A DNA stretch of 64,000 nucleotides from positions 224,001 through 288,000 of the forward strand of contig CBDCRI010000001.1 of NCBI GenBank assembly GCA_965220965.1, written 5' to 3'. Both the position numbers and the translations under genes were made by a program. A model generated the notes under the pieces. It did not search any database, had not been told where the DNA came from, and saw nothing but the letters and a program-made list of their open reading frames with translations. The first letter of the stretch is position 1. Every line of letters begins with the position of its first letter. This document shows positions 1 through 64,000 of this stretch, one piece after another. This DNA comes from Candidatus Marinacidobacterium sp. Lineage in GTDB: Bacteria; Acidobacteriota; Vicinamibacteria; Marinacidobacterales; Marinacidobacteraceae.

Positions 1-308
1 GCCATCATGGGCGGCCGCTATCTCGGCATCGTGGTCGTCCACACCCCGAGCGCCCCGGAGGACACGGACCTTCCCGGCAAGACCCTGGACGTGTTGAGGC
101 GGGAGCTTCGGTCCCCGCCGGATCCGGGCGCGCCGGGTCCATGACGGACGCCGGGCATTTGCGGGCGCTGCCGGCGGACGCCCGGCAGCGCTGCCAAGGC
201 GACGTGGGGGGGCGCTGCGCCCTCCGGCTTGAGAACTTTCCCGAATCGATCAATGCTTGAAGCCCGCCGTCCGGTTCGGGCGGGCTGAAAGCGCACAAGG
301 AGGCCAAG

Positions 309-2306
309 ATGCCCAACCATCGAGCAATGACCTTTCCCGCCCTGCTTGCCCTGGCCCTGCTTGCCGCAGGCTGCGGCGGCGGAGGGGGCAGCGGCGGCAC
401 CGCCCCCGTCGTCGGGGGCGGCGGCCCGACGTTCGACGTCTCCGTCAGCGTGGCCGAGGCGCCGGGCCGGGCCGCGGGCGGGCCCGCCGAGCCCCCGCAG
501 GCTGGCTTCGAGTTCACCGCCGCCTCGGACTCGGCCGGCGTGCCGAGGCTGGACTTCCAGGTCACGCCCGGCAGCCAGGGCGCGGCCTCCGGCGCGGTGC
601 TCGCCGCCCCCGCGTCCGGGCAGCTCACGGTCGGCGAGCCGGTGGCCGTCGAGCTGCGCGTCGAGGACTGCCTCAAGGGCACCGCGGAGCCGGTGACGAC
701 CGCCATCGGCGTCACCGTGGAGCACGCCGACCGGATCGAGACCGCCTGGACCTGGGAGTGCGACGAGGGCAACCCGCGCATCGTGCAGGTCGAGACCTAC
801 CAAGGCCCGCTGGTGTCGCGGCTGCTGGTCGAGAGCGGCGACACGGACGGCCGCGGCGGCGTGGCCGTGCACCCGCAGGCGGGCCGCTTCGCGGTCGTCT
901 CGGTGCACGTGGAGCACGACTCCGAGACCGTCCCGGAGGTCGCCGCCCGGCTGGCCGGGCGCGACGGCCAGGGCGACGGGCAGGGCCTTGACCCCATCGG
1001 CTCCGGGGCCGTCCGGCTGGAGACCCCGGACAGCTACGGGGAGTCCCCGTTCCGCTCGGAGCTGCTCTACCGGGTGCCCGCCGGGGACTACCGCGCGGGC
1101 CTTGACGTGCAGCTGGCCATCGACCCGGACGGGCGCCTCCGGGAGTCGGACGAGGGCGACAACGAGGTGGCGGTCCCGCTGCCCGACGAGGGCATCCACC
1201 GGACCCGCCCACTGGAGGTGGTGGTGGTGCCCGCGCACCGCGAGCCCGGACCCGGTGAGACCGCGCCGACGGGCGGGCTCATCCCTCCGGAGGGCGTGCC
1301 GGCGGATGCGCAAATACAGGCGGTGGTGAACGCGCACTGGCCCGCCCCGGCCGTGACCGTGCGCAACCACGAGAGCGCCCCGGATGAGCCGGAGCCCTTC
1401 GCGCTGCGCGGGGTCGACTACGGGGCCGGGCTGGGCGCCTGGGAGGACGCACTCGAGGAGCTCGTGATCTACCGTACGTCGCAGGCCACGGAGAGCCCGC
1501 ACGAGTTCTGGGTCGGCTACGTCGAGTGGCCCGAGGGATCGGAGCCGGCCAACGCGGCTTGCGGCCTCGGCTACAACCTCAGGGGCGACGGAGCGGTTTT
1601 GAGCCCGTATCGGGCAACCCTCATCAACGTGGGCTGCACCGACTTCGCTCTGGCCCACGAGCTGGGCCACAACCTCGGACTGAACCACGTCGACGCGGGC
1701 TGCGGCTCGACGCCGCCGCACCAGGAGTTTCCCCATGCGGACGGCGGCCTCGGTCCGAACCGGGTCTGGGACGCCCGCCGCAACGATGGCGCGGGCGGCT
1801 TCGTGCCCGGGGTGCCGGGAACCGACGCCGACGCCCCGAAGGACGTCATGAGCTACTGCGATGCTTTCTTCACCTCGGACCACAGCTACCGTGAGGCGCA
1901 GCGGCGGCGCATCAGCCTCGACGGGCTGCCGGAGGCGTCCGCCTACCGGAGCCTGGAGCCGCGGCCAGCGGCGTCCGGCGGGGGCGCGAGGTCCCTTCTG
2001 CTGGCCGGCCGGGTGGACGAGCGCGGGCGGTACAGCCTCACCCGCCACCGGCTGCTCGACAAGGCGCCGAAGCGCCCCGCCCCGGCCGGCGGGGGACGCC
2101 TCCGGCTGGTCGTCGAGGTGCCCGGACAGGGGCTGCGGCTCGAGCGTCCGCTGCTCCCCGCCTACCCCGCGCACGACCTCGACGGCGTGCACGACGGCAT
2201 CTGGGTGGACCGGGTGCCGGCCCCCGCCGGACGGGCGCCCACCTTGGTGACCATCGTGGACCCGGAGGGGCGCGCCCTGCTGCGGGAATGGCTGTTCGCG
2301 GAGTGA
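309..2306 (+). CDS. Lipoprotein zinc metallopeptidase (metzincin; M66/reprolysin-like) with CARDB-like domain
   Basis: Lipobox LAAGC after a hydrophobic signal; HELGHNLGLNH (HExxHxxGxxH); Met-turn DVMSY; CARDB-like IDPDGRLRESDEGDN. Confidence 0.8.
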   Translation: MPNHRAMTFPALLALALLAAGCGGGGGSGGTAPVVGGGGPTFDVSVSVAEAPGRAAGGPAEPPQAGFEFTAASDSAGVPRLDFQVTPGSQGAASGAVLAAPASGQLTVGEPVAVELRVEDCLKGTAEPVTTAIGVTVEHADRIETAWTWECDEGNPRIVQVETYQGPLVSRLLVESGDTDGRGGVAVHPQAGRFAVVSVHVEHDSETVPEVAARLAGRDGQGDGQGLDPIGSGAVRLETPDSYGESPFRSELLYRVPAGDYRAGLDVQLAIDPDGRLRESDEGDNEVAVPLPDEGIHRTRPLEVVVVPAHREPGPGETAPTGGLIPPEGVPADAQIQAVVNAHWPAPAVTVRNHESAPDEPEPFALRGVDYGAGLGAWEDALEELVIYRTSQATESPHEFWVGYVEWPEGSEPANAACGLGYNLRGDGAVLSPYRATLINVGCTDFALAHELGHNLGLNHVDAGCGSTPPHQEFPHADGGLGPNRVWDARRNDGAGGFVPGVPGTDADAPKDVMSYCDAFFTSDHSYREAQRRRISLDGLPEASAYRSLEPRPAASGGGARSLLLAGRVDERGRYSLTRHRLLDKAPKRPAPAGGGRLRLVVEVPGQGLRLERPLLPAYPAHDLDGVHDGIWVDRVPAPAGRAPTLVTIVDPEGRALLREWLFAE

Positions 2307-2423
2307 CCGGCGCTGCGTCGGAGCGGCGCCCGTCCCGCGGGAGCGCCCGCAGCGGGCCACGGTGGGGGTTCAAGCCCTGCCCGAACGCTACAATCCCTGC
2401 GAGGACCGCAAGAGGAGCGCGGC

Positions 2424-2921
2424 TTGGCCACCAGATGCCTGATCGGGATGGAGCAGCCGCGAGGCAGTGTCCTTTACGCCTACTGCCATTGTGACGGCTA
2501 TCCAGACAGCCTGGGCGTCGGGCGTGACCTGCTGAACGGCCTGCGGAGCCCGGAGGCGGTCGCGGCGATTGTCGCAGGCGGCAACATGATCGCGGTCGTC
2601 GACGGACTCCCCAAGCGGTTCGAGCCCTTCTCGCCGCCGGTCACGGTCGATGACGCGGACGCCTTCGTCGCGGAAATGGAGGGCCTCAACGCCGAGTACC
2701 TGTACCTCTTCACCCGGCAGGGCGACTGGCTGTGCTACGGCCACTGGCGGGGCGAGGGCGACGCATGGCGCGACCTCAGGGAGTACCGGGAGCGCATCGA
2801 GGCTGACGCGCGCTCGCCCTCCAGGCCGGGCGGGCCGGCCGGCGGCGGTCCGGGCCGCGCCGGGCCGAGTGCGGGCCAGCGGGGAACGGGCCGGCAAGGG
2901 CACGGGGCGCAGCGCCAATGA
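2424..2921 (+). CDS. Conserved phage/plasmid hypothetical protein (YCHxDGYP motif)
   Basis: TTG start with AGAGGAG RBS and TACAAT -10 upstream; MATRCLIG...YAYCHCDGYP...AEYLYLF pattern. Confidence 0.7.
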   Translation: MATRCLIGMEQPRGSVLYAYCHCDGYPDSLGVGRDLLNGLRSPEAVAAIVAGGNMIAVVDGLPKRFEPFSPPVTVDDADAFVAEMEGLNAEYLYLFTRQGDWLCYGHWRGEGDAWRDLREYRERIEADARSPSRPGGPAGGGPGRAGPSAGQRGTGRQGHGAQRQ

Positions 2922-3388
2922 CAGGGAACGGCAGGATCGACGGCATCCGCGTGCGCGTCACGCCGCGGCGCAGCTGGCGGCTGCAGCTCGTCAGGCTGTC
3001 GGGGGAGTGGCACGCCCTCGTGAAGGGCCGCAGCCAGGCTCCGGTCGAGGCCAAGGCCCGCACGGCCCAAGCCGCGCTGGAGCGCGCCTTGGGCGCCTGG
3101 GCCGACAGGCCCGAGGTGACGGCTGCCGCGCCAAGGTCGGCCGGAGCCTTGGCCTTCGAGTTGCCTGATGAGGACGGCGCCTGGCTCTGCCTGAGGCACC
3201 GGGGGATGGACGCCACGTGGTCCTGCGAGTTCGGCAGCGTGGCCCGCCGGCGAACCGTCACCGGGCACCGCTGCCCGGAGGACGCCATCGCCGCCGCGTC
3301 ACGGGCGTGGCCGGCGGCCATTGCGCCCCTGCGCCTCGGCGCCGGGCCGCCTCCCCCGCCAAGCCGGCCCGCGGCCGGCGGTCCCTGA
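2918..3388 (+). CDS. Hypothetical protein
   Basis: ATGA overlap with upstream stop. Confidence 0.55.
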   Translation: MTGNGRIDGIRVRVTPRRSWRLQLVRLSGEWHALVKGRSQAPVEAKARTAQAALERALGAWADRPEVTAAAPRSAGALAFELPDEDGAWLCLRHRGMDATWSCEFGSVARRRTVTGHRCPEDAIAAASRAWPAAIAPLRLGAGPPPPPSRPAAGGP

Positions 3389-3407
3389 CGTCCCCGGGCG
3401 CCGCCCA

Positions 3408-4445
3408 ATGCCGGTCTCCATAGTCGTCGGCGGCCAGTTCGGCTCGGAGGGCAAGGGCAAGGTCGCCCACTGGCTCGCGGCCCGGCAGCAGGCGTGCCAC
3501 GCCGTTCGCGTCGGCGGCCCCAACTCGGGCCACACCGCGCTCTCCGAGGGCCGGCTGCGCGCGTTCCGCCAGCTCCCAACCTGCATCCTGCATGAGCCCG
3601 TGGTCGGCGTCATCCCCGCGGGGGCCTACGTGGACGAGGCGCTCCTGCTGTCGGAGGCGGAGGCCGCCGGCATCGACGAGTCCCGGCTGCTGATCCATCC
3701 CGATGCGGTCCTGCTCGACGAGTCCATGCGCGAGGAGGAGCGCCGGGCCGGCCTCGTCGAAGGGGTCGCCTCGACCGGACAGGGCGTCGGCGCGGCGCTC
3801 AGGCGGCGCGTCATGCGCATGCGCTCCGTCAGGTTCGCCCGCGACTCCGAGTCCTTGCGGCCATTCCTGCGGCCGGACCTGGGCGCGCGCCTGGCCGAGG
3901 CGCTCGACCGCGGCGGCCGCATCGTCATCGAGGGCACGCAGGGGTTCGGGCTGTCGCTGCTGCACGGCGGCCACTACCCGTTCGCCACCAGCCGCGACAC
4001 CACCGCCGCGGGCATGCTCTCGGAGGCCGGCCTCAGCCCCCGCGACGTGGACTGCGTGTCGCTGGTGATCCGCGCCCTCCCCATCCGCGTGCAGGGCAAC
4101 TCCGGCCCCCTCCCCCGCGAGACCTCCTGGGCCGAGGTGCGGCGCCGCAGCGGGGCGGGCGTCGACCTGGCCGAGACGACCACCGCCACCGGCCGGCGGC
4201 GGCGGGTGGCGCGCTTCGACCCCCGCGTCGTGCGCCGCGCCATCGCCGTCAACCGCCCGAGCCAGCTGGTGCTCAACCACGTGGACCTCATCGACTGCGC
4301 GGCGCACGGCAAGTCCCGCCTCACCGCGCGCGCGGGCGCCGCGGTGGCGGACATCGAAAGCTCGCTCGGCGCGAGGGTCGACTACGCGGGCACCGGCCCG
4401 GGCAGCCTCATCAGCCGCCCTGCGGGCGGCTGGGCCTGCGGCTAG
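3408..4445 (+). CDS. Short adenylosuccinate synthetase-family protein, PurZ0-like
   Basis: GGQFGSEGKGK (Ser at the PurA catalytic Asp), GGPNSGHT, IEGTQGFGLS, YPFATSRDTT, PIRVQGNSGPL, TTATGRRRRV; about 345 aa. Confidence 0.85.
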   Translation: MPVSIVVGGQFGSEGKGKVAHWLAARQQACHAVRVGGPNSGHTALSEGRLRAFRQLPTCILHEPVVGVIPAGAYVDEALLLSEAEAAGIDESRLLIHPDAVLLDESMREEERRAGLVEGVASTGQGVGAALRRRVMRMRSVRFARDSESLRPFLRPDLGARLAEALDRGGRIVIEGTQGFGLSLLHGGHYPFATSRDTTAAGMLSEAGLSPRDVDCVSLVIRALPIRVQGNSGPLPRETSWAEVRRRSGAGVDLAETTTATGRRRRVARFDPRVVRRAIAVNRPSQLVLNHVDLIDCAAHGKSRLTARAGAAVADIESSLGARVDYAGTGPGSLISRPAGGWACG

Positions 4446-4533
4446 CCGGGAGCGGCGGGGAGCCGGGGCGCCCATCGCCCCGGATCGCGGTCCGGCCGGG
4501 CGGCCGGCTCCCGGGGAGCGCCAAGCGCCGGCA

Positions 4534-4971
4534 TCAGCCGCCGGCCCCGACCGGCGCCTCGAGCCAAGCCTTGAGCGCGGCCCACTGCCGCTCGTCGGCG
4601 AGCCTGCGGCGGACCAGCGCGTCGAAGAGGTCGGGAACGCACTGGCCGCGCAGGTGGCCGTCGAGCAGCCTGCGGCTGTCGCGGTCGTCGCCGAGGGCCG
4701 GGAGGTAGCCGGCCGCCGCGGCGCGGCGGGCGTCGTCGAGCCGCTCCGGCGCCTCCGCCAGCCAGCAGTCGAGGTCCTCGCAGGCCGCCAGGACGCGGTC
4801 CGCCTTGCGCCGGTAGGCGGCGAGGAAGGCGTTGGACGCCCGCGACACGCGCCGCCGCTCCGCCATGGGCAGCCCGCCCAGCGCGCCGTCGAGGGTCCGG
4901 TCGAGGGCGGCGAGCGCTATGAGCCTCGGATGGCGCAGGCGGTCCTGCAAGGGCGTGCTGGTCGGGGTCAA
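4534..4971 (-). CDS. Hypothetical protein
   Basis: Helical-looking ORF with TGGCATAAT extended -10 upstream (~5000-5008). Confidence 0.55.
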   Translation of the reverse strand: MTPTSTPLQDRLRHPRLIALAALDRTLDGALGGLPMAERRRVSRASNAFLAAYRRKADRVLAACEDLDCWLAEAPERLDDARRAAAAGYLPALGDDRDSRRLLDGHLRGQCVPDLFDALVRRRLADERQWAALKAWLEAPVGAGG

Positions 4972-5028
4972 ACGTCGGCCTCGATGGCGGTCCCGGGCAT
5001 TATGCCACGCCCGCCGCGCCCTTGCGCC

Positions 5029-5985
5029 TCACGGGCCCGGCGCGGCCGCCCCCCGGCCCGGCGAGGCCTTGGGCGAGGGATCCCACATGTGCCTGGCGGC
5101 GCCCATCCACTCCGCAACCGCGCACGCCTCGAAGGCGGCCGCCATGCTGGGCAGCCCCCGCCCGATCGCCTGCCGGCCGCCGACGTCCCGCTCCAGCCAG
5201 GCGTGCCAGCCGCCGTCGGCCTGGCCCACGCGGTAGAGGCCGTGCGCCCACAGACCGTCGCCGGCCGCCGCCCAGTGCCAGGCCCGGAGGGCGGCCGCCG
5301 GGTCGCCACGGTAGGTCCAGCGCAGGCCGCTCTCCATTGCCTGCGCCCGCCAGGCCGCGCCGAGCCGTCCGGCGCGGACCAGGTTCTCGAAGTGGGACGA
5401 GCGCAGCGTCCGCCGCAGCCGCAGGCTGCCGGCCTTGCCCGGCCAGCCGCGCTCGCTGAAGTAGCCGGCCGGCCCCTTGAGGGCGGCCAGCCCGACCGCG
5501 GCGTGCCACTGCGCCCGCGCCAGCGCCTTGGCCGCCTGGGGCCGGAAGGCGTGCTCGGAACCGTAGTGGGCGTCCATGCGGGCGGCGACCTCGTCGAGGC
5601 CCAGCGCGGAGAGCGCGCGCGGCCGGCCGGCCGCGCCGTGCCCCATCAGGTCCATGGCCGCGTCCATCAGGCGGCACAGCATGGCGGCCGACTCCTCCAG
5701 CCGCCGGAAGTCGTAGAGCGGGCGCTCGCCGGGGCGCTCGATGACGTGGCGGGACGCGTCCACGGCGCCCGCCATGTGCGGGGTGCCGGCGGGGTCGTCG
5801 CGGCGGCGGGGCGCGGCCCCGGAGCGAATCCCGGCCAGCGCCAGCGTTCGCGGGTCGAGCCGCCACTCGCCGCCGGCCAGGCCCTGGGCGAACCGGTCCG
5901 CCAGCCCGCGGCTGCGGGCGCCGCAGGCGGCGGCCTCGGCCCCGGCGAGGGCCGCGGCGGCCCGTTCGGCCTCGCGGGGACTCAC
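5029..5985 (-). CDS. Hypothetical protein, paralog of 6758-7753
   Basis: Shared blocks e.g. YDFRxLEESAAMLxRLMDAAM, ALARxQWxAxVxLAxxKGPAxYF, WAHGxYRV; GGGAGG RBS. Confidence 0.75.
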   Translation of the reverse strand: MSPREAERAAAALAGAEAAACGARSRGLADRFAQGLAGGEWRLDPRTLALAGIRSGAAPRRRDDPAGTPHMAGAVDASRHVIERPGERPLYDFRRLEESAAMLCRLMDAAMDLMGHGAAGRPRALSALGLDEVAARMDAHYGSEHAFRPQAAKALARAQWHAAVGLAALKGPAGYFSERGWPGKAGSLRLRRTLRSSHFENLVRAGRLGAAWRAQAMESGLRWTYRGDPAAALRAWHWAAAGDGLWAHGLYRVGQADGGWHAWLERDVGGRQAIGRGLPSMAAAFEACAVAEWMGAARHMWDPSPKASPGRGAAAPGP

Positions 5986-6053
5986 GGACGGCCTCCCGCC
6001 GCCGCCCTGCCGTTGCGTCCCATTTCGGCGCCGCTGGCCGCTGCGTGCGAAGG

Positions 6054-6623
6054 CTAGGGGCCTGGCGGGGCGGACGGGGCGGCGCGCCCGCTCGCCGCCG
6101 CGCCGGCATCGGCCCCGGGGCCAGGCCGCAACTGGCGCTCCGCGCGGCAGCCCCCTTGCTTGAAATGGGCATCGTCCGGCTGGTGGATGTCCTCATCCGA
6201 GCTGGTGACGACGGCGGCCGCGCCCCCGGCGGTGTCGAGCACCACGACGACATCCCCCCAGGGCTGCTTGATGGCCTCGTGGAACGCGGCCAGGGCGTCG
6301 TCCTTGTCCCTGTGGGCGGACAGGAAGTCCCCGACCGTGGCCAGGTCGAAGTCCAGCGCGTAGAGGATGGTCTGGCTGATGACGCGGACCTGGTAGCGGT
6401 GGTAGCGGTCCGGAACGCCTTTCCAGAGCGTCCTGCCGTTGAAGCGGTCGAGAACGAGGATGGTGCAGTCGGGATGGGCGCGGACGCGGCGCTCGGCCTC
6501 CTCCAGGGCGGCGCGCCTGTCGTTGGTGAGGGACGGGGGGTCGAACAGGTCGATCCCGCCCTCGTCGACGGTGCGGATGGCGTATCGGGGCGCCAGTTTC
6601 TGGCGCGGGGCGTTGGCGTTCAT
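6054..6623 (-). CDS. Hypothetical protein with two internal similar modules
   Basis: ATG at 6623 with GAGGAGA RBS; RY-x-[IV]-R...AL...[IV][LV]VLD pattern occurs twice. Confidence 0.65.
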   Translation of the reverse strand: MNANAPRQKLAPRYAIRTVDEGGIDLFDPPSLTNDRRAALEEAERRVRAHPDCTILVLDRFNGRTLWKGVPDRYHRYQVRVISQTILYALDFDLATVGDFLSAHRDKDDALAAFHEAIKQPWGDVVVVLDTAGGAAAVVTSSDEDIHQPDDAHFKQGGCRAERQLRPGPGADAGAAASGRAAPSAPPGP

Positions 6624-6757
6624 GCTTTCTCCTCGGTTGAACTGGGCTTGCGCGGCGCTTCGCCGCACTCCCCCTCCCTGCCGCGCAGCGTCGCGGCCGC
6701 CCTGGCGGCGGCGCGGGCCAGCGGCCCGCGCCCCGATGGCCCCGCCGGCACCGGCCG

Positions 6758-7753
6758 CTAGGGGCTTGGGGAGGCGGACCGAACCGGGCGCCCGGCCGCC
6801 GCAGGCGAGGCGGGCGCGGGGGCGCGGTCGACGCTGAAGTGGTGCTCCAGCCGGCAGCCCCAAGCGTGCTCCGCGCACGCCGCGTAGGCCTCGCCGCGGC
6901 TGTCGTTGGCAAGGCCGACCGACCAGCGGTAGTCGGAGAGGTCGGACTTGCGCGAGGCGTGCCACCGCCCGTCCTCCAGCCAGACGCGGTAGGCGCCGTG
7001 CGCCCAGGCCGCCTCGCCGACCCGGGACCACTCCCAGTACCAGGGGGCGGGCGCCGGGTCGCCGAAGTGCGTCCAGCGCAGCCCGTGGGCGGCGGCGCGC
7101 CGCCGCCAGCGCTCGTCGAGCTCTCCGAACTTGATGGCGGTGGCGATGCGCTTCGAGTGCAGGGTGCGCATGAGGGCGTTGCGGTCGCGCGCGAAGTAGG
7201 GGGCGGGTCCCTTGGCGCGGGCCAGCGCCACCGACGCGTTCCATTGCCCGCGCGCCAAGGCCCGCAGGATTCCGAAGTCGAGCCGGTTCGTCCGTTCCAG
7301 CGGCAGGCCCGACTCGAGGGGGAGGCTGTCGATCTGGCGCAGCTCGCGGCGGCAGCCCGCAGCGGCCGCGCCCACCATGGCCATGGCCGCGTCCATCAGC
7401 CGGCTCAGCATGGCGGCGGACTCCTCCAGGCCGCGGAAGTCGTAGCGCTCGCTCGCCGCGAAGCCGGGGACGGCGTGGCGGCCGAGGTCCACCCGGCCCA
7501 CCATCGGGTCGGCCCCCTCCGGCTCGCGTCCGGTGCGCGCCGGCACGAGGCCCTGCCCGAGCCCGACCGCGGCCCGGGTCGCCACGTCAAGCCCCCATTC
7601 GCCGCTCAGCAGGCCTTCTGCGAAGCGGCCGGCAAGCCGCCTGCGCCCAAAGGGGCCGTTCAGGCCGTCGGCCTCGGCGAGCGCCAGCGCTGCGCTCCGC
7701 ACGACGCGCTCCTCCGGCATTTCGGCCCTCATTGTCTCCGCGTTCGCTCCCAT
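6758..7753 (-). CDS. Hypothetical protein, paralog of 5029-5985
   Basis: AAGGAG RBS; shared blocks with 5029-5985; ends SPSP. Confidence 0.75.
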   Translation of the reverse strand: MGANAETMRAEMPEERVVRSAALALAEADGLNGPFGRRRLAGRFAEGLLSGEWGLDVATRAAVGLGQGLVPARTGREPEGADPMVGRVDLGRHAVPGFAASERYDFRGLEESAAMLSRLMDAAMAMVGAAAAGCRRELRQIDSLPLESGLPLERTNRLDFGILRALARGQWNASVALARAKGPAPYFARDRNALMRTLHSKRIATAIKFGELDERWRRRAAAHGLRWTHFGDPAPAPWYWEWSRVGEAAWAHGAYRVWLEDGRWHASRKSDLSDYRWSVGLANDSRGEAYAACAEHAWGCRLEHHFSVDRAPAPASPAAAGRPVRSASPSP

Positions 7754-7886
7754 GCCTGCTCCTTGACCGCTTCGGGGGTGTGCACGCCATTAAAGCGGCC
7801 CGCGCCCGAATGGCCCCCGGGCGCGCGGCCCAAGGCCGCCGCGAATCCTAGAATGGGCTTGGCAAACCGACGGCGGGGAGGCCGTG

Positions 7887-8318
7887 ATGCCCGACTTCGT
7901 GGAGCCCAACAGCCGGCAGGTGGGCGGCCGTCACTACAAGACGGTCGACTACGAGCCTTGGGACTTCGTCGCCGACTGCGGCCTGGACTACTTCGCCGGC
8001 ACCGCCGTGAAGTACCTGGTCCGGCGCAAGGGCGACCGCGCCGAGGACCTGGAGAAGGCCGTGCACTTCCTGGAGAAGCGCGCCGCGGTGGCCGCCGCGC
8101 GGCCCGGGCGCTGGGGCCGGCCTCCCGAGCGGGACGGCGAGCCCGCCAGCGGGCGCCTCGGCCGCCTGTGCCGCGCCCACGGCGCCAGCGGGGCGGTGCG
8201 CAAGGCGCTGGAGCGCCTGCTCGCGGGCCAGTGGCTCGCCGCCGCCGCCGCCGCACGGGAGGAGATCGCGGCGCTCCCCGGCTCCCAGGCTGCGCCCGGC
8301 CGCGGACCGCGGCCCTAG
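7887..8318 (+). CDS. DUF3310 (SaV-like, putative nucleotide kinase) protein
   Basis: QVGGRHYK...EPWDF...YFAGTAVKYLVR.KG...EDLEKAVHFLE; TAGAAT at 7849-7854; GGAGG RBS. Confidence 0.85.
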   Translation: MPDFVEPNSRQVGGRHYKTVDYEPWDFVADCGLDYFAGTAVKYLVRRKGDRAEDLEKAVHFLEKRAAVAAARPGRWGRPPERDGEPASGRLGRLCRAHGASGAVRKALERLLAGQWLAAAAAAREEIAALPGSQAAPGRGPRP

Positions 8319-8345
8319 GACGAACCAAGACGAGGAGACGCTTCC

Positions 8346-8996
8346 ATGGCCCTATCCCTTGCACTGCACACGCCGCATCCCCTGCGCGACGAGGCCGCCT
8401 TGGAGCTGCTGCTCGGCGGCACGGTCAGCTGGAAGGCCGCGGCGGCGGCCACGAAGGCCGTCCCGCCGGCGGTGGTGTTCCCCGACTTCTCCGACCTGGC
8501 CTACACGGGCGAACGGCTCCAGGGGGCCAAGCTCGCCGTGGCCGTGGCCCGGCGCGTGGCCAAGCGGCCCCCGCCAGGGGAGCGGCCGTGGAGCCAGGTG
8601 TCGGCGGAGATGCCGTTCGTGGACATCCGGGTGTACATGATCCCGCTGCGCGGGACGCCGGCCCCAAGCGTGGGGGTGGACATCGACGACTCCTCGGGCC
8701 TGATGGAGCACGTCAGCGCGTACCTCGCGGAGGTCTGCGCCGGCCTGCTCCTGGAGACGGGCAGCCGGGAGGCGGTGGCCTTCGACTGGCAGTCCGAGGA
8801 CGACCAAGGCCAAGCGTTCGCCAGCGCCGAGGGCGTCGTCCACTCCCAGCCCCCCGCCTGGCGCCGAGAGGCGCTGCGCCTCCACCAAGCGGGAGGCATC
8901 GAGGCCGTTCGCGCCTTCGCGAACGCCGCTGGCGCGCCCCCGCTCCGGCCCGTGGGCGCCGCGGGGCCGGAACGCTCGCTGGGGCCGTCCCCTTAG
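8346..8996 (+). CDS. Hypothetical protein (C-terminal region similar to 10496-11155 and 60429-61040)
   Basis: GAGGAG RBS; helix followed by [AG]F[DT]W strand pattern; ends GPSP. Confidence 0.65.
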   Translation: MALSLALHTPHPLRDEAALELLLGGTVSWKAAAAATKAVPPAVVFPDFSDLAYTGERLQGAKLAVAVARRVAKRPPPGERPWSQVSAEMPFVDIRVYMIPLRGTPAPSVGVDIDDSSGLMEHVSAYLAEVCAGLLLETGSREAVAFDWQSEDDQGQAFASAEGVVHSQPPAWRREALRLHQAGGIEAVRAFANAAGAPPLRPVGAAGPERSLGPSP

Positions 8997-9137
8997 CCCG
9001 TGGTCAGGCTCCCGCACAGGCCCGTTGAGGCTCCCTCCCCCAGCCCGACTTAAGGGCCGCCCCGCCGGCCGCGCCGCCTTCGGCGTGCCATAATGCGACC
9101 ATGTCCTCCCGCTTCGGCAAGGCGCCGCGGCCCGCCA

Positions 9138-10499
9138 GTGGCGGCCGCTGAGCGCGAGCTCACGCAACCGGCGGACCGCCTGTTCAGGCGCGCCGAGCCC
9201 GTGCTCAGCAGGCACTTCGGCCCCAGCGCCTGCGCCGTCGGCGGAGGCGCGGCGCTCGCTGCCCTCTGGGGCCACCGGCGCTGCGCGCGCATCGACCTCT
9301 TCATCGACGGTTCGGCGTACCGGGCCGTGGCCATGGACGTCCGGCGGCGGGCCGCGCTCGAGGACGGCCTGCTGCGGGCCCTTCGCCCGGTGCGCCTGGA
9401 CGTGGCGTGCGGACGCCTCAAGGCGCTGCTCGCCGGCGGCGAGGTCACCGTTTCCACGTCCCCGGCGCCGATCGCGGCGGACCGCCCCTTCCCGCACCGG
9501 GTGGCGGGAACATGGACCGCCCTCGAGCCGCCATCCCTTGCCCTGGCCCGCAAGATCCACGGGCGAATGCTCGACAGGGGCCTGTTCCTGGCCCGCGACC
9601 TGCACGACGCCGCGGCGGCCGCCTGCCTTGACCGGGCAGCGCTGGCCGCCGCCCTGGATGCCTTGACGGCAGGGGAGCGGGCGGCGCTTGGCGACGAGCT
9701 CGACCGGCTTGCGGATGCCCAAGGGGGCGCCGCACGGCTCTTGCCCCCCTTCAGGGCGGCGCTGGCCGGGGACTGGCCGGCCGCGGCCGCCCTGGGCGCC
9801 CCCGCCGCAGGCCGCTGGCCCTCGCCCGCGGACGTCCCCGACCTCCGCGCGGTCCGCGCCGCCTACGCCGCCGGCCCGCCCGGCGAGGCGTTCGCCGGCG
9901 TGCCGACCCGGGAGGAGCGCGTTGCGGAGAGCGAGCGCGCGCTGCTTGGCCTGTGCGTCGCGGGCGGGCGGGATCCCGCCGCCGCGCGCCTGGGGCCGCA
10001 CGGCGCCCTGCTCGGCGGCCCCGGCCAGGCAGGGCGGTGCCGCTCGCCGGCGTCCCGGCTGGCCGAGGACTACGCCCCGGTCCGCCTGGCGCCCCCCGCC
10101 TGGTTCTCGCACGACCGGCCGGCGGAGGGCGCCCAAGACGCTGGGCGGGGCATCCTCGCGATGCTGGTCGCCGCCCACATGGCCGGCGTGCCACGGGCGG
10201 ACCGGCCGACGCCCGACGCCTTGCGGCGGGCGTTCGACGCCGACCCGCCGAGTCCCCTCGAGCGGTTCTGGCTGCATGAGGTGCTGGCCTGCGGGACCGT
10301 GAGGGAGCTGCGCGCCCTCATCCAGGAGACGGGCATGCCGCTGGGCACGTTCGTCCGGGGGCTGCACGCCGCCGGCGTGCGGCGCCACGACGTGGCGGAC
10401 TGGATCAACCAGTTCGCGGTCGAGCCGGCGGTGGGAGAGCCCCGCCTAGCCCTCTGGAGGGCGCCGAAGGGCAAGGGGCGGGCCCCCGCCCCCGGCTAG
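9138..10499 (+). CDS. AbiEii-like nucleotidyltransferase (degenerate) fused to partner domain
   Basis: VGGGAALAALWGHRRCARIDLF and RDLHD resemble AbiEii motifs; C-terminal ADWINQF region resembles 41250-41855; start uncertain (GTG 9138). Confidence 0.7.
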   Translation: MAAAERELTQPADRLFRRAEPVLSRHFGPSACAVGGGAALAALWGHRRCARIDLFIDGSAYRAVAMDVRRRAALEDGLLRALRPVRLDVACGRLKALLAGGEVTVSTSPAPIAADRPFPHRVAGTWTALEPPSLALARKIHGRMLDRGLFLARDLHDAAAAACLDRAALAAALDALTAGERAALGDELDRLADAQGGAARLLPPFRAALAGDWPAAAALGAPAAGRWPSPADVPDLRAVRAAYAAGPPGEAFAGVPTREERVAESERALLGLCVAGGRDPAAARLGPHGALLGGPGQAGRCRSPASRLAEDYAPVRLAPPAWFSHDRPAEGAQDAGRGILAMLVAAHMAGVPRADRPTPDALRRAFDADPPSPLERFWLHEVLACGTVRELRALIQETGMPLGTFVRGLHAAGVRRHDVADWINQFAVEPAVGEPRLALWRAPKGKGRAPAPG

Positions 10500-12011
10500 C
10501 GCGGACGCAGGCCCCTTGGGAGCTGGAAGGGGCGCCGGCGCTTCCGGGCCGGCTCCGGCCGATTGCGCGCGGCCGTGCGCTTGGCGTCCGCCAGCGCGCC
10601 GCGCGCCTCGCGCAGCTCCTCCAGCGCCTCGCCCGACTCCCAGGCCATGGCCGCCTCCGGGCCGCCCGCGTCGTAGTCGCTGCGCACCGCGTCGAACCAG
10701 GCGTCGGGGTTGTCCATGACGACGCAGCCGCGGGCCACGAACACCAGCCCGCCGTGGCCGTTGCCGCCCCACGTGAACCCGATCCGCGCGTCCGAGCCCA
10801 CGTCCTCGAGCCATGCGGCGAGCAGGTGCGCGCAGAGCTCGACGGCCTGGGAGGACTCGGCGCAGTCGCAGGACACGGTCAGCAGCACCGGCGTGACGAG
10901 CAGGCGGTAGGCGTGCGGCAGGTGCCCGTCCGCGTCGAGGAACGCCGCCCTTTCCGCACGGCCCTCCGGGCCGTCGTCGAACAGGTCCATGGCGTCGGCG
11001 ACCCCCGCCCGGATTTCCCGCAACGCGGCGCGCTCCTCGTTGGACCACTCGGCCTCCCCCCTGCCGGGCGGCGGCCGCCCGAACAGCAGCGCCAGCCTGC
11101 GGGCATGGGCGGGCGGGACCGACATCACGTGGCTGACCTGGAACTCTATGGACATGGGGCCCCCTCTTCAGATTCGTCGCAGCGTCCGGTTGGCTGCGCG
11201 GCGCCTCGATTGTAGCGTTCCGCTGGGGATTGAAGACCCCGGCGGCCATGCGCGGCTCGGCGGGGTAGCCGTAGGGGTTGCCGATGCAGCGGGTGGCCCC
11301 CACGCGGTAGTCGTAGGGCTCGTGCGTGTGCCCGGACACCCACAGCTGGGCGCCCACCTCGCGCACCAGGTCGGGGCGGTCGTTGATGAAGTACGGGTTC
11401 AGCAGGTCGCCGTAGAAGCGCGGGTGGATCGCCTCCTTCGTCGGCGGCCAGTGCGTCACCACCACGTCGACCTCTCCGGCCGCGGCGCGCAGCCGCTCGG
11501 TCTGCTCGCGGTGGGCGCTGACGTGCCGGTCCACGGTCCAGGGCGCGCCCCAGCTGAAGCCCGGGTGGAAGTCCGTGATCGCGCCGCCCACCATCTCGTG
11601 CAGGCGCCTGCCCTCGACCGTGCGCGGGGAGGCCCCCCAGAGGTCGGAGTACCATGGACCGCCCCAGAAGCGGACGCCGTCGATCACCGCCGCCTCTCCG
11701 AGCAGGAAGAACAGGCCCGGCCGGGCGTCCGCCATCGCCTTCCAGTCAGCGTCGATCTCCTGGCGCATCTGCCGGCTGTAGTACTCGTGGTTGCCGGGCA
11801 CGTAGACCACCGGCGAGACGCGCAGCTCCCGGTCGATGAACTCAATGGCCTGGTGCTCGATGCCGATGTCGCCGGCGAGCACCAGCAGGTCGCGGCCGAT
11901 GAGGGGCTGGAAGGCGTCCGGCGGGGGCAGCGGGGCGCAGGGCCTGCGGCCGCGCCGGGCGTGGGCCTCCAAGTGCAGGTCGGAGGCGACCTGGATGGTC
12001 AGCTCGCCCAC
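10446..12011 (-). CDS. Calcineurin-like metallophosphoesterase (domain ~11200-12011; 3' extension probably from a lost stop)
   Basis: SDLHLE, LAGDI, VPGNHEYY, VTHWPP, SGHTHE, GNPYGY motifs. Confidence 0.85.
   Translation of the reverse strand: MGELTIQVASDLHLEAHARRGRRPCAPLPPPDAFQPLIGRDLLVLAGDIGIEHQAIEFIDRELRVSPVVYVPGNHEYYSRQMRQEIDADWKAMADARPGLFFLLGEAAVIDGVRFWGGPWYSDLWGASPRTVEGRRLHEMVGGAITDFHPGFSWGAPWTVDRHVSAHREQTERLRAAAGEVDVVVTHWPPTKEAIHPRFYGDLLNPYFINDRPDLVREVGAQLWVSGHTHEPYDYRVGATRCIGNPYGYPAEPRMAAGVFNPQRNATIEAPRSQPDAATNLKRGPHVHRVPGQPRDVGPARPCPQAGAAVRAAAARQGGGRVVQRGARRVAGNPGGGRRRHGPVRRRPGGPCGKGGVPRRGRAPAARLPPARHAGAADRVLRLRRVLPGRRALRAPARRMARGRGLGRADRVHVGRQRPRRAGVRGPRLRRHGQPRRLVRRGAQRLRRGRPGGGHGLGVGRGAGGAARGARRAGGRQAHGRAQSAGAGPEAPAPLPAPKGPASALAGGGGPPLALRRPPEG
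10496..11155 (-). CDS. Hypothetical protein
   Basis: GAGGGG RBS and TACAAT -10 upstream; ELCAHLLAAWL...IGFTWGG..GGLVFV. Confidence 0.7.
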   Translation of the reverse strand: MSIEFQVSHVMSVPPAHARRLALLFGRPPPGRGEAEWSNEERAALREIRAGVADAMDLFDDGPEGRAERAAFLDADGHLPHAYRLLVTPVLLTVSCDCAESSQAVELCAHLLAAWLEDVGSDARIGFTWGGNGHGGLVFVARGCVVMDNPDAWFDAVRSDYDAGGPEAAMAWESGEALEELREARGALADAKRTAARNRPEPARKRRRPFQLPRGLRPR

Positions 12012-12322
12012 GGACGCCCTCCCCGGTCCCGTGCGGGCCGTGCAGCGGCTCCTGGGCCTGGCTGGCCAAGCCGATGGTCCGCGGCGGGGTCAATCGCCGC
12101 GGGGGCGCTGTAGCGGTTCTCGGGCACCTGGGCCTCCGTTCAAGGACAGGACCGCATTCTAGCAACGCCCGGCCTCGGTCGCGCTGCGCTGGCTCATGCC
12201 GCGTTCCTGGGGCAGCGTCTTGCCGGAAGGGTCCAACGCCGCAGCCTGCCGCCGGCCGCGCCCCTTCGCCGCCAGCCCGGCGGGTGCGACAATGGCGGCC
12301 CCCATGCCCAGGGCTGCCCTCG

Positions 12323-13285
12323 ATGGCCAGGCCGGTTTCCCCAGTTGAGGTGACGGCGGCGGAGCGGGACGAGCTCCGCGCCCGCGCCCGCTCGCCTTCC
12401 ACCGCGCCCCGCGACGCGCTGCGGGCGCGGATCGTCCTGCTGCGCAGCCAAGGCCTGAGCCAGGTTGAGGTGGGCCGCGAGCTGGGCGTGTCCGCGGCCA
12501 CGGTCAACAAATGGTCGCAACGCTTCGAGCGGCTGGGGCTGGAGGGACTGGCGGACCGCCCCGGGCGCGGCGCCAAGCCGAGGATCCCGCCGTCGGCGGT
12601 CAAGAGGGCGCTCGCCCTGGCCCGAGAGGGGGGCGGCGGGCAGCGACGGCCAAGCGTGCGCGCCGCGGCCGCCGCGGCGGGCATCTCCGCGTCGAGCGTG
12701 GCCCGCATCTGGCGCGAGCACGGCGTCCCCGCCCGCCGCGCCAACGCCCCGGTCGCCTGGGACTTCGCCGGCCTGTACCTCGACCCCCCCGTCCGCGCCC
12801 TCGCGCTTTGCCGGGCGCCACCGCCAAGCGGCGCGACCCCACCGGAAGCCCTGCCCGACCCCGTGGGCCTGCTGGGAGCGATTGCCCTTCTCGACGCGCA
12901 GCTGGCGGCCACCGCCGGGGACGCGCAGGCCCATGTGGGCTGGCTGCGCTTCCTGCGGCAGGTGGACCGCGAGACCGGCCAGCTGGCGGTCCACGTGCTG
13001 GCTGACGACGGCGCCGCCCAGGCGCACGCCGAGGTCAGCTCCTGGCTCGCCCGACGGCCGCGCTTCGCGCTGCAGCTGCAGGCGCCGACCGCCCCGGGGT
13101 CGTGGCTGCTCACGGTGGAGCGCTTCCTCGCCGGCATCGCCGGGGAGTCAGCCGCAACGAGCCTTGCGTCCCTAAGCGCCCTGCAGGGCGACCTTCGCGA
13201 ACGGCTCGCGCAGCGCGCCGCACAGCGGCGCCCGTACCGCTGGACCGCAGGAGGCGGCCGCGGCCAAAGGCCGAGGATTATTTAA
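12323..13285 (+). mobile_element. IS630-family transposase derivative, probably catalytically dead
   Basis: N-terminal HTH (ALRARIVLL...TVNKWSQRF..GLEGLADRPGRG), GLYLDPP, SWLLTVERF, PYRWTA; the LCVDEK first catalytic Asp is replaced by LCRAPP. Confidence 0.8.
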
Positions 13286-13327
13286 ACCCTTTCACGGCAC
13301 GGGCGGCCGAGGTTATTTAAACCCTTT
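13269..13327. repeat. Two direct copies of GGCCGAGG(A)TTATTTAAACCCTTT at the edge of the AT-rich origin region
   Basis: Copies at 13269-13292 and 13305-13327. Confidence 0.8.
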
Positions 13328-13523
13328 TGTTGCACAACCAGCCCTCCCGCCCCATCGCTTGAAAAGCTCTTATTCCCCCTTCCCGTTCCGGCAACCGCCC
13401 AGCGGCCGCGGGGCAGCGGCGCGATAAGTTATTGGACATATAGGACAGGAATATAAGGGCTCTGGGATTGGACCCTGAAACCGGCGGAAAATCAGCTACT
13501 TGCGGATATTTTCGGGAAAGGAG
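13278..13523. other. AT-rich putative DNA unwinding region of oriV
   Basis: Non-coding and markedly AT-rich (e.g. GATAAGTTATTGGACATATAGG, GAATATAAG); abuts the iterons. Confidence 0.6.
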
Positions 13524-13763
13524 CGTTGCAGTTGGACTGCTCGGGGTTGCAGTTGGACGAGCCCGAGCGTTGCGCTTTGACTGGAGGCGTTGCAGTTGGA
13601 CTGACACCGTTGCACTTGGACTGTCCGCGTTGCAGTTCGACTGGTTCCGTTGCAGTTGGACTAATTCCGTTGCAGTTCGACTGACACCGTTGCAGTTGGA
13701 CTGATCCCGTTGCAGTTGGACTGGATTCGTTGCAGTTGGACTGACCGCGTCGCAGTTCGAGCG
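13524..13763. repeat. Iteron array: 12 copies of CGTTGCAGTTGGACTG consensus
   Basis: Units start at 13524, 13545, then every 20 bp from 13568 to 13748; ends about 50 bp from the repA stop codon. Confidence 0.9.
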
Positions 13764-13810
13764 GTTCCCAGGCGGATCGACGCGCCCGCTCAGCGGGGCG
13801 TTGGTCAGGG

Positions 13811-15064
13811 CTAGGCGTCCCGGCCCGCCGCCGGCCCCGGAGCGTCGATCAGGACGCTCGCCGGGCGCATGGGCACGGGCGGTGGGGAGTGGCGCAGCTG
13901 CAGGCGGTCGCCGGCGATCTCGACGTCGAACCCGGAGTGCACGCGGGCGATGGCGGTGAGGTCCGAGGCCAGCCGGTGCTTGAACATCCGCAACCCGGCC
14001 ACGTCCGGGGCGAAGATCGGGTGCAGCGCGGACAGCCTGATGGGCAACGGGCGCCCCTTCGGCACCCGGGGCAGGCGGTAGGACAGCCACGAGTACAGGT
14101 CCATGCGGCGCGGGCTGCGGGTCAGCTTGCGCAGGTGCGCGAGGTCCACGGGCACGGGATGCTCGGAAACGGCTTCGTAGAAGCGCTCGGACAGGCGAAC
14201 GCCGACCTCAACCGGGCCGTCGTCCGCGCCGAGGCCTTGGCCCCACCAGGACAGCCTGTCCGCCACCGCAAGCAGGGCGAAGCTCTGCTCCACACGGCCC
14301 TCCTGCCCGAGGGCGAACCGGAAGCTCGCCGTGGCGACGTTCTCGGTCTCCCGCGCCAAGGTCCGGGCGTTGTGCGCGGTGTAGGTGACCCCGACGAAGT
14401 TCCGCACGTAGTCGTGCACGGTGCGTCCGAGCGGCACCTCCCTGGTCCGTTTCATCAGCGCGTGCCGCGTGATGGTCGGCAGGATCAGGCGGGCCATCGA
14501 GCCGGACGGCACGGCGCAGTCACGGGCGGGCCTGCCGGCCGAGGCGGGCAGCGTGCCCGCCACCACGTCCAGCCGCGCGAGGCCGTGGTTTGCCGACCAG
14601 AGGCGCTGACCGGCGGGCAGCTGGCGCTGGGGCAGGAAGCACTGCATGAGGATGCCGTGGGTGAAGCCTATGTCGCGCCCGAGCAGCGCCTCGTCCGCCT
14701 CCCGGACCGCGGCGGCGTCCCGCTGGTCCGGCGCCGGCACGCGCGCGGAGGCCCGCCTTCTGGCCTCGGCCAGCAGATCGTGCCGGGCGTCGGCGGGGAA
14801 CGCCCGCCTGGCCTGGTCCTCGTGGTCGTTGGTGACCCGATCCGTGTCCCCGGCCTTCAGGAGCGCGTGGAACAGCCGGCCCGGCGTGCCGAGGGAGTCG
14901 TCGGCCAGCGCCTTCATCGCGAGGGCCAGGAAGTCCAGGACGGCCTTCTCGCCCACGTCCCAGAAGCCTCGGCGGACCGCCTCAAGGTAGAGCGCGCCGA
15001 GGCGCTGGGGATCAGTCAGGTCGCCACGCTCGATGTGGCCAAGGTCGACGCCCGGCCGCGTCAT
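13811..15064 (-). CDS. repA: Plasmid replication initiator, RepA_C (IncW-like) family, with N-terminal extension
   Basis: IGFTHGILMQCFLP, VPSGSMARLIL, LSERFYEAVSEHPVPVDL, SPRRMDLYSWLSYRL; adjacent iterons. Confidence 0.85.
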   Translation of the reverse strand: MTRPGVDLGHIERGDLTDPQRLGALYLEAVRRGFWDVGEKAVLDFLALAMKALADDSLGTPGRLFHALLKAGDTDRVTNDHEDQARRAFPADARHDLLAEARRRASARVPAPDQRDAAAVREADEALLGRDIGFTHGILMQCFLPQRQLPAGQRLWSANHGLARLDVVAGTLPASAGRPARDCAVPSGSMARLILPTITRHALMKRTREVPLGRTVHDYVRNFVGVTYTAHNARTLARETENVATASFRFALGQEGRVEQSFALLAVADRLSWWGQGLGADDGPVEVGVRLSERFYEAVSEHPVPVDLAHLRKLTRSPRRMDLYSWLSYRLPRVPKGRPLPIRLSALHPIFAPDVAGLRMFKHRLASDLTAIARVHSGFDVEIAGDRLQLRHSPPPVPMRPASVLIDAPGPAAGRDA

Positions 15065-15490
15065 CCGAGGCGGTGCCTGCGCGGCGCGGGACTTCGGGAG
15101 GCCGCCGGTCGACGCCCGGTACCCCCAGCGCGCGGCGACCCGAAGGGGCCACCCTCAAACGCTTTCCCGCATGCCCCGAGACGCTCGGGGAAAATCTGAA
15201 CAGGCATGGCCGGAAATCTAACAAACCCCGTCCGGGCAAATCAACGGAATCTGCGAAAATGGCGCCGCAAAGATCCCTTCTGCAGCGGAAGGCGGCGCGC
15301 CCCGGCCGGGAAGCGCCACGCCAGGATGCGGAAGTCCGGGAGGCCGCGGGCAGCGCCCCGAAGGGCCGGCTTCCCCCGCTAGGCGTCCAGGCGGCGTCAG
15401 CCGCCGCAGCGCTGCTGGAGCGGGGGGCGGGCGACGGTGGCACAATGCCCCCGCCCAGCCACCAGGAGCGCCCCCGGCGCCCATCCCCCA

Positions 15491-15748
15491 ATGGCTAAGA
15501 TCGCTGACGTCAGGCCCTGCTGGAACCGCACGAACCGCGTCGCCGCCCGGCAGGAGGGCGCCAAGCCGGTGGCCGAGGCCCGCGAGGCGCTGCTCGGGCG
15601 CACCGGCAAGCTGGAGGATCTGAAGCGGGCCGCGCAGGCCTACGCCGAGCTTTGCCTGGCGGAGGTGTGGATCGCGGCGGAACGCGGGCGGACGCACATC
15701 GTTGAGCCGGCCCCGAGGGAAGGGTCCAGTCCCGGCGCAGACTCCTAA
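15491..15748 (+). CDS. Small hypothetical protein
   Basis: ATG 15491 downstream of TGGCACAAT; directly precedes the LRR gene. Confidence 0.5.
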   Translation: MAKIADVRPCWNRTNRVAARQEGAKPVAEAREALLGRTGKLEDLKRAAQAYAELCLAEVWIAAERGRTHIVEPAPREGSSPGADS

Positions 15749-15790
15749 AATGGCTTCCACCGACCAGCGTGAACGAGCAAGGAGGCGACC

Positions 15791-17398
15791 ATGCCGGAAC
15801 TGATTCGGGCCGAAGAGGCGAAGGCCATCATCCTGAAGGGCGAGGCGAAAGGCTCCCTGAACGTCAAGGGCGACCTGCGCTTCGGCCCGCAGGACGGCTT
15901 GGAGGACCACATGCTGCCCCCGGGCCTGCGAGTCGACGGCGAGCTGGGCCTGGACGGCTGCGACATCACCCATGGGCTGCCCTCCTGCGAGGTTTCCGCG
16001 CTGTCGATCTCCATCAGGGCCTGCGCGGGGATCAAGGAGGTCTCCAGCTGGCGGGCGGCCACGCACGCGCTGATCGCGGACTGCCCGGCGCTGACCGCGA
16101 TCAGGGGCGTGACCGTGGCCGAGGGCGCGCTGCGCGTGGAGCGGTGCCATTCACTGCGCACGCTGAGCTTCGGCGCGCTGGAGCGCCTGCACGTCGAGGG
16201 CTGCGCCAGCCTGGAGAGCGAGGGGCTCCAGGGCGGCTGGGCGGACGCGGCCTCGCTGGTCGACCTGCCCCGGCTCAAGTCCGCCGCCATCCTCCACAGG
16301 ACCGGCCACCTGGAGCTGGTCTCCTGCCACGCGCTCGCCAGCCTGGGGAGCGAGGGGATCACCCGAGGCGAAACCGTCCGCGTGACGGACTGCGCGCGCT
16401 TCGAGCGCCTGGCCCAGCCCAAGGAATCCCCTTGCCTGCTCACCGGCGACCTGCTGGTGGCGGACTGCCCGAGGTTCCAGGGGATCGACCCGGGCGCGAC
16501 AGTCAACGGCGACGTGCGGATAACGCGCTGCGCGGACTTCGCCCAGAAGCACTTCCAGTTCACCGTGGGCGGCGACCTCGTCCTGCGCGAGTGCCCGGAG
16601 CGGGGCCGGGCGGTCGAGGAGTTCCGGGTCGGCGGCTCGGCCTACAGAAGCGACGGCCCGCAGGAGACCGCGGTCATTGACTCCTACAGCCCCCTGCGGT
16701 CGTGGGTGGGGGCCACGCACGACCCCGAGAGGAACGAATGGCGGGAGGACGCCTCGGCCGGCATCGACCCGCACTGCGAGGTGGCGCTGGACGGCTGCCT
16801 GGTGACCGGGCCGGGCGAGATGCCGCCGCACCTCGCCGCAACCTTGGAGCATGCGGCGCAAGTGGCGGTTTCCGGCACCGCCTTTCGCCTGCCGCCGCTG
16901 TTCGCCTGCCGTCCGGAGGACGCCTGGCGGCTCAGGCACATCCCCGCCCTGGTCGCCGTGGAGCCGCTTTGCATGGATGCGGAGAGCGGCGAGTGGCGTC
17001 CGCTGGCGGGCGACCCCGGGGTGCGCAAGGCCCCCTGCGCCGTGCGCCTGACGACCAAGGGCGGCAACGCGTCGCTGCGGCGGCGCACGGTGCGCGTGCC
17101 GGCACTGCTCGGCAACGACCGCGGCCTAGGGCTCGAGGCGGCGCCGATCGCCGTCGACCCGGACCACCCGGCTGCCCCGGCTGCATCGCGGGCCCTTGAG
17201 GCGCTGAGCGACGCCCTGTCCAAGGCCTACTTCCGTCCGCAGGCGCTCAGCGCTGCGGACAAGGAGAGCGGCCGACGGGCCAAAGAGGTAGACGCGTTCC
17301 GAGAGCGCGCCGTGGGCTTCGCCAAGGGGGCGCTGGACAAGGCCGGGGAGTCGCCCGCCCCAAAGCCGAAGGCCAAGCGGCCCTCGCCCTCCCCCTGA
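15791..17398 (+). CDS. Leucine-rich-repeat-like protein (xIxxCxxL repeats) with unrelated C-terminal domain
   Basis: AAGGAGG RBS; repeats IRACAGI, IADCPAL, VERCHSL, VEGCASL, LVSCHAL, VTDCARF, VADCPRF, ITRCADF, LRECPE; ends KRPSPSP. Confidence 0.75.
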   Translation: MPELIRAEEAKAIILKGEAKGSLNVKGDLRFGPQDGLEDHMLPPGLRVDGELGLDGCDITHGLPSCEVSALSISIRACAGIKEVSSWRAATHALIADCPALTAIRGVTVAEGALRVERCHSLRTLSFGALERLHVEGCASLESEGLQGGWADAASLVDLPRLKSAAILHRTGHLELVSCHALASLGSEGITRGETVRVTDCARFERLAQPKESPCLLTGDLLVADCPRFQGIDPGATVNGDVRITRCADFAQKHFQFTVGGDLVLRECPERGRAVEEFRVGGSAYRSDGPQETAVIDSYSPLRSWVGATHDPERNEWREDASAGIDPHCEVALDGCLVTGPGEMPPHLAATLEHAAQVAVSGTAFRLPPLFACRPEDAWRLRHIPALVAVEPLCMDAESGEWRPLAGDPGVRKAPCAVRLTTKGGNASLRRRTVRVPALLGNDRGLGLEAAPIAVDPDHPAAPAASRALEALSDALSKAYFRPQALSAADKESGRRAKEVDAFRERAVGFAKGALDKAGESPAPKPKAKRPSPSP

Positions 17399-17439
17399 CC
17401 TGGCGGGCGGCCAAGCCGCCACCGCTGACGCCAGCCGCC

Positions 17440-18147
17440 TCACATCCCCGGAGGCGGCGCCATCCCGGCCCTGCCCCGGACGAGGCCGCCCTCGAGAAGG
17501 CGCGCGGCCCCGTCGAGCCCGACCGCGCGCAGCAGGGCGGCCGCCTCGCCAAGCCCGGCGTCCGTGGCCGCCAGCGACCGGCGCAGCCCAAGCTCCGAAG
17601 CGCTCCGGCCGGCCAAGGCGCCCTGCCGATCGAGAAGGGCCGCCGTGGCGGCCAGCCCCAGCGCCCGCGCCGGCACCCGGCCGGCAGCGCCCACCAAGGC
17701 CCGCGCCGCTTGGGGGCCAAGCCGCCCGAGGCCAGCCGGAGCCGGGCTCGCGGAAGTCTCGAAGACCGGGCAGGCCGTTCCGTGGCGGGCGGGCGCCCGG
17801 CCCAGGCCGATCCGCCCGGATCGGACCGCGGCCCGGCAGGCTGCGTCGACCTCGAACGACCAAGGCCCGAAGCTGCGGTGGATGAAGCCGATGCCGCGCA
17901 GGCCGGCCCCGCTGCAGTCCGCGAGGCAGGCCTGCCAGTGCAGGGGCGCGCTGCCGACCACGCGGCCGCCGTTGAGCCCCACCAGGGCCACGATGACGTC
18001 CAGCGCGTCCACCGGCACCTTCCCGGGATTGGGCGCAGCGGCGGCGGGCGCAAGCCCCGGGGCCGCCGCGGGCCCGCCCGCCGGGCGCCGCCAACGCCTG
18101 GCCGCCCCGCATGGCTCGCCGCCGCCGATCCATTTGCCTCGCGCCAT
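17440..18147 (-). CDS. YwgA/SocA-like winged-helix antitoxin-related protein (degenerate)
   Basis: GRVVGSAPLHWQACL...FIHRSFGPWSFEV resembles G-R-x-x-L-Q-K...F....YGPYS. Confidence 0.5.
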   Translation of the reverse strand: MARGKWIGGGEPCGAARRWRRPAGGPAAAPGLAPAAAAPNPGKVPVDALDVIVALVGLNGGRVVGSAPLHWQACLADCSGAGLRGIGFIHRSFGPWSFEVDAACRAAVRSGRIGLGRAPARHGTACPVFETSASPAPAGLGRLGPQAARALVGAAGRVPARALGLAATAALLDRQGALAGRSASELGLRRSLAATDAGLGEAAALLRAVGLDGAARLLEGGLVRGRAGMAPPPGM

Positions 18148-18297
18148 GGGCTGGCCGCCTCCCGCTCCTTGGTCTCCCGGCTGATTGTAGGGCTTGGGGC
18201 CGAAGCGGGCCGGGCCGGGCCAGGCCCGGAGCCCGGCCGGGTCGGCCGCGCGGCCCGGCGAAGCGGCCCCTGAGCGGATCGGCGGGCCGAACGGCGG

Positions 18298-18804
18298 CTA
18301 GGGCGCGGGGGCCGAGTGCGGCCTGAGCCGCGAACCGTCGAAGCGCGCCCACACCGAGATCACCCCGCCCGCCTCGGGGCGGACCTCCAGCCGGTCGGCC
18401 TTTGGGTGGTCGCACGCCGGCTTGAGAAGCTCAAGGGGCAGCGCGTGCGCGAAGTCGTCGCCCCCGAGAAGCGCGTGCGCTGCGTCGTACCAGTCGTCCT
18501 CGTTCGGGTCGAACCCCTCGGCGTACACGACGAGCCTGGCGTCGGGGTCACCCGGGCGCGCCGGGTCGGGCTGGTGCGGAATGCCGGAGGACATGAGGTA
18601 CACCCCGCGGTCCATGACCAGGTGAAGGGCCGGCGGCGCCCTGCCCTCCAGCTCGCGCAGCTCCGACTCCGAGGGCCAGCGGAACTCGGTCTCGCCAAGC
18701 AGGTCAAGCGCCTGCTCCAGCGTCACCCAATGCCGTCCGGCGCCCCTGGCGTGGTCGTAGAGCCGCAGGACGTCATCCATGTCAAAGCTGAGCGCATCGG
18801 CCAT
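18298..18804 (-). CDS. DUF3085 family protein
   Basis: LVMDRGVYLMSSG, VVYAEGFDPN, GGDDFA; GAGGAGG RBS. Confidence 0.85.
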   Translation of the reverse strand: MADALSFDMDDVLRLYDHARGAGRHWVTLEQALDLLGETEFRWPSESELRELEGRAPPALHLVMDRGVYLMSSGIPHQPDPARPGDPDARLVVYAEGFDPNEDDWYDAAHALLGGDDFAHALPLELLKPACDHPKADRLEVRPEAGGVISVWARFDGSRLRPHSAPAP

Positions 18805-18882
18805 TGCCGCCTCCTCTTGTTTTCAGTTGCCGGTCGGGGAGGCCCACGGCCGCCCCGGCCTCCAAGCCGGGCCGGGAGGCCG

Positions 18883-19386
18883 TCAAGGGGCCGCGCCGGG
18901 CCTTCGCGTCGGGCGCCGCGCGTAGCCCAGCTCCAGCTCGCCGTCGGACACGGTGATGACGATCCGCTCCGCGTCCGGGTCGGCCAGGGCCGGCCCGAAA
19001 AGGTCCAGCGGCAGGGCGTGCGCGAAGTCGTCGCCGCCCAGAATCCGGCGCGCGCCGTCGTACCAGTCGTCGAAGGCCTCCACGTTGGGGTCGAACCCCT
19101 GGGCGTAGACCACGCGGCTGGCGTCGGGGTCCCCCTGCCGCGCCGGGTCGGGCAGGTGCGGAATGCCGGAGGACATGAGGTAGACCCCGTCGTCCTTCAC
19201 GAACTGCAGGGCGGGCGGCGCGAGGCGCTGCGCCTTGCGCATCTCCGCGTCGCTGGGCCGGCGGCCGTCCGGCAGCCCCAGCAGGTCAAGCGCCTGCTCC
19301 AGCGTCACCCTGTGCCGCTTGGCCGTCCTCGCGTGCTCGCACAGCGCCGCGACGCCCGCCAGGTCGAAGTCCATCGAGTCCGGCAC
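18883..19386 (-). CDS. DUF3085 family protein (tandem paralog)
   Basis: FVKDDGVYLMSSG, VVYAQGFDPN, GGDDFA; GTG start with GGGAGG RBS. Confidence 0.85.
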   Translation of the reverse strand: MPDSMDFDLAGVAALCEHARTAKRHRVTLEQALDLLGLPDGRRPSDAEMRKAQRLAPPALQFVKDDGVYLMSSGIPHLPDPARQGDPDASRVVYAQGFDPNVEAFDDWYDGARRILGGDDFAHALPLDLFGPALADPDAERIVITVSDGELELGYARRPTRRPGAAP

Positions 19387-19440
19387 CTTCCCTCCCTTGC
19401 CCCGCCAAGGCGTCCGCAACGCGTCCCGTCCGGCCCGCGC

Positions 19441-21054
19441 CTAGGGGCGCGCCCGCCGGCGGGGACGGCTGCGGCGCCCCTCGACGCCGCGCACCACGAT
19501 GCGCCCGGCCAGTGGGTCCACCTGCGCCACGCGCGCCCTGACCCGGTCGCCCAGGCCGATGACGCGCCTGCCGCTGCCCTCCGCGAAGATCTCGTGCGGG
19601 CGCTTGACGCCGCGCTCGCTCCACGCGCCGCCCCCGAGGTCCCTGACGTGCGCCAGGCCCTCCACGCCCCAGCCGTCGAAGGCCACGAAGGCGCCGAAGT
19701 CCGCCACGCCCGAGACCGTGCAGGCCAGGCGCTCGGAGCGCCAGGGGGCGTGCACGGCGAACCAGCCGCACAGGGCGACGCGCTCGGCGTCGCGCGCGGC
19801 CCGGTCGATGAGGGCGCCGCGCTCGTTGAGGCGCTCGCAAAGGCCGGCGGGCAGCCGGCCGGGGCGGCCGCCGCGCAGCACGGCCTTCATCCCGCGGTGG
19901 ACCAGCAGGTCGGCGGTCCGGCGGATGGGCGAGGTGAAGTGCGCGTACAGCGGCACCGCCAGGGCGAAGTGCCCCGCCTCGGCGTCCTCGCCGTAGCCGG
20001 CCCTGGGCATGCCGCGCTTGACGGCAAGGTCGCACAGCCAGCCGGCCGCCCCGGCGGACCGGGCGGCGTCGCGCCGGGCGGACAGGTAGGCGGCCGGGTC
20101 GGCCAGCGCCGCCGGCCCGCCCGGCCCGCCGCCGGCCTTGGGCGCCAGCGCGCCGAGCATGGCGCAGGCCCGCTCCAGGTCCTCCTCGCCCGGGGCCGGG
20201 TGGCTCCGGTGGGGCGCCGGGATCCGGTGCTCGCGCAGGAACTCGGCCGCGCAGCGGTTGGCGGCGATCATGGCCTCCTCGATGACCGAGTGCGCCTTCA
20301 GCGGCGCCTCCGGGGCCATCCCGGACATGGCGCCGTCGGCGTCAACCAGCACCTCGGTGCCGCACGGCGCGAAGGCCAGCGCGCCGCGGCGGCGGCGCTC
20401 GCCGAGGAGCGCCTCGTGGACCGCCGCCAGCGCCTCCAGGGAGGCGTCCAGGCCGGCGTCGCCGGCGCTCCCCGCGGCCCCGCCGAGCAGGGCGTCGGCC
20501 TCCTCGTAGGTCAGCCGGCGCCGCGAGCGGATCACCGCCTCCTGGAACCCGTGCGCCTCGACCTCGCCGCCGGCGGACACCCGCATCGAGCAGACGACGG
20601 CCAGCCGGTCCTCGCCCGGGCGCAGCGAGCAGGCGCCGTTGGACAGCGCCTCCGGCAGCATGGGGACGGTCAGCCCCGGCAGGTAGGCGCTCTCGCAGCG
20701 CAGCTGCGCCTCCCGGTCGAGCGCTGAGCCGCGCCGGACGTACTCGGCCACGTCGGCCACCGCCACGCGCAGCTTGAAGGCGCCGCCCTTCAGCCGCTGG
20801 GCGGCGACGGCGTCGTCGAAGTCCTTGGCGTCGGCGCCGTCCATGGTGCAGAAGGGCACGCCGCGCAGGTCCGTCCGGCCCGCGCCGGGGCGGACCGCCA
20901 CCGTGCGCGCCAGGCGCCGCGCCTCCTCGGCGGCGGCCTTGGGGAACGCGCGGCTGAGGCCGTCGCGCTTGGCGAGGGCCTCGGAAATGCGCCGGGCGGG
21001 GACCGCCTGCGCCGCCTCGGGAGCCCGCTCGGCCGCGGCGGCGGCCACGCTCAC
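19441..21054 (-). CDS. RNase II/R-family 3'-5' exoribonuclease (RNB + S1, N-terminally short)
   Basis: DLRGVPFCTMDGADAKDFDDA, PMLPEALS, IEEAMIAAN, HFALAVPLYAHFTSPIRR, S1 FGAFV...EGLAHV; GTGA overlap with the DUF433 gene. Confidence 0.9.
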   Translation of the reverse strand: MSVAAAAAERAPEAAQAVPARRISEALAKRDGLSRAFPKAAAEEARRLARTVAVRPGAGRTDLRGVPFCTMDGADAKDFDDAVAAQRLKGGAFKLRVAVADVAEYVRRGSALDREAQLRCESAYLPGLTVPMLPEALSNGACSLRPGEDRLAVVCSMRVSAGGEVEAHGFQEAVIRSRRRLTYEEADALLGGAAGSAGDAGLDASLEALAAVHEALLGERRRRGALAFAPCGTEVLVDADGAMSGMAPEAPLKAHSVIEEAMIAANRCAAEFLREHRIPAPHRSHPAPGEEDLERACAMLGALAPKAGGGPGGPAALADPAAYLSARRDAARSAGAAGWLCDLAVKRGMPRAGYGEDAEAGHFALAVPLYAHFTSPIRRTADLLVHRGMKAVLRGGRPGRLPAGLCERLNERGALIDRAARDAERVALCGWFAVHAPWRSERLACTVSGVADFGAFVAFDGWGVEGLAHVRDLGGGAWSERGVKRPHEIFAEGSGRRVIGLGDRVRARVAQVDPLAGRIVVRGVEGRRSRPRRRARP

Positions 21055-21347
21055 GGCCCCCCCAACGGCGCGGGGGCGCGCCCGGCCGACGGCGGGCGGG
21101 GCCGCGCGCCGGGCCTCGGGAAGCGCTCCGCGTAGCGCAGGGCGCTCTCGATCGCCTCCCGCGGCAGCTCCGGGAAGTCGTCCATGAGGTCCTCCACGGT
21201 CTCGCCGCCCAGCAGGCGGGCCTGGACGTCGTAGACGGTGGCGTTGGTGCCGGCGAGCGTGGGGGCCCGGCCCTCGGCGGCGGACGGGACGGCGAGGAAC
21301 CGCCAAGGCCCGGCGCCCGGGTCGGGCTTCGAATTCGGTTGCTTCAT
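21051..21347 (-). CDS. DUF433 (VapB45-like) antitoxin-type protein
   Basis: GRAPTLAGTNATVYDV...GETVEDLMDDFPELPREAIESALRY; AGGAGA RBS. Confidence 0.85.
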   Translation of the reverse strand: MKQPNSKPDPGAGPWRFLAVPSAAEGRAPTLAGTNATVYDVQARLLGGETVEDLMDDFPELPREAIESALRYAERFPRPGARPRPPSAGRAPAPLGGP

Positions 21348-21465
21348 GGTGTCTCCTGAATGCGCGCGCCGGCAAGACGGATCGGCCCGGGCCGGCGCCC
21401 CCGGGATGCGGGCATTCTAGCAACGCCCCGCCAAGGGGCGCTTCGCGGCCGCGTTCGGGCCGGGC

Positions 21466-21738
21466 TCACTCCCCGCCGCCGAACATCGCCGCCCACTCCT
21501 CGGCCAGCGTCCCGGTGATGAGGAACTCCAGCTGGTCGGCGTCAAGCTCCGGAAAGGCCTCCTGCGCCAGCAGGTCGGTCCCGGCGTAGAACCCGCGCAC
21601 CCGCTCCGCGGACACGGGCAGCTCCAGCGCGTTGATGCGGCCGGTGGCGCCCGACCTGGCGGTCACGCGGACGGCGGAGGGACCGATCGGCTCCACCGAA
21701 ATGGGCGGGGTTGGGGAGGACAGCATGGGCGCGCTCAC
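21466..21738 (-). CDS. Small conserved phage-type protein
   Basis: LAQEAFPELDADQLEFLITG..AEEW; GTGA overlap with the upstream gene. Confidence 0.7.
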   Translation of the reverse strand: MSAPMLSSPTPPISVEPIGPSAVRVTARSGATGRINALELPVSAERVRGFYAGTDLLAQEAFPELDADQLEFLITGTLAEEWAAMFGGGE

Positions 21739-22496
21739 GGGGCGGGCGCCTTGCAGGCGGCCGGCGGGGCCAGCTCCCGCGACAGGCCGTCCAGCACCCG
21801 CTCGACCTTGGAGAGGTCGAAGTGCCCGTCGGTGCGCACCCCCGCCTCCATGTCGAACCAGACCCGCGCCCCCGCCCGCTCGGCCTGGCGGGCCATGTCG
21901 GCGATCCGGCGGACCTGCCCGGCGTCGGGGCCGAGCCCGCCGGCGTACCCCCAAGCGCGGCCCTCGCACCACGCCCCCTTGCCGGGGGCCGGCGGGTCCG
22001 GCCATGCGCCGGACAGGCCGCGGCCGCCGGAGCGGTCGTGCAGCGCCTCGAGCTTGCGGTGGTGCAGGAAGAGCGTGTCGAAGCGGTTGCCGCGGTACTG
22101 GACCACCACGCGCTGCGCGGCGGTCGCGTCGCAGAAGGCGCCCACCTTGGCGGGGTCGTAGTCCTGCGGGCGCAGGTTGAGCTGCACGCGCGGCACGCCG
22201 ATCCGCTCTATGAAGTCGTGCACCCACGTCTCGCCCGCCATCGCCCCCCGGCTCCAGCGGCCGCACAGGTGCAGCGCCGTGCGCGGCAGCGTCATGGCCG
22301 CCGCCTCCACCACCGGCTGGCACGGGAAGCGCCCGGAGTCCGCGGAGCGGCTCACCCACGTGGACGAGCCGACCAGGACGCCGAACTCGACGGGCACCGC
22401 GGAGGCCTCGGCGATGCGCCGGGCCCGGGCCAGGTCGGTGCGCTCGTCAACGCCGGTGAAGGTGATGCACTCAATCATGGGGTTCGCTCCTGGCAT
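21735..22496 (-). CDS. Phosphoribosylanthranilate-isomerase-like TIM barrel protein (phage/plasmid type)
   Basis: ITFTGVDE, EFGVL, LHLCG, LHDRSGGRG, GYAGGLGP, WFDMEAGVR. Confidence 0.75.
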   Translation of the reverse strand: MPGANPMIECITFTGVDERTDLARARRIAEASAVPVEFGVLVGSSTWVSRSADSGRFPCQPVVEAAAMTLPRTALHLCGRWSRGAMAGETWVHDFIERIGVPRVQLNLRPQDYDPAKVGAFCDATAAQRVVVQYRGNRFDTLFLHHRKLEALHDRSGGRGLSGAWPDPPAPGKGAWCEGRAWGYAGGLGPDAGQVRRIADMARQAERAGARVWFDMEAGVRTDGHFDLSKVERVLDGLSRELAPPAACKAPAP

Positions 22497-22614
22497 GCTG
22501 CCGGGATTAAATCATTCGTCAGGCGACTCGGCCCCCGGGCGGCGTGGGCCAGGCCCGGAGGCGGCTGCCGTTCCTATAATCGCGCACCGCCCCCGCAGCC
22601 CCTGGAGGCCCGCG

Positions 22615-23928
22615 ATGCCAAGCCCCGCCGCCCAAGACCGCGCCCGTTCCGGCAGCCCCGCCCTCCTCCGCGACCATGCCGAGGGCGCAGCGGCGGCGCC
22701 GGCGGGGCAGGATGCGGCCGGCCAGGGCGCAGCGCCCCTGCCGGAGGGCTGGCTCGGCCTGGAGGTCGGCGAGACGGCGCTGCTCATCGCGGCCAAAAGC
22801 GGCTGGCTCCTGCCCATGCCGCGCCAGCAGGGCCGCCCGCTGCTGCAGGGCGGGTTCGCCCGCCACGCCGAGGACCGCGTGGCGGGCGACGAGTGCTGGG
22901 TGCGCCTGGCCCTCGACCCCGACCGGCTCTGGACGGCGCCCGTCGGCGCCTCGGGCCACGAGGACGGAACGTGCGCGTCCGCCGTGCCGGCGGGGGCCGG
23001 CCGGCTCGACTGGGTGGCGCCGATCCCGCTGTCGGCCGTGGCCGCGGTGGAGGTGGACGAGCGGATGCACCCGGGGAACTTGCGGATGCTGATCCGCCAT
23101 GGCCTCAAACTCTCGCTGCCGGAGGACGTGGCTGCGGCGAACCCGCGGGCGTCCGTCACGCTGCCCTGCGAAGCCCAGCGGGGCGGCTGGCGCCTGCCCG
23201 CCGAGCTCAACGAGGTCCAGGGGGCGATGTCGGCGGCGGTCTGGGCGGCGTGGGACGCGCTGCCGGAGGACCGGGCGCGCAGGGACGCCGTGCTCAGCGC
23301 CATGGCCGGCGAGGGGGAGTCCCTCTCGCCCACGGCCCCCTGGCTGCGCCCGCCCTGGCTTGCGAAGGAGGTCTCGGCCCGGCCGTCGCCGGAGCGTGCC
23401 CTGTGGAGCAACGCGCCGCACGTGCTGCGGTCCAGTTGGCGAGCGGACGCCGCGCTCGAGCGGGTCGGCCACCACATGGAGGCTGCCGGCGATGGCGGGC
23501 GCGGGCGCGAGTGGACGGCTTGGGCCAGGGCCGTCCTGAGCGGCGAAGTCACCGTCTTCGAGCACGAGCTGGTCCCCGCCGCGAGCGGCCCCGGCCTGGC
23601 GGTGATGGTCGCGCTGCTGAAGAACGACTTGGAGGGACTGGGCCAATTCGTGCGGGAGTGGGGTGGCGACGGCACGCTCTTCAAGCCCGGCAGTCCCTGG
23701 GCGGATGCCGTCCTCGGCGCCGCCGTGCTCCTCGGATGGGGAAAGGGCTTCTCCTTGATCTCGGCGGACCTCCGGGGCGACGCGATGCGCCGCGAGGCCG
23801 TTGCGCGGCTGGCCATGGCGGCATCCTGGGACCAGCCGGGGGAGCCTCCGGCGCCCGCCGGGCGAGCGGCCGCACGGCCAGGCAATCCCCAAAGGCCGCG
23901 CGGCCCCGCGGGCTCGCCGGGCCCATAA
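22615..23928 (+). CDS. Hypothetical protein, triplicate copy 1
   Basis: GGAGG RBS and TATAAT; near-identical blocks with copies 2 and 3. Confidence 0.85.
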   Translation: MPSPAAQDRARSGSPALLRDHAEGAAAAPAGQDAAGQGAAPLPEGWLGLEVGETALLIAAKSGWLLPMPRQQGRPLLQGGFARHAEDRVAGDECWVRLALDPDRLWTAPVGASGHEDGTCASAVPAGAGRLDWVAPIPLSAVAAVEVDERMHPGNLRMLIRHGLKLSLPEDVAAANPRASVTLPCEAQRGGWRLPAELNEVQGAMSAAVWAAWDALPEDRARRDAVLSAMAGEGESLSPTAPWLRPPWLAKEVSARPSPERALWSNAPHVLRSSWRADAALERVGHHMEAAGDGGRGREWTAWARAVLSGEVTVFEHELVPAASGPGLAVMVALLKNDLEGLGQFVREWGGDGTLFKPGSPWADAVLGAAVLLGWGKGFSLISADLRGDAMRREAVARLAMAASWDQPGEPPAPAGRAAARPGNPQRPRGPAGSPGP

Positions 23929-24144
23929 AACTCCCCGCGCCGCCCCTTCTCCGGTGGACCGAGGCCGCCCTGCCGCCTAGGACCGCCCTTCCGAGGCAAC
24001 CCAAGGCCGCGAGCGCAATGTCCAGAGCGAGGCGCCCGTCCGCCTCGGCCGTCCACTCGGCCTCCGGGCGGCATGGGCCAGGCCCGGAGGCGGCTGCCGT
24101 TCCTATAATCGCGCAACGTCCCCGCAGCCCCCAGGAGGCCCGCG

Positions 24145-25455
24145 ATGCCACGCCCCGCCGCCCACGACCGCGCCCGTTCCGGCAGCCCCGCCCTCCTCCG
24201 CGACCATGCCGAGGGCGCGGCGGCGGCGCGGGAGGGGCAGGACGCGGCCGGCCAGGGCGCAGCGCCCCTGCCGGAGGGCTGGCTCGGCCTGGAGGTGGGC
24301 CAGATGGCGCTGCTCGACGCGGCCGAGGGCGGCTGGCTGCTGCCCATGCCGCACCAGCAGGGCCGCCCGCTGCTGCAGGGCGGGTTCGCCCGCCACGAGA
24401 GGGATGAGGTGGAGCGCAACGAGCACTGGGTGCGCGTGGCCCTCGACCCCGACCGGCTCTGGACGGCGCCCGTCGGGGCCTCGGGCCACGAGGACGGAAC
24501 GTGCGCGTCCGCCGTGCCGGCGGGGCCCGGCCGGCTCGACTGGGTGGCGCCGATTCCGCTGTCGGCCGTGGTCGCCATGGAGGTGGACAAAGCGGAGCAG
24601 GCCGCTCGGCTAAGGGGGCTGATCCGCCATGTCCCCAACCTCGCGCTGCCGGAGGACGTGGTTGCGGCGAACCCGCGGGCGTCCGTCACGCTGCCCTGCG
24701 GAACCATGCGGGGCGGAGGCTGGCGCCTGCCCGCCGAGCTCAACGAGGTCCAGGGGGCGATGTCGGCGGCGGTCTGGGCGGCGTGGGACGCGCTGCCGGA
24801 GGACCGGGCGCGCAGGGACGCCGTGCTCAGCGCCATGGCCGGCGAGGGGGAGGCCCTCTCGCCCACGGCCCCCTGGCTGCGCCCGCCCTGGCTTGCGCCG
24901 GAGTTCGCGCCGCGGCCGTCGTGGGAGCGCGCGCTGTGGAGCAATGCGCCGCACGTGCTCCGGTCCACCACGCTTGCGCTCGAGGCGGTCAAGCGGCTCG
25001 CCCACCACATGGAGGCGGACGGCGACGCCGGGAGTGCGCGCGAGTGGGCGGCATGGGCGGAGGCCGTCCTGCTCGGCGAAGCCAGCGTCTTGGAGCACGA
25101 GCCGGTCCCCACCGCGCGCGGCCCCGGCCTGGCGGTGATGGTCGCGCTGATGCAGGTCGACATCGACTCGCTGCACTGGTGGGCGTGGCGTCGAGACGAC
25201 ATCGACCTCGAGCCCGGCAGCCCTTGGGCGGACGCCGTCCACGGCGCCGCCGTGGCCATCGGATGGGCGAAGGGGTTCGCCTTGACCCCAACGGACTTCC
25301 GGGGCGACGCGAAGCGCCGCGAGGCCGTCGCGCGGCTGGCCATGGCGGCGGCCTGGGACCAGCGGGGCGAGCCCCCGGCGCCCGTCGGGGGAGCGGCCGC
25401 GCGGCCGGGCAATCCCCAAAGGCTGCGCGGCCCCGCGGGCTCGCAGCGCCCATGA
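24145..25455 (+). CDS. Hypothetical protein, triplicate copy 2
   Basis: Same promoter/RBS and conserved blocks as copy 1. Confidence 0.85.
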   Translation: MPRPAAHDRARSGSPALLRDHAEGAAAAREGQDAAGQGAAPLPEGWLGLEVGQMALLDAAEGGWLLPMPHQQGRPLLQGGFARHERDEVERNEHWVRVALDPDRLWTAPVGASGHEDGTCASAVPAGPGRLDWVAPIPLSAVVAMEVDKAEQAARLRGLIRHVPNLALPEDVVAANPRASVTLPCGTMRGGGWRLPAELNEVQGAMSAAVWAAWDALPEDRARRDAVLSAMAGEGEALSPTAPWLRPPWLAPEFAPRPSWERALWSNAPHVLRSTTLALEAVKRLAHHMEADGDAGSAREWAAWAEAVLLGEASVLEHEPVPTARGPGLAVMVALMQVDIDSLHWWAWRRDDIDLEPGSPWADAVHGAAVAIGWAKGFALTPTDFRGDAKRREAVARLAMAAAWDQRGEPPAPVGGAAARPGNPQRLRGPAGSQRP

Positions 25456-25735
25456 CCCCGCCCCCTCGCCCCGTCCCCGGTGGTCCCAGGCCGCCTAGGA
25501 CCGCCCTTCCGAGGCAACGCAAGGCCGCGAGCGCAGCGTCCGGAGCGAGGCGCACCGAAGCCCGCCACGCCCAGGCGGTCACCGAACGCCTGGCCCAGGA
25601 CGTCTGCGCAGAGCGTCCGGAGGCGCTCGTCCGCCTTCGTCCGGCGACTCGGCCCCCGGGCGGCATGGGCCAGGCCCGGTGGCGGCAGCCGTTCCTATAA
25701 TCGCGCACCGCCACCGCTGCCCAAGGAGGCCCGCG

Positions 25736-27076
25736 ATGCCACGCCCCGCCGCCCACGACCGCGTCCGTTCCGGCAGCCCTGCCCTCCCCCGCGACCATGC
25801 CGAGGGCGCAGCGGCGGCGCGGGAGGGGCAGGACGCGGCCGGCCAGGGCACAGCGCCCCTGCCGGAGGGCTGGCTCGGCCTGGAGGTGGGGGAGATGGCG
25901 CTGCTCATCGCGGCGAAAAGCGGCTGGCTCCTGCCCATGCCACACCAGCAGGGCCGCCCGCTGCTGCAGGGCGGGTTCGCCCGCCACGCCAAGGACCGCG
26001 TGGCGCGGGACGAGTACTGGGTGCGCCTGGCCCTAGATCCCGACCGGCTCTGGACGGCGCCCGTCGGCGCGTCCGGCCACGAGGACGGAACGTGCGCGTC
26101 CGCCGTGGCGGCGGAACCCGGACGGCTCGACTGGGTGGCGCCGATTCCGCTGTCGGCCGTGGTCGCCATGGAGGTGGACGACCGGACGCACGCCGAGGAC
26201 TTGCGGATGCTGACCCGCGACGTCCCCAACCGCTTGCTGCCGGCCGCCCCTGTGACGGTGAACCGGCGGGCGTCGGTCCCGCTGCCCTGCGAAGCCATCC
26301 GGGGCACCGGCTGGCGCCTGCCCGTCGAGCTCGACGAGATACAGGGGGCGATGTCGGCCGCGGTCTGGGCGGCGTGGGACGCGCTGCCGGAGGACCGGGC
26401 GCGCAGGGACGCCGTGCTCAGCGCCATGGCCGGCGACGGGGAGGCCCTGTCGCCCACGGCCCCCTGGCTGCGCGCGCCCTGGCTCGCGCTGGACGGCCCT
26501 CGCCCACGCAAGCCCTGGCTTGCGCAGGAGTTCGAGACCCGCCCGTCCCCGGAGCGCGCGTTGTGGAGCAACGCGCCGCACGTGCTCCGGCACAACTCGC
26601 CAGCGCGCGTGGCGGTCGAGCAGCTCACCAGGAGAATGGTCTCGGCCGACGAGACTTGGAGTGGGCGCGAATGGGGGGCGTGGGCGCGGGCCGTCCTGCG
26701 CCCCGACGGGCCTGGCTTGGCGGTGGCGGTCGCGCTGCTGCAGGACGACCTAGACGGACTGGGCCACTTCGCGCGGGCGTGGGGCCGCGGCGGAATCAGC
26801 CTCGAGCCCGGCAGCCCTTGGGCGGATGCCGTCCTCGGCGCCGCCGTGCTCATCGGATGGCGGAACGGGTTCGCCTCGACCCCGGTGCGCCTCCGGGGAG
26901 GCGCGAGGCGCCGGGAGGCCGTGGCACGGCTTGCAATGGCGGCCGCCTGGGACCAGCGGGGCGAGCCGCCGGCGCCGGTCGGGGGAGCGTCCGCGCGCCC
27001 CCGCGGGACCGCTGAGCCCATGACCCCGCCCCGCCCTGCCCCGTCTCCGCTGGACCGAGGCAGCCCGGCCCCCTAG
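25736..27076 (+). CDS. Hypothetical protein, triplicate copy 3
   Basis: Same promoter/RBS and conserved blocks; small internal PWLA duplication. Confidence 0.85.
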   Translation: MPRPAAHDRVRSGSPALPRDHAEGAAAAREGQDAAGQGTAPLPEGWLGLEVGEMALLIAAKSGWLLPMPHQQGRPLLQGGFARHAKDRVARDEYWVRLALDPDRLWTAPVGASGHEDGTCASAVAAEPGRLDWVAPIPLSAVVAMEVDDRTHAEDLRMLTRDVPNRLLPAAPVTVNRRASVPLPCEAIRGTGWRLPVELDEIQGAMSAAVWAAWDALPEDRARRDAVLSAMAGDGEALSPTAPWLRAPWLALDGPRPRKPWLAQEFETRPSPERALWSNAPHVLRHNSPARVAVEQLTRRMVSADETWSGREWGAWARAVLRPDGPGLAVAVALLQDDLDGLGHFARAWGRGGISLEPGSPWADAVLGAAVLIGWRNGFASTPVRLRGGARRREAVARLAMAAAWDQRGEPPAPVGGASARPRGTAEPMTPPRPAPSPLDRGSPAP

Positions 27077-27113
27077 AATCGCCCTCCCGCCGCAACCCAA
27101 GGCCGCGAGAGCA

Positions 27114-27350
27114 ATGTCCAGAGCGAGGCGCACCGAAGCCCGCCACGCCCAGGCGGTCACCGAACGCCTGGCCCAGGTCGTCGGCGCAGAACGCGCCGAG
27201 GCGCTCGTCCGCCTTGCCCGGGACGGCCCCGAAGGCGTCCCGCGGATGCCTGAGACCCCGACCGGCAAGGCGATGCGCCTGCTCCGCACCCCGCGGGGGC
27301 GCGAACGCTTGGGCGCCGCCCGGACCTGGGATGACGTCCTCGACCTGTAG
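27114..27350 (+). CDS. Small protein, possible antitoxin of the downstream PIN-like gene
   Basis: TAGAAT upstream (27074-27079); overlaps the PIN gene start. Confidence 0.6.
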   Translation: MSRARRTEARHAQAVTERLAQVVGAERAEALVRLARDGPEGVPRMPETPTGKAMRLLRTPRGRERLGAARTWDDVLDL

Positions 27351-28275
27351 CGGGGGGCCGGGAGCGGCCGGCGCTGAGCGCGTGGCCGTCGACGCGAACA
27401 TCCTGTCCAACCCCTTCGACCGCCGCTTCGTCATGGCGTCATGGGAGGCCTTAGGCGCCCGCGCGCCAGTGCTGCCGCGGGTCGCTCTGGAGCTTTGCGG
27501 CAGGATGGCGGACGGTGAGGTGGCGCATTGGGGGCGTCGGGTGCTGCCGCATGAGGAGCGGCGGGGATGGAGCCACACAGATGAGGACCGCCACCGCATT
27601 CTGCATGCGGTGGACGCGGGCACGCGGGCTTGGGTCGCGGAGGAGATCGACGCGCAGCTCGAAAGGCCGGGCGACGCGCGCCCGGACACGGCGCTCGCCG
27701 CCGTGCGCATGTCGCCGGCGCAGCGCGGCGCCGCGAGCGCCATTGCCCTCGCCATTCCGGACGACTGCTTTCGGGGGGCCAGCCCCAACAACCACCACGG
27801 CGACCGCATGGTGATCGCCGAAGCGTCGGTCATGGGGTTCGCCGCGCTCGCCTCCCACAACCGGATATCCATCGACCGGCGCCGCGTCAACGCCTGGCTC
27901 AGGAAGGGCGTCGGGCTCAACTCGGACTTGGTGTGGGATGCCGACGAGGCCGTGGAGGCCCTGCTCGGCCGAACGGGCGCTGACCCCGACGAGATGCCCC
28001 TGCGCGCCGTCCTGCTTGCCTGCCTGCCGGAAGCCCCGGCCCCTCCCGGGCGCGAGGCGGAGATCGTCGGCCGCTTCATCGACGCGCTTGGCGACTCAAG
28101 CTTCCCGAGCTGCGCCGCCGGGGCGTTGCGGACGTGGACGGGGCCAAGGGGGCTCGAACTGGCGCGGGAGGCCAAGCAGGGGCTGGCGGCGTCGCGGGCC
28201 CGGCAAACGGAGGCCCGCCGCCTCGCCAAGGTCCGCGGGGCGGCCGCGGAGGCCGGATGGGCGCCGTGCCGGTGA
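27331..28275 (+). CDS. PIN-like domain protein
   Basis: VAVDANIL, VLPRVALEL, GDRMVIAEA...LASHN match the PIN acidic-site pattern; start uncertain. Confidence 0.7.
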   Translation: MTSSTCSGGPGAAGAERVAVDANILSNPFDRRFVMASWEALGARAPVLPRVALELCGRMADGEVAHWGRRVLPHEERRGWSHTDEDRHRILHAVDAGTRAWVAEEIDAQLERPGDARPDTALAAVRMSPAQRGAASAIALAIPDDCFRGASPNNHHGDRMVIAEASVMGFAALASHNRISIDRRRVNAWLRKGVGLNSDLVWDADEAVEALLGRTGADPDEMPLRAVLLACLPEAPAPPGREAEIVGRFIDALGDSSFPSCAAGALRTWTGPRGLELAREAKQGLAASRARQTEARRLAKVRGAAAEAGWAPCR

Positions 28276-28389
28276 CGCCCCGCCCCACTCCGGGGCGCGC
28301 GAGCGGTCCCGTGGCGCGCCCGGCAAAACCGGCCAGGGGCGCCGGCAGCGGCCAAGCGCCTCGGCCGAACGAAAACTGGTATAATACGA

Positions 28390-28680
28390 ATGACAGACCG
28401 ACGGATCAGGGCAGGCGAGCCAATGGGCCCAGCAACGTTGAAAGCGACCGCGTTGTCCGCATTCGAGCGGTACGCGAAGCATGGCGACCGCGGCGGGCTG
28501 CCGGAAGCCGACGCCGACGGCTGCGCGGCGGCGTGGGACGCGATGGTCGCGGCGAACGCCGGCTACCGCCTGCGCTCGGTCGGTGGCGCGGCGTTCGGGC
28601 GCTGCGACCTGACCGCGTACCAAGGGCCGGTCAGCGAATTCGTTTTTGAGAGGGAGGCGGCCGGAGGGCCGCCTGCATGA
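28390..28680 (+). CDS. Hypothetical protein
   Basis: TGGTATAAT at 28377-28385 directly upstream; start could be 28423. Confidence 0.55.
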   Translation: MTDRRIRAGEPMGPATLKATALSAFERYAKHGDRGGLPEADADGCAAAWDAMVAANAGYRLRSVGGAAFGRCDLTAYQGPVSEFVFEREAAGGPPA

Positions 28681-28699
28681 GCGTTTGGGGAGGTTGGCA

Positions 28700-28906
28700 A
28701 TGACAGACGCCGTCGACGAGATCATGGCTTACGCCCAAATCAAGGATCTGTCCGGCGAGGACGGCGGCGTGGTGGCCGTTGTCGATCCGGACAGCGCCGG
28801 ATACGCGGCGCTCCCAAGCCGCCTGCGAGGCTACGGAGACGATGCCGAGTCCGCCGAAGCCGATCTGCGATGCGCTGTTGAGCACGCGCTGGCCAGCGAC
28901 GACTAG
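28700..28906 (+). CDS. HicB-like small protein
   Basis: GGAGG RBS; VVAVV...LRGYGDDAESAEADLRCAVE resembles the HicB N-terminal fold. Confidence 0.5.
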   Translation: MTDAVDEIMAYAQIKDLSGEDGGVVAVVDPDSAGYAALPSRLRGYGDDAESAEADLRCAVEHALASDD

Positions 28907-28926
28907 GCTGGCAAACAGGCCGCCAA

Positions 28927-29367
28927 ATGAAAGCGATCATCAACGCATCAGCGCTCAAGGCGTTGACGACGGAGCAGGCGCTCGAAGTCGCGAAGCGCGA
29001 GCATTCCCGCCACGTGGGAATCGAAACGGAATACGGCAAAGCCTGGATAGTGACGGACGGCGGTAACGCACGCGAACGGGAACGGGTAGCGGACGCCATT
29101 CTCGCCGCCGACCGACGGGCGAACGAGCCGAACGTGATCGCCGCCGGGCCCGCGCCGGCCACGCAGCGCCAGCGCGACTATCTCGTTCACCTGATCGCGG
29201 AGGACCAAGGCGCGGCGACTGGATTCGGCGTTGCCCAGGGACTCCCCGAGAGCCTGTCGAAGCGGGAGGCCAGCCGCCTGATCGACAAATTCCTCAAAGC
29301 AGCGCAGGAGGACAGGGAGTGCGCAAGGAGCGACCCCAAGCCTGCCCGGCCTGCCAGCCCGGGCTGA
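28927..29367 (+). CDS. Hypothetical protein
   Basis: PATQRQRDYL...LSKREASRLIDKF (DUF3072-like C-terminal motif). Confidence 0.65.
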   Translation: MKAIINASALKALTTEQALEVAKREHSRHVGIETEYGKAWIVTDGGNARERERVADAILAADRRANEPNVIAAGPAPATQRQRDYLVHLIAEDQGAATGFGVAQGLPESLSKREASRLIDKFLKAAQEDRECARSDPKPARPASPG

Positions 29368-29652
29368 TCAAGGACGGCGCAACGCCCCGCCGCTGCATTC
29401 TGCACGGAGGCGACGACGAGCGCGTGCAGCCGACGAACGCGAGCCTGAACGGGTTCTGGATTGCCGAGAGGGACGGGGGCCGCAGGGCGCCAACCGCCCC
29501 CCGGGAAACGCCAGAGTAGGCGTTGCGCAAACGTCAAGGCCGGTGAGCGCGTCAACTCGCAGTCACGGATGGCGCGCGGTGAATGGGCTTGGGCAGGCAC
29601 TGTTGGACATGCACTGCCCCGTCATCTGAGAGTCCAGTTGAGCACGCTGGAA

Positions 29653-32529
29653 TCATGCGCCGGGGCGGGTGGACTTGCCCCCATGGACGGAGGGCTCCGA
29701 GCACCACTGGAGCCGAAGCAGGTTCAGGCCGTCCTTGAGTGAATCGGGGTAGCCAAGCGCACCGAACAGAACGGCCTCGTCCAGAGCCTTGCGAACCGGA
29801 TCGCGGTACGCTTCGTTGGCTGGCAGGAACTCATGCTCGCTGAAATCCACGAACGTCCTCTCCAAGCGCTGGCGTTGCGTTGCGGAGAGGCTCGCAACAT
29901 CGAAAACGGGCAGGTCGGGGACAGCGGATATGGAAAGTCTCGACCGCCCCTGCTGCTGCCTGGAGCCGCTCCACCAGTGCAGCATCAACCCCAAGGTAGT
30001 ATTTAGCCAAAGGAGCAACGGACGCTCGCAAGGCTCATTGCGGGGCAGCAGGTTTGGCCAAGCCGGGCCCCCGATACAGGGCAACGGTGTCAGGCAGGCA
30101 CCCAAGCTCTGGGAATTGAGCCGGAAGTCCTGATTGTAGTGCAGGCGCGACGCAGTGGCGCCCCATGTGGCAGCCGCCTGGTCGCGCATGCCCGGCCTGA
30201 CCTTTCCCCGCGATTTGGGCTCAACAATGAGGCGGCGCTCAGTATCTGCTCGGTGGCTCCACAGTGCCGGATAGGTTGGAGCCCCCCGTCCGTCCCAAGG
30301 CTCCACGTCAAACGCTCCCCTCCCGTCCTTGCCATTGATGTCCCGATGCAAAAGGCCTCGACCAGCGATTTTCGCCAGCTTCACGATGGGGAAGTCAATG
30401 GAACGAGCTTGTCGTGGAAGCCGCAGACGGCCGCCACGGAGGCCGACCAGAGTGTCAGCAACTTCGGCCTCCAGAACACCGACCGCCCCGGTGTCGGCGA
30501 AGGTACCGGCAACGCCAATCCTGCCAAGCTGGATGGCCCTTGCCACCTCGTGCGCTTCCATGGCGGTTTTCGGCCTACGACGCAGGCTTACGAAGCGAGC
30601 TGTGGCCTTGGCGGCGCCAATGCCCTTCTCAGTTCGGGTGGCCACCACGAGGCACTCCGCCATGCTTGTGTCGGCGGAGAAGGCGCGGTCTTGGGAGCCG
30701 CTTACGGCCATTGACGCCACGGTGACGTCATCGTAGAACCGTTCGAGCGCACCTCGGGCGCGCTCCCAGGACCGCCCCGCCGCAAAAGTTAAAGGCAAGA
30801 CAAGCGCCAGGACTCCCCCTTTCCTTACCTTTTCGTGGGCCAGATCCATGAAGTGCGATGCGAGCCCCGCGTTGCCATGGCCGAAAAGCTTCTCATGTCT
30901 CTTGAGCTTTTCGGCCATGGCATCTTGCTCCGCTGTTGAGGTCCCGAACCCGGCAAAGGCGGGGACTGGGATGTCGGCCTTTTCCGCCTCGTGGTTTGTG
31001 GACCTAGGGAAGGGAGGGTTCATGATCACGAGATCGAACGAGGCCTGCTCGACGTTGAAACCTCCACCGCCATCCTCAGCCGAACCGGTCGGTGACATCC
31101 CCCTCCCTCCGAAGTCGTCGCCCCTGTTGAGGCCAGAAGATTCGAACAGCCCGTGCGCGACATCGCCGAATCGGAGGTCAAGAGCCCCAATGTACGCCGT
31201 ATCCGCCGGGAGGCCGCGGCTCTCGGACAGTTTCCCGTCCAAGCCGTACGGCAAAACCCGGACCAAAGACTGTTCGTAGCGTGCGCTCGGGTGCGCGCTT
31301 GACAGCATGGACGCGGTTAGGTGCGCCGCCGAGGGCATGATGTCCGTCCCCAGAAGAACCTTCTCCATGAAGCTGTGGTGTAGCACGGCATCGTCCAAGC
31401 CGGCCCTGCGAACCCTGCGGTACATCGCCCTTTGGGCCGCGGCGAGCAGCGCGCCGGTTCCGCAGGCGAAGTCCGCGACCCTCAGTGACTTGACCGCCTC
31501 TGGATCGGACCAGTCGACGGGCAGCTTGGAGATGGCTAGATCGGCCAGCAGGCTGGCAGATGCTGGCAGCGTGTAGAAGGTCCCGAGAAGCTTTCGATCC
31601 GTGATTAGCGTCTGGAACATGCGTGCGGCGAGATCATGGAAGGTTGACGCGCCGACGTCGACGAGGTTCGCTGCCACCTCGCCGGCCCGTCCAAGCAGGC
31701 CATTCGCCAACCGGGCGGGAAGCGGATCGAGCACGGACCTCGCAATGCTGAAGACAGGCCAGTAGTTGACCTTGAGAATCCGGTCCCAGCAGCGCACGAC
31801 GCGGCTTTTGAGGTAGCCCCTAGGCCCTTGCCCTTCCTTCACGTAAGGGATCCCGCGCTGCCCCTCTATGGCGTGGTGGAAGATGAACGCATTAACGATG
31901 ATCGCCGTGGCCATCCGCGTCGTCTGCGCGCCGGGCTCCTGGTGCAGAGCCTCGGCAACTCGGTCCATGGCTTCCGTGCCAACTGCCGACGCATCCAGCG
32001 CGGCGCCAGCGTCCCGGACCCCATCCGCCAGCAGCTGGCCGCCTTCGCGGATTCGCCGTTCGGAAAGCGAGACCGTCTCAACCGCATCGGCGAGTTCGTC
32101 CACAGATCCCCGCATCCATTCCCCGCCGCGCTTTGGCCAGCGTTCGATGGCGCTTGCCACATTTAGCTGATGGATCGCGTAGCGCAGCTCGGCTCCCTCG
32201 AGGCGCGAGGCGGTCAGCCCCTTCGGAAGCAGAAGCGAGACGCCCGACTCAATGGGGTCACCGGTGGAGTCAACGGTCAAGCCGATCCGGCCCTCGACCT
32301 GCTCAGTCACGAGCCCTTCGGCGCCGGGCGCGTCGAACTTGGCCTCCACCGCGACGGGCTGCCCACCCGGGTTCGTGATTAGGACGTCGACCTTCAACGC
32401 ACGGTTCTCACGTATGACGCCGGTGGAATCTATGTGGACGTTGGACTCGTCCCAGCGCGGGTGGCGTGCGATGAGCAGATTGCCCAGTTTGGCGTTTAGC
32501 ACCTCTTCGCGTTGGCGGGATGGCGCCAT
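29653..32529 (-). CDS. Type IIG restriction-modification enzyme (nuclease + N6-adenine MTase + TRD)
   Basis: N-terminal VDVL...VEAK; GTFYT; DFACGTGALL; MNPPF; GGAGG RBS; lower GC than flanks. Confidence 0.85.
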   Translation of the reverse strand: MAPSRQREEVLNAKLGNLLIARHPRWDESNVHIDSTGVIRENRALKVDVLITNPGGQPVAVEAKFDAPGAEGLVTEQVEGRIGLTVDSTGDPIESGVSLLLPKGLTASRLEGAELRYAIHQLNVASAIERWPKRGGEWMRGSVDELADAVETVSLSERRIREGGQLLADGVRDAGAALDASAVGTEAMDRVAEALHQEPGAQTTRMATAIIVNAFIFHHAIEGQRGIPYVKEGQGPRGYLKSRVVRCWDRILKVNYWPVFSIARSVLDPLPARLANGLLGRAGEVAANLVDVGASTFHDLAARMFQTLITDRKLLGTFYTLPASASLLADLAISKLPVDWSDPEAVKSLRVADFACGTGALLAAAQRAMYRRVRRAGLDDAVLHHSFMEKVLLGTDIMPSAAHLTASMLSSAHPSARYEQSLVRVLPYGLDGKLSESRGLPADTAYIGALDLRFGDVAHGLFESSGLNRGDDFGGRGMSPTGSAEDGGGGFNVEQASFDLVIMNPPFPRSTNHEAEKADIPVPAFAGFGTSTAEQDAMAEKLKRHEKLFGHGNAGLASHFMDLAHEKVRKGGVLALVLPLTFAAGRSWERARGALERFYDDVTVASMAVSGSQDRAFSADTSMAECLVVATRTEKGIGAAKATARFVSLRRRPKTAMEAHEVARAIQLGRIGVAGTFADTGAVGVLEAEVADTLVGLRGGRLRLPRQARSIDFPIVKLAKIAGRGLLHRDINGKDGRGAFDVEPWDGRGAPTYPALWSHRADTERRLIVEPKSRGKVRPGMRDQAAATWGATASRLHYNQDFRLNSQSLGACLTPLPCIGGPAWPNLLPRNEPCERPLLLWLNTTLGLMLHWWSGSRQQQGRSRLSISAVPDLPVFDVASLSATQRQRLERTFVDFSEHEFLPANEAYRDPVRKALDEAVLFGALGYPDSLKDGLNLLRLQWCSEPSVHGGKSTRPGA

Positions 32530-32607
32530 TAAGAACCTCCAGCTTTGCCAGTGACAGCAGCATTGTGCATTGCGCCCAGCGCAGATGCGCGGGATTAATT
32601 TTCTCGG

Positions 32608-32856
32608 TCAAGTCGACCTTTCGTTCAGGCCGGCAACCTCGCTATACGAGAGTTCGGCCAGAAGGGACCGCCGCGCCACGGAGAGGGCGACTTCCATGAT
32701 CCCTTCCGGCGGCATTTCCCGGTATTGGCTGGAAGTGATCGCCTGTGGTCCCCAAGTCTCCCTCTCCGCCTTTTCGGCGGCGGAGACCAAGAGACGCCGG
32801 GTCTCTTCGATGTCACTCGCAAGGTCATCGATGGTTATGGCTATGCTCATGCCCAT
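32608..32856 (-). CDS. Small hypothetical protein
   Basis: GGGAGA RBS; co-oriented upstream of the IIG gene. Confidence 0.5.
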   Translation of the reverse strand: MGMSIAITIDDLASDIEETRRLLVSAAEKAERETWGPQAITSSQYREMPPEGIMEVALSVARRSLLAELSYSEVAGLNERST

Positions 32857-33071
32857 TTTCTCCCGATCTGTGTGTGTTTGGCTACGCAGGTCAGGCGCGA
32901 CCGCTGATGGTGACCGCTAAATGGCCCCCATCTTTTTGCGCTGTCTTGCGGCGCTGATCGAGCCCTGCACGGAAGGCCACTGAGTCAGAGCCGGATTGGG
33001 CGGCCATGACCGCAAGCTGGACCGTGCCCGAGCCGTTGGAGCCGTGGCAGCATGTGGCGGCCAGGCCCATG

Positions 33072-33332
33072 CTAGCGCTCCGCTCCGTCGTTGTGGATCC
33101 GGATCAAAACGCTGACCGTTTCCCGTCTTGTCGGTCCGTTGCAGGCATCCCCCTTGCAGTGCGGCTCGCCAAGGAAGCCGTGCCAGAATTGCGGCGATCC
33201 ATGCGCATAGCCATCACCTATCTTGAAGCCCTCTTCCCATCCCGGTCGCATCACCGAGCCTACCGGCTCATGGTCGCAAAGGACGTCATAGCCCTGCCTG
33301 TCATCCCTGAATCGCAATCCGACATTAGCCAT
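33072..33332 (-). CDS. Small hypothetical protein
   Basis: ATG 33332 with GGAG RBS. Confidence 0.45.
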   Translation of the reverse strand: MANVGLRFRDDRQGYDVLCDHEPVGSVMRPGWEEGFKIGDGYAHGSPQFWHGFLGEPHCKGDACNGPTRRETVSVLIRIHNDGAER

Positions 33333-33370
33333 CAGTCCACTCCGTTGGTTGATGTCCGCGCCTTTCGAGG

Positions 33371-33628
33371 TCAAAGCGGACGCCCCCTGCCCCGCTCCGC
33401 CAGATCGTGCTCGCGCTGCCCCTTCATCCGGCGGGCCAGCTCCGTCCACGCCGTCCAGTCGGCCCGCTTGGCCGGCGGCCACTCGGCCATCGCCGCGGGC
33501 GTCGGGGCGATGCGAAGGGCCTCCTCGTAGTGCCCGCGGCGCAGCGCCCTGATGAACGGGTGCGTGATGTCCTCATCGGTCCGCCTCCAGCCCCTTTGCA
33601 CGTGCCCAAGCCCGAATTCGCCGTCCAC
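33371..33628 (-). CDS. Small hypothetical protein
   Basis: GTG with GAGGAAAGG RBS; TATAGT upstream; ends ERGRGRPL. Confidence 0.6.
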   Translation of the reverse strand: MDGEFGLGHVQRGWRRTDEDITHPFIRALRRGHYEEALRIAPTPAAMAEWPPAKRADWTAWTELARRMKGQREHDLAERGRGRPL

Positions 33629-33661
33629 GGCAACCTTTCTCCTCTGCCAAGTGGGGCGCGA

Positions 33662-34177
33662 CTATACTGGACGCATGAACATGTTCGCAAGAACGGCCGG
33701 GCTCCCCGCCGAGGGGCCGCCGCTCCGGGGGCGGCGGCCTTCGCCCCCGCTGGCCATCGCCGACGGTCGGCGGGCCGTGGCCGGCCGATGGCTGAGCTGC
33801 GCAAGGCGGGCGAGCGCCAGCCCAACCGCCGCGGCCTCCGTCGCCCCGCTGGCGGCTGCGGCGTTGCCGCGCCCGTCCGCAACCTCAACGCTCCAATGGC
33901 TGGCCGGAAAGCCCCGGCCGTCGCGCTTGATGGCGATCCGGGCCAGGCCGCGCAGGCGCGGCCAGATGGCGGGCTGGAGATCAATCCGGACCGCCGCCAA
34001 AGCGGCCGCCGCTGCCGCCTCAAGGCAGTCCGCCTCGGCGCGGGCCTCCTCCACGCCGGCCAGGCCGCCACGCCCGACGGCCGCGACCGCCGCCCAGCGA
34101 CCATTGCGCTTCACGCCCGCGGCCAGGCGGAGCCAATAGACGCCCGTGCCGGGCCTCCGTTCGGCGCGCCGCATCAT
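33662..34177 (-). CDS. Hypothetical protein
   Basis: ATGA overlap with the dUTPase-like stop. Confidence 0.5.
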   Translation of the reverse strand: MMRRAERRPGTGVYWLRLAAGVKRNGRWAAVAAVGRGGLAGVEEARAEADCLEAAAAAALAAVRIDLQPAIWPRLRGLARIAIKRDGRGFPASHWSVEVADGRGNAAAASGATEAAAVGLALARLAQLSHRPATARRPSAMASGGEGRRPRSGGPSAGSPAVLANMFMRPV

Positions 34178-35184
34178 CGCGGCTGGGGCTCGGCGGCAGG
34201 CTTGGCGGGCCCTTCTCGCGGAGCGCCGGGAGCCGGTGCCCGCAGATCCAGCCCCTGGGCCTTGAGCAACGCACGAACTGCGCCGAACGCCTCCGTCGGC
34301 AAGGGCATGCCCCTCAGGCTGCATCGGGCCATCCGGTCGACCGCCAAACGGGCCGCTTCGATGGACGGGGGCTGAACCTCCGGAGGGGGGCCGTCGATGA
34401 GCCCATGCAGCGATTCCAAGTTGGCGCGGACGCCGTCCCAGTCGGAGGGCTGGAGCCGCCACCACTTCCATCCGAGGGCGTCCATCAAGCGGGCGCAGAC
34501 CTCCCATCCGTGGGCCGGCGGCTCCTCCGGCGCGGGCTGCGCATCCCCTCCCCCTTCGGGCAGCGGCTCGGTCCCGGCCTGGAAGGCCTCCAGGCGGCCA
34601 AGCACGCGGTAGGCCAGCTCCCGCGCGCTCCCGGCCGAGACCCCCTGCATGGCCGCCAGCAGCGCCACGTTGTCCCCGGCGCCGCTCCAGCGCGGATCGT
34701 AAGCCCCTTGCTTGGCGCCGTTGCGCAGACGGAACAGGGAAAGGGCGTGCTTGCCCGCCGACAGCCGCAGGAGGTCCTCGGCGCTCATGCTGGCGGCCTG
34801 GAGCATCCCGGCGAAGGCGCCAGGCGCGAAGAAGGGGAGGATGAGCGCCCGTTCCGCCATCACCGTGGCGGCGCGCTCGAATTCCATTTCCGGCGGCGGC
34901 GGGGGGTCGAACGCGCGCAATGCGAAGGCGTCCTCGCCCCGGGCCATCAGGTCGCACAGGCCGAAGTGCCAGACGTCCACCACCTCAAGCCGGAACAGCC
35001 CCTCGGCGCGCTTGGTTGGCGCGGCGCCGCGCCGTCGGAACGCCTCAAGCGCCTCGGCGCACTCCATCCAGACGGCGCGATGGAACGGGAAGCCCGCCGC
35101 CTTCCAGATGGGCGCGACCTCCCGGCCGTGCTCCTCCTGCATGGCGACCATGGCGCGCAACATCGATTCCGGTGTCCCTTCCAT
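34174..35184 (-). CDS. Dimeric (all-alpha) dUTPase-like protein, rearranged/degenerate
   Basis: RAVWMECAEALE, LEVVDVWHFGL, GKHALSLFRLRNGAKQGAY..RW..DN; GWKWW motif lies in a C-terminal extension. Confidence 0.75.
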   Translation of the reverse strand: MEGTPESMLRAMVAMQEEHGREVAPIWKAAGFPFHRAVWMECAEALEAFRRRGAAPTKRAEGLFRLEVVDVWHFGLCDLMARGEDAFALRAFDPPPPPEMEFERAATVMAERALILPFFAPGAFAGMLQAASMSAEDLLRLSAGKHALSLFRLRNGAKQGAYDPRWSGAGDNVALLAAMQGVSAGSARELAYRVLGRLEAFQAGTEPLPEGGGDAQPAPEEPPAHGWEVCARLMDALGWKWWRLQPSDWDGVRANLESLHGLIDGPPPEVQPPSIEAARLAVDRMARCSLRGMPLPTEAFGAVRALLKAQGLDLRAPAPGAPREGPAKPAAEPQPR

Positions 35185-35217
35185 CCTTTCGCTCCATCCC
35201 CTGCGGCTGAGAGCCGC

Positions 35218-36426
35218 TCAAGCCGTCCCGCCGGCCCTTCCGTCAGCCTGCGCCGCGGCTGCCCCGGCGGGCAGGATGGCGGTCACGACCGTGCCCGCCG
35301 CCCTCGGCAGCCCGTCAATCACGCTCGGCGCCCCCGTCCCCCCTGCCCCACCGTCGGGCGACGCCGCCGCCAGCAGCTCCGCCGTTGACGAGCGGATGCG
35401 CAGGACGCCGCCGAACTCCCCGACCCGGCGCAGGATGCGCCCCATCCCAAGGCCGCTGTTGGGGCCGCGCTTGGCGGTGGCGAGGTCAGGCAGCGAGCCC
35501 TCGAGGTGCGCGCCGTCGCGGAAGCCCGGCCCCGTGTCGAGCACGGAGGCCTCCAGCAGCGGCGCGCCCTCGCCGAAGCCTTGGCGCAGGCCGGACGCCC
35601 AGCGCTCAAGCCCAGGGTGCCTGGCGTCGGCGAACCTTCCCGGCGACATGGCCTCGGGCGCGAAGCGCCGAAGGCCCACCAGGATGGCGCGCAGCCCCTT
35701 GGCCTCGAGCGGGCGCCAGCAAGCGGCGTAGCCGTGCTCCACCGCGTTGCGGAAGGCTTCGTGAATAACGTGGCCCAGCGGCAGGGCGGAGTCGTCCAGC
35801 AAGGGCGCCGTCCCCCGCAGCGCGTCGGCGCCCAAGGCCGCCTGGAGGGCGTTCGCCGCCCAGAAGTGCATCTCCCTGGGCGAGACGACCAGAAAGCCGT
35901 GGGCCTGCACGTCGAACAGCTCGAACGCACGCGGCCGGCGCAGGTACGCGGAGACGTGGAAGCCCAGATTGGGCGGCCAGTCCGGGAAGACCAGCTCGCA
36001 GGCGGACGCGCCTCCGGCGTCCGCGTGGCGCCGTTCGGCCATCGCGAGCAAGCGCCTCTGCGCCTCCTCGCGCAAGGCCCGCCAAGCGGGCCGCCAGCCG
36101 CAATGGCCCTCACCGCGGCACACGACGTGGTCGGAGAGGAGCGCCAAGGCCATTCCGGGAAGGTCGCCGGCCACGCTGCGCAGGCGGTGGCCGGGGGCCA
36201 GCCTGACGTGCGCCTCAGCGGCGCGGGGAGCGGCGCCGGCCGCCCAGGTGGCGATGGCCTGCGCGCAGGCGGCGGCGCGGCCGGGGGCGGGCGCGTCGAC
36301 GAACGGGCCGGAGAGCGAGAGCCGCAAGGGGCAGTCCCGGGGCTCGCGCGCGGCGGCCATCAAGCCGTCGTACTCGGCGCAGCCGTCGCTGGCGCGAAGC
36401 GCCCACGCCCGGGGGGCGCCGGTCAT
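35218..36426 (-). CDS. Histidine-kinase-like (GHKL) ATPase-domain protein
   Basis: HEAFRNAVEHG (N box), VLDTGPGF (G1), SGLGM (G2), GVLRIRS. Confidence 0.7.
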   Translation of the reverse strand: MTGAPRAWALRASDGCAEYDGLMAAAREPRDCPLRLSLSGPFVDAPAPGRAAACAQAIATWAAGAAPRAAEAHVRLAPGHRLRSVAGDLPGMALALLSDHVVCRGEGHCGWRPAWRALREEAQRRLLAMAERRHADAGGASACELVFPDWPPNLGFHVSAYLRRPRAFELFDVQAHGFLVVSPREMHFWAANALQAALGADALRGTAPLLDDSALPLGHVIHEAFRNAVEHGYAACWRPLEAKGLRAILVGLRRFAPEAMSPGRFADARHPGLERWASGLRQGFGEGAPLLEASVLDTGPGFRDGAHLEGSLPDLATAKRGPNSGLGMGRILRRVGEFGGVLRIRSSTAELLAAASPDGGAGGTGAPSVIDGLPRAAGTVVTAILPAGAAAAQADGRAGGTA

Positions 36427-36432
36427 TGGGGG

Positions 36433-36789
36433 TCAAGCTCCAAAGCGGCCTCCCGTTGCAGGACGCGCTCGCAATGGAGCGCCAAGGCCATTCCCGGAAG
36501 GCCGGCCGCCGTGCGGCTCAGCGGCGCGGTGGGAGGCGCCGGCCAACCAGCCGTCGCGGATCATTTTGAAGCCGGATTCCCGCATGGCGACAGCCCATGC
36601 GAACCACAGCTCGTCGGCCCTGGCGTCGGCCTCCTCGGACAGGCGGCGAAGCCGGTCAGCCTCCCCGTCCTCGGCCCGCTCCTCGGCGGCGCAAGCCTCC
36701 GACGCGAACAGGACGCTCGCGCCGCTGGCGGTGGCCGCCGCCTCACGCAACTCGACGGCTCGCATCATGCTCGTTGCCGGGATTGCCAT
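36433..36789 (-). CDS. Hypothetical protein
   Basis: ATG with GGGAGA RBS; TGGTATAAT upstream (~36872-36880). Confidence 0.5.
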   Translation of the reverse strand: MAIPATSMMRAVELREAAATASGASVLFASEACAAEERAEDGEADRLRRLSEEADARADELWFAWAVAMRESGFKMIRDGWLAGASHRAAEPHGGRPSGNGLGAPLRARPATGGRFGA

Positions 36790-36972
36790 GGGCAGGTCTC
36801 TCCCTTCGTGGCTTGGTTCCAATGGCGCGCGCAAGGCAGGGCCGAAGCGCGTTCCGATTGGTCACACTTGCATTATACCATAGTCGCCGCGCGCCCCCTC
36901 CAAGGCGGCGGGAGACGCATTGCCCGGCCGCCGTCCGATCAAGCCGCCCGTGAAGGCTGGGCCGCGGCAGGC

Positions 36973-37449
36973 TCAAGGCGCCGTGCCGGCGTGCCGGCCG
37001 GCCCTCCCTGCGGAAGCCGGCCCGGGGGCCTGAACCGCCGGCTGGCGCTGGCCGGCCTCGCTGGCAACCCTTGCGCAGCCGCCGATCAGGGCAATCACGC
37101 GCCCGCCCTCCAGCTTGCCGTCCTGCGGGCCGGGCTGGTCAATGCCGTGCCAAAAGGCCACCGCATCCCATGCCCCGGTGTGCGACGCCACATCGACCAA
37201 GGCTTCCTTGTCGAGCTTGCCGGAGCCGTAGCAGTACTCCGCATCCTCCGCCATTTCAGCCGGCGGGGAGAAGGAGTCCGCCTGAGGCGGGCCTCCGGCA
37301 TCCAGCACCCGCAAGGCATCAAGGTCCACTTCGATCGGCACGACACGCTCCCCGTAAAGGCCTGCCAGCGCCCGGGAGTCGGTCGCCCAAAGAAAACGAT
37401 CCGGGTCGATTTCGAAGTCCTCGTCGTCGGTGCCGTGGTAGAAGATCAT
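36973..37449 (-). CDS. ADP-ribosyltransferase-fold-like small protein
   Basis: IFYHGT...FLWATDSRALAGLYGERVVPIEV matches the YHGT/F.T/A..YG ART pattern. Confidence 0.6.
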   Translation of the reverse strand: MIFYHGTDDEDFEIDPDRFLWATDSRALAGLYGERVVPIEVDLDALRVLDAGGPPQADSFSPPAEMAEDAEYCYGSGKLDKEALVDVASHTGAWDAVAFWHGIDQPGPQDGKLEGGRVIALIGGCARVASEAGQRQPAVQAPGPASAGRAGRHAGTAP

Positions 37450-37495
37450 TGCGCCTCGTCAGCTCAGCCGCAGGCTTGGAAGCGGTCCGGCAGGC

Positions 37496-38776
37496 TCAGG
37501 GCGCCGGTCCGGAGGGCCGCTTCGCCGCCTGCGCCGGAGCGGGCTTGACCTGCGCGGTCCGCCGCTCCTCCGGCGTGGCCGGCGCGCCGCCGCGCGGCAG
37601 GAACAGCCAGTCCTTTTCGTCCGCCACGCGCATCAGGTGCTTGTCGGACAGGCAATGGTTGCGCGCCATCTGGAACCGTCGGCCAAGCCAGTCGGCCAGG
37701 TCCTCGAAGGCGCGCTCGACCTCATGCACCAAGGGCGCGGGCACGGGCCGGCCGGTGCTCACGGGGCGCAGGTCGGCGACCTCCAGAAGGTCGCCCCAGC
37801 CCGCGGGCCGGCACACGCAGCAAAGCGCCTCGCCGTCCGGCATTCGAGCCTTCTCCAGGGCCTGGGCGATCCCATGCAGCTGGTCGTCCACCGGAAATTT
37901 GATTCTCATCAGCGCCTCCGCGTAGAGGGCGGTTATCCACAAGCCGCTGAACGCGCCGTTTCGGCCCTCGCCGTGCCACAGCACCGCGTGCGGGCCGGTC
38001 CTGAGCTCCAAGCCAAGGTACATGGCAGCCTGCCGGAAGTCCTGCTTCGCGGCCTCTGCCCAGTCGCCCCTGTCGGTGGCGTGGAACCACTGCCTGACGG
38101 CCACCTTGCCCGCCGCCCCGAGGGCCTCGAAGCGCACCGGGGCCGGATTGGCCGGCTCCCCGGGCGAGAGCGGCGCCCCGCCGCGCGCCGGGAAGCGCCA
38201 TCCCCTGCGGTCGGCGTCGTGCCGCACCCGGCGCTCCGTGGTGCCTGGGAGGAAGTCGCCGTCGATGGCCTCGCCGGCCCACTCGGCCAGCCTGTTGAGC
38301 TGCGCCTCCACTTGGTCGAGCTCGCGAGGGGGGGCGATCTCCCCGCGGCACGTCACCGCAGTGGAGACGTGCACGCGGCCGCCGCTGGCCGTCACCCGGA
38401 GCGGCAGCCAAGGGCGGAGCCCGGGCGCCAGGGAGGCCAGCCGCTGCGCGACGTGCTCGAGCGTTACGCCCTTCCAGAGCGCTTGGTGGTCCCGCAGGCC
38501 TCCCGCCCTCAGGGCCTCGGGCGACGGCGCCGCCCAATGCCCCTCGAATCCCGCGGGGCCAGGATGGGCCGAGCGCAGGGCCTGGCCTGCGGGCCCGGAG
38601 CCGTCGTGGTCCAGCGTCAGGCCCATGAGGCCGAGGAGCTCCATGACGCGCTCCTCGGCCGCGGTGGGGATGCTTGAGAGGCCGCCGCCCCCGAGCATCT
38701 CGTACCAGTGGCAGGTCGCCCGCCGGGCGGGCTCGGAGAGCTGGGAGAAGGCCAACCCCTCGGCTTGTTCGGTCAT
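37496..38776 (-). CDS. Hypothetical protein with a tandemly duplicated plasmid/phage domain
   Basis: FSQLSEPARRATCHWY...AGFEG.W...LAEW and FEALGAAGKVAVRQWF...GAFSG.W...LADWL. Confidence 0.75.
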   Translation of the reverse strand: MTEQAEGLAFSQLSEPARRATCHWYEMLGGGGLSSIPTAAEERVMELLGLMGLTLDHDGSGPAGQALRSAHPGPAGFEGHWAAPSPEALRAGGLRDHQALWKGVTLEHVAQRLASLAPGLRPWLPLRVTASGGRVHVSTAVTCRGEIAPPRELDQVEAQLNRLAEWAGEAIDGDFLPGTTERRVRHDADRRGWRFPARGGAPLSPGEPANPAPVRFEALGAAGKVAVRQWFHATDRGDWAEAAKQDFRQAAMYLGLELRTGPHAVLWHGEGRNGAFSGLWITALYAEALMRIKFPVDDQLHGIAQALEKARMPDGEALCCVCRPAGWGDLLEVADLRPVSTGRPVPAPLVHEVERAFEDLADWLGRRFQMARNHCLSDKHLMRVADEKDWLFLPRGGAPATPEERRTAQVKPAPAQAAKRPSGPAP

Positions 38777-39224
38777 CGTCCCCTTTCGCAACGCGGCGTC
38801 GCTGCGATTGTAGCAACCAAGCGGCGCGCCACTCCTCAGCAGCGCGGCCCCAGTCAGTCCTCCCTGACGATCTCCCCCGAGGCCTTGGCCACCAGCGCGG
38901 CCACCGCCCTGTCCGCATCAAGGCCAGGCGGCGGCGGACGGCATCCCCGGGGTCGCGCCGCAGCCGCCAGTCCCTGCGGGCGGCGCGGCGGCCAAGTTCA
39001 CCGAGCGGCACGGCAGGCCCCGTGCATCCGGGTCGCCGGGCCTGGCGCCCGGTTCCGGGTGCGCGTTCCGCGCCCCTTCCGGCCTTTCCGTGCGGACCTC
39101 CCGTTCGCCGCCGCGTCGAATGGGCCATTCCATCCGCGTGGCCGTCCGGCCGCGCTTCCGGCCCAAGGGCTCCGCGCGAAGCCGCCTTGCTAAAATCGGG
39201 AGGCAAGGCCTTGGGAAGTTTCGC

Positions 39225-39479
39225 ATGGCGGTTTTGAGCTTGGACCAGTTCGAGGGGCTGAGGGCCGTTCCCGGCGACCCCGGCCATGTCGTGGAGGTGG
39301 GCCTGAACGAGGCCGACGTCGGACGCCTGCGGGCGTTGGTGGCCGCGTTCTCGGCGGACGGCGACCCGGCCAGCGTCGGCGAGGTGGTGCGCGCCTCGAT
39401 CCGCGCCCTGCACCGTCGGGAGTGCCGCGGCGGGGACGCCGTCGCAAGCCTGCAGGATGGACGCAGTGCGCGGCAGTGA
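39225..39479 (+). CDS. Putative ribbon-helix-helix regulator
   Basis: VVEVGLNEADVGRLRAL...SVGEVVRASIR; TGCTAAAAT upstream. Confidence 0.55.
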   Translation: MAVLSLDQFEGLRAVPGDPGHVVEVGLNEADVGRLRALVAAFSADGDPASVGEVVRASIRALHRRECRGGDAVASLQDGRSARQ

Positions 39480-40380
39480 AGGAGATGCCGACGGCCGCGA
39501 GGCGATCGGCTACAGGGACTTCTGGAACGCGGCCGCGGGCCGCTGGCGCGACTTCGACCGGGTGAGGGTCCTGCCGGACGCTTGGATGGACCAAGTGCGC
39601 GGGAGCCACGTGCCGCCCCACCTGGTGGGGGCGAGCTTCCGGTCCGCCGACCTGTCGGGCGTGTCGCTGGCCGGCTGGAGCCTGCCCGGGGCGGACTTCT
39701 CGGATGCGCTTCTCCTAGAGGCCGACTGCTCGGAGGCGCAGATGACGGGCGCCGACTTCCGCCGCGCCCGGCTGGCGGGGGCCCGGTTCGTGAACGCCGA
39801 GCTGCCGTTCGCCGAGTACGCCTTCGCCGACGCGGAAGGGGCCTCCTTCCAAGGCGCCGCCGCGCCGTTCGCCCGCTGGCCGGAAGCCTCGCCGCCGCCG
39901 GAGGGCGAGGGGCGCCGCTCCCTGGCCCATGCCCGGAAGGGCTTCCCTCCGGCGGCTGGGGAGCCTTTCTGGGGCAGCGATCCGCACGCCCGCCAAGTTG
40001 CCCTGGCGGATTGGGAGGCGCGCTCGCTCGGCCTGCCGCCGCCCACGGCCGAAGTCATGGCGCGCGCCCTGTTCGCGCTCAGGCGCCTGGCCCGGGCGGC
40101 GGGGGCCGCCCCCGTGACCTTCGCCCTGTCCGACTGCGGCGGCGTCGGCATTGCGGTCGCATCGCCCCGCGACCCGCGGCGGCGCCGCGACGGCCTGGTC
40201 CTGCGGGTCAGCAACGTGCAGGACCACTTGACCGTCCACATGCTCTCCGGAGGCGTCCTGCGCCAATTCCTCATCGGCTCCCAGGAGCGCGACATGGCCG
40301 AGGGGGTGCCGAACGCCTGCGCAGCCCTGGCGGCGCACGCCTCCGCGAAGTCGCCCCGCCCGGCGGGCCTCGCCCCCTAG
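39457..40380 (+). CDS. Pentapeptide-repeat protein
   Basis: ASFRS ADLSG VSLAG WSLPG ADFSD ALLLE ADCSE AQMTG ADFRR ARLAG ARFVN run. Confidence 0.85.
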   Translation: MDAVRGSEGDADGREAIGYRDFWNAAAGRWRDFDRVRVLPDAWMDQVRGSHVPPHLVGASFRSADLSGVSLAGWSLPGADFSDALLLEADCSEAQMTGADFRRARLAGARFVNAELPFAEYAFADAEGASFQGAAAPFARWPEASPPPEGEGRRSLAHARKGFPPAAGEPFWGSDPHARQVALADWEARSLGLPPPTAEVMARALFALRRLARAAGAAPVTFALSDCGGVGIAVASPRDPRRRRDGLVLRVSNVQDHLTVHMLSGGVLRQFLIGSQERDMAEGVPNACAALAAHASAKSPRPAGLAP

Positions 40381-40485
40381 CCAGCCGGCGCGGCCCGGTT
40401 CGGAGCGCGGCGCTGCTACAATGCCAGCCATGGCAGTGGACACGCCCAGCGTGGCGCCGGACGCGTTCGTCCGAAGGCGGGCGCC

Positions 40486-41253
40486 GTGAGCGGCGCCGCC
40501 CCCATCACCCTGAGGGCCGGGCTGCAGGCCGACTTCGAGGCCGTCGACGCCGTCCTGAGCGCCTTTCCGATCCGCGGCGCCCTGCTCGGCGGAGGCACCG
40601 TGCTCGCCGCCCTCTGGGACCACAGGGACTCCAGGGACCTCGACCTCTTCGTGCCGCGCGGCGTCGCTTCCGCCCTGCCGAAGGGCACGCCGTCCGCGCT
40701 CGCCGGGCGGCTTCGGGAGCGGCTCGGCGCCGAGGTGATGCGCGTCGGGGAGCGGCTCGACGAGGACGTCTGGGTGGTGTCCGCCCGGCTGCCGGGAGGG
40801 ACGCCGCTCTCGATCCACTGCCTGACCCACGACCGGCACGCCCAAGGGCCGCCGATCCATAACGGCGCGGTGCCGTCGCTCAGCGTCGCCGACATCATGC
40901 GGGGCAAGCTCGCGGGGCGGGCCGTCATCGCCCACCTGCTCGCGGGCACCAGCCACGACCGGCCGCCCATCCGCGACCTCTACGACGTGGCGGTGTGCGC
41001 GCAGCTGGCCCCGGAGGCGCTTGCGGCGGTCCTAGGGGAGATGGGCGCGGAGTACCGGGCCATGGCCGCGGCGGCCTTCCTGGCGGCGCCGCCGGACTTC
41101 CACAAGCTCGACCCCCAGCCGATCATGAACCAGAGGTTCGACGTCGACCTGCAGGGGCTGCCGCAAGCCGTGGGGAGGGCGGTCGAGGCCGGCGACCCCG
41201 GCCTGATCCCGGCCGCGGCGCGGCTGCCCAATCCGAACGGCCCGGCCCCGTGA
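40486..41253 (+). CDS. AbiEii/AbiGii-family nucleotidyltransferase (type IV TA toxin-like)
   Basis: LLGGGTVLAALWDHRDSRDLDLF, GKL, RDLYD. Confidence 0.85.
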   Translation: MSGAAPITLRAGLQADFEAVDAVLSAFPIRGALLGGGTVLAALWDHRDSRDLDLFVPRGVASALPKGTPSALAGRLRERLGAEVMRVGERLDEDVWVVSARLPGGTPLSIHCLTHDRHAQGPPIHNGAVPSLSVADIMRGKLAGRAVIAHLLAGTSHDRPPIRDLYDVAVCAQLAPEALAAVLGEMGAEYRAMAAAAFLAAPPDFHKLDPQPIMNQRFDVDLQGLPQAVGRAVEAGDPGLIPAAARLPNPNGPAP

Positions 41254-41855
41254 CCAGGCGGCCGACCATCCCCACCGGGCTCACCCACAGCGGGATGCCC
41301 TTGGACGTCCTGATCGAGAGCAACTGCCTGATGCCGGACGGCTGCCCCCGGTGGGACGCTCCCGTGATGCGCGAGCCGCTGCTTCCGTTGGCGCGCTTCG
41401 ACCGCCCGGATTTGCGCGAGACGCCGGCCTGGGCGACCGGCGCGGATGCCCTGTTTTCGGTGGACTTGTTCCTCGCCAAGCGCTGCGCCGGCCTTGACCT
41501 CGGGATGCGGGCGTCCGGCGCGGAGGTCCGCGCCGCGCTGCGCGCCGGGGCGTTCGACGCACGCTGCCGGGCCACCCTGGAATGGACGCTCTCCTCCTGC
41601 CCCCGCACGGAGTTCCCCGACCTGCTCGGCCGCGGGGGAATCGCGATCTACGACATGGCCCGCTGCTTCTGGACGGCCTTCGACGGCCACGCCTTCTCCT
41701 TCGCGGCCTGGCTCAACCAGTGGGGGCGCGACGCCGCCCGCCCGCCGCCCGGCCAGGACTACGAGTACCGGAACTTCCCGCTCACGCGGTCATGGGTGGC
41801 GGCCGGGCGGCCGCCGGTTTGGCCGCCGCCGGCGGAGACCCCGCCTAGCGACTGA
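41250..41855 (+). CDS. Partner protein of the AbiEii-like gene
   Basis: GTGA overlap; AAWLNQW resembles the C-terminal domain of 9138-10499. Confidence 0.7.
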   Translation: MTRRPTIPTGLTHSGMPLDVLIESNCLMPDGCPRWDAPVMREPLLPLARFDRPDLRETPAWATGADALFSVDLFLAKRCAGLDLGMRASGAEVRAALRAGAFDARCRATLEWTLSSCPRTEFPDLLGRGGIAIYDMARCFWTAFDGHAFSFAAWLNQWGRDAARPPPGQDYEYRNFPLTRSWVAAGRPPVWPPPAETPPSD

Positions 41856-42459
41856 CAGGGCACCCCGCGGCGGCGGCGCCCTCGCGGCGGCCGTCCGCCT
41901 CCTCGCCCCAGGCCGTCCAGCCCTCGCGCCCGCCCCGGGCGAAGAGCTCCAGGTAAGGAGGCCTAGAGCAGGCCTCGATCACGGCGTACTGCTCATCGGG
42001 CTTGCGGGAGTGCTCGCGCTTGCGCGAGGCGATGAGGTTGACTTGGCGCCGGCCGGCCTCGAGCGTCCGCGCCCGCCTGCCGCGGACGCCGAACAGCAGG
42101 ATCTCCGTCACGTTGCGGAAGTAGTGGCCGAGGCCGCGCCCGTCGGAGCCGCCGTCCTTGCGCACCTTGTGCCAGACCAGGTTCGCCTTGTACTCGAAGC
42201 CCCAGGCGGCGAGCACGTCCAGCCCCGCAGGCAGGAGGGCGTTCGGCACCCACAGGTAGCAGTGCGCCACGTCCTCCACGTGCGCCGCCACCGGCAGGGC
42301 GCGGATCTCGTCCATGGAGAGGGTGGCGTAGCGGGCCAGCCGGCGGTGCTCCGGGGAGGCCTTGCCGGTTCGGTGCCGGAAGCGCCAAGGCGGGTCCGCC
42401 AGCACGGTGCGGAAGCGCCGGCCCGCCAGGCGGCGCGCCAGATCGTCGGCGGCGCTCAC
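41845..42459 (-). CDS. MT-A70 family adenine methyltransferase
   Basis: VLADPPW, YLWVPN, WGFEYKANLVWHK, EHSRKPD, LELFAR. Confidence 0.9.
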   Translation of the reverse strand: MSAADDLARRLAGRRFRTVLADPPWRFRHRTGKASPEHRRLARYATLSMDEIRALPVAAHVEDVAHCYLWVPNALLPAGLDVLAAWGFEYKANLVWHKVRKDGGSDGRGLGHYFRNVTEILLFGVRGRRARTLEAGRRQVNLIASRKREHSRKPDEQYAVIEACSRPPYLELFARGGREGWTAWGEEADGRREGAAAAGCPVSR

Positions 42460-42506
42460 GGCGCTTCGCCCACGGGCGCCCGCCCCTGCGCGCGAGCCGC
42501 CATCCC

Positions 42507-42728
42507 TCACGCCTCCTTGGCGTCGGCGAGCGCGCGCCGCAGCCACGTCGCGGTGATTCGCGCGGCGTCCTGCGGGGCCGCCTTGCGCAGGAACGGCAGG
42601 AGCAGGCTCGCCGGGTCGATGCGGGCCAGCGCCACGTCCCTTGCCGGCAGCGGCTTGGTCTTGTAGAGCAAGGCGTCGCCGTTGCGGAAGTAGAAGGCGT
42701 TGCTCCTGTCGACGGTCACCTCGATCAT
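42507..42728 (-). CDS. Small hypothetical protein
   Basis: GGGAGGGG RBS. Confidence 0.55.
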   Translation of the reverse strand: MIEVTVDRSNAFYFRNGDALLYKTKPLPARDVALARIDPASLLLPFLRKAAPQDAARITATWLRRALADAKEA

Positions 42729-42759
42729 TGCCCCTCCCAAGGTCGGCCCGCGGCGCGGC

Positions 42760-43053
42760 TCAGTCGGCCTGCGGGCCTTGCGGCCTGGATGCGGGGCGGC
42801 CCAGGTCGTCCACCGTCGCGCCCTCCGCCCGCATTCGGGCGGCGAACACCTCAAGCGCCTCCCGGTCGGTGCCGTGCCATGCGCCGCCGCCGAACAGGTC
42901 CACGGCGCCCCGAGCCTGCTGGTTGACGATCAGCAGGCCCTGCGGGTTGCGGTAGCAGAGCCTCTCCTTGCGGCCTTCCGGGCCGACGAAGAGGCCGTCC
43001 TGGGTGACTGTTGCGTAGATGGTCCGGCCGTTGAGCGTTGCGGTCTTCGTCAT
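42760..43053 (-). CDS. Small hypothetical protein
   Basis: GGGAGGGG RBS. Confidence 0.6.
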   Translation of the reverse strand: MTKTATLNGRTIYATVTQDGLFVGPEGRKERLCYRNPQGLLIVNQQARGAVDLFGGGAWHGTDREALEVFAARMRAEGATVDDLGRPASRPQGPQAD

Positions 43054-43150
43054 GCCCCTCCCCCCTTGGTTCCGGCTTTCGCAGGCATGCCCGCAGCGTG
43101 CCGCTGAGGGCCGGCTGGCGCAACCCGGGATGGGCCTGCCGGGGCCGGGG

Positions 43151-43339
43151 TCACCCGTCCTCCCCCACCACGATGTGCAGGCAGCGCTCGCACTGGCTCA
43201 ATTCCGGCAGCTCGTCGTCCCCGGACATGAAGCCACCGCACTTCGGGCAGTCGCCGCGCCATTCCCCGTCGCGCAGCATGGCGTCCCTGGCGCTGGCCTG
43301 CTCGGCGATTCCCAACGTTCGCTCAAAGCCCGATTTCAT
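43151..43339 (-). CDS. Small zinc-ribbon protein
   Basis: CPKC...CERC. Confidence 0.5.
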   Translation of the reverse strand: MKSGFERTLGIAEQASARDAMLRDGEWRGDCPKCGGFMSGDDELPELSQCERCLHIVVGEDG

Positions 43340-43440
43340 GTCCGCACGCCTTCGAACAGCTGCTGCTCCGGCGGCCTGACCGCCACGCGCCCTGCCGGAC
43401 TGACGACGCCGCAGCTTCCGTCCGGACACCCCAGGCCCGT

Positions 43441-44121
43441 TCAGCCACCGGCGCCCGCCTTGGCAATGGGCCGGCCCTGAACAAGCGAAGCAGGGGGGCT
43501 CTGGCCGGGTTCGCCGGGGCCGTTCCCCGCCGCCAAGGCGGCGAGGCCCCGAACCATCCCTTCGCACGGGTCGGAGAACGCGGCGCGGAAGCGGCCAACC
43601 TTGGCGGCGTCGGCTTGGTGCAGCCGCAGGTCATCGTCCGTCAGGAACGCCTCTCCGTCGGCGACTATGCCCAGCTCTATCAACTGGCCAGGGGAGTCCA
43701 CCATGATGGGCGGATCGGGCACGAACAGGACGCTGGCGGTGCGCCCCTCCGCCGGCTCCCACCAGCTGGCGAGCCTGCCCCGCTCCCCATCGACCCCAAT
43801 GTCGCGGAATAGCAGAATGCCGTCCCTGTCCTCACGCCATCGGGCCAGGGCCCACGCAGCGAGGTCGTGGCCGAAACGGTCGCGCGCGAGGGAAAAGAGT
43901 TCCCACACGCGTGGCGTCTCCGCCCCTTCCCCCAGCGGGGCCTCGCAGTAGTGGGGCAGCCGTGCCATGAGCGTCTCCCGGCCGCCGTCGCCCGGGATGA
44001 GCGCCCAGCGATCCAGCCACCAGTCGGGGGCTGTAGCCCACAGCCAGGCAAGGCCGCCAAGAATAAGGGTCACGCAACACGTAGTCGCTGCCAAGAGCAT
44101 CTGCTTGCTTTCATTCCTCAT
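43441..44121 (-). CDS. Membrane-anchored hypothetical protein
   Basis: N-terminal hydrophobic helix; GGGAGA RBS. Confidence 0.6.
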   Translation of the reverse strand: MRNESKQMLLAATTCCVTLILGGLAWLWATAPDWWLDRWALIPGDGGRETLMARLPHYCEAPLGEGAETPRVWELFSLARDRFGHDLAAWALARWREDRDGILLFRDIGVDGERGRLASWWEPAEGRTASVLFVPDPPIMVDSPGQLIELGIVADGEAFLTDDDLRLHQADAAKVGRFRAAFSDPCEGMVRGLAALAAGNGPGEPGQSPPASLVQGRPIAKAGAGG

Positions 44122-44177
44122 GGTCGTTCTCCCTTTCGGTCAGTTTCAAGTTTAGCGCCCAGGCGTCGCCGCGCCGC

Positions 44178-46763
44178 TCATCCGCACTGCGAGTCGCCGC
44201 AGGACAGGCACTCCAGGCAGCCGCCCTGCCGGACCACGGACCCGGGGGCGCCGCAGGCGCCGCAGTCCGCGCCCGGCGGCGGCCCGGCCGCGCCGTCCCC
44301 GTCCGTGCCGGACAGCTCGGCCATGAAGGTCTCTATGGCCACGCCGATCTCGCTGACCATGGAGCCCAGCAGGCCGCTCTCGCCGCTCACGGACCGCCCG
44401 AAGGCGGCCCCCTCTGAGCGGATCGACTTCAGCTCGCCGACCACCCCGCGGATGTCCACGCCGGAGCGCATCAGCTTGCTCAGGACGATCATGAGCGCGT
44501 CCTCCCACTCCCGGCAGGTGTTGTTGTCGGAGCGGAAGAACACCTCGTGCAGGCGCCGCTCGTCGCGGTCCGCGTTGATGGTGACGTAGCCGCGCTTGTT
44601 GCCCACCTCCAAGCGGTAGGTGGGGCCGTCGAGGCGCACCGGGCGCCGCCGGGCCGCCACCGGCACCGCCTTGGCCGCGTCGCCCGAGGCCCACTCGACG
44701 ATGCGCCCCGCGATGCGCCTGGCGTCCGCCGGCCAGTCGGCGCCGCCCGGCTCGCCCGGCTCGTAGTAGCCCTGGTTGAGGGCCTCGTGCAGGACCGCGG
44801 CCAGCGTCGGGGGGCGGCGGTCGTGGGAGACGGGCGCATCCCCCCGCAGCCGCGTCCAGCCGTCGGCGGTGCGGAAGGCCACGGTGCGCGCGGCCAGCTC
44901 CTCCGGGTCGATCAGCACGCCGACCCGCTCATCGGAGGGCAGGTAGATCGTGACGCCCTTCAAGCCCAGCTCCCACGCCCGCTCGTAGACGCCCACCATG
45001 TCCTCGTAGGAGGTGCCGGGCGGCAGGTTGATGGTCTTGGAGACGGCGCTGTCCATCCACTCCTGAACCGCCGCCTGCATGGCCAGGTGCTCGTCCGGCG
45101 ACACCTGCTCGGCGGTGACCCACACCTCCGGCGGGTCGGCGTCCGGGCCCGCCAGCGCCTCCAGGCAGAGCAGTTCCTTGGCGCGCATCGTGACCGACTC
45201 CTTGGCCTCCCCCGCCGCCCCGGTGACCGTGCGCAGGTGGGACATCATGAAGGTCGGCTCGATGCCGGAGGAGGCGTTGTTCGAGATGAAGCTGATGGTG
45301 CCGGTCGGCGCTATCGAGGTGGCGTGGGTCCACCGCAGCCCGTGCCTGCGGGCCTGCGCGAACCAGTCCTCAGCGAGCGCCCCGGCCTCGGCCAGCCGGG
45401 CGAAGTAGGGGGACGCCAGGGCGGCCTCCAGGGCCTTTTCGTCCTCGAAGAAGGGCGCCCGCCCCTTGGCCTTGGCCAGGCCGAGGGCGGCGCGCCACGA
45501 GGCCGCGGCGAGCGCCCGGGAGACCCGCGAGGCGAACGCCACCGCCTCCGGGGAGCCGTAGCGCACGCCGAGCAGGTTCAGCGCGCTGCCCAGCCCGAGG
45601 AAGCCCATGCCGTGGCGGCGCTTGGACTCGATCTCGCGGCGCTGGCCCTCCAGCGGCAGGCCGTTCACCTCGACCACGTTGTCGAGCAGGCGGCTGAAAC
45701 CCTCGGCGCTGGCCTCGAAGGCGGCGAAGTCGAACTTGGCCCGCGGCGTGAGCGGGCGGCGCACGTAGGCGGTCAGGTCGATGCTGCCGAGCAGGCAGGC
45801 GCCGTGCGGCGGCAGCGGCTGCTCGCCGCAGGGGTTGGTGGCCCACAGGCGCTCGCTGTCGCGCAGGGGGTTCCACTCGTTGATCCGGTCCACGAAGATC
45901 ACGCCCGGGTCGGAGTCGCTGTGGGCGTGGCGCATCACGGCCTCCCACAGGTCGCGCGCCCGAACCGTCCGCCAGACGCGGCACAGGTAGCGGCCGGACT
46001 CGTCCAGCGTGTAGTTCCCGTCCGGCCCCAGCCGGTCCCAGTGCGCCCAGCGCGTCGCCTCCGCCGGCGGCTCGGGGTCGTTGCGGTGCACCGGGAAGAT
46101 CAGCTCGTGGGCGAAGTCGGAGCGCACCGCCTCCATGAACGCGTCGGAGACCAGCACGCTGAGGTTGAAGTGGCGCAGCTCGCCCTTCTTCGCGACCTTG
46201 TCCTTGGCGTTGACGAAGTCGAACACGTCGGGGTGCCGGCAGTCGAGGGTGGCCATCTGCGCCCCGCGGCGCCCGCCCCCGGAGACGATCGTGGCGCACG
46301 AGGACTCGAACATGCGCATCCAGCCGACGACGCCCCCGGAGGTGGCGCCGATGCCGTTGACGGGCGCGCCCGCCGGGCGGATGGTGCCGAAGTGGTAGCC
46401 GATGCCGCAGCCCGCGCTCAGCGTCACCAGCGCCTCGCCCTGGGCGGCGGCGATGCCCTCGATGTCGTCGGTGACCGCGCGGCTGACCGTGCAGTTGATC
46501 GCCGAGCCCTTGGACCGCTCCGGGTTGGCGGCGGCCGACAGGATGCGCCCGCCCGGGCGCCAGCCCAGCTCGCGCATGCCGCGCTCGAACTCGGCCGCCA
46601 GCGCCGCCCGGTCCACGCCGGGCTCGTCGTCGGCCTCCGCCAAGGCGGCGGCCACGCGCCGCCAGGTGTCCTCCGGGGCGCGCTCGCCCGGGGCGGCGTA
46701 CTTGTCCCGCCAGGTGCCCAGGGAGGGCGCCTGAAGGGGCATCTCGTGAAGTCTCGGGGCCAT
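44178..46763 (-). CDS. nrdJ: Class II (adenosylcobalamin-dependent) ribonucleotide reductase with C-terminal TSCPD and Zn ribbon
   Basis: PGGRIL, SAINC, GGRRGAQM, FNLSV, TNPCGEQPL, GACLLGS, SIAPTGTIS, SSGIEP, DSAVSKTIN, GLKGVTIY; GGAGG RBS; TGGTATAAT at ~46801-46809. Confidence 0.95.
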   Translation of the reverse strand: MAPRLHEMPLQAPSLGTWRDKYAAPGERAPEDTWRRVAAALAEADDEPGVDRAALAAEFERGMRELGWRPGGRILSAAANPERSKGSAINCTVSRAVTDDIEGIAAAQGEALVTLSAGCGIGYHFGTIRPAGAPVNGIGATSGGVVGWMRMFESSCATIVSGGGRRGAQMATLDCRHPDVFDFVNAKDKVAKKGELRHFNLSVLVSDAFMEAVRSDFAHELIFPVHRNDPEPPAEATRWAHWDRLGPDGNYTLDESGRYLCRVWRTVRARDLWEAVMRHAHSDSDPGVIFVDRINEWNPLRDSERLWATNPCGEQPLPPHGACLLGSIDLTAYVRRPLTPRAKFDFAAFEASAEGFSRLLDNVVEVNGLPLEGQRREIESKRRHGMGFLGLGSALNLLGVRYGSPEAVAFASRVSRALAAASWRAALGLAKAKGRAPFFEDEKALEAALASPYFARLAEAGALAEDWFAQARRHGLRWTHATSIAPTGTISFISNNASSGIEPTFMMSHLRTVTGAAGEAKESVTMRAKELLCLEALAGPDADPPEVWVTAEQVSPDEHLAMQAAVQEWMDSAVSKTINLPPGTSYEDMVGVYERAWELGLKGVTIYLPSDERVGVLIDPEELAARTVAFRTADGWTRLRGDAPVSHDRRPPTLAAVLHEALNQGYYEPGEPGGADWPADARRIAGRIVEWASGDAAKAVPVAARRRPVRLDGPTYRLEVGNKRGYVTINADRDERRLHEVFFRSDNNTCREWEDALMIVLSKLMRSGVDIRGVVGELKSIRSEGAAFGRSVSGESGLLGSMVSEIGVAIETFMAELSGTDGDGAAGPPPGADCGACGAPGSVVRQGGCLECLSCGDSQCG

Positions 46764-46954
46764 GCGCCATCCTCCGCCACGCAGGGAAGTAGATATCTGT
46801 ATTATACCATACTTTCCACATCTTGGGTCCCCGCCGCCCGCCAGGCGCAAGATGTTGCGTCCCGGTCCGGCGCGTGCGCGGCTGCCGGCCGCTGGACGGC
46901 GGGCTCCCGGCGAGGGACAATCCCCTGCCCTCCCCGTGGACGAATGGACCCGCA

Positions 46955-47122
46955 ATGCAAGCCGACAGGAAGGGGCGCGAAGCCCCGCTGACCGCTGAGG
47001 AGATCGCCAAGCTCGACGATCGGGACATCGACGTGAGCGACATCCCGGAGCTTGGCGAGGACTTCCGGCGGTCCGCGAGGCGCGTTGATCCCGATTCCGA
47101 GGAACGGGGCGCAAGCGACTGA
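46955..47122 (+). CDS. BrnA-like antitoxin N-terminal fragment
   Basis: DRDIDVSDIPELGEDFRRSA; lacks the C-terminal RHH domain. Confidence 0.6.
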   Translation: MQADRKGREAPLTAEEIAKLDDRDIDVSDIPELGEDFRRSARRVDPDSEERGASD

Positions 47123-47158
47123 TTCGGAAGGGGCGGGAATCCCCTCGGCCGCCTGCCC

Positions 47159-47908
47159 TCAGGGGGCCGGGGCCGCGCCGCGCTCGACGTGCTCGATGCG
47201 CGCCAGGGTGGTCGCCCCCTCGGGGCGCTCGCCGGCCAGGATGGCCCGCGCCAGCCGCCTGATCCGGGACAGCGCCACCGGCCGGTAGTCCAGCTGCTCG
47301 ACCGAGACGTTGACGTGCGGCGAGTCGGGCGCCTTGACGGTCCGGTGCTGGTGGCCGTGGACGTTGACGTGCCCGGCGGGGACGCGCGGCAGCGGCGCGT
47401 GGGTCCAGACCAGCGGCGGGTCGCCGGGCGAGACGAGCAGCGCCACCGTACGGTCGAACCCGCCCATGCGCGACCGGCCCAGCCCGTCCACGTCGTGGTT
47501 GCCGGCCACCAGAACCTTGGTGGCGCCGGGCGCTTGGCGCACGCTCGCCCACGTCTCGTCGCTCACCGCCGCGCCCAGGGCGAAGTCGCCGACGCAGACC
47601 ATGACCTCATCCGGCCGGACGTCCAGCCGCCAGCTCTCCCACAGCGCCGAGTCCATCTCCCCGACGCCGTCGAAGGGGCGGTCCTGGTAGCCGATGATGT
47701 TGGCGTGGCCCAGGTGCAGGTCGGACCACGCCTTGACGGCGCCGTCCGGCGCATCGAGCGTCCCCGCCCCGTGCAGCTCCAGCGCCCGGCGCATGGACGA
47801 CAGGCGCTTGCCGCCCCGGCCGAGCGCCTCCCGCAGGTCGTCGCGGTACAGCTCGGCCAGCTGCTTGGGGCGGGGCCTTGCGGGCCCCTTTCGTCGTGCC
47901 ATGGTCAT
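47159..47908 (-). CDS. Calcineurin-like metallophosphoesterase, last gene of the tRNA operon
   Basis: WSDLHLGHANII, VGDF, AGNHD, WTHAP, NVHGHQH, NVSVEQLDYRPV; GAAGGAG RBS. Confidence 0.9.
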   Translation of the reverse strand: MTMARRKGPARPRPKQLAELYRDDLREALGRGGKRLSSMRRALELHGAGTLDAPDGAVKAWSDLHLGHANIIGYQDRPFDGVGEMDSALWESWRLDVRPDEVMVCVGDFALGAAVSDETWASVRQAPGATKVLVAGNHDVDGLGRSRMGGFDRTVALLVSPGDPPLVWTHAPLPRVPAGHVNVHGHQHRTVKAPDSPHVNVSVEQLDYRPVALSRIRRLARAILAGERPEGATTLARIEHVERGAAPAP

Positions 47909-47964
47909 CGCTCCTTCGAAGGGTCGGCATTTTACAGCGCCTGCCGCGCCGGGGCGGCGGGGAA

Positions 47965-48038
47965 TGGTCGGCCCGGAAGGAATCGAACCTTCGTCAGCAG
48001 GGTAAGAGCCTGGTGCGCAGCCACTACGCCACGAGCCG
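47965..48038 (-). tRNA. tRNA-Lys(CTT), atypical
   Basis: CGGCTCG/CGGGCCG acceptor stem, loop CT-CTT-AC, GAAGG-TTCGATT-CCTTC T arm, encoded CCA. Confidence 0.8.
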
Positions 48039-48100
48039 AGTTCTCGGGTTGGTGCCTGGAGGCGGTCCCGGGCCGGCGGGCGGGGCGCCCGGGAGGGGAA

Positions 48101-48176
48101 TGGCCTGCCCAGGTGGACTCGAACCACCGACCTGCGCCTCCGCAGGGCGCCGCTCTTTCCGCTGAGCTATGGGCAG
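48101..48176 (-). tRNA. tRNA-Arg(GCG)
   Basis: Full cloverleaf; GCGCC-CTGCGGA-GGCGC; encoded CCA. Confidence 0.9.
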
Positions 48177-48193
48177 GAGGCGGGCTTGCATGG

Positions 48194-48281
48194 TGGCGGA
48201 GGCTGTGGGGATCGAACCCACACACCCTTTCGAGCATCACCGGCCTCCAACCGGCTTAGCGCGCCAGCCGTGCGAGCCTCC
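48194..48281 (-). tRNA. tRNA-Ser(GGA), atypical D arm
   Basis: GGAGGCT/AGCCTCC acceptor, G73, long variable arm, loop TT-GGA-GG; encoded CCA. Confidence 0.8.
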
Positions 48282-48331
48282 GTGGTTTCCTTCGCGGCGC
48301 CCCGCTTGCCGGGAGCGGGGCGCCGGCCGCG

Positions 48332-48419
48332 TGGCGGAGGCTGTGGGGGTCGAACCCACACGCCCTTTCGAGCATCACCGGGTTCAAGCCGGCTTAGCGC
48401 GCCAACTGTGCGAGCCTCC
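48332..48419 (-). tRNA. tRNA-Ser(TGA), atypical D arm
   Basis: Near-copy of 48194-48281 with loop CT-TGA-AC; encoded CCA. Confidence 0.8.
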
Positions 48420-48428
48420 GCGATCGAG

Positions 48429-48504
48429 TGGCCTGCCCGGGAGGACTCGAACCTCCGTCCTGCGCCTTAGAAGGGCGCTGCTCCATCCGCTGAGCCACGG
48501 GCAG
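48429..48504 (-). tRNA. tRNA-Arg(TCT)
   Basis: Full cloverleaf; GCGCC-CTTCTAA-GGCGC; paralog of the Arg(GCG) gene; encoded CCA. Confidence 0.9.
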
Positions 48505-48516
48505 TGGGAACGAAAC

Positions 48517-48603
48517 TGGCGGAGAGGGCGGGATTCGAACCCGCGCAGGCTTTCACCCTCCCGCTTAGCAAGCGGGCGCCATAAACCGCTCGGCCACCTC
48601 TCC
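48517..48603 (-). tRNA. tRNA-Ser(GCT)
   Basis: Canonical class II cloverleaf; CCCGC-TTGCTAA-GCGGG; encoded CCA. Confidence 0.9.
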
Positions 48604-48655
48604 GGTTCTTGCGCTGCCGGAGGCGCGCCCGCGACGCGGGCCGTTCCCGGCGAAT

Positions 48656-48745
48656 TGGCGGAGGCTGTAGGGATCGAACCCACACGGCCCTCTCGGGCCA
48701 TCACCCGTTTCGAGCGGGATAAGCACGCCAGCCTTGCGAGCCTCC
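48656..48745 (-). tRNA. tRNA-Ser(CGA), atypical D arm
   Basis: GGAGGCT acceptor, loop CT-CGA-AA, GGCCC-GAGA-GGGCC variable arm; encoded CCA. Confidence 0.8.
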
Positions 48746-48750
48746 TGACT

Positions 48751-48824
48751 TGGTGGAGCGACAGGGACTTGAACCCTGATCTCCTGCCTGCGACGCAGGG
48801 GTTCTCCCGTTGAACCATCGCCCC
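48751..48824 (-). tRNA. tRNA-Ala(CGC)
   Basis: G3:U70 pair, A73, loop GT-CGC-AG; encoded CCA. Confidence 0.9.
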
Positions 48825-48858
48825 GTGCGGCGCCGGCCGGACCGCCGGCGCCCGCCAC

Positions 48859-48943
48859 TGGTACAGGGAGAGGGAGTCGAACCCCCACAGCCCGAAGGCC
48901 CGTGGTTTACAGCCACGTGAGCTCGCCATTGCTCAGCCCCTGC
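48859..48943 (-). tRNA. tRNA-Tyr(GTA)
   Basis: CGTGG-CTGTAAA-CCACG; long variable arm GGCC-TTCG-GGCT; A73; encoded CCA. Confidence 0.9.
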
Positions 48944-49004
48944 GAAAGGACCGGGCGCAGGGGCTCCCCGGCGACGGGGAGCCCAGCGCCCAAGACACCA
49001 ACCC

Positions 49005-49018
49005 GATTGTGAAAGATC
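49005..49018 (-). promoter_or_regulatory. boxA-like antitermination site
   Basis: GATCTTTCACAATC versus rrn boxA GCTCTTTAACAA; lies between the leader terminator and the first tRNA. Confidence 0.5.
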
Positions 49019-49032
49019 GCTTTCCGGGGCCG

Positions 49033-49074
49033 AAAACGAAGAAGCCCCGGAGGTTTTGAACCTGCCAGGGCTTC
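49033..49074 (-). terminator. Intrinsic terminator (attenuator) in the tRNA operon leader
   Basis: GAAGCCCTGG-C-AGGTT-CAA-AACCT-CCGGGGCTTC followed by TTCGTTTT. Confidence 0.8.
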
Positions 49075-49143
49075 GGAGGGGTACTTGTGTGCTCCGTCTG
49101 TCAGGCTCAAGGCCTTCCAGACGCAGTTCGCAGCTGGAACGGC

Positions 49144-49224
49144 CTACACGGCAACGCCGCGGGAACGCTTTCTTGAAGCGCCCGCTTGCCGAGGACTATA
49201 GAACCCGTTTTGCGAAGTAAGCAT
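49144..49224 (-). CDS. Putative leader peptide MLTSQNGFYSPRQAGASRKRSRGVAV
   Basis: ATG 9 nt after TATAAT (near-leaderless); stop overlaps hairpin 49110-49145; codons cover all nine array tRNAs. Confidence 0.65.
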   Translation of the reverse strand: MLTSQNGFYSPRQAGASRKRSRGVAV

Positions 49225-49233
49225 GATGGCTGA

Positions 49234-49263
49234 ATTATACCCCATTGGCCGAAGTCGGGGCAA
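49234..49263 (-). promoter_or_regulatory. Sigma70-type promoter of the tRNA operon
   Basis: TTGCCC-N18-TATAAT. Confidence 0.7.
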
Positions 49264-49358
49264 ATCGAAGTCTTGTCCAACGAGAAGTGAGCCTGAAGCA
49301 AGGGATGGTTTCCAGCGTGAAGCGAGCCCAGCCAGCGGGCTCCACTCTGCTCGGCGGT

Positions 49359-50486
49359 TCAGGCGTCGGGGGCATCGGCCAGCCGCTGAACTGCCGCGGA
49401 GTAGAATTCGGGAACGACCTCCGCACTGCGACACGCCCGATCAAGGCGAAGCGAGCACACCGCCGCTGGACACAGGCCGCCGAAGGGTTCCCAAACCGCG
49501 TCGCCGGGGTCAGTGGTCGCACTGATCGACCTCTCCACGAATTCCAGCGGCTTTTGGCTGCCGTGCAGGCTCTTGTACTTCCACCGCATTCCCTGACGCT
49601 CCCCGTTGATCCGTTCCTTGCCGGCCACCTGTGACTTGCGCCACACGTTGGTGACCCCGGCGGAGCAGCGGAACTTTGCGCGCATGCGGGACCATTGCTT
49701 GGCCGTTGTCGGCTGCTTGCCGTCTTGGCTGAAATAGGGTTTGCCGGCGGAGTGTCCGTGCTTGTTGGCGTAGTCAACGAGCCGTGCGAACGCCTCCGGC
49801 GGTGGGTAGTACCAGAGGTGATCGGCGGTTAGGTACTTTCGCGTGGCGGCATTGGCGACGCCGCAGGCATCGTTGGCCAAGCGCAAGGGCAGCCCGGCGC
49901 GGCGCCACTCGTGGCGGAGCCACTCCTGCATGGTCAGCGGCTTGCCGGACTCGGACGTGAAGCTCGCGGCCTTGACGTACTGGGCGCACACTTCCGTCAC
50001 CACGGGGAATTTCCGAAGCGTGCGGGTGTTGGCATTGCCAGCGATGTGGCCCAAGCCCTTGTCCCAGATGTGGCAGCTTCGGTACTCCCAGCCGTGCTCG
50101 GCCAGCAGGGGGTGAACGGTGGCCCAGCCGAGCTCGGAGTTCCAGAACCACAGCGTCGTCTCAGGCGTTGACCGCCTGGCCCAAGCCTCGACGTGAGGGC
50201 GGTACCAGTCAACGAGGCCATGGGCGGAGTGCAGGTCCCCCGGGAATCCGCTCAGGCCGCACGGCCCGTCCGCGATGATGCATGTCGGCGCCGGCCACTG
50301 TCCGTAGAGGGACTCCGCAGGACCAAAGTGAATCGTTGAAGCGGCTCGCTGGAAGGACTGGGGGTCAATCCACGCGGATGACGAAGCGTCCTCCATGCCG
50401 GTCGGCGCCGCATTCGTGCCGATTGGGGGGAATGGAGCTTGTGGTTCCGGAAACGGCGACCCTTGGCTGTCCGATTCACGCATCAT
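49359..50486 (-). CDS. Beta-class N4/N6 DNA methyltransferase-family protein
   Basis: IIADGPCG (motif IV variant), HIWDKG, HGSQKPL, VWEPFGG; lower GC. Confidence 0.8.
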   Translation of the reverse strand: MMRESDSQGSPFPEPQAPFPPIGTNAAPTGMEDASSSAWIDPQSFQRAASTIHFGPAESLYGQWPAPTCIIADGPCGLSGFPGDLHSAHGLVDWYRPHVEAWARRSTPETTLWFWNSELGWATVHPLLAEHGWEYRSCHIWDKGLGHIAGNANTRTLRKFPVVTEVCAQYVKAASFTSESGKPLTMQEWLRHEWRRAGLPLRLANDACGVANAATRKYLTADHLWYYPPPEAFARLVDYANKHGHSAGKPYFSQDGKQPTTAKQWSRMRAKFRCSAGVTNVWRKSQVAGKERINGERQGMRWKYKSLHGSQKPLEFVERSISATTDPGDAVWEPFGGLCPAAVCSLRLDRACRSAEVVPEFYSAAVQRLADAPDA

Positions 50487-51072
50487 GTCCGTTGACCCGA
50501 AGCTTCATTGTACGTGGGTTGAATCCCAAGCGGTGGCTGGCGATGCAGCGGTTGTCGGAGCAGATCGGTCGAGTCCTGAAAAACGACAGGAGCGAGCGCT
50601 TGATTTCGTTCCTGCATGAGCCGACGCGCCGGCTCCCCAAACAACCGGAGCGCGGCCCTCGCTTGGATGAGCCATCCGGCGCAAAAGCCTGGCGTGATTG
50701 CCTCTAAGTGCCTGAAGGGCCATCGACACGTGCTCGCGCCCCGCTTCGCGACTGGCAGCGCCAAGGCATGCGACCTGATGAAAGCCTCCATTTGGAAGGT
50801 TGACGACTCCGGAGGCCATGCGCCTTCGCAACGGCATTGCCGGCGCCCCATCCCTGCTTGAGACGGATGCAACGCCGCTGGCGCAGCGGCTTAGGGGAGA
50901 GTTCGGCACGAACTGGACCAAAGCCGAGGGCCGTGACGAATTCGCCATGGGCGGCAGGACGCGTTTCCATGAAGGCCACCTGCGGAATTCCTGCTGCGCC
51001 CTGCTGAGCGCAAGGGCGAGATTTCAGTGCTCCGCCCGCAAGGGGGGAAGGGCCTCCCGGCGGGGAGGGACA

Positions 51073-51909
51073 TCAAAACCCGCTTCGACTGGCCGGCAAG
51101 CCGTCCCAAGTCCTGCCGCCGAGAACGCGACCGGCCGCCTTCTTGCCGAATCGGCCCATAGGGGCGGAATGGGCGCCCCCATTGACCACGGCCCTTGGCA
51201 CTGCCCCGGGCACCGCATCGACCGGCGCCCAGTCCCCCCATTGCTTGAAATGGAAGGGCGTGCCGTGCGCTGCGCACTCGTCCCGGATGCCATGGAACCA
51301 ACTGGGATCGCTCGGCCTCGCCTGCGGGCCGCTTTCACCGCCGGCGATGACCCATTGGACGGACCCGGACTCCAACCAAGGCCCGAGCTCAACTTGGTCG
51401 AGAAGCGGTTCACAGGAAACGAACCGAATGCGCGCACCCGCATGGGCAAGGTGGGGAAGGCGCTTGTCCGCCCAACGCTGGCTTTCAACTGTGGCGCCAA
51501 GCCACACGTTGGCAGGCCAGTCGCCCTTCCAGGGCACCAGCCGCTGCGCCAAATGGGGCCGTTTGGTCAGCAGCAGCCAATCCAGATTTGGCGTCGCTTC
51601 GATGAGCTCCCACAACCGACGCCTCCAAGGCGCCAACCCCTTCCCCCACTCGAAGACATCCGCCATCGATGCGCAGAAAACGCGAAATCGCGTTCCGGTT
51701 CGAGCCGCCTCCTGGTTCCACGCGTGAGGCTGCCGCCAATACGCGACGCTTTGAAAGCGACGCGGCTTCCCGGCGGACCAGACGTCAAGCCCCAGACGCC
51801 TTGCCCAGGCTTCAGCGTAGCAGTGGTCGCAGGCCGGAGAGACCTTTGTGCAACCCCACCATGGATTGAAGGTGTGGTCCGTCCATTCGATCCTAGAATC
51901 ACGCGCCAT
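51073..51909 (-). CDS. DUF5131 (phage Gp37/Gp68) family protein
   Basis: SRIEWTDHTFNPWWGCTKVSPACDHCYAE, VFCASMADVF, LLLTKRP, FVSCEPLL, WVIAGGESG, FHFKQWG. Confidence 0.92.
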   Translation of the reverse strand: MARDSRIEWTDHTFNPWWGCTKVSPACDHCYAEAWARRLGLDVWSAGKPRRFQSVAYWRQPHAWNQEAARTGTRFRVFCASMADVFEWGKGLAPWRRRLWELIEATPNLDWLLLTKRPHLAQRLVPWKGDWPANVWLGATVESQRWADKRLPHLAHAGARIRFVSCEPLLDQVELGPWLESGSVQWVIAGGESGPQARPSDPSWFHGIRDECAAHGTPFHFKQWGDWAPVDAVPGAVPRAVVNGGAHSAPMGRFGKKAAGRVLGGRTWDGLPASRSGF

Positions 51910-52071
51910 GGAGCGATCCTCGCCAGTTGCTGAAGGGTTATCCCCAAAACCCACATATGGTCACATGTACAGCTTACCGCATGTTGGCAGCGAATGGACC
52001 TGCCCGCCAGTGGGACGAATGAACCGTACGGAAGGCGCGGGCGGCGCCAAGGGCCGGCGCGGCGGCGAAGG

Positions 52072-53163
52072 TCAGGCCGGTCCCGGGCCGAGGCCGGCCC
52101 GCGGCGCGGCCGGGCGCTGCCAGGGGGCGAGCGCGTCTCCGGAGGGCCGGCGCACCGGCATGCCGCCTCCGGGGCCCTCGCGAAAGGCCCGCCCAGGCCC
52201 GCTGCCGCCACGCACGGCATTGCCGGCCCCGGGGCCGACGTGGCGGGCGTCGCCGCCTCCGGGGCCGATCACGTAGAGCGTGCCTTGGCCGGCGGCCTCG
52301 ACGTCGAGCCGGTCTCCGGCCCGGACGCGCACGACCATGTCGCGTCCGTCGAGCGTGACCGAAGCCGACTCGGCGTCCGCCGGCAGGCCGAGCGCGCGGC
52401 GCAGCGCCGCGGCGTCGAACTCCGCCATTGCGGGCACCTCGCAGTCCCACGGGATCGCGTCCGGCGCGTCGAGCGCCCCGGCCTCGATGCGGAAGCGTTC
52501 GCGGTCGATGTCGTCGGCAAGCCGCGCGCTGTCCCCTGCCCGCAAGCTCCGGAAGGAGGCCTCCCTGGTGGAGGCGCTGAGGCGCAACGCGTAGTCGAGC
52601 GCGGGCGAGGCCGCGCGCCAGCCACGGACCTCCGCCTTCGAGCCGAAGCTGGCCAGCGCCTGGCAGTAGCGCTCGAAGGGATTCTTGAGCCCGCGCTGCC
52701 GCAGCAGCGCGGCCGCCACGCGAAGCCCGTGCGGAACGCTTCGCGGACCCCCAGCCAGGCGGGACGCAGCGAGCAGGAGGGCGCCCTCGACCTCCCAGCG
52801 GACGCGGCCGGGGCGGCCGGACCACTCATCCGCCCCGGCTGCCGAGTCGAAGCCCACCGCTGCCAGCGCGAGCCGCCGCGTGGCCGGATCCGGCGCTCCC
52901 ATTGCCAGCGCGTCGGCCAGGCAGCGCTTGCGCGTGCGGAGGTTGGGGCGGCGGGGTTCGCGGCCGGATGGGGCTGCCAGGAAGGATGCCCGCAAATTGC
53001 CCTGCCGCGGGTGCGCGGGAATCGGCCAAAACGACGCGTCCGGGTCGCCCCCGACCCTCCAAAGGGCCGGGTGCGGCAGCAGCGCGGCCGCCGTCTCCAG
53101 CGCGCAGCGCGTCTTGACGTCCTGGAACGCCGCCCGAGCGGCGCCTTCCGATTGCCCCACCAT
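52072..53163 (-). CDS. Hypothetical protein
   Basis: GCTACAAT -10 immediately upstream; long ORF with a Gly-rich C-terminal tail. Confidence 0.55.
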   Translation of the reverse strand: MVGQSEGAARAAFQDVKTRCALETAAALLPHPALWRVGGDPDASFWPIPAHPRQGNLRASFLAAPSGREPRRPNLRTRKRCLADALAMGAPDPATRRLALAAVGFDSAAGADEWSGRPGRVRWEVEGALLLAASRLAGGPRSVPHGLRVAAALLRQRGLKNPFERYCQALASFGSKAEVRGWRAASPALDYALRLSASTREASFRSLRAGDSARLADDIDRERFRIEAGALDAPDAIPWDCEVPAMAEFDAAALRRALGLPADAESASVTLDGRDMVVRVRAGDRLDVEAAGQGTLYVIGPGGGDARHVGPGAGNAVRGGSGPGRAFREGPGGGMPVRRPSGDALAPWQRPAAPRAGLGPGPA

Positions 53164-53201
53164 GCCGACCATTGTAGCGTTCGGCTGGCGCGCCGTCCGC
53201 C

Positions 53202-53657
53202 TCAGGGACCAGGTGGGGCCGGCTTGGCCAGCAGGCCCTTGGCTTCGCAGTGCGGGCGCAGCCCGGACTCCTTCAGGAACGCGGGCACGACGAAGGCCAG
53301 GGCCGTGCCGCACTGCGCGTCCACCAGCCGCCCTCCGCCGTCCGCAAACTGCCCGAAGGCGCGGCACAGCTCAATGGCCTCGGCCTCGCACTGGATGGGG
53401 CCCATCCCCTCGCAGAAGACCTCCTCGATGAGGGCCGTGCCCCTCGGCCAAGCGTCCCCGCCGTCCCCCGTCATGCCGTCGGCCATCACCGCCAGCATGC
53501 CCTGCAGGCCGCGCCACTCCGAGCAGGTCATGTCGACGTCGCCCGCCGCGGCATGCGCCCCCGCGTGCGCGGCCAGCGCCAGCAGCGCGAAGGCGCCTGC
53601 ACGCGCCGAGCCGACGATCGATGCGCGGCGCCGCCGTCGATGAAGCCCAGCCAACAT
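53202..53657 (-). CDS. Secreted six-cysteine helical protein, paralog of 55397-55861
   Basis: Signal-like hydrophobic segment ending AHA; RGLQGMLA.MADGM, PRGTA.IEE.FC, CGTALAF, FLKES.LRPHC shared. Confidence 0.75.
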   Translation of the reverse strand: MLAGLHRRRRRASIVGSARAGAFALLALAAHAGAHAAAGDVDMTCSEWRGLQGMLAVMADGMTGDGGDAWPRGTALIEEVFCEGMGPIQCEAEAIELCRAFGQFADGGGRLVDAQCGTALAFVVPAFLKESGLRPHCEAKGLLAKPAPPGP

Positions 53658-53902
53658 GGGGGCAGCTTGGCGGCTCCCCACCGGCGTGTCAACGGCGGCG
53701 CCGCAAGCCCCGCCAGCGCCCGTTCGGCCCTCAGCGGGCTGGGGCGGACCGGACCCTGGCCGGGCGGAAGTTGCTAGACTGCCTGCATGGTTGGGAATGC
53801 GCCCAAGGTGGGGGCCGCGGCGGGGCCGGAAGCCGCCGGGACGGGAGGCGCTCCCTCTCGGGGCGAGGCCCTGAATCCGGCCGGACGACCGGGCGCGTAG
53901 CC

Positions 53903-55186
53903 GTGCCCTGGCTGGACCGCCACAGGGAGAGCGAGCGCCTCGCCGGCGCGGCCGAGGCCGCCGCCCGCGAAGGCCGTGCCCAGGCCGCGCGCGAGCTGCG
54001 CCTGCAGGCGCCGCCCATGCGCACCCCGGGGAGGCCCGTCTCCCTTGAGGCGTTCCTCGCCGACCCCGTGGATCCGGAGCGTTCGGGGATCTTCGCCGGC
54101 CGCGCCGCCGAACTGCAATGGCTGCATGCGCAGGTCGCGACGATGCGCGGCATGTGGGAGCGCCGCGGCGAGGTGCGGGGCTCGATGCGGACGGTCACCG
54201 GGTGTCCCGGCATCGGCAAGACCGCCTTGCTGCGGCGGTTCGCCGACCGATGCGCGGACGAGCTCCTGACCGTCGAGGCAACGCCCGACGACCTGCGGTC
54301 CTTGGAGGCGCTGAACGAACGAGCCAGGGCGCGGGTCGCGCCCGCTTTGGGCGCCCTCCCCGAGGCCGAGCTCGCAACCTTCAGGCTCGACGCCGCCGGG
54401 CGGTTCCTGGGCAGGCTTGCCGAGCGGCACGGGATCGAGCGGCACGGCGTCCTGCTGCTGCTCGACGATGCGCAGCAGGTCGCGCAAGGCCATCACGATG
54501 CGGCCATCCACTTCCTGCACACCGGCTCGCTGGGCCAGCCGGTCTTCCCGTTCCTGTTCGGCTTGAACGGCACGCGCGACGCCCTTGAGCGGGCCGGCGC
54601 CCCGCGCGTTCCGCCGGAGAGCCGCATCGGCCTGTCGACGCTGCCTCCCGAGGACGCCGCAGCCGCGCTGCGCAACTTCGAACGGGCCTTCTCCGTGGAG
54701 GCGCCGCCGGACTTGGCCCAGCGCCTGTTGGCGGACAGCCGGGGCTTTCCGCAGCACCTGGACTCCGCCCTGCGGTCGCTGGGCGAGGAGTGGCTGAGGG
54801 CGGGGCGCCGAAAGGACCGCCTTGACGCAGCCGCGGTGGTGCACAGGGCACGGGCGCTGCGCGAGGCGTACTGCGAAGGCCGCTTCGGACCGCTGGCCAA
54901 AGACCCCCGCGCTGCCGGGCTGGTCGATGTCGCGAACCGGCAGGGCCTGACCGTTGCGCAACTGCACGTCGCGGCCACCCGGGCGCACCGGGACGGCGGT
55001 TGCGGTGCGAAGGAGGCGGAGGATGCGGCCACGGCCCTTGTTGCCGCCCTGTTTCGGGCCGGCGCGCTCTCCGAGGGCGACGACGGCATCTGCCGGACGC
55101 CCATTCCGTCATTCCTGGCGTGGATCCGCGACACGCGGAGCGGCGGGCGCCGCGCCGGGCCAGCGCCGCGCCGGCCTTCCCCGTGA
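53903..55186 (+). CDS. AAA_16/STAND-like P-loop ATPase
   Basis: FAGRAAEL, Walker A GCPGIGKT, Walker B LLLLDDAQ, GFPQHL; start uncertain (53903 or 54017). Confidence 0.8.
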   Translation: MPWLDRHRESERLAGAAEAAAREGRAQAARELRLQAPPMRTPGRPVSLEAFLADPVDPERSGIFAGRAAELQWLHAQVATMRGMWERRGEVRGSMRTVTGCPGIGKTALLRRFADRCADELLTVEATPDDLRSLEALNERARARVAPALGALPEAELATFRLDAAGRFLGRLAERHGIERHGVLLLLDDAQQVAQGHHDAAIHFLHTGSLGQPVFPFLFGLNGTRDALERAGAPRVPPESRIGLSTLPPEDAAAALRNFERAFSVEAPPDLAQRLLADSRGFPQHLDSALRSLGEEWLRAGRRKDRLDAAAVVHRARALREAYCEGRFGPLAKDPRAAGLVDVANRQGLTVAQLHVAATRAHRDGGCGAKEAEDAATALVAALFRAGALSEGDDGICRTPIPSFLAWIRDTRSGGRRAGPAPRRPSP

Positions 55187-55396
55187 TCCGGGGAATGGCG
55201 CCCCCGAGCCCGCCTTTGTGCGCGCATTCGCGCCAAGGGCCACGCCAGCTCGTGCAGCCGCTTGTTTGCGCTGCGGTGCCTGTCGTCACGGCGCCCTGAT
55301 CCGGCCGTTGCCCTGGGAGGCCGGCGCGGGGGGCTGGCGAAAACGGCGGCATGCGCCCGGCAGCCTGCGGCCTCGCCGGATTCCGCGACGTTCTCC

Positions 55397-55861
55397 TCAG
55401 GGACCGGCCTCAGGCCGCCCCTGCCCGTCCAGCAGGCCCTTGGCGTCGCAGTGCGGGCGCAGCTCGGACTCCTTCAGGAACGCGGCCGCGGCGAAGGCCA
55501 AGGCCGTGCCGCACCGCGCGTCCACCTGTCGGAGCAACTGCACGTCCTCGAACTGCGCGACGGCGCGGCACAGCTCAATGGTCCAGGCCTCGCACTCGAT
55601 GGGACCAATCTCCCTGCAGAAGGCCTCCTCGATGAATGCCGTGCCCCTCGGCACAGCGTCCTCGCCGTCCTGCGCCATGCCGTCGGCCATCTCCGCCAGC
55701 ATGCCCTGCAGGCCGCGCGAATTCGGGCAGGTGAATTCTAGGTCGCCGGCAGCGGTCTGGGCTCCCGCGTGCGCGGCCTGCGCCAGCAGCGCCAAGGCGG
55801 CCGCAAGGGCCGCGCCGCCGATTCGGGCGCGGAACCGCAGCCATTCCAGTTCGCCTTTCAT
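55397..55861 (-). CDS. Secreted six-cysteine helical protein, paralog of 53202-53657
   Basis: Same conserved blocks and six Cys as 53202-53657. Confidence 0.75.
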   Translation of the reverse strand: MKGELEWLRFRARIGGAALAAALALLAQAAHAGAQTAAGDLEFTCPNSRGLQGMLAEMADGMAQDGEDAVPRGTAFIEEAFCREIGPIECEAWTIELCRAVAQFEDVQLLRQVDARCGTALAFAAAAFLKESELRPHCDAKGLLDGQGRPEAGP

Positions 55862-56136
55862 GGACGGGAGATTGGTGGGTCTCCCCTCGGCTGTCAATGG
55901 GGGGGCGGCCCGGCCCATGCCGGCGCTGTCCGAACTCGACGCCTAGCGGCCCCGAGCGCTCGGGGCTCACCGCCGGCCGCGCTTGGGCCGGCCCTTGCCG
56001 CGGCGCTTGCGGCCGCGCTGCTCCGGCGGCCGCGCCGCCGCCTCGCGCACGGCCCGCTCCACCTCGGCGAACCGGTCATCCGGCTCGCCGCCGCTCATGG
56101 CATCGCTCCCAAGCGTGGGCTGCGGCGGCGTGCGCA

Positions 56137-56421
56137 TCAGGGGCTTGGCCCCGGCCGCGGCGAGCGGGCCGCCGCAGCCAGCCAAGCCTCCTCCGTGGGA
56201 GCCGTGATGGTCGCAACCGCGTTTTCGGCGGCGTATTGGACGCCTTCGGCAACGGTGTCGAACACCTCCAAGGAGATCATGTCCTGCGCCCGACCGGCCT
56301 CGGAGCTTTCGATGCGCAGGAACACCTCGCAGGCGCCGGTCTTGCCCAGCTCCTGCACGTCGATGCAGATCGTGTGCGTGGGGTCGCTCATGGTCCTCTC
56401 CGAAATGGGGTCGGACTCCAT
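56137..56421 (-). CDS. Small hypothetical protein
   Basis: Likely start 56391 (GAGAGG RBS); ends RPGPSP. Confidence 0.55.
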   Translation of the reverse strand: MESDPISERTMSDPTHTICIDVQELGKTGACEVFLRIESSEAGRAQDMISLEVFDTVAEGVQYAAENAVATITAPTEEAWLAAAARSPRPGPSP

Positions 56422-56487
56422 TATGGCATCCGGCGGGCCGCCGGCCCCCCGGAGGGCCCGGCGAAGGCGGTGCGGAGCCGGCGCCGC

Positions 56488-56712
56488 CTAGGAGGCCTTG
56501 GGGGATGCGGCCTGCTTGGCCGGGTTGATCCGGATGTGCTTGCGACCGCCCTCCTGGTAGCCGGACTGGCCGCGGGGGATCCGCTGCACGGAGCCGCCCG
56601 CCTTGAGGAAGCGCCGGGTGTCGGCGCGCAGGCGCTCGCGCGCCAGGTCTCGGCCCTCCTTGGAGGCGGTGGGGGGAAGCGCGTGGTAGCGCTCCAGCTT
56701 GCGTTGCGCCAT
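56488..56712 (-). CDS. SutA-like RNA-polymerase-binding domain protein
   Basis: SKEGRDLARERLRADTRRFLKAGGSVQRIPRGQSG matches the SutA-RBD pattern (L...M..FL..GG.V..I); GGGAG RBS. Confidence 0.7.
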   Translation of the reverse strand: MAQRKLERYHALPPTASKEGRDLARERLRADTRRFLKAGGSVQRIPRGQSGYQEGGRKHIRINPAKQAASPKAS

Positions 56713-56764
56713 GGTCAGGCTCCCGGCGTTGTCGTTGGTGTCCGCGGTCCCCGGGGGGCCGCTC

Positions 56765-57100
56765 TCAGTCCGCCGGCTTCGGCCCCGGATCGGGTCGTCC
56801 CGCCAGCATCGCGCGTATGCGCCTGTCCAGCCCCCCGGTGTACCCGCCGCGGCGCCGCACGGTGCGCTTCTGGCGGATCAGCGCGCAGAGCTGGCAGCGG
56901 CTGTTGTTGGCACGCTCCGGCTCCAGGGGCCGCTCGCAGTCGCGGCACAGGCCGCGGCGCTTGAGCTCCTGCCGGTAGGCCTGGTTCTCGGACTCGCCCT
57001 CCAGGACGTCGTAGTCCTCCACCCCCGGGTCCGGATCGCCCGACTCGTCCTTTCGGTCGCGCTGGGCCTCCCGCCGCAGGAATTCCGGTTCCATCAGCAA
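56765..57100 (-). CDS. Zinc-finger protein
   Basis: GLCRDC...RCQLC; GGAGG RBS; TGGTATAAT upstream. Confidence 0.7.
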   Translation of the reverse strand: MLMEPEFLRREAQRDRKDESGDPDPGVEDYDVLEGESENQAYRQELKRRGLCRDCERPLEPERANNSRCQLCALIRQKRTVRRRGGYTGGLDRRIRAMLAGRPDPGPKPAD

Positions 57101-57206
57101 CCTCCATGGGCGCCGCCGCCCTTTCTAACACAGATATTATACCATAGGCCGGCGCCGGGGCCTGCCGTGGCCTGCCGGGGCCGCGGCGGGGCTGCCCCCC
57201 GGCGCC

Positions 57207-57848
57207 TCAGGGCGAGGGCGAGGCGGCGGCCCTGCGCATGGCGTCGCTGACCGCGCGCCTGCGGCGCCGCTCGGACGGGGCCGCACGCTGAAGGGCCTCG
57301 CGCCCGGCCTGGTCGGGCGGACGCATCAGGGGTGCGGCCAGCCCCAGCGAGGCCTTGGCCCAGGCGTTGACCTCGTCGGGGTCGATGCCGCCCCGGCGCC
57401 TTTCGGCCACGAGCACGGCCTCGGCGACGGCGGCCTCGCCAATGAGCAGCGCATCGCGCGCCGCGGCTGCCGGGGACCGGGGCCGCGCCGCCCGCCCGGG
57501 CAGGCCGGCGGCGATCGAGCGCGCCCTCCATGCCTGCTCAAGCGTCAGGGCGGCCGCGCGGTACGCGCTGTCCGGGCGGGCCAGCTCGTCCTCGAGCCAC
57601 TGCCGCGCCGCCCTGCCGGCCGCCCTCACGCAGCGCTCCTTGGCGTCGTCGGCCATGCGTGCGGACTGCAAGGCCCTGGCGGCGACGCCCTCCTGGGCCG
57701 ACTGGACGCCTTTCAGCGCCTGGGCCATGGCGGTGGGCAGGATGACGAGGGGCTGGCCCGAGGCGAGCGCCGCCCCGTGCAGCAATTGGCGCGTGGCCGT
57801 CCGGGCCAGCAGCCGGCCATCGGGCGCCAAGGGCCGCACCGGCTTCAC
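57207..57848 (-). CDS. Degenerate PIN-like paralog of 27331-28275
   Basis: LAPDGRLL/VILPTA/RDALLIGEAAV/IDPDEVNAW align with VDANIL/VLPRV/GDRMVIAEASV/IDRRRVNAW. Confidence 0.65.
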   Translation of the reverse strand: MKPVRPLAPDGRLLARTATRQLLHGAALASGQPLVILPTAMAQALKGVQSAQEGVAARALQSARMADDAKERCVRAAGRAARQWLEDELARPDSAYRAAALTLEQAWRARSIAAGLPGRAARPRSPAAAARDALLIGEAAVAEAVLVAERRRGGIDPDEVNAWAKASLGLAAPLMRPPDQAGREALQRAAPSERRRRRAVSDAMRRAAASPSP

Positions 57849-58097
57849 CGTGCGGCCAATGCGCCTGCGGCGGCGCTTGCAGCGGGTTCGCTCAAGGCGG
57901 CTCCTTGCCGTCGGCCCCTTCCCCCGTGCCCATCATACAGCGGGAGGAGGCTCCGGGCGCAGGCAGCTGGCGCGGCGGCAGGCATGTGCGCTGGAGCCGG
58001 ATTCACGTAACATGCCCGCCCACGCCCGCCCAAGCTTAGCCCCGATGGGGGCTGGGCCTTGCGGCGGTTCGACAACTCTTGGTTGGGAGATGACGGG

Positions 58098-58454
58098 ATG
58101 GGCCGCTTCCTTTGCCTGTGCGCCTTGACGGCCGCCGCCGGGGCGGCGTTGAGTGATGGGGCGAGCCGTTGGGACTGCTACGGAAGCCGCGCCGAGAGGG
58201 ATGCGGGCGTCGGTGACGTGGTTGTGCTCGCCGTCCATCAAGGCGATGCCGGGGAGGTCACCGCAAACGGAATCACGTACGAAGCGGACGTTGATGTCCA
58301 TGGCTTCGACAGGCGCTGGTTCTTCGGACCGCCCCAGGAGGACGGCTCCCGGCCATTCGTGTTCGAGATCGACGCGGGAAGGCAAGGCGAGTACTATGAC
58401 TCCACATTCCTTTTTGCCGAGCCCTCATTGATCGTGCACTGCAGGAGCGGTTAG
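58098..58454 (+). CDS. Small secreted beta-rich protein
   Basis: N-terminal signal-like segment; W.C ... GFDRRWFFG ... C-terminal Cys. Confidence 0.65.
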   Translation: MGRFLCLCALTAAAGAALSDGASRWDCYGSRAERDAGVGDVVVLAVHQGDAGEVTANGITYEADVDVHGFDRRWFFGPPQEDGSRPFVFEIDAGRQGEYYDSTFLFAEPSLIVHCRSG

Positions 58455-58779
58455 CCGAGGTCCGGGAGGGTTTCAGCGGACGAGCGGCGCCGCCCCTCCG
58501 GACGCCGTCAAGGGCGGCAGCCCCGGTTGGGGCCGTCGGCAGCGGGCCGCAGAGATTCATGCCAACCGCATGGGCACGGCGCAACGCGGCCGGCTCGGGC
58601 GTCCGTGCGGGTTCAGAAACACGTCGGAGCCTGCGCTCGGCAAAGGAAGCGGCGCATTGCGCCCTCGAACCAACAACGAGCTTTCGGTTCGCCACGACCG
58701 CAAGGCCTTGCCAGTGTTTGATAGTGGAGCCCAGATGAGCCACAGTGTCAAAGACACCCGGCAAGCGGGGAAGCGCATC

Positions 58780-59040
58780 ATGGCCGCAAACGAGATTGTG
58801 CGCGCCCGTGTAGACGGGCGGCTTAAGGCGGAGGCCGCCACCATATTGGCCACCATGGGACTCACGATATCCGATTTTGTGCGCATCAGCCTAGCCAAGG
58901 TGGTGAGCGAGCACGGGCTGCCGTTTGACATGCGGGTGCCTAACCCACTGACCGCCGAAACCCTTGCGCGGAGCGAGCGCGGCGAGGATCTCCACCAAGC
59001 TGAAAGCGCCAAAGCCCTGTTTGGGGACTTGGGCATCTAG
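58780..59040 (+). CDS. dinJ: RelB/DinJ-family antitoxin
   Basis: IVRARVDGRLKAEAATILATMGLTISD..R..L..V..E.GLPF...VPN..T...L...GI. Confidence 0.9.
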   Translation: MAANEIVRARVDGRLKAEAATILATMGLTISDFVRISLAKVVSEHGLPFDMRVPNPLTAETLARSERGEDLHQAESAKALFGDLGI

Positions 59041-59110
59041 GTGCGCATCCCGACCGTCAGGGGCAATTCAAGCGTGATCTGAAAGCAGCCCAGAAGCGTG
59101 GCAAGGACAA
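59041..59110 (+). pseudogene. Truncated, frameshifted yafQ-like toxin remnant
   Basis: GTG directly after dinJ; SGQFKRDLKAAQKRGKD in a shifted frame, then similarity stops. Confidence 0.7.
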
Positions 59111-59307
59111 TGCCGCGCGGCGCGTGGCGCCGACGGTCCGGAACACGACCCGCAGCCCGTGCGATAGGCATCCAGCAGGCCCGCTTGAGCGTGCTAGGCG
59201 GTCCGGGGCTCCTAGCGCAGCAACGCGATTCGGGTTGGTTCCCAAGGCCCCCCAATTCGGGCGGAGGCAAATGAAACGGGGGGAAGCGGGGTGTCCGTCA
59301 GTGTGAG

Positions 59308-59337
59308 TTGACATTGGCCCGCGCCCTCGCTCATGAT
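59308..59337 (+). promoter_or_regulatory. Sigma70-type promoter upstream of the solitary CRISPR repeat
   Basis: TTGACA-N18-CATGAT; predicted transcription start about 59344. Confidence 0.6.
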
Positions 59338-59343
59338 CCCGAC

Positions 59344-59370
59344 GTCGCCTTGATCGGCGCGGATTGAAAC
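59344..59370 (+). CRISPR. Solitary shortened type I-C-like repeat
   Basis: GTCGCC-TTGATC-GGCG-CGGATTGAAAC (GTCGC start, hairpin, GGATTGAAAC end). Confidence 0.6.
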
Positions 59371-59534
59371 ATGCAGTTTGTCCCCAAGGACGAAGGCCTT
59401 GAGCCTGGCCCGGCGCCTCAACGGGCGCCGGGCCTCCATGCCGCATCCGCCCCTTCGAGCTCCGCCGCCAGCAAGGACGCCGCCAACGAGGCGTCCCGGC
59501 TGGCGAAGGCTGAGGCGCCCGCGCATGACGCAAT

Positions 59535-59621
59535 GCGTTCCCGCGACGCGGGATGACCCGAGCAACGTGCGCAGTACGGCAGTCGCGACGTAACGTTCCC
59601 CGCCTTGCGGGGATGCTTGGG
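59535..59621 (+). CRISPR. Degenerate type I-E-like repeat-spacer-repeat mini-array
   Basis: GCGTTCCCGCGACGCGGGATGACCCG, 32-nt spacer, ACGTTCCCCGCCTTGCGGGGATG. Confidence 0.6.
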
Positions 59622-59642
59622 CTTCGGCCCAAGGCGCGCGTC

Positions 59643-59798
59643 AAGCGCATCCCCGCATGGGCGGGGCCGTCATTCGGAATCAACGCACCATCGGCCCGAT
59701 AAAGGGCCCATCCCCGCATTCGGCGGGGAAGGCGCTTGCCTTGCGCGCTACCGCCTGCTTCACCTCGTGGGGTCCATCCCCGCCTGGGCGGGGCCATG
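59643..59798 (-). CRISPR. Degenerate type I-E-like mini-array (3 repeats, opposite orientation)
   Basis: ATCCCCGC-n-GCGGGG at 59649, 59710 and 59776; best copy reads CATGGCCCCGCCCAGGCGGGGATGGACCC on the minus strand; spacers about 32 and 36 nt. Confidence 0.65.
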
Positions 59799-60428
59799 CG
59801 GCAATGGCTGATGATAGCGGAGGCGGGGGCTCAGCGCACAAGGGACAGGCCGGCCCGGCGCCATTCCCTGACCCAGTCGATGTGGCGGGCCTCGCCCTCC
59901 TCCTTGGCCTCCCCGCACGGGAACGGGCACGGGGAGCCCGGGCCGGACCAGCTCCCGCACGAGCAGTGATGGCCGGTGTGGCGCCCGGCCAGCCGCCCGC
60001 CTTGGCCCGACGGCCTTCGCCAGCCGCCGCCCTCGGCGGCGAAGCGCCCCAGCGAGGTCGGGCTGCCGCTTGAGCCGTCCACGCCGGACCGAAGGACCGT
60101 CACCGTCCTCCGCTGCGCCGCACCGCTGCGCTTGACGGTCGTGGCGGGCATCAGACCTGTCATGGTCTCTCGCAAGCGCCTCCAACCCGCTGTTTTTCCG
60201 CTTTATTCCGTCGCCGATCCAAGCCGGGCGGCCCTGGAGAGGGGAGCGGCCGGCGCCTTGGAGGCGGCTGTGCAGGGGTGCGGGAGGGGCTGGCCAGGCC
60301 CGCGTTGCTAGAATCGCCGTGACGCCACCGAACAGGAAGCGCGCCAGTGCCGGGCGACCGACCTTCGGACCCTGCCAAGCGGCCGGCCCCCTCCGCGGGC
60401 CGGGCGCCGCGCTAGGCGCGCAAGGGCC

Positions 60429-61040
60429 ATGGCCAAGCTGACGACGAAAGCCGAGTTCCTCTACCAGGTCGACCTGCCCGACGGCGTGGACGCCGCCGTT
60501 GCCGCGGCGGCGATGGATGCGGTGATGAACGCGCCCGCCCGTTGGGAGGCGCCCTCCCGCGCGGATGCTCGGTTCCCGGACGCCTTCCCCATGGGCTGGC
60601 AGGGCGCGGGGGAGCATCCGCAACGGGTCCGCAAGGCCGCGGAGCCGCTGGCCCTGGCCCTGCTCGAAGCCGTTCGCGGCTTCGAAGGCGCGGTCCCGGC
60701 CGCGGCCGGGGGCGGCCCCCGCCCCCTCTCGCCGGGCGGCGCCAAGTTCAGGGACGGCGGCAAGCACGGTGCGCGCGGCGTGCTGGTGGGCGCCTTCGGC
60801 GCGGGCGACCCGGAGGCCGCGGCGGCTGTGACGTCCGCGGTCCTCAAGCACTTCGGCCTCGACCCGTTCTGGTTCGAGTGGCGGGAGCCGGAAGGCCAGC
60901 CGGCCCCGGCGCGGATGGGCGCCGCGGCCTGCAGCCCGGCCGGCGGGGAGGTCATTGACCTGTCGCCGGGAAGGCGGCCAGCCGCCGCCGGGGGCCGCCG
61001 CCAGCCGGAATCGAGCCGGCCCGGCCCGCCGCGGCCCTAG
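60429..61040 (+). CDS. Hypothetical protein (family of 8346-8996 and 10496-11155)
   Basis: GDPEAAAAVTSAVLKHF...WFEW...GAAAC; TGCTAGAAT upstream. Confidence 0.65.
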   Translation: MAKLTTKAEFLYQVDLPDGVDAAVAAAAMDAVMNAPARWEAPSRADARFPDAFPMGWQGAGEHPQRVRKAAEPLALALLEAVRGFEGAVPAAAGGGPRPLSPGGAKFRDGGKHGARGVLVGAFGAGDPEAAAAVTSAVLKHFGLDPFWFEWREPEGQPAPARMGAAACSPAGGEVIDLSPGRRPAAAGGRRQPESSRPGPPRP

Positions 61041-61195
61041 GACGGACGCCCCGCCATCGCCCGGACGCCCGTGGCGAAGCGCAAGCCCCGGCACCGCCAA
61101 GCCCCCCCTCCGGGGCGGGGGCGCGGGTCCGGCGCGGGCGCGAACTCCTACAATGAGGCCAAGCCCGCAGGTTCCGTCCACCGAGGAGATTCCCC

Positions 61196-62569
61196 ATGAC
61201 CGAGCACCTTGACGGCACGCCCGGCGTCCCCGGCGCGGCCTTCGCCGTGAGCGCGTCCGACGCGCTGGCCGCCGCTCGCCACCTTGCGGCCCCGGAGGGC
61301 CACGGCGGCCGCCCCGAGTGGGACATGGCCATGGCCGAGCGCCTCGCCGAGGAGGGCTTCCTGGCGCGGCTGCGGCGGGCGGCGGCGCCGGAGAGCGCGC
61401 AGCCCGTGTCGCCGCTGGCCGCGCTTTGGACGGAAAGGCTGCTGGGCGCGGCCCCGCGCTACCTGCGGGAGGACGGGCAATGGCTGGCGTCAACCGCGGG
61501 CGCCATGCTGCCGGCCAGCCGGCTCACCGGCAGCTTCAGCGATTCCTGGCGAATCCGCCGGGCGCGCGATGCCGCCTGGAACGCGGCGCGGGACGCCTTG
61601 GCCTGCGCCCTGCCGCTCCTGCCGCCGGAGGCTTGGCGGGGGCCGCCCGGGCTTGCGGAGGGCCTTGGCCCTGAGCCGGCGGTCGAGCCCCTGGACGGGA
61701 ACGCGCCCTGCGACCGCCTCTCCGGACGGCGCCTGCTGGGCATGATCGAGCGCTTGGGCAGGGACGCCGCCGCAGCTCGGATCGATGAGCGCTCCGAGCC
61801 GCTCCGGCCCGGTCCGGAGGCCGCCCGCAGGCTCGGGCTGATGGCCGATTGCGTGTCCCTTTCGGCGTTTGTCGAGCTGGAGGTGCGGTACGTTTGGGCG
61901 GGGCCCGTCCCGGGAGCGACGCGCCAGCGGGTCTTCAGGGAGGCCTTGGGCGGAGCGGTCCGGGCGCTGGGGGGCGAGGGGATCGGCGATGCGCTGGTCC
62001 GGTCCGCCATCGGCCTGGCGACGGTCCGCTTCCACGGCGGGCCAGCCGAGTCGGGGCGGCACCTGGCGCACGCCCATCGGGTCGAGGCGCTGGTGAACGT
62101 CCACGGCGGCACCCCGGAGCAACGGTGCGCCGCCCTGCTCCACCGCTTTCGCGACGCCGAGCCCCCGCCGGACCCAGAGATTGCCGACGGGCTCGCGGGG
62201 CTCAGCCTGAGCGGGCACTTCGGCCCGCAGGTGGCCGCCCTGGTCGAGGGGCTGTCGGAAAGGAGCCGGCCCGGCGACGGGGACCGGGCCGCCCGCCGGG
62301 CCATCGACCACGCCCATTGGGCGGACCAGCCGCCGATGGCGAAGGCGGTGCGCTGCGCGGACGTCGCCTGCCGCCTGACGGCCTTGCGCGATGGGGACGC
62401 GGACGCCGCGAGGCGCGGAATCGACGAGGCGCGCGCGCTGGTGCCGCGGCTCAGCGACGCAGTGCCCAAGTCGCTGTGGACCGCGGCCGAGGAGGCGCTG
62501 GCGGCGGCTGAGGCGCTTTTTCCGGAGGGGCCGGCGGCCGGCCTGCGTTCGAGCCCGCCCGCGCCCTGA
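61196..62569 (+). CDS. Protein with a C-terminal HD (SpoT/Mesh1-like hydrolase) domain, degenerate
   Basis: HLAHAHRV, AALLHR (vs LLHD), FGPQVAALVEGLS, AVRCAD; GAGGAG RBS. Confidence 0.7.
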   Translation: MTEHLDGTPGVPGAAFAVSASDALAAARHLAAPEGHGGRPEWDMAMAERLAEEGFLARLRRAAAPESAQPVSPLAALWTERLLGAAPRYLREDGQWLASTAGAMLPASRLTGSFSDSWRIRRARDAAWNAARDALACALPLLPPEAWRGPPGLAEGLGPEPAVEPLDGNAPCDRLSGRRLLGMIERLGRDAAAARIDERSEPLRPGPEAARRLGLMADCVSLSAFVELEVRYVWAGPVPGATRQRVFREALGGAVRALGGEGIGDALVRSAIGLATVRFHGGPAESGRHLAHAHRVEALVNVHGGTPEQRCAALLHRFRDAEPPPDPEIADGLAGLSLSGHFGPQVAALVEGLSERSRPGDGDRAARRAIDHAHWADQPPMAKAVRCADVACRLTALRDGDADAARRGIDEARALVPRLSDAVPKSLWTAAEEALAAAEALFPEGPAAGLRSSPPAP

Positions 62570-62587
62570 GCGCGGCCCCAGGCGGCC

Positions 62588-63145
62588 CTACGGGCCGATC
62601 GAGGCGCCGCGGGGCTTGGCCGCGGGGGGCAGCCGGGACGCCTCGCGCTCGGCCGAGAAGGGAAATCCCATGCGCGCCATCGCCCCCGCCATGGCGGCCA
62701 CCGCGCCGGCGGCGTGGTGGATGCTGTCCTCAAGCACGTTGGCGCCCAGCCAGTCCGCCCGCCAAAGGCCGCGCCAGGAGCCGTCGTCCTCCAGCTGGCG
62801 CGTGACCGCGATGATCGTGGGGCCGCCGAACTGCCTCCAGGGCCGGTCCCCGCGCCTGGCGGGCGTGATGTAGGCGTAGGCGTGGACGGTGCCCGCGGGG
62901 TTGCCGCGCCACTCGTGGCGCGGCACCGCGAGTCGCCTTCCCACCGCGTAGCCGCTCATGCCCTCGATCCGCGCCAGGTCGCCCACCCACCACGGCTCGC
63001 GCTCCCACATCTCGGCCTCGATGAGCTCGCCCGCGGTGATCTCCCCAGCTTTGCGGCGCGCGGCCGCCTCGGGGGCCCATCGGCCGGTGTCCCGAACGAG
63101 CAGGCCGTCGTCGAGGGCCGCCCCGATGTCGCCGTAGACCTTCAT
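62588..63145 (-). CDS. Hypothetical protein
   Basis: CCTATAAT upstream; GAGGGG RBS. Confidence 0.65.
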   Translation of the reverse strand: MKVYGDIGAALDDGLLVRDTGRWAPEAAARRKAGEITAGELIEAEMWEREPWWVGDLARIEGMSGYAVGRRLAVPRHEWRGNPAGTVHAYAYITPARRGDRPWRQFGGPTIIAVTRQLEDDGSWRGLWRADWLGANVLEDSIHHAAGAVAAMAGAMARMGFPFSAEREASRLPPAAKPRGASIGP

Positions 63146-63205
63146 GGTGCCGTGCCCCCCTCAATTCGCGTGCCTGCCTTGCCGCCCTCGGGCGGCGCTC
63201 CCCGA

Positions 63206-63985
63206 TTATAGGAAGCCGCCGGCCCGCGGGGCCGGGCACCCGGCTCCCGGGGCGCAGCTTCGGCGAGGCGCCCAGCGCCCGGCCCGCAGGGCCTCCCAGG
63301 CGGCGCGGTCGATCAGCGTCTCGCGGTGGCGCGCCCGCTCGTGGGCGCTGAGCCGCTCGAACGGCCACTGGGCGAGGGCGTCGCCGATGAAGGCGGCCGC
63401 TGCGGGCGACAGCTCGCGGACGCGCCCGCCCGCGCAGGCGCGGACCAGCCGGACCGCCATGCCGAGCGGGTTCGGGGAGTCCCTCAGCACCACGTCGAGG
63501 CGGCCCTTGGCCAGATCCTCGAACCACCCGTCCGCGCACAGCAGCCGGCCGTCCGAGAGCCGCCAGAGCGCGCTCTCCCAGTTGCTGATCGTGGTGCGCA
63601 GCAGGGACTCGACGCCGGCGTACTCGACCAGCCCGGCGCGCACCGCCCAGGTCTCGCCAGCGGCCCAGAAGTCCACGGCCCAGCGGCGCGTGCGCGCCCG
63701 CCGCCCCCCGAGCCGGCTGTCGCCGAGCGGGACGGCGCCGGACGGCAGGGCCACGGCGCGGACGTCCCCCTCGCAGACCAGGTCGAGGTCGGCGCCGTCG
63801 CGCGGCGCGCCGAGCAGCGCGAGGTCGCGCAGCGCCCCGCCGAACAGCCAGACCTCGCCCTGAAGGGCGAGTCCGTCCAAAAGCTGCGCCAGGGGCGGGT
63901 CGTCGCGCCGCTCGCGGTCCAGGAAGCGCCTGGCCCGGCGCCGCAGCTCGGCGGCGCCCCCGGCCGGACGTCGGGGCGCGTTCAC
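63206..63985 (-). CDS. Nucleotidyltransferase (poly(A) polymerase/CCA-adding head-like)
   Basis: VWLFGGALRDLAL...ADLDLV, VDFW motifs. Confidence 0.75.
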   Translation of the reverse strand: MNAPRRPAGGAAELRRRARRFLDRERRDDPPLAQLLDGLALQGEVWLFGGALRDLALLGAPRDGADLDLVCEGDVRAVALPSGAVPLGDSRLGGRRARTRRWAVDFWAAGETWAVRAGLVEYAGVESLLRTTISNWESALWRLSDGRLLCADGWFEDLAKGRLDVVLRDSPNPLGMAVRLVRACAGGRVRELSPAAAAFIGDALAQWPFERLSAHERARHRETLIDRAAWEALRAGRWAPRRSCAPGAGCPAPRAGGFL

Positions 63986-64000
63986 GGGGCCGGGCCGGCG

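Follow-up and report, generated by a model that had tools for sequence, protein, structure and literature searches.

The DNA analysed here (the window, 64,000 nucleotides) belongs to an orphan replicon of plasmid- or phage-like character with a G+C content of 73%. A self-trained codon-usage gene caller returned 69 CDS covering 79.5% of the window, among which RepA_C is of plasmid type, while the phage-type content comprises a PurZ-like enzyme, NrdJ, DUF3310, a viral-type phosphoesterase and a 9-tRNA array. Proline is the last residue of 27 of these 69 proteins (39%), and 18 of them (26%) terminate in P-x-P. The gene at 21735-22496 on the minus strand, a real gene with a GC3 of 0.96, was lost by the caller through overlap with its neighbour; once it is restored, the counts become 28/70 and 19/70, thereby reproducing the approximately 28 and 19 endings among about 70 CDS reported in the first-pass annotation. 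The 19 tails quoted there all belong to ORFs 116-588 codons long and directly precede the stop, and the positions attached to them are the low coordinate of each gene, hence the 3' end only for some. Pro-capped tails are a genuine feature of the extreme C-terminus of about 40% of the window's proteins, and the genes concerned are the following:

2918..3388, plus strand: CDS, 156 aa; tail SRPAAGGP-TGA (Pro end, not P-x-P)
5029..5985, minus strand: NrdJ-fragment-like paralogue, 318 aa; tail RGAAAPGP-TGA (P-x-P)
6054..6623, minus strand: CDS, start uncertain, ORF open to 7244; tail APSAPPGP-TAG (P-x-P)
6758..7753, minus strand: paralogue of 5029-5985, 331 aa; tail VRSASPSP-TAG (P-x-P)
7884..8318, plus strand: DUF3310 (residues 16-63) with a long tail, 144 aa; APGRGPRP-TAG (P-x-P)
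8346..8996, plus strand: CDS, 216 aa; tail ERSLGPSP-TAG (P-x-P)
15791..17398, plus strand: CDS, 535 aa, no match in a homologue search; tail AKRPSPSP-TGA (P-x-P)
18298..18804, minus strand: DUF3085, 168 aa; tail RPHSAPAP-TAG (P-x-P)
18883..19386, minus strand: DUF3085 paralogue, 167 aa; tail TRRPGAAP-TGA (Pro end)
19441..21054, minus strand: RNB / RNase R-like exoribonuclease, 537 aa; tail RPRRRARP-TAG (Pro end)
21051..21347, minus strand: DUF433, 98 aa; tail APAPLGGP-TGA (Pro end)
21735..22496, minus strand: CDS dropped by the caller, 253 aa; tail CKAPAP-TGA (P-x-P)
22210..23928, plus strand: first of three paralogues, start uncertain (22615 in the first-pass annotation); tail GPAGSPGP-TAA (P-x-P)
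24145..25455, plus strand: second of three paralogues, 436 aa; tail GPAGSQRP-TGA (Pro end)
25736..27076, plus strand: third of three paralogues, 446 aa; tail LDRGSPAP-TAG (P-x-P)
36973..37449, minus strand: CDS, 158 aa; tail GRHAGTAP-TGA (Pro end)
37496..38776, minus strand: CDS, 426 aa; tail KRPSGPAP-TGA (P-x-P)
39457..40380, plus strand: pentapeptide-repeat protein, 307 aa; tail PRPAGLAP-TAG (Pro end)
40486..41253, plus strand: AbiEii-like nucleotidyltransferase, 255 aa; tail PNPNGPAP-TGA (P-x-P)
47159..47908, minus strand: phage-type metallophosphoesterase, 249 aa, family normally 6-7 residues shorter; ERGAAPAP-TGA (P-x-P)
53202..53657, minus strand: Cys-rich protein with signal-peptide-like N-terminus, 151 aa; tail AKPAPPGP-TGA (P-x-P)
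53903..55186, plus strand: AAA_16/AAA_22 ATPase, 427 aa; tail PAPRRPSP-TGA (P-x-P)
55397..55861, minus strand: paralogue of 53202-53657, signal-peptide-like N-terminus, 154 aa; QGRPEAGP-TGA (Pro end)
56137..56421, minus strand: CDS, 94 aa; tail SPRPGPSP-TGA (P-x-P)
57207..57848, minus strand: CDS, 213 aa; tail RAAASPSP-TGA (P-x-P)
60429..61040, plus strand: CDS, 203 aa; tail SRPGPPRP-TAG (P-x-P)
61196..62569, plus strand: HD_4 domain protein, 457 aa; tail LRSSPPAP-TGA (P-x-P)
62588..63145, minus strand: CDS, 185 aa; tail PRGASIGP-TAG (Pro end)

Size of the bias and control sequences

Proline makes up 7.4% of the proteins in bulk and 13.2% of positions -20 to -4, a background against which the terminal frequency has a binomial p of 7e-8, and P-x-P occurs at 1.0% per internal position. 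At position -1 of the 69 CDS, proline is the sole enriched residue (~3-fold), with alanine at 8/69 and arginine at 6/69. Within the window, 1303 non-gene stop triplets are preceded by CCN in 14.1% of cases and by P-x-P in 1.8%, and 325 shadow ORFs of at least 100 codons end in Pro in 13.8% and in P-x-P in 2.2%, so that both endings are commoner at real gene ends. Ten control loci, whose G+C content of 61-71% is in every case below that of the window, were called in the same way, and their 464 genes include 30 Pro ends and 4 P-x-P ends; against the first nine of them (403 genes), Fisher tests give p = 4e-12 for Pro and p = 5e-13 for P-x-P. Base composition is rejected as the source of the tag, since non-gene stops, shadow ORFs and control loci all return much lower values, and the earlier caveat that high G+C inflates proline frequency falls short as an explanation when taken alone. 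A repeated DNA element, hairpins, a C-rich Rho-type tract and frameshifts were also considered as producers of the bias and rejected.

The terminal motif and the tails that carry it

The Pro-ended proteins share the consensus R(-7)-[P/R](-6)-x-[G/S](-4)-P(-3)-[A/G/S/R](-2)-P(-1)-COOH. Proline occupies -3 in 18 of the 27 (p = 2e-8) and -2 in none (p = 0.005), this last position being exclusively A, G, S or R, while arginine stands at -7 in 11 (p = 0.0008), and GP-stop is the second commonest ending (8/27). All four proline codons are in use at -3 (CCG 9, CCC 4, CCA 3, CCT 2), which places the signal at the peptide level. The remaining 23 CCN-NNN-CCN-stop sites are dispersed, none of them lying just 3' of a gene end, and no DNA common to the tagged gene ends was found beyond the stop. 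The bias is thereby shown to be frame-specific and to bear on the amino acid, not on a DNA word. The terminal codon itself is preferentially CCC (17/27, p = 0.007), and untagged genes likewise favour C over G before the stop (19 vs 10), from which some selection at the codon or ribosome follows. Genes that stop at TAG and at TGA carry the tag at similar rates (10/22 and 16/43).

Tails with at least 65% P/A/G/R/S over their last 20 residues are found in 45 of the 69 proteins, as compared with 36 of the 464 control genes, and 24 of these 45 end in Pro versus 3 of the other 24 proteins; the motif lies at the very tip of these short, disordered extensions. The mean net charge of the last 20 residues is +2.0 in tagged and +0.8 in untagged proteins, and is zero or negative in 7 of the 27 tagged tails. 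Regarding GC3, the lowest third of the genes has 4/23 Pro ends and the other two have 12/23 and 11/23, which bears out the earlier remark that the tag is missing from most lower-GC genes as well as from RepA, NrdJ and the PurZ-like enzyme. The tag follows the native replicon composition of a gene, not its functional class.

The tails had been described as low-complexity additions past conserved family ends, and this is borne out in the phosphoesterase, the RNase R-like protein and a DUF3085 protein. The phosphoesterase family ends in ...TTLERIExVE(G), as do most of the homologues viewed (70 out of 120 listed), whereas the copy at 47159..47908 is extended by RGAAPAP and an independent record, 94% identical, ends in RGAAAAP; in the AlphaFold2 model of the phosphoesterase the helix extends to residue 244, the last three residues scoring below 50. 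Similarly, the RNase R model match of the RNB protein stops at residue 521 of 537, and the DUF3085 homology of 18883..19386 at residue 155 of 167. Distant relatives of the AbiEii-like protein, from other, less G+C-rich sources, tend to end in G-x-x-[P/R]. Paralogues 5029 and 6758 are 41% identical with unalignable tails and both end in P-x-P, paralogues 53202 and 55397 differ by an indel and yet share the ending GP, and the three paralogues within 22210-27076 all end in Pro. The paralogues show that the terminal motif persists where the remainder of the tail has changed.

Origin and possible roles of the ending

Tails born of spurious ORFs, or of assembly frameshifts into a proline-rich wrong frame, are a very improbable source that is already largely ruled out. 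Out-of-frame translation of high-GC DNA is Pro/Arg/Ala/Gly-rich, as are the tails, but neither the last 90 nt of the genes nor the 150 nt past their stops carry a coding signal in a competing frame, next genes aside, high third-position G+C is maintained through the tails, the bias is missing from shadow ORFs, and the phosphoesterase extension with its terminal Pro recurs in the independent record. Moreover, 10 of the 24 genes with a Pfam, PHROG or NCBIfam match end in Pro (6 in P-x-P), so that spurious ORFs are not its cause. We also regard as improbable a functionless by-product, in which G+C pressure drives ORFs into Pro/Ala/Gly/Arg flanks and P-x-P reflects stop placement and persistence or a habit of the host genome. 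Several observations agree with it: codon usage is poorer in the tails, which run a median of 12 codons beyond the coding-score maximum, than in gene bodies, rare A/T-ending Pro codons are enriched at -3 (5/18, p = 0.035), as young sequence would show, near-tandem hexanucleotide repeats make up several tails, the tag rises with GC3, and lineage-to-lineage variation of the -1 Pro bias is already reported in PMC7246954. However, neutral models drawn from the window's own sequence give 12-25% Pro and 0-4% P-x-P: taking the next stop in three frames after stop loss yields Pro in 17/68, 10/68 and 12/69 and P-x-P in 3, 0 and 2 cases, and new stops created by single mutations within the final 20-40 codons yield 12-15% and ~2%, the ceiling of 25% and 4% lying below the 39% and 26% observed. 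The levels at non-gene stops and shadow ORFs, the proline-free -2, the arginine at -7 and the retention of the last residues in paralogues also speak against it, and control tails equally rich in P/A/G/R/S (seven loci) end in Pro in 2/29 and never in P-x-P.

An address label, recognised by a receptor whose gene lies in another part of the replicon, is unlikely, although somewhat less so than a neutral origin. A T4SS coupling protein could thereby send the cohort into recipient cells; were the element a phage-plasmid or giant phage, the receptor might instead belong to machinery for packaging or compartment import. The fixed position of the motif at a free C-terminus, its presence on unrelated proteins and in diverged paralogues, the disordered, more positively charged tails and the coexistence of plasmid- and phage-type genes would suit a docking motif. 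Yet T4SS, coupling protein, relaxase, portal, terminase and capsid are unmatched in Pfam, PHROGs and NCBIfam among the 69-70 proteins of the window, the lack of T4SS genes having been conceded at first pass, the VirB/D4 consensus fits 1/27 tails, uncharged or negative tails occur, and the tag sits on about 40% of all genes, ordinary enzymes included. The tagged pair 53202/55397, whose N-termini look signal-peptide-like by eye, appears Sec/Tat-exported. Given the lack of T4SS genes in the window, the single VirB/D4 fit and this pair, the mass T4SS transfer signal put forward at first pass is unsupported, whereas its fallback, a shared stability or termination control, ranks higher.

Termination control, in which an ...R....P-x-P nascent chain slows release at the stop and thereby sets expression, tmRNA tagging or downstream coupling for many of the replicon's genes, is doubtful but less so than a label. 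Residues -1 to -4 and about -7 are those through which arrest peptides touch the peptidyl-transferase centre and the tunnel, the CCC preference, together with the preference for C before the stop in untagged genes, places part of the signal at codon level, and a ribosome-level effect would touch cytoplasmic and exported proteins equally. Pro and Gly, the slowest residues to release as cited in PMC7246954, end 35 of the 69 proteins. Against this, PP-stop and DP-stop, which stall most strongly among known endings, do not occur, with Pro, Asp or Glu at -2 in 0/27, and a RAPP/RAGP/RAPG arrest motif occurs in just 1/27 tails. No sign of a +1 or read-through product was seen, post-stop coding signal coming only from neighbouring genes, same-strand neighbours follow 21/27 tagged and 28/42 untagged genes without clear difference in downstream arrangement, the tag is indifferent to TAG or TGA, and genes for a release factor, tmRNA or EF-P are missing from the window.

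Our preferred reading, at low confidence, is that the floppy tails carry a selected end cap acting on stability or termination; more specifically, P-x-P may be a replicon- or lineage-specific peptide ending selected for protein stability and not as an address label (probability roughly 0.3). Extensions would arise as ORFs extend into G+C-rich 3' flanks, and stops leaving a Pro-x-Pro end would then be fixed by selection. An uncapped, floppy, Ala-rich C-terminus could offer a handle for C-terminus-dependent proteolysis in cytoplasm and periplasm, through tail-specific and ClpXP-type recognition or exopeptidases, which Pro at -1 and -3 would block, and Pro, Asp and Glu would be avoided at -2 because the resulting dipeptides are the ones at which termination stalls most. 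According to PMC7246954, C-terminal residues act on bacterial protein levels largely via degradation and the -1 Pro bias differs among lineages. The same text also holds points against an end cap: Weber et al. found expression unchanged by C-terminal Pro in the one species tested, and GP-stop, frequent here, is depleted across bacteria. A generic anti-degron should moreover favour Gly, Arg, Asp, Glu and Lys at -1 as well and strongly deplete Ala there, arginine at -7 and Gly/Ser at -4 resemble a recognition motif rather than a passive cap, the CCC preference points to codon- or ribosome-level selection, and a replicon-specific cap does not predict the G-x-x-[P/R] ends of the AbiEii-like relatives. 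The signal-peptide-like N-termini of the pair 53202/55397 count in favour of an end cap working in both compartments.

Proline endings and base composition

The window has a G+C content of 73.3% (63 to 79% over 2-kb windows), which is lower in three islands, near 28-34 kb, 48-52 kb and 58-60 kb. Gene calling by self-trained codon usage reports 69 CDS that occupy 79.5% of the DNA, 27 of them ending in Pro and 18 in Pro-x-Pro, that is, with Pro at both the last position (-1) and -3. One further gene, 21735-22496(-), with the tail KAPAP and a third-position G+C of 0.96, is real and was dropped by the caller for overlap; since its addition brings the counts to 28/70 and 19/70, the figures of the first-pass annotation (about 28 Pro and 19 Pro-x-Pro ends among some 70 genes) are matched exactly. 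Each of the 19 tail peptides listed there, under the low coordinate of its gene, lies at the very end of a long ORF, right before its stop. The 69 CDS end with TGA (43), TAG (22, hence a frequent stop in these genes) or TAA (4), and tagging, as we call the Pro ending, is independent of stop type (TGA 16/43, TAG 10/22, TAA 1/4).

Compared with control stretches of 61-71% G+C, the Pro and Pro-x-Pro endings exceed chance and base composition. Pro makes up 7.4% of all residues of the window CDS and 13.2% of positions -20 to -4, vs 39% at -1, a departure from bulk of the kind known from lineage-wide C-terminal bias, and the internal rate of Pro-x-Pro is 1.0% per position. Among stop triplets of the window that are not gene ends (n=1303), 14.1% follow a Pro codon and 1.8% follow Pro-x-Pro; for shadow ORFs of at least 100 codons (n=325) the values are 13.8% and 2.2%. 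Ten control stretches, all below the 73% G+C of the window, were put through identical gene calling: an Albidovulum MAG contig, Kineococcus pKRAD01, an Azospirillum thermophilum plasmid, a Kitasatospora plasmid (three pieces), the Arthrobacter phage Nubia, an Azospirillum argentinense chromid, a Paroceanicella plasmid and a Rhodanobacter plasmid. Their 464 genes comprise 30 Pro ends and 4 Pro-x-Pro ends, and a Fisher test of the window against the first nine (403 genes) yields p = 4e-12 for Pro and 5e-13 for Pro-x-Pro. Set against internal positions, shadow ORFs and the genes of other replicons, the gene ends of the window are richer in both (control replicons at or below 71% G+C), and G+C content alone is ruled out by the non-gene stops, the shadow ORFs and the ten control loci within that same range. 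Spurious ORFs are not the cause either, since Pro ends are present on 10, and Pro-x-Pro ends on 6, of the 24 window genes that Pfam, PHROGs or NCBIfam support.

Origins at the DNA level were also considered. Assembly frameshifts or wrong-frame tails are rejected, as no alternative-frame coding signal appears in the last 90 nt or just past the stops, and so is a programmed +1 shift at CCC-TGA/TAG, for which a +1 coding signal is seen in few cases only, accounted for by the start of the next gene. A frame-independent DNA motif or mobile mini-element is ruled out by the 3' flanks, no conserved base being found after the stop at tagged gene ends, by the 23 other CCN-NNN-CCN-stop sites, which are scattered over the window, and by the little sequence that is shared: the best-matching pair of tagged ends has a run across the stop of just 9+3+4 nt. 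Terminator-like hairpins that would place the stop in their loop are discarded (3/27 tagged ends vs 9.9% of 1300 control stops), as is a C-rich Rho-loading tract, the C-over-G skew being limited to the last 30 nt. Lastly, neutral extension by stop loss or truncation by point mutation predicts far too few such ends. Reading on to the next stop in the three frames gives 17/68, 10/68 and 12/69 Pro ends with 3, 0 and 2 Pro-x-Pro, and stops created by point mutation within the last 20-40 codons would be preceded by Pro in 12-15% and by Pro-x-Pro in about 2%.

Residues of the ending and the tails that carry it

Aligned on their terminal Pro (27/27), the tagged proteins are restricted to four residues at -2 (Ala 9, Gly 8, Ser 6, Arg 4), so that Gly-Pro-stop accounts for 8/27 of them; Pro is absent from this position (0/27, p = 0.005), as are Asp and Glu (0/27). 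Position -3 is Pro in 18/27 (p = 2e-8), -4 is chiefly Gly (8) or Ser (7), -6 is Pro (7) or Arg (6), and -7 is Arg in 11/27 (p = 0.0008). No x-Pro periodicity extends upstream of -3, which rules out an (x-Pro)n repeat, and AT-hook tails are rejected by the distribution of GRP (2/27 tagged vs 7/42 untagged tails). Since Pro(-3) is spread over all four codons (CCG 9, CCC 4, CCA 3, CCT 2), the signal lies on the amino acid and not on a DNA word. The terminal Pro is encoded by CCC in 17/27 vs 38% internally (p = 0.007), and because untagged genes too favour C over G before the stop (19 vs 10), a smaller codon-level effect is superimposed.

The ending sits on tails of strongly biased composition. 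At least 65% of the last 20 residues are Pro, Ala, Gly, Arg or Ser in 45/69 window proteins vs 36/464 control genes from the ten loci, and these tails are an oddity separate from the Pro ending itself. Within the window, Pro ends are found on 24/45 proteins with such tails and on 3/24 of the rest; among control genes with equally biased tails they number 2/29 (seven loci). Over their last 20 residues tagged tails consist of these five amino acids to 77% and carry a net charge of +2.0, vs +0.8 in untagged ones. Tagged genes are longer and have a higher GC3 (0.923 vs 0.886), with 4/23 tagged in the lowest GC3 third and 12/23 and 11/23 in the other two; among window genes the tag tracks composition, not function.

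For the phage-type metallophosphoesterase 47159-47908 the database gives 716 relatives at E <= 1e-5. Among the best 120 of these, the tails listed mostly terminate at a conserved ...TTLERIExVE(G), beyond which the window protein adds RGAAPAP and a 94% identical relative ends in RGAAAAP; Pro ends number 12 and Pro-x-Pro ends 1 in this set of 120. Homologues at 60-68% identity, some of them on 5-6.7 Mb contigs, are without the tail among the matches listed. In an AlphaFold2 model built on 40 of the relatives' sequences (mean pLDDT 93.7), the last predicted helix runs to residue 244, and the final five residues are modelled as coil, the last three scoring below 50. Similarly, the RNase R model stops at residue 521 of 537 in the RNB protein (19441-21054), DUF3085 homology runs to residue 155 of 167 in one protein of that family, and DUF3310 covers residues 16-63 of 144 in another. 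These four cases agree with the earlier description of the tails as low-complexity extensions past the conserved ends. Paralogous genes of the window allow a further comparison, for which two sets are listed here.

5029-5985 and 6758-7753, (-) strand: paralogue pair, 34-35% identical to residues 319-480 of the window NrdJ (44178-46763)
22210-27076, (+) strand: three tandem paralogues of ~436-446 aa, 70-77% identical

The members of the pair share 41% identity and have tails that cannot be aligned, and both end in Pro-x-Pro; from their similarity to NrdJ, each appears to derive from a segment of a ribonucleotide reductase that now stands alone. All three tandem paralogues end in Pro, and no family match was found for them in Pfam, PHROGs or NCBIfam. 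Two small Cys-rich paralogues, 53202-53657(-) and 55397-55861(-), both end in Gly-Pro across an indel. Their N-termini are Arg-rich and signal-peptide-like by eye, and, judged in the same way, they are the only clearly exported-looking carriers of the tag in the window. By these alignments, the tails are add-ons whose Pro end is retained in paralogues.

Relatives of the AbiEii-like protein 40486-41253 are all distant (at most 38% identity). In 149 representatives (P0243-P0391), the last residue is Pro 33 times and Arg 48 times, with Gly at -4 in 45; the closest 40 give 16, 15 and 19, respectively. Pro ends number 8/119 among RNB relatives taken for comparison. A G-x-x-[P/R] end is therefore a trait of the AbiEii-like family outside this replicon too. 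In these distant proteins, which come from other sources, the variable disordered tail tends to close with G-x-x-P or G-x-E-R.

Proposed selection at the C-terminal end and alternative readings

The most likely explanation, which accounts for most of the observations, is that selection acts on the free C-terminal end of disordered extensions: the signal is at the peptide level, anchored at the very end and linked to floppy tails, it occurs on cytoplasmic as well as exported-looking proteins, it is kept in paralogues, and it is absent from enzymes whose ends are structured and conserved. The Pro ending may then be an end cap against C-terminus-dependent proteolysis, to which we give a probability of roughly 0.3, and -2 would be constrained so that termination is not stalled. 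It is a weak point of the cap that Pro alone is enriched and other non-degron residues are not, and Arg(-7) and Gly/Ser(-4) look like parts of a recognition motif. Another weak point is that Gly-Pro-stop is common here though avoided in bacteria at large (PMC7246954). A stability cap would show how proteins cope with disordered tails imposed by extreme G+C, and would provide a simple portable tag. A comparable device exists in the proline 'brackets' that shield eukaryotic secreted peptides such as peptide hormones from exopeptidases, which likewise have Pro at or next to the terminus, sometimes doubled, on flexible peptide ends. To our knowledge, no bacterial replicon has been described as using such brackets throughout its proteome.

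Control of termination is a somewhat less likely explanation than the cap. In E. coli-type organisms, where Pro-stop stalling was found, Pro ends are avoided. A C-terminal Pro right before the stop codon, as in the 27/69 tagged CDS, reportedly stalls termination and leads to SsrA tagging (work of Hayes, Bose and Sauer in 2002), at a cost and most strongly for Asp-Pro and Pro-Pro. However, unlike those organisms, the window favours Pro ends, and the enhancers Asp, Glu and Pro are found at -2 in 0/27 tagged tails; stalling here is putative. The tails also recall RAPP/RAGP-type arrest peptides in having Arg plus Pro or Gly-Pro among the last few residues, but R-A-P-P, R-A-G-P or R-A-P-G occurs in just 1/27 tagged (and 1/42 untagged) tails. 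Arrest peptides of this type (SecM, ApdA/ApdP) are dedicated short leader ORFs and not enzyme ends.

The first-pass annotation had proposed a mass protein-transfer signal for a type IV secretion system (T4SS). VirB/D4-type substrates reportedly carry C-terminal signals with the consensus R-x7-R-x-R-x-R (Vergunst et al., in 2005). The tag resembles them in being borne by unstructured, Arg-containing, hydrophilic extreme C-termini of unrelated mobile-element proteins, and its position (-1 to -7) fits the placement expected of such signals, within the last ~20-50 residues. In contrast, the tails end in Pro, the consensus fits 1/27 of them, 7/27 have a net charge of zero or less over their last 20 residues, and the exported-looking pair is tagged as well. 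We know of no VirB/D4-type signal with a Pro end. No T4SS component, coupling protein or relaxase was matched in Pfam, PHROGs or NCBIfam among the 69-70 proteins of the 64-kb window, which is part of a contig of 363,302 bp. The mass-transfer idea is therefore unsupported, if still conceivable, given this lack of T4SS genes in the window, the poor fit of consensus and charge, the signal-peptide-like pair and a tag that follows composition; two caveats of the annotation itself, the missing T4SS genes and the signal-like N-termini of two tagged proteins (by eye, the 53202/55397 pair), hold.

An address label read by a receptor, for which the motif-like Arg(-7) and Gly/Ser(-4) would speak, is less likely than termination control. 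In its fullest form, to which we give still less credence, R-x3-P-x-P-COOH would serve a giant orphan phage-plasmid, possibly with 2-aminoadenine DNA, as an address or handling tag across its proteome, read by a dedicated receptor elsewhere on the 363-kb replicon. As receptor one may think of a coupling protein, of machinery for packaging or compartment import, or of a chaperone or protease that binds tails, and ~40% of the element's proteins, together with distant AbiEii-like proteins elsewhere, would be sorted or timed as one cohort. If the ending acts in termination or as an address label, it would represent a novel strategy by which a mobile element manages its proteins collectively.

A full-text literature search for a described Pro-x-Pro C-terminal tag or a Pro-ended T4SS signal returned only the general bias of Weber et al. 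2020 (PMC7246954), and the available part of a 2026 review (PMC13602936) holds nothing on Pro ends. The accessible text of PMC7246954 reports a bacterial last-residue bias that differs by lineage and departs from bulk composition, as a trend at the level of entire phyla that involves no motif and in which GP-, PP- and DP-stop are depleted on the whole. As in that account, the residue before the stop of the window genes departs from bulk, but, unlike what this part of the source describes, Pro ends reach 39% in the window, follow a defined R...[G/S]-P-x-P motif and include GP-stop in 8/27, on added disordered tails. Known C-terminal biases are mild lineage-wide trends, and Gly-Pro and Pro ends are generally avoided, contrary to what the window shows. 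This search turned up no printed account of a defined ending, seven residues long, on ~40% of the unrelated proteins of one replicon.

The replicon and its gene content

According to the database entry of its RNB protein, the 64-kb window belongs to a contig of 363,302 bp, and the 94% identical phosphoesterase is found on a 726,488-bp contig in public metagenome data. The element is therefore very large and has at least one close relative in public metagenomes. At a size of at least 363 kb and 73% G+C, the replicon is an unusual carrier, and by sequence comparison it appears close to an orphan, with almost no relatives in 5.8 billion proteins. The best RNB relative besides its own record has 46% identity, and a relative search with the 535-aa protein 15791-17398 found none. 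PLSDB returned no nucleotide match (megablast, blastn); RepA, DUF3085, phosphoesterase, PurZ-like and NrdJ proteins reach at most ~41% identity to plasmid and phage sets, and the AbiEii-like protein has no match in plasmids. NrdJ reaches at most 43% in GTDB species genomes or phages, and a scan of genome contigs reports one locus, at 43%. The gene mix combines a plasmid RepA_C replication protein with phage-type PurZ-like, NrdJ and DUF3310 proteins, a viral-type phosphoesterase, methyltransferases and nine tRNAs. The following features belong to it.

3408-4445, (+) strand: adenylosuccinate-synthetase-like gene, PHROG 1211, model scores below cut-offs
12350-13285, (+) strand: IS630-family transposase-like gene, 88 bits for a cut-off of 100
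29653-32502, (-) strand: Eco57I-like fused DNA-methyltransferase of 949 aa, in a 63-69% G+C island
41845-42459 and 49359-50396, (-) strand: the other DNA-methyltransferase-type genes by family match, an MT-A70 enzyme and an N6/N4 methylase
47965-48943, (-) strand: nine-tRNA array (ARAGORN reports nine, Rfam confirms six)

For the product of 3408-4445, the best-scoring model is an archaeal-type PurA, PRK04293 (258 bits, cut-off 368), followed by PurZ (211 bits, cut-off 300), and identity to PurZ of Arthrobacter phages is ~40%. This similarity hints that the element may make 2-aminoadenine DNA. A weak dUTPase_2 match, reported at 34174-35163, would be the candidate for a DatZ/MazZ-type partner. 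None of the three methyltransferase-type genes ends in Pro (0/3). The tRNA array, placed between the phosphoesterase gene and a lower-GC island, comprises Lys-CTT, Arg-GCG, Ser-GGA, Ser-TGA, Arg-TCT, Ser-GCT, Ser-CGA, Ala-CGC and Tyr-GTA; tRNA-Pro and tRNA-Gly are absent from it, and PLSDB holds no near match for any of the nine. The IS630-like gene may be a truncated or degenerate IS; its TAA lies inside a ~24-nt direct repeat in two copies (GGCCGAGG-TTATTTAAACCCTTT, 13262-13320), the sole AT-rich spot nearby. Lastly, the convergent genes 9138-10499(+) and 10496-11155(-) overlap in a single palindromic CTAG (10496-10499), which provides the TAG stop of both.

What the first reader, a model, noticed from the sequence alone, without database searches (positions are those of the whole stretch)
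47965..49263. Candidate tRNA-depletion sensor: a leader ORF whose codons match every tRNA of the downstream array, followed by an attenuator
Seen on the minus strand, in order: promoter TTGCCC-N18-TATAAT; near-leaderless ORF ATG CTT ACT TCG CAA AAC GGG TTC TAT AGT CCT CGG CAA GCG GGC GCT TCA AGA AAG CGT TCC CGC GGC GTT GCC GTG TAG (49224-49144); a hairpin over its stop (49110-49145); an intrinsic terminator (49033-49074); a boxA-like site; then nine tRNAs. Every tRNA has a cognate codon in the leader: TAT (Tyr GTA), GCG (Ala CGC), TCG (Ser CGA), AGT (Ser GCT), AGA (Arg TCT), TCA (Ser TGA), TCC (Ser GGA), CGT/CGC (Arg GCG), AAG (Lys CTT). The four Ser codons use one isoacceptor each, and six cognate codons are consecutive (TCA AGA AAG CGT TCC CGC). 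AGA, AGT, TCA and TAT are A/T-ending codons unexpected in such GC-rich DNA. Leader GGGCGCTTC can pair with the terminator 5' strand GAAGCCC. Established: ribosome-dependent attenuation, and mobile elements carrying tRNAs to offset anticodon nucleases. Inference: the ribosome stalls when any of these host tRNAs is cut or blocked, which switches on a replacement set. Caveats: 10 of 25 codons are array-decoded versus about 6 expected under uniform codon use, so the signal is complete coverage rather than bulk enrichment, and I cannot determine the switch polarity by eye.
Basis: partly seen in the sequence, partly recalled or inferred. Interest (0 to 1): 0.92.

Follow-up and report, generated by a model that had tools for sequence, protein, structure and literature searches.

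The report
Ribosome-sensing attenuator before a tRNA array
A short translated reading frame and a switchable terminator sit in front of a horizontally acquired block of nine tRNA genes, and about 30 related leaders elsewhere suggest a new way for bacteria to switch on spare tRNAs when translation falters.

Summary

The decisive evidence came from relatives. The same leader precedes tRNA arrays in 7 MAG loci and 27 metagenome contigs. In 31 of 31 leaders with enough upstream sequence:
- An ATG lies 8-10 nt after the -10 box.
- It opens a 45-59 codon frame that always ends against the same hairpin.
- The other two frames carry 82 and 83 stops.

The peptide sequence is barely constrained, yet 15 of 31 peptides contain all 20 amino acids.

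Five conserved segments form alternative helices. In nascent-transcript folding of 30 leaders, window included, the antiterminator forms when the ribosome is absent or stalled (mean probability 0.80-0.87). It vanishes when the ribosome sits on the stop codon (0.00).

Inferred polarity: stalled translation turns the array on. Codon tuning to the array's own tRNAs is suggestive only. Nothing here was tested experimentally, and I found no published description.

The parts
49276..49328 (-). Two 18-nt direct repeats (49328-49311 and 49293-49276) just upstream of the -35 box; possible regulator binding site.
   Evidence: Fuzzy motif search of the genome finds the pair only here. An 81% identical 60-bp stretch occurs in relative G024, where no tRNAs follow.
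49234..49263 (-). Sigma-70-like promoter: TTGCCC, 18-nt spacer, TATAAT.
   Evidence: 10 of 12 matches, shuffles give a mean of 0.1 sites. The same layout (-35, 16-18 nt, -10, 8-10 nt, ATG) is found in 28 of 29 distinct family upstream regions.
49144..49224 (-). Near-leaderless leader ORF: 26 codons plus TAG, with the ATG 9 nt after the -10 box.
   Evidence: It is positionally homologous to the 45-59 codon ORFs of 31 other leaders. It covers 9 of 9 array anticodons with wobble.
49134..49145 (-). Segment 1, overlapping the stop codon. It pairs with segment 2 and is covered by a ribosome sitting at the stop.
   Evidence: The 1:2 hairpin is -20.6 kcal/mol. In the family the 1:2 helix has 79.4% of cells paired and 3 pairs changed on both sides.
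49110..49122 (-). Segment 2. It pairs either with segment 1 or with segment 3.
   Evidence: The 2:3 helix is -14.1 kcal/mol when segment 1 is masked. In the family the 2:3 helix has 85.7% of cells paired and 4 pairs changed on both sides.
49092..49110 (-). Segment 3. It pairs with segment 2, or with the terminator's 5' arm and loop, where it acts as the antiterminator.
   Evidence: The 3:4 helix is -19.7 kcal/mol. Its probability is at least 0.98 with a ribosome at codons 2-22 and 0.01 at the stop.
49041..49074 (-). Terminator hairpin (segments 4 and 5).
   Evidence: -23.4 kcal/mol. The family helix has 95.7% of cells paired and 2 pairs changed on both sides.
49031..49040 (-). Interrupted T-run (TTCGTTTTCG) after the terminator hairpin. 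Most relatives have 6-8 T here, mostly 7; the L014 group has six T, then G, then three T.
49024..49030 (-). Segment 6 (GCCCCGG), complementary to the terminator's 3' arm. Its role is unknown.
   Evidence: The 5:6 helix is -15.7 kcal/mol. It is conserved in the family, with a CCAGGG/CCCTGG swap in L050 and L067.
49007..49018 (-). boxA-like site GATCTTTCACAA.
   Evidence: 10 of 12 identical to the family consensus GCTCTTTAACAA.
48994..49000 (-). TGGTGTC, aligned with the family's conserved TGTGT block (boxC-like).
   Evidence: Alignments A2 and A3.
48953..48991 (-). Long GC-rich hairpin just before the first tRNA.
   Evidence: -36.5 kcal/mol. The equivalent family hairpin shows many compensatory changes.
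47965..48943 (-). Nine tRNA genes: Tyr GTA, Ala CGC, Ser CGA, Ser GCT, Arg TCT, Ser TGA, Ser GGA, Arg GCG, Lys CTT.
   Evidence: They are only 67-78% identical to the nearest chromosomal tRNA. Eight of the nine anticodons also occur on the chromosome.
47162..47908 (-). Phosphoesterase gene starting 57 nt after the last tRNA, on the same strand; possibly co-transcribed.
   Evidence: phrog_547, E = 7.6e-34. Weak PdeM-like hit. No Pfam hit.

Best explanation
The region is a ribosome-dependent transcription attenuator controlling a horizontally acquired, supernumerary tRNA array.

Proposed sequence of events:
1. Transcription starts at a strong promoter a few bases before an ATG, so a ribosome can load on the nascent, nearly leaderless RNA.
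2. If the ribosome translates the 26 codons promptly and reaches the stop, it covers segment 1.
3. Segment 2 then pairs with segment 3, the terminator hairpin (segments 4 and 5) forms, and transcription ends before the tRNAs.
4. If the ribosome stalls anywhere in codons 2-22, or never loads, segment 1 pairs with segment 2.
5. Segment 3 then pairs with the terminator's 5' arm and loop, and RNA polymerase reads through.
6. The boxA-like site beyond the terminator then probably makes the polymerase processive across the untranslated array.

The ORF acts as a codon sampler. In relatives with 20-25 tRNAs it contains up to all 20 amino acids. In the window it contains a codon for each of the nine array tRNAs.

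Shown here: the anatomy, the conservation, the selection for an open frame, and the predicted switch.
Inferred: actual translation, actual termination, the polarity in vivo, boxA function, and that tRNA depletion rather than any translation stress is the natural trigger.
For: How the relatives were found:
- An odd Ser-tRNA motif led to 13 other loci, all tRNA arrays.
- Six of these showed the window's hairpin/T-run/boxA core by pattern search. Seven showed a boxA match within one mismatch.
- A pattern built on that core found 27 metagenome contigs.
- 23 of the 27 show tRNAs immediately downstream. The other 4 have at most 142 nt of downstream sequence.

The ORF:
- In 31 of 31 non-window leaders with enough upstream sequence, an ATG lies 8-10 nt after the -10 box. 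It opens a 45-59 codon frame that ends 35-38 nt before segment 3.
- Over the 29 distinct ORFs the other two frames hold 82 and 83 stops.
- The peptide is hardly constrained. Variable columns by codon position are 21/21/27. Pairwise codon differences are 219 synonymous against 505 non-synonymous, where 24% synonymous is expected by chance.
- No Pfam or NCBIfam hit reaches a curated cut-off.
- 15 of 31 peptides contain all 20 amino acids and 11 more contain 19. The null mean is 15.5-16.6 and null P(20) is 0.3-2.3%.

The structure:
- Terminated state (2:3 plus 4:5): 87.6% of cells paired.
- Antiterminated state (1:2 plus 3:4): 82.4% of cells paired.
- Slid-register controls: 27-61%.

The predicted switch, in 30 distinct leaders:
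- Probability of the 3:4 helix is 0.86 with no ribosome.
- It is 0.00 with the ribosome at the stop (all 30 at or below 0.07).
- It is 0.80 and 0.87 with the ribosome stalled 10 and 20 codons upstream of the stop.

The window itself:
- Helix energies are -20.6, -14.1, -19.7 and -23.4 kcal/mol.
- All 10 array-cognate codons lie in the stall-gives-antitermination zone.
- 9 of 9 coverage is unmatched by any of the 28 other ORFs, which cover 4-8.
- It is also unmatched by 877 of their 25-codon windows.

Other:
- The arrays are supernumerary: 66 and 64 tRNA hits in two host genomes, about 22 of them in each array.
- One paper reports that a long tRNA array is induced by translational stress. I read the outline, found passages and one section of PMC8421152.
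Against: - No RNA data and no experiment. Translation, termination and the transcription start are all unverified.
- With the whole terminator present, equilibrium folding favours the terminator wherever the ribosome sits. In the window P is at least 0.946. In most relatives it is at least 0.89, and L009 without a ribosome gives 0.24 (partial run). The switch must therefore be kinetic.
- The 3:4 helix has no compensatory changes.
- Its core motifs, seg3 and GGTTC, were part of the pattern that retrieved the 27 metagenome loci. Their invariance in that set is partly by construction.
- 4 of 30 leaders show a weak predicted switch.
- The window copy is divergent: a short ORF, an interrupted T-run and a weaker 2:3 helix.
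- It was not found in any of 60 relatives, so its own conservation cannot be tested.
- Codon tuning is weak for large arrays. The own ORF tops coverage by only one anticodon, and L062 ties on the L014 array.
- Truncated arrays give p = 0.10-0.63.
- Family ORFs include amino acids that their arrays lack.
- Family members are related, so counts over them overstate independence. There are roughly 5-8 deep lineages.
Confidence: 0.7

Rival explanations
1. The attenuator family is real, but the window's copy is a decayed or merely generic member. On this view its 9 of 9 codon match is coincidence. The element senses general translation capacity (antibiotics, starvation, ribosome shortage), not loss of the specific tRNAs the array encodes.
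For: - Family ORFs sample up to all 20 amino acids whatever the array holds. L009's array lacks Val, Leu and Gln tRNAs, yet its ORF has all 20. L010's array lacks 5 amino acids and its ORF lacks only Asn.
- For large arrays the own-ORF advantage is one anticodon at most.
- Truncated arrays give p = 0.10-0.63.
- The window has a short ORF and an interrupted T-run.
- 15 of 25 window codons are not array-decoded.
- The published long array responds to general translational stress (PMC8421152, passages read).
Against: - 9 of 9 coverage occurs in 3-12 of 19132 matched windows.
- It occurs in 0 of 877 windows of homologous ORFs.
- The two small arrays each have the ORF with the highest share of own-array codons among 29: window 10 of 25, L012 14 of 54.
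- All four window helices are strong, and the predicted switch is as sharp as in the relatives.
Confidence: 0.2
2. The leader is only an rrn-like antitermination and processing leader: hairpins, boxA, and a stem before the first tRNA. On this view the ORF is untranslated, and its openness is a by-product of RNA-level constraints.
For: - boxA-like and TGTGT blocks are the most conserved parts.
- The ORF carries conserved nucleotide blocks and hairpins whose loops vary.
- There is no Shine-Dalgarno sequence.
- The transcription start is unknown.
Against: - There are 0 stops in the ORF frame against 82 and 83 in the other frames, over 29 distinct sequences.
- ORF lengths differ (45, 48, 54-59 codons), yet start and stop keep their positions.
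- A conserved terminator with a run of 6-8 T lies upstream of boxA. An antitermination leader alone does not need one.
- Amino-acid completeness goes far beyond the null.
Confidence: 0.06
3. The ORF encodes a small protein that acts in trans, and the terminator merely separates two transcription units.
For: Several lineages share C-terminal motifs such as ...SGEPMT* and ...GEPMR*, or more generally P-[MI]-x-stop.
Against: - The substitution pattern is nearly neutral.
- The window's peptide is unalignable with the others and half their length.
- No protein family matches.
- The stop codon always abuts segment 1.
Confidence: 0.04

Closest known systems
Leader-peptide transcription attenuators of amino-acid operons (trp, his, leu, thr, ilv; the multivalent ilv type is nearest)
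   Same: A short ORF near the transcript start. Overlapping alternative helices. An intrinsic terminator before the regulated genes. Ribosome position decides which helix forms, and a stall gives read-through.
   Different: - It controls tRNA genes, not biosynthetic genes.
- There is no tandem run of one regulatory codon. The ORF samples many codons, up to all 20 amino acids.
- There are five segments, so untranslated RNA is predicted to read through rather than super-attenuate.
- The start is nearly leaderless.
- A boxA-like site follows the terminator.

Details of the classical systems are recalled, not checked here.
Long tRNA arrays (L-arrays), e.g. the Anabaena trn operon (PMC8421152; outline, found passages and section 18 read)
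   Same: Supernumerary, horizontally spread tRNA arrays. The Anabaena array is silent normally and is induced when translation is impaired. This matches the polarity predicted here.
   Different: - That paper attributes regulation to direct repeats overlapping the promoter.
- The words attenuat-, leader, terminator and boxA occur 0 times in it.
- The window's array has 9 genes, not dozens.
- The window also has two direct repeats upstream of its -35 box. Their role is untested.
rrn-type boxA (Nus-factor) antitermination leaders
   Same: A hairpin, then a boxA-like dodecamer, then a TGTGT block, upstream of untranslated structured RNA genes.
   Different: - Here boxA lies behind a regulated terminator and a translated ORF.
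- BLAST finds one copy per host genome, so the leader is not a close copy of another leader in those genomes.
- The resemblance to rrn boxA is recalled, not tested.
uORFs that sense ribosome-targeting stress, and leaderless short-ORF attenuators: toiL of E. coli (10.1101/682021) and polycysteine leaderless ORFs in mycobacteria (10.1101/834739). Only the starts of the abstracts in search listings were seen.
   Same: A short upstream ORF whose translation status controls downstream transcription. The mycobacterial ORFs are leaderless, and toiL responds to many kinds of ribosome inhibition.
   Different: The targets differ (a toxin-antitoxin operon, cysteine genes). toiL works through Rho, as I recall it. 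Neither controls tRNA genes.
T-box riboswitches
   Same: They couple tRNA status to read-through of a terminator.
   Different: T-boxes bind uncharged tRNA directly and have no ORF. No Rfam family other than tRNA reaches its gathering score in the window or in four relatives. A permissive scan of 47900-49420 gave only chance-level hits in the leader.

Membership tests
Ribosome-dependent (leader-peptide) transcription attenuator | A short ORF close to the transcript start, upstream of the regulated genes. | tested here: met
   The ATG lies 9 nt after TATAAT and opens 26 codons. A positionally conserved ORF is present in 31 of 31 relatives with enough upstream sequence.
Ribosome-dependent (leader-peptide) transcription attenuator | An intrinsic terminator between the ORF and the regulated genes. 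| tested here: met
   Hairpin of -23.4 kcal/mol followed by TTCGTTTT. The family helix has 95.7% of cells paired, 2 compensatory pairs and a run of 6-8 T. The simple consensus scan listed none.
Ribosome-dependent (leader-peptide) transcription attenuator | A mutually exclusive antiterminator whose formation depends on where the ribosome sits. | tested here: met
   In silico only. P(3:4) is 0.86 with no ribosome, 0.00 at the stop and 0.80-0.87 when stalled, in 30 leaders. The window codon scan agrees. Equilibrium folding with the full terminator does not switch.
Ribosome-dependent (leader-peptide) transcription attenuator | A cluster of repeated regulatory codons for the sensed amino acid. | tested here: not met
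   There are 24 distinct codons among 26 and no tandem repeats. Instead there is broad sampling, with six consecutive different array-cognate codons.
Ribosome-dependent (leader-peptide) transcription attenuator | Read-through responds to charged-tRNA supply in vivo. | not testable with these tools
   No RNA run was listed for this sequence.
L-array (long, horizontally spread, supernumerary tRNA array; PMC8421152) | The tRNAs are supernumerary: they duplicate anticodons the host already has. | tested here: met
   8 of 9 anticodons also occur on the chromosome. Arg GCG does not.
L-array (long, horizontally spread, supernumerary tRNA array; PMC8421152) | Foreign origin. | tested here: met
   The array tRNAs are 67-78% identical to the nearest chromosomal tRNA. 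The leader model hits only G000 among 61 genomes. The same leader and tRNA types occur in MAGs labelled Gammaproteobacteria or Pseudomonadota.
L-array (long, horizontally spread, supernumerary tRNA array; PMC8421152) | Anomalously long array (up to 43 genes). | tested here: not met
   There are nine genes. Relatives with the same leader have 20-25, and one has only 3.
rrn-type boxA antitermination leader | A boxA dodecamer followed by a boxC-like block upstream of structured RNA genes. | tested here: inconclusive
   The window site matches the family consensus at 10 of 12 positions, and TGGTGTC aligns with the family's TGTGT block. Equivalence to rrn boxA rests on recall. Nus-factor binding is not testable here.
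T-box riboswitch | A match to the T-box covariance model (specifier loop and T-box sequence). | tested here: not met
   No such Rfam match at the gathering score or at E up to 1.

The most novel reading that the evidence does not exclude
Each mobile tRNA array carries its own matched depletion sensor. On this reading the leader ORF's codon set co-evolves with the array's anticodon set. Loss of exactly those host tRNAs that the array can replace, for instance through anticodon nucleases or tRNA-modifying toxins, would stall the leader ribosome and switch on the replacement set. The all-20-amino-acid ORFs before near-complete arrays and the 9-of-9 ORF before the nine-tRNA array would be two settings of one tunable device.
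Probability: 0.4. Interest if true: 0.95.

Novelty: new variant of a known kind. Interest (0 to 1): 0.88.

Why it matters
Supernumerary tRNA arrays are widespread and spread horizontally. How they are kept silent and switched on is known for only one case, where a promoter-level mechanism was reported.

A leader ORF that samples all amino acids, or all the array's tRNAs, would be a new sensing logic for attenuation. It would report failure of elongation at any codon and answer by supplying tRNAs.

It would link mobile tRNA arrays mechanistically to translation stress, and possibly to the conflict between tRNA-targeting defence systems and mobile elements. It also gives a compact, portable regulatory part that can be tested directly.

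The model makes a sharp and unusual prediction: abolishing the start codon should turn the array on.

Tried and rejected
Searches for relatives that found nothing useful:
- BLAST of the leader against 40 relatives gave only two short side matches.
- The whole finding against 400 genomes of the phylum, at E up to 1e-8, hit single tRNAs only. That threshold was too strict to exclude weak leader matches. The sample included the unpublished genomes G089, G064 and G192, and only this negative result rests on them.
- Phage and plasmid collections matched only single tRNAs for the window. They gave nothing for the L058 leader.
- The downstream phosphoesterase found no viral relative. The methylase found two viral loci without tRNAs.
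- The tRNA-Tyr motif found nothing in viral contigs.
- The first leader pattern found nothing in metagenome or viral contigs.
- The L014 leader was not found in 150 genomes of its class.
- The covariance model R1 found no further copy in 60 relatives. It also found none in eight other array loci, L006-L008, L011 and L017-L020.

Expression and natural variants:
- No RNA holder was listed.
- Laid contigs showed only identical copies of the leader in two other runs, so there were no natural variants to examine.

Analyses that changed my reading:
- My first test of mechanical upstream ORFs was mostly non-significant and used the wrong ORF boundaries.
- Full-length equilibrium folding showed no switch. 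I first read that as evidence against an attenuator. I revised it after folding the nascent transcript, cut before the terminator's 3' arm.
- Clustering peptides at 50% identity merged everything and was dropped. Lineages were instead judged by eye.

Tools, papers and supplements:
- Supplementary files of papers were not available. The supplements of PMC8421152, including promoter mapping, may bear on whether a leader ORF exists in Anabaena.


Full report
**1. What is in the window**

ARAGORN finds nine tRNA genes on the minus strand at 47965-48943: Tyr GTA, Ala CGC, Ser CGA, Ser GCT, Arg TCT, Ser TGA, Ser GGA, Arg GCG and Lys CTT.

Upstream of them lie, in order:
- One sigma-70-like promoter, TTGCCC-18-TATAAT at 49263..49234. 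It matches 10 of 12 positions, and shuffles give a mean of 0.1 sites.
- An ATG 9 nt after the -10 box, opening a 26-codon ORF at 49224-49144.
- A hairpin that starts inside the stop codon (-20.6 kcal/mol).
- A 34-nt hairpin at 49074-49041 (-23.4 kcal/mol), followed by TTCGTTTT.
- A GATCTTTCACAA site.
- A long GC hairpin before the first tRNA (-36.5 kcal/mol).

The whole 285-nt leader folds far better than its shuffles (z = -5.46).

**2. The codon match**

With G:U wobble the ORF holds a codon for 9 of 9 array tRNAs. With strict Watson-Crick pairing it holds 7 of 9. Ten of the 25 sense codons are array-decoded, and six of them are consecutive.

How often complete coverage arises by chance:

|---|---|---|---|
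| Composition-matched random ORFs | 2e-5 to 9e-5 | 6e-4 to 9e-4 | 15 |
| Real short ORFs of the genome (n = 3530) | 0 | 7 | 16 |
| GC-matched stop-free 25-codon windows (n = 19132) | 3 | 12 | 17 |

Taken alone this would not be decisive.

**3. Context**

The window lies on a 363-kb second contig of a 3.25-Mb, 71-73% GC genome. The genome has Omp85 hits and no WhiB hit.

The chromosome already carries 8 of the 9 anticodons; it lacks Arg GCG. The array tRNAs are only 67-78% identical to the nearest chromosomal tRNA.

The neighbours look phage-like:
- a DNA methylase;
- DUF5131 / phrog_2045;
- a class II-like ribonucleotide reductase;
- a phrog_547 phosphoesterase directly downstream.

An AbiEii-type toxin domain lies 7 kb away.

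**4. Finding relatives**

Direct searches with the leader failed.

Three of the Ser tRNAs are odd. They miss the Rfam tRNA threshold and score best against the tRNA-Sec model, below its cut-off. Their shared 5' motif occurs in 3 viral and 10 genome contigs, and all 13 are tRNA arrays of 4-25 genes.

Reading upstream of these arrays showed the window's hairpin, T-run, CCCCGG, boxA and TGTGT core in the two groups examined, L009/L013 and L014-L016. A boxA search then found the same core in seven loci in all: L009, L010 and L012-L016. By their record titles these come from MAGs labelled Gammaproteobacteria, Pseudomonadota, Ca. Rariloculaceae and Ca. Foliamicus.

A pattern built on that core found 27 metagenome contigs. 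Of these, 23 show tRNAs directly downstream. The other 4 end within 142 nt.

BLAST finds one copy of the leader per host genome. In two host genomes the array holds about 22 of 66 and 64 tRNA hits, so these arrays are supernumerary.

**5. The ORF is real**

In 28 of 29 distinct upstream regions the layout is a -35 box (mostly TTGACA), 16-18 nt, a -10 box (mostly TATACT), 8-10 nt, then ATG.

In 31 of 31 non-window leaders with enough upstream sequence, the frame from this ATG runs 45-59 codons. It ends 35-38 nt before segment 3, directly against segment 1. Three loci had to be left out: L053 and L056 for lack of upstream sequence, and L049 because it holds two overlapping inverted copies.

Over the 29 distinct ORFs, the other two frames contain 82 and 83 stops across the same span. 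ORF lengths differ between lineages, yet both ends keep their place.

The peptide itself is hardly constrained:
- In a 10-member clade, variable columns fall 21/21/27 over the three codon positions.
- Pairwise codon differences are 219 synonymous against 505 non-synonymous. Random change would give 24% synonymous.
- Neither Pfam nor NCBIfam gives a hit that reaches its curated cut-off.

An open frame kept at fixed ends, with a nearly free peptide sequence, is what one expects when the act of translation is what matters.

**6. The ORF samples amino acids**

Of the 31 non-window peptides, 45-59 residues long:

| Distinct amino acids | Peptides |
|---|---|
| 20 | 15 |
| 19 | 11 |
| 18 | 4 |
| 17 | 1 |

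Among the 28 distinct sequences, 12 contain all 20.

Random stop-free windows and windows of likely genes from the same loci average 15.5-16.6 distinct amino acids. They reach all 20 in 0.3-2.3% of cases.

The members are related, falling into roughly 5-8 deep lineages by eye. The significance is therefore lower than raw counts suggest. Even so, lineages with barely alignable peptides each reach 19-20.

**7. The attenuator**

The alignment of 28 leaders shows five segments that can form two exclusive sets of helices.

| State | Helices | Cells paired | Slid controls |
|---|---|---|---|
| A, terminated | 2:3 plus 4:5 | 87.6% | 29-58% |
| B, antiterminated | 1:2 plus 3:4 | 82.4% | 27-61% |

Compensatory changes by helix:
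- The terminator (4:5) has 95.7% of cells paired and 2 compensatory pairs.
- The 2:3 helix has 4 compensatory pairs.
- The 1:2 helix has 3 compensatory pairs.
- The 3:4 helix has none.

The core of 3:4 (seg3 and GGTTC) was part of the retrieval pattern. Its invariance in the metagenome set is therefore partly by construction. It is also present in the seven loci and the window, which were found by other means.

With the complete terminator present, equilibrium folding favours termination wherever the ribosome is placed. The switch must therefore be kinetic, as I recall is usual for attenuators.

I then folded the nascent transcript up to the terminator loop, with a 28-nt ribosome footprint masked. 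Over 30 distinct leaders, window included:

| Ribosome position | Mean P(3:4 core) |
|---|---|
| No ribosome | 0.86 |
| At the stop codon | 0.00 (all 30 at or below 0.07) |
| Stalled 10 codons before the stop | 0.80 |
| Stalled 20 codons before the stop | 0.87 |

In 26 of the 30, the stalled (10-codon) and at-stop values differ by more than 0.3.

In the window the four helices are -20.6, -14.1, -19.7 and -23.4 kcal/mol. A codon-by-codon scan gives P(3:4) of at least 0.98 for an A-site at codons 2-22. It then falls to 0.68, 0.46, 0.02 and 0.01 at codons 24-27. All ten array-cognate codons lie in the antitermination zone, and the last four sense codons are non-cognate.

The polarity follows. A stall, or no translation at all, turns the array on. 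A ribosome that reaches the stop turns it off.

**8. Does ORF content track array content?**

Complete arrays, full wobble rule:

| Array | Anticodons covered by own ORF | p |
|---|---|---|
| L013 | 23 of 24 | 0.011 |
| L009 | 20 of 20 | 0.001 |
| L010 | 21 of 22 | 0.011 |
| L014 | 18 of 20 | 0.049 |
| Window | 9 of 9 | 0.001 |

L013, L009 and L010 are close kin and are not independent of one another.

Arrays truncated by contig ends give p = 0.10-0.63.

Own ORF against the others:
- No other ORF covers any of the five complete arrays better than its own ORF does.
- For the large arrays the margin is a single anticodon. The ties are mostly sister loci, and the unrelated L062 ties on the L014 array.
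- The window stands out. The 28 other ORFs, twice as long, cover 4-8 of its nine anticodons.
- None of 877 25-codon windows of those ORFs reaches 9; the maximum is 7 or 8.

The two small arrays each have the ORF with the highest share of own-array codons among all 29:
- window, 10 of 25;
- L012, 14 of 54, for an array of only Gly ACC, Ser CGA and Met.

Against strict matching, family ORFs also contain amino acids that their arrays lack. I rate specific tuning as suggestive.

**9. Literature**

- PMC8421152 (outline, found passages and section 18 read): long tRNA arrays spread horizontally and are supernumerary. The Anabaena array is induced by translational stress through direct repeats in its promoter.
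- The words attenuat-, leader, terminator and boxA occur 0 times in its main text.
- PMC4758250 likewise has none of these words.
- Four full-text searches were run, combining tRNA array, operon or cluster terms with leader peptide, leader ORF, upstream ORF, attenuation, antitermination or ribosome stalling. The only paper listed that combines a tRNA-array term with any of these words is PMC8421152, which holds 'ribosome stalling' once. None describes a leader ORF or attenuator before a tRNA array.
- Paper supplements were not available.

**10. Verdict**

Its central inference is supported computationally and extended. The window holds a divergent, short member of a previously undescribed family of ribosome-dependent attenuators that precede supernumerary tRNA arrays.

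What remains unproven:
- that the ORF is translated;
- that transcription terminates at the T-run;
- the polarity in vivo;
- the function of boxA;
- whether the natural trigger is loss of specific tRNAs or translation stress in general.

Noticed in passing
window 48194-48281, 48332-48419, 48656-48745 (minus): Three Ser tRNAs (GGA, TGA, CGA) miss the Rfam tRNA gathering score. They score best against the tRNA-Sec model, at 25-34 bits against a cut-off of 47. They are 82-91% identical to one another. Their 5' motif was found in 13 other loci, all of them tRNA arrays.
   Followed up: partly
window 48101-48176 (minus): A tRNA-Arg with a GCG anticodon. The chromosome has ACG instead. Arg GCG recurs in the arrays L010, L011, L013 and L018.
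   Followed up: no
window 47965-48038, 48101-48176, 48429-48504, 48859-48943 (minus): By my reading of the sequences printed, the array's Lys tRNA and both Arg tRNAs begin with C1 paired to G72. The Tyr tRNA has G1 opposite U72. All nine tRNA genes encode CCA.
   Followed up: no
window 49276-49328 (minus); L002 1501-1560: Two 18-nt direct repeats lie just upstream of the -35 box. The 60-bp block is 81% identical in a relative (G024), where unrelated sequence and no tRNAs follow. Other contigs in run X1 also carry it. It may be a regulator site, reminiscent of the direct repeats reported for the Anabaena array promoter.
   Followed up: partly
window 47162-47908 (minus): A phosphoesterase (phrog_547, with a weak PdeM-like hit) starts 57 nt after the last tRNA on the same strand. 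It may be co-transcribed, and a role in RNA-end repair is conceivable.
   Followed up: partly
window 40381-41250 (+): An AbiEii-type nucleotidyltransferase toxin domain. As I recall, related toxins modify tRNA acceptor ends, Ser tRNAs among them. That would be of interest next to an array with four Ser tRNAs.
   Followed up: no
window 49024-49050 (minus); alignment A2 columns about 112-142: The terminator's 3' arm can also pair with a CCCCGG block beyond the T-run (-15.7 kcal/mol). The pairing is conserved, with a CCAGGG/CCCTGG swap in L050 and L067. It cannot prevent termination, so its role is unexplained.
   Followed up: partly
L014-L016, L047-L073 (ORF 3' ends): Leader peptides of several lineages end in P-[MI]-x-stop, for example GEPMT* and GEPMR*, with high nucleotide conservation. 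This may be a termination-pausing motif or an RNA-level constraint.
   Followed up: no
L012 / L075 (G443:C2:69400-79400): A full-length leader here precedes only three tRNAs (Gly ACC, Ser CGA, Met), after an 800-nt gap of unknown content.
   Followed up: partly
L049 415-634: Two overlapping copies of the leader lie on opposite strands. This is either an inverted duplication or an assembly artefact.
   Followed up: no
window 48421 and 49042 (joints): Contigs in runs X2 and X3 join a relative of the Ser TGA tRNA directly to sequence resembling the terminator hairpin. Other arrangements of these modules therefore exist.
   Followed up: no

Follow-up and report, generated by a model that had tools for sequence, protein, structure and literature searches.

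A putative degenerate type I-C mini-CRISPR of crRNA-like build, in tandem with a type I-E unit, on a RepA replicon of Candidatus Marinacidobacterium sp.

The replicon and the locus

The genome consists of two contigs (3.25 Mb), and the window, i.e., the whole stretch of 64,000 nucleotides that we have analyzed, corresponds to C2:224001-288000 of the contig C2, a RepA replicon of 363 kb and 73.4% G+C. The window codes for an AbiEii protein, methylases, a ribonucleotide reductase and RepA_C (13811-15064, minus strand). Beside the RepA_C gene (about 13520-15064) we have found at least 10 tandem repeats of 21-22 nt, of the CGTTGCAGTTGGACTG type, which are probably iterons belonging to the origin of the replicon. 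As RepA and iterons both lie in the window, the mobile-type replicon assumed in an earlier note on this DNA was borne out. Movement to type I-C hosts is not evident, since the genome yielded no transfer gene of the VirB4 type.

The earlier note had also reported no cas genes, which holds for the window (none among the 53 ORFs scanned) but not for the replicon, where a type I-E Cascade operon and a type I-D locus are located (Table 1). The genes of the I-D locus (C2:315700-326950) are in an unusual order: Cas6, large subunit, Csc2, Csc1, Cas3', Cas4 and Cas1. On the other strand the repeat of this locus ends in GGGGATTGGGAAC, and the array may thus be transcribed towards the cas genes. The I-E operon (region C2:155518-164000) has neither a type I-E Cas1 nor a Cas2, and no Cas3 above the cut-off was detected anywhere in the genome; yet many I-E arrays and eroded repeats are found on C2, which carries all the I-E arrays. 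At C2:330600-333800 repeated blocks of ~600 nt, which end in the same leader-like sequence, lie between several short I-E arrays, and here array and leader seem to have been duplicated in tandem. As for type I-C, no Cas8c (Csd1), no Cas7 of the Csd2 type and no second Cas5 were found in the whole genome, and the host I-C Cascade for which a decoy had been proposed found no counterpart. In the Csd1 search of this genome the control was silent, and the same model gave 609 bits on another genome of the family (G006).

On the forward strand, a sigma-70-type promoter is followed, 6 nt past its CATGAT, by the 27-mer GTCGCCTTGATCGGCGCGGATTGAAAC, which is present in a single copy within the 64-kb window and has an ATG directly after it. 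By the spacing, transcription would be expected to start ~7 nt past the -10, in the first bases of the 27-mer. A hairpin of 12 pairs, including one G-U (GGCCCGGCGCCT-CAAC-GGGCGCCGGGCC), begins 36 nt past the would-be handle. Promoter, 27-mer and hairpin were all found where the earlier note had placed them, with its parse of the hairpin 1 nt off. The 102-nt RNA that would begin at 59344 has a predicted fold of -53.5 kcal/mol (z = -3.98), and none of 200 shuffles was as good. No T-run was found after the hairpin, which is therefore not a classical terminator, and Rfam gave 0 matches at E up to 1 between 55000 and 64000. A scan for the consensus promoter gave a single match in 58500-60500, one of only two in 44001-64000 (20 kb, both strands). 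The combination TTGACA-N16-18-CATGAT has exactly two copies in the genome, both of them followed after 6 nt by a repeat-like unit; by our own estimate, from 161 TTGACA sites and the base composition, the chance expectation for the pair is ~0.03.

Table 1. Coordinates of the features of the locus (positions in the window) and of the cas loci of the replicon (positions with the prefix C2)
Feature	Position	Strand	Remarks
Type I-E Cascade operon	C2:155.5-160.3k		weak Cse1, Cse2, Cas7e, Cas5e, Cas6e
Type I-D locus	C2:315.7-325.5k		genome's single Cas1; array with 28-nt repeat
Promoter, sigma-70-type, TTGACA-N18-CATGAT	59308..59337	+	10/12 consensus positions; -35 TTGACA 59308-59313, 18-nt gap, -10 CATGAT 59332-59337; predicted start ~59344
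psiR1, degenerate type I-C repeat	59344..59370	+	4-bp stem CGCC/GGCG; 3' part GCGCGGATTGAAAC intact
Would-be 5' handle of psiR1	59360-59370		11 nt
I-C psi-spacer, ATGCAGTTTGTCCCCAAGGACGAAGGCCTTGAGCCT	59371..59406	+	36 nt; length fits I-C spacing (~65-67 nt repeat period)
psiR2, 12-bp hairpin	59407..59434	+	core GCGCCTCAACGGGCGC at 59413-59428; 3' handle part lost
Decayed promoter copy, CTGGCG-N18-CATGAC	59500..59529	+	aligned with promoter of paralogous I-E unit at C2:22470
I-E psiR1, GTT-CCCGC-GAC-GCGGG + ATGACCCG	59537..59560	+	8-nt handle ATGACCCG
I-E psi-spacer, AGCAACGTGCGCAGTACGGCAGTCGCGACGTA	59561..59592	+	32 nt; 24/32 identical to paralog's spacer
I-E psiR2, ACGTT-CCCCGC-CTT-GCGGGG-ATGCTTGG	59593..59620	+	hairpin kept, 3' handle diverged; 0/24 positions differ from paralog
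Terminal stem-loop, CTTGGGC-TTCG-GCCCAAG	59616..59633	+	closes I-E unit; predicted fold
Decayed I-E mini-array	59643..59797	-	repeats 59797-59770, 59732-59704, 59670-59643; 89-100% identical to replicon's I-E arrays

Upstream of the unit, a RelB/DinJ antitoxin gene (58570-59040) precedes what is left of a RelE/YafQ-type toxin gene, its first ~70 nt. The homology to plasmid toxin-antitoxin pairs ends at 59109, ~200 nt upstream of the I-C unit, and the cut in the toxin gene points to a deletion or rearrangement scar. From 59080 to 59780 the strong third-position G+C of the adjoining genes is missing (up to 0.78 here versus 0.87-0.97 in the neighbouring genes). No acr-like neighbours were detected, none of 11 neighbouring ORFs matching PHROGs.

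Type I-C ancestry of the two pseudo-repeats

We have compared the 27-mer with true type I-C repeats. The only one of the 54 other genomes of the order with an I-C array is G006, of the same family, with 31 repeats GTCGCCCCCCGCACGGGGGGCGCGGATTGAAAC located beside Cas3, Cas5, Csd1, Cas7, Cas4 and Cas1. Six and 14 terminal nucleotides of psiR1 (GTCGCC and GCGCGGATTGAAAC) are identical to this repeat. When the array repeats of Rhodanobacter and Rhodobacterales are added to the alignment, GTCGC(C) and the last 14 nt are again identical, the sole difference being a shortened upper stem. The earlier description of an I-C-like repeat with an intact handle thus agrees with real arrays, one of them in the same family. 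With 27 nt and a 4-bp stem, psiR1 is nevertheless not a full-length I-C repeat (31-33 nt, with a G+C stem of 6-7 bp), such as GTCGCGCCCTCACGGGCGCGTGGATTGAAAC, the X. citri repeat given in the text of PMC9504256. We have also scanned one genome per species for GTCGC-N8-12-GCGCGGATTGAAAC, which gave at least 118 loci. Among the 80 of them that were examined, 36 hold two or more matches and are mostly arrays of 31-nt repeats (e.g., GTCGCCCCCTCACGGGGGCGCGGATTGAAAC) ~65 nt apart.

The downstream hairpin, psiR2, has kept the stem of the repeat and lost the handle. Its core GCGCCTCAACGGGCGC can be turned by one deletion and one insertion into GCGCCCTCACGGGCGC, the stem-loop found in the repeats of Rhodanobacter and X. 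citri (the comparison drew on the repeats of the loci L097 and L076 and on that of X. citri). The word 'solitary' used in the earlier note does not fit: as the hairpin is itself a degenerate I-C repeat, 59308-59434 would be a one-spacer mini-CRISPR. From the shared ends, the likeness of the psiR2 core and the presence of a stem-loop near the handle, we conclude that 59344-59434 has its origin in two I-C repeats around a 36-nt spacer. The decay is selective, the handle being intact in psiR1 and the hairpin in psiR2, just those repeat parts that a mature crRNA retains. The degenerate psiR1/psi-spacer/psiR2 build is the one that characterizes CreR/CreA mini-CRISPRs.

Like the canonical I-C arrays of G006 and the X. 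citri repeat, the unit has the ends GTCGC.../...GCGCGGATTGAAAC, a stem-loop with a TCAC-like loop and a spacer of ~36 nt. Unlike them, it consists of two repeat units only, both degenerate, with 27 nt in psiR1 versus 31-33 nt, and has neither cas genes nor array growth of the leader type.

We have considered that the resemblance might be accidental, the promoter serving the ORF 59371-59556 (61 codons) or only the I-E unit downstream. The ATG directly after the handle opens a frame with a weak G+C pattern by codon position, and the handle by itself carries little weight: the 10-mer GGATTGAAAC, with up to one mismatch, was found at least once in 67 of 100 shuffles of the window, i.e., alone it is not significant. 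However, the ORF has no homolog and no Pfam or PHROG hit, its third-position G+C is the low one mentioned above, and the 12-bp hairpin lies inside it. Besides, the exact 10-mer is present in three copies in the 3.25-Mb genome, the other two without a repeat-like context, and its combination with a 5' GTCGC at repeat distance is the sole one in the genome. The I-C-type stem-loop pattern also has three copies, one of them 43 nt downstream of the handle of the 59344-59370 unit. A rough estimate from these genome counts, for a pattern written after the sequence was seen, gives ~3e-5 for the coincidence of handle and stem-loop. With handle, GTCGC, stem-loop and promoter, each rare in the genome, coinciding within 130 nt, an origin other than CRISPR is very unlikely. 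Judged on its sequence, 59308-59434 reads as a real, repeat-derived and promoter-led degenerate type I-C mini-CRISPR with the build of a crRNA mimic.

The neighbouring type I-E unit

Located ~100 nt downstream and on the same strand (59537-59620), we have identified what by its repeats is a second crRNA-like mini-CRISPR, in this case of type I-E. Hairpins, an 8-nt handle, a 32-nt spacer and a cognate Cascade encoded in the same cell are all present, and the hairpin loops lack one base relative to the host I-E repeat (GTTGGCCCCGCCTGCGCGGGGATGGACCC). The earlier note had passed over this unit, the inverted decayed I-E array that follows it and the I-E and I-D cas loci of the replicon.

The I-E unit has a paralog on the same replicon (C2:22486-22591, 87% identical), and the genes flanking the two are not homologous. 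Aligned with each other, the two copies show 1 difference in 53 repeat positions and 8 in the 32 of the spacer (Fisher p = 0.0014), a contrast that argues for constraint on the repeats. The paralog has the promoter TTGACA-N18-CATGAT 6 nt before its first repeat, and the only other copy of this promoter in the genome is the one that leads the I-C unit. The promoter at the corresponding place of the 59537-59620 unit is eroded (CTGGCG-N18-CATGAC), suggesting that this unit may depend on read-through from 59308.

No counterpart of the 2-kb region was detected in 40 other genomes, nor of the 136-nt I-E unit in 54. The pattern of the I-E psiR1 gave 0 viral matches and, in 400 other genomes of the class, only single matches with two mismatches, at about the control level. 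The I-E psi-spacers were without a convincing site in the genome as a whole, in the surroundings of both copies and at the promoter of cas8e. One unpublished genome (G033) is part of the counts for the order and the class; none of the positive claims depends on it.

Comparable units, targets and possible roles

The other 44 of the 80 examined loci, among the matches listed, hold a single match, and many of these are coding-sequence accidents. Several have the same build as the 59308-59434 unit: promoter-like A+T, an I-C-like unit of 27-31 nt with an altered stem, ~30 nt and a strong hairpin. In the locus L079, for example, TTGACA-N17-TACAAT is followed after 6 nt by GTCGC. Csd1 is encoded in all five genomes tested for such solo units, and in four of the five, by coordinates and with contig identity inferred from matching positions, the unit lies just upstream of cas5-cas8c. 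Twelve loci were checked for targets, and in four the body of the unit has a nearby TTC-flanked partial match with mismatches at positions 6 and 12, the signature of cas-regulating crRNA-like RNAs; the 59344-59434 unit, among these 12, has the build without the target. By eye, no seed in common with the I-C psi-spacer was seen in any of the 44 listed single-match loci. In the solo units of L095, L102, L061 and L086, located upstream of cas5-cas8c, the TTC-flanked site is matched at 10-12 of the 12 base-pairing positions within the first 14, and by this pattern they look like type I-C cas-regulating RNAs.

There is prior evidence of similar elements. The arrangement described in the earlier note, in which a promoter leads a handle, a spacer-length body and a hairpin at the 3' end, does match the layout of known crRNA-like RNAs. 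The Racr are solitary-repeat RNA anti-CRISPRs, and the text available of Camara-Wilpert et al. (Nature 2023, PMC10651486) counts 90 plasmid-encoded units and includes a type I-C one, RacrIC1. Like them, our unit is repeat-like, of type I-C flavour and preceded by its own promoter, and it lies on a mobile element and not in a cognate CRISPR-Cas locus. Unlike them, it has a first repeat whose stem is shortened and no acr gene in its neighbourhood, its host is without type I-C, and of the 54 other genomes of the order only G006 has an I-C array. A further difference is the second repeat-derived hairpin one spacer-length on, by which the predicted product resembles a whole crRNA and not a lone repeat.

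The CreR/CreA are crRNA-like RNAs from degenerate mini-CRISPRs inside cas loci, for which the accessible part of 10.1101/2023.03.10.532045 names types I-B, I-E and V-A and not I-C. Our unit shares with them, as described in that part, the psiR1/psi-spacer/psiR2 build and the conservation of the crRNA-forming parts alone, a build also found in the I-C solo units beside cas5-cas8c in other genomes. It differs in that it adjoins no I-C cas gene, let alone a cognate cas operon, and in that no PAM-flanked partial target at a promoter was found for it. The Cracr, crRNA-like anti-CRISPR regulatory RNAs of phages and plasmids, are represented in the part of 10.1101/2024.10.29.618823 at hand by 219 candidates, I-C and I-E included, 16 of them on plasmids. 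The same text describes a smaller hairpin loop in their psi-repeats, takes at least 9 PAM-proximal matches to known CreA/CreR as the criterion, and states that the units are often stacked in one transcription unit, always for one CRISPR type. The 59308-59434 unit is likewise crRNA-like, borne by a mobile element and outside cas loci, but here, unlike the stacks described in that text, an I-C and an I-E unit stand in tandem.

No PAM-flanked target of the I-C psi-spacer was detected in the own genome, in the I-C locus of G006 or in the order, and no TTC-flanked promoter match either locally or genome-wide. Of the TTC-flanked matches, those checked are either intragenic or antisense to a HigA-like gene. 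Over the 55 genomes of the order the matches were no more than those of a reversed-pattern control, and at least 9 PAM-proximal matches were found neither there, nor in the I-C locus of G006, nor in the metagenome and viral scans. Handle plus seed gave 38 metagenome and 3 viral matches, all unrelated and chance-like, and no homolog. One G+C-rich match of this kind (L178) was rejected, being a LysR-type intergenic region. The BLAST comparison of 59338-59625 with 72,556 plasmid and 50,697 phage records (E up to 10) yielded chance-level matches only and no protospacer. In the I-D cas operon there are three partial matches (at least 12/14) of the I-E and I-C psi-spacers (C2:317291-317322, 321709-321744 and 323442-323473), one of which lies within the large-subunit gene, 60-90 nt from its start. 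With shuffled spacers such a three-match cluster was obtained in 0.17% of 3000 trials; we have not counted it as evidence, as none of the three has the right PAM and a housekeeping tile on C1 scores equally.

The lack of a protospacer bears on the idea of a genuine one-spacer mini-array, with which the plasmid would turn the I-C machinery of a host on a plasmid or phage that competes with it. Mini-arrays on plasmids and viruses are already known, according to the part consulted of PMC6858448, the 36-nt body has the normal length of an I-C spacer, and arrays usually end in a degenerate repeat. However, here degeneration extends to the first repeat, as is seldom the case in an active array, and the host has no I-C cas genes. 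Together with the empty search of plasmid and phage records, this makes such an array highly improbable.

The reading that we prefer, tentatively, is that the unit may be an active plasmid-borne crRNA mimic of the Racr/Cracr class, i.e., an anti-CRISPR or regulatory RNA, with presumed transcription, processing, Cas binding and effect. The locus would produce one crRNA-like RNA, with the 5' handle CGGAUUGAAAC from psiR1, a body of 36 nt and the repeat-type hairpin of psiR2 at its 3' end. In a cell with an I-C system of the matching repeat type, Cas5c would process this RNA, which would then be loaded by Cas7 and Cas8c instead of true crRNAs and act as a decoy; it might also direct Cascade to a promoter that it matches in part. 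The host at hand offers the I-C mimic no partner. It would be the first of two tandem crRNA-like genes on the same strand, the second being the I-E one (59537-59620), for which the replicon encodes a Cascade. The repeat ancestry and its selective decay, the layout of the solo units elsewhere, the promoter, the constraint on the I-E unit and the plasmid context all argue for a mimic, as does the fact that plasmid-borne I-C repeat mimics are already in print. The reading is weakened by the missing I-C cas genes and VirB4, the single I-C array in the order, and the failure to find a PAM-flanked target, a homolog or an acr-like neighbour. It is weakened too by the 4-bp stem of psiR1, with which recognition by Cas5c is putative, and by the decayed surroundings (truncated toxin gene, eroded I-E repeats and eroded promoter). 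The intact promoter, in addition, could persist simply to drive the I-E unit downstream.

Several of these points would also fit an orphaned relic, a CreR/CreA-type regulator or a one-spacer array of an I-C locus since lost from the replicon and now inert. Comparable solo units normally adjoin cas5-cas8c, and that neighbour is missing here, as are the I-C cas genes in the genome at large; the scar 200 nt upstream and the decayed I-E repeats next door and elsewhere on the replicon point in the same direction, and so does the lack of target, homolog and transfer genes. Against it, the -35 hexamer has stayed perfect and both the AT-rich handle of 10 nt and the hairpin of 12 bp have survived in a replicon of 73% G+C, by a decay that is selective and not uniform, and the promoter motif, of which the genome has two copies, serves in its other place a constrained crRNA-like unit. 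We regard a relic as possible, if somewhat doubtful. It would be the record of a lost I-C system and would show which parts of a crRNA-like gene survive longest.

As an active mimic, on the other hand, the unit would be a plasmid-borne RNA that imitates the guides of type I-C in a lineage that rarely has this type, paired with an I-E mimic that the nuclease-less Cascade of the plasmid itself could use. It would extend the classes of RNA anti-CRISPRs and cas-regulating RNAs to a high-G+C megaplasmid and to mixed-type tandems, and would offer a compact natural scaffold for I-C guides (promoter, 27-nt pseudo-repeat and hairpin). The class of crRNA-like RNAs is already known; what is unusual is the mixed tandem of I-C and I-E with a shared promoter design. 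A more specific proposal would be a mixed-type operon of I-C and I-E crRNA-like RNAs under this design, in which the I-E member and its paralog would programme the I-E Cascade, devoid of Cas3 and of Cas1/2, for RNA-guided gene control and the I-C member would disarm I-C systems in other cells. We consider this unlikely.

Among the runs searched for 58800-60300 no RNA run was found. Contigs of three runs were also compared, and apart from one contig of 223 nt they gave matches to the source assembly, to I-E repeat copies and to the RelB region only, a result that says nothing on expression. That low-depth contig, from another public run (X2), is identical to 59619-59841, a stretch of the eroded I-E array, and the same or a very close replicon may thus occur in another sample.
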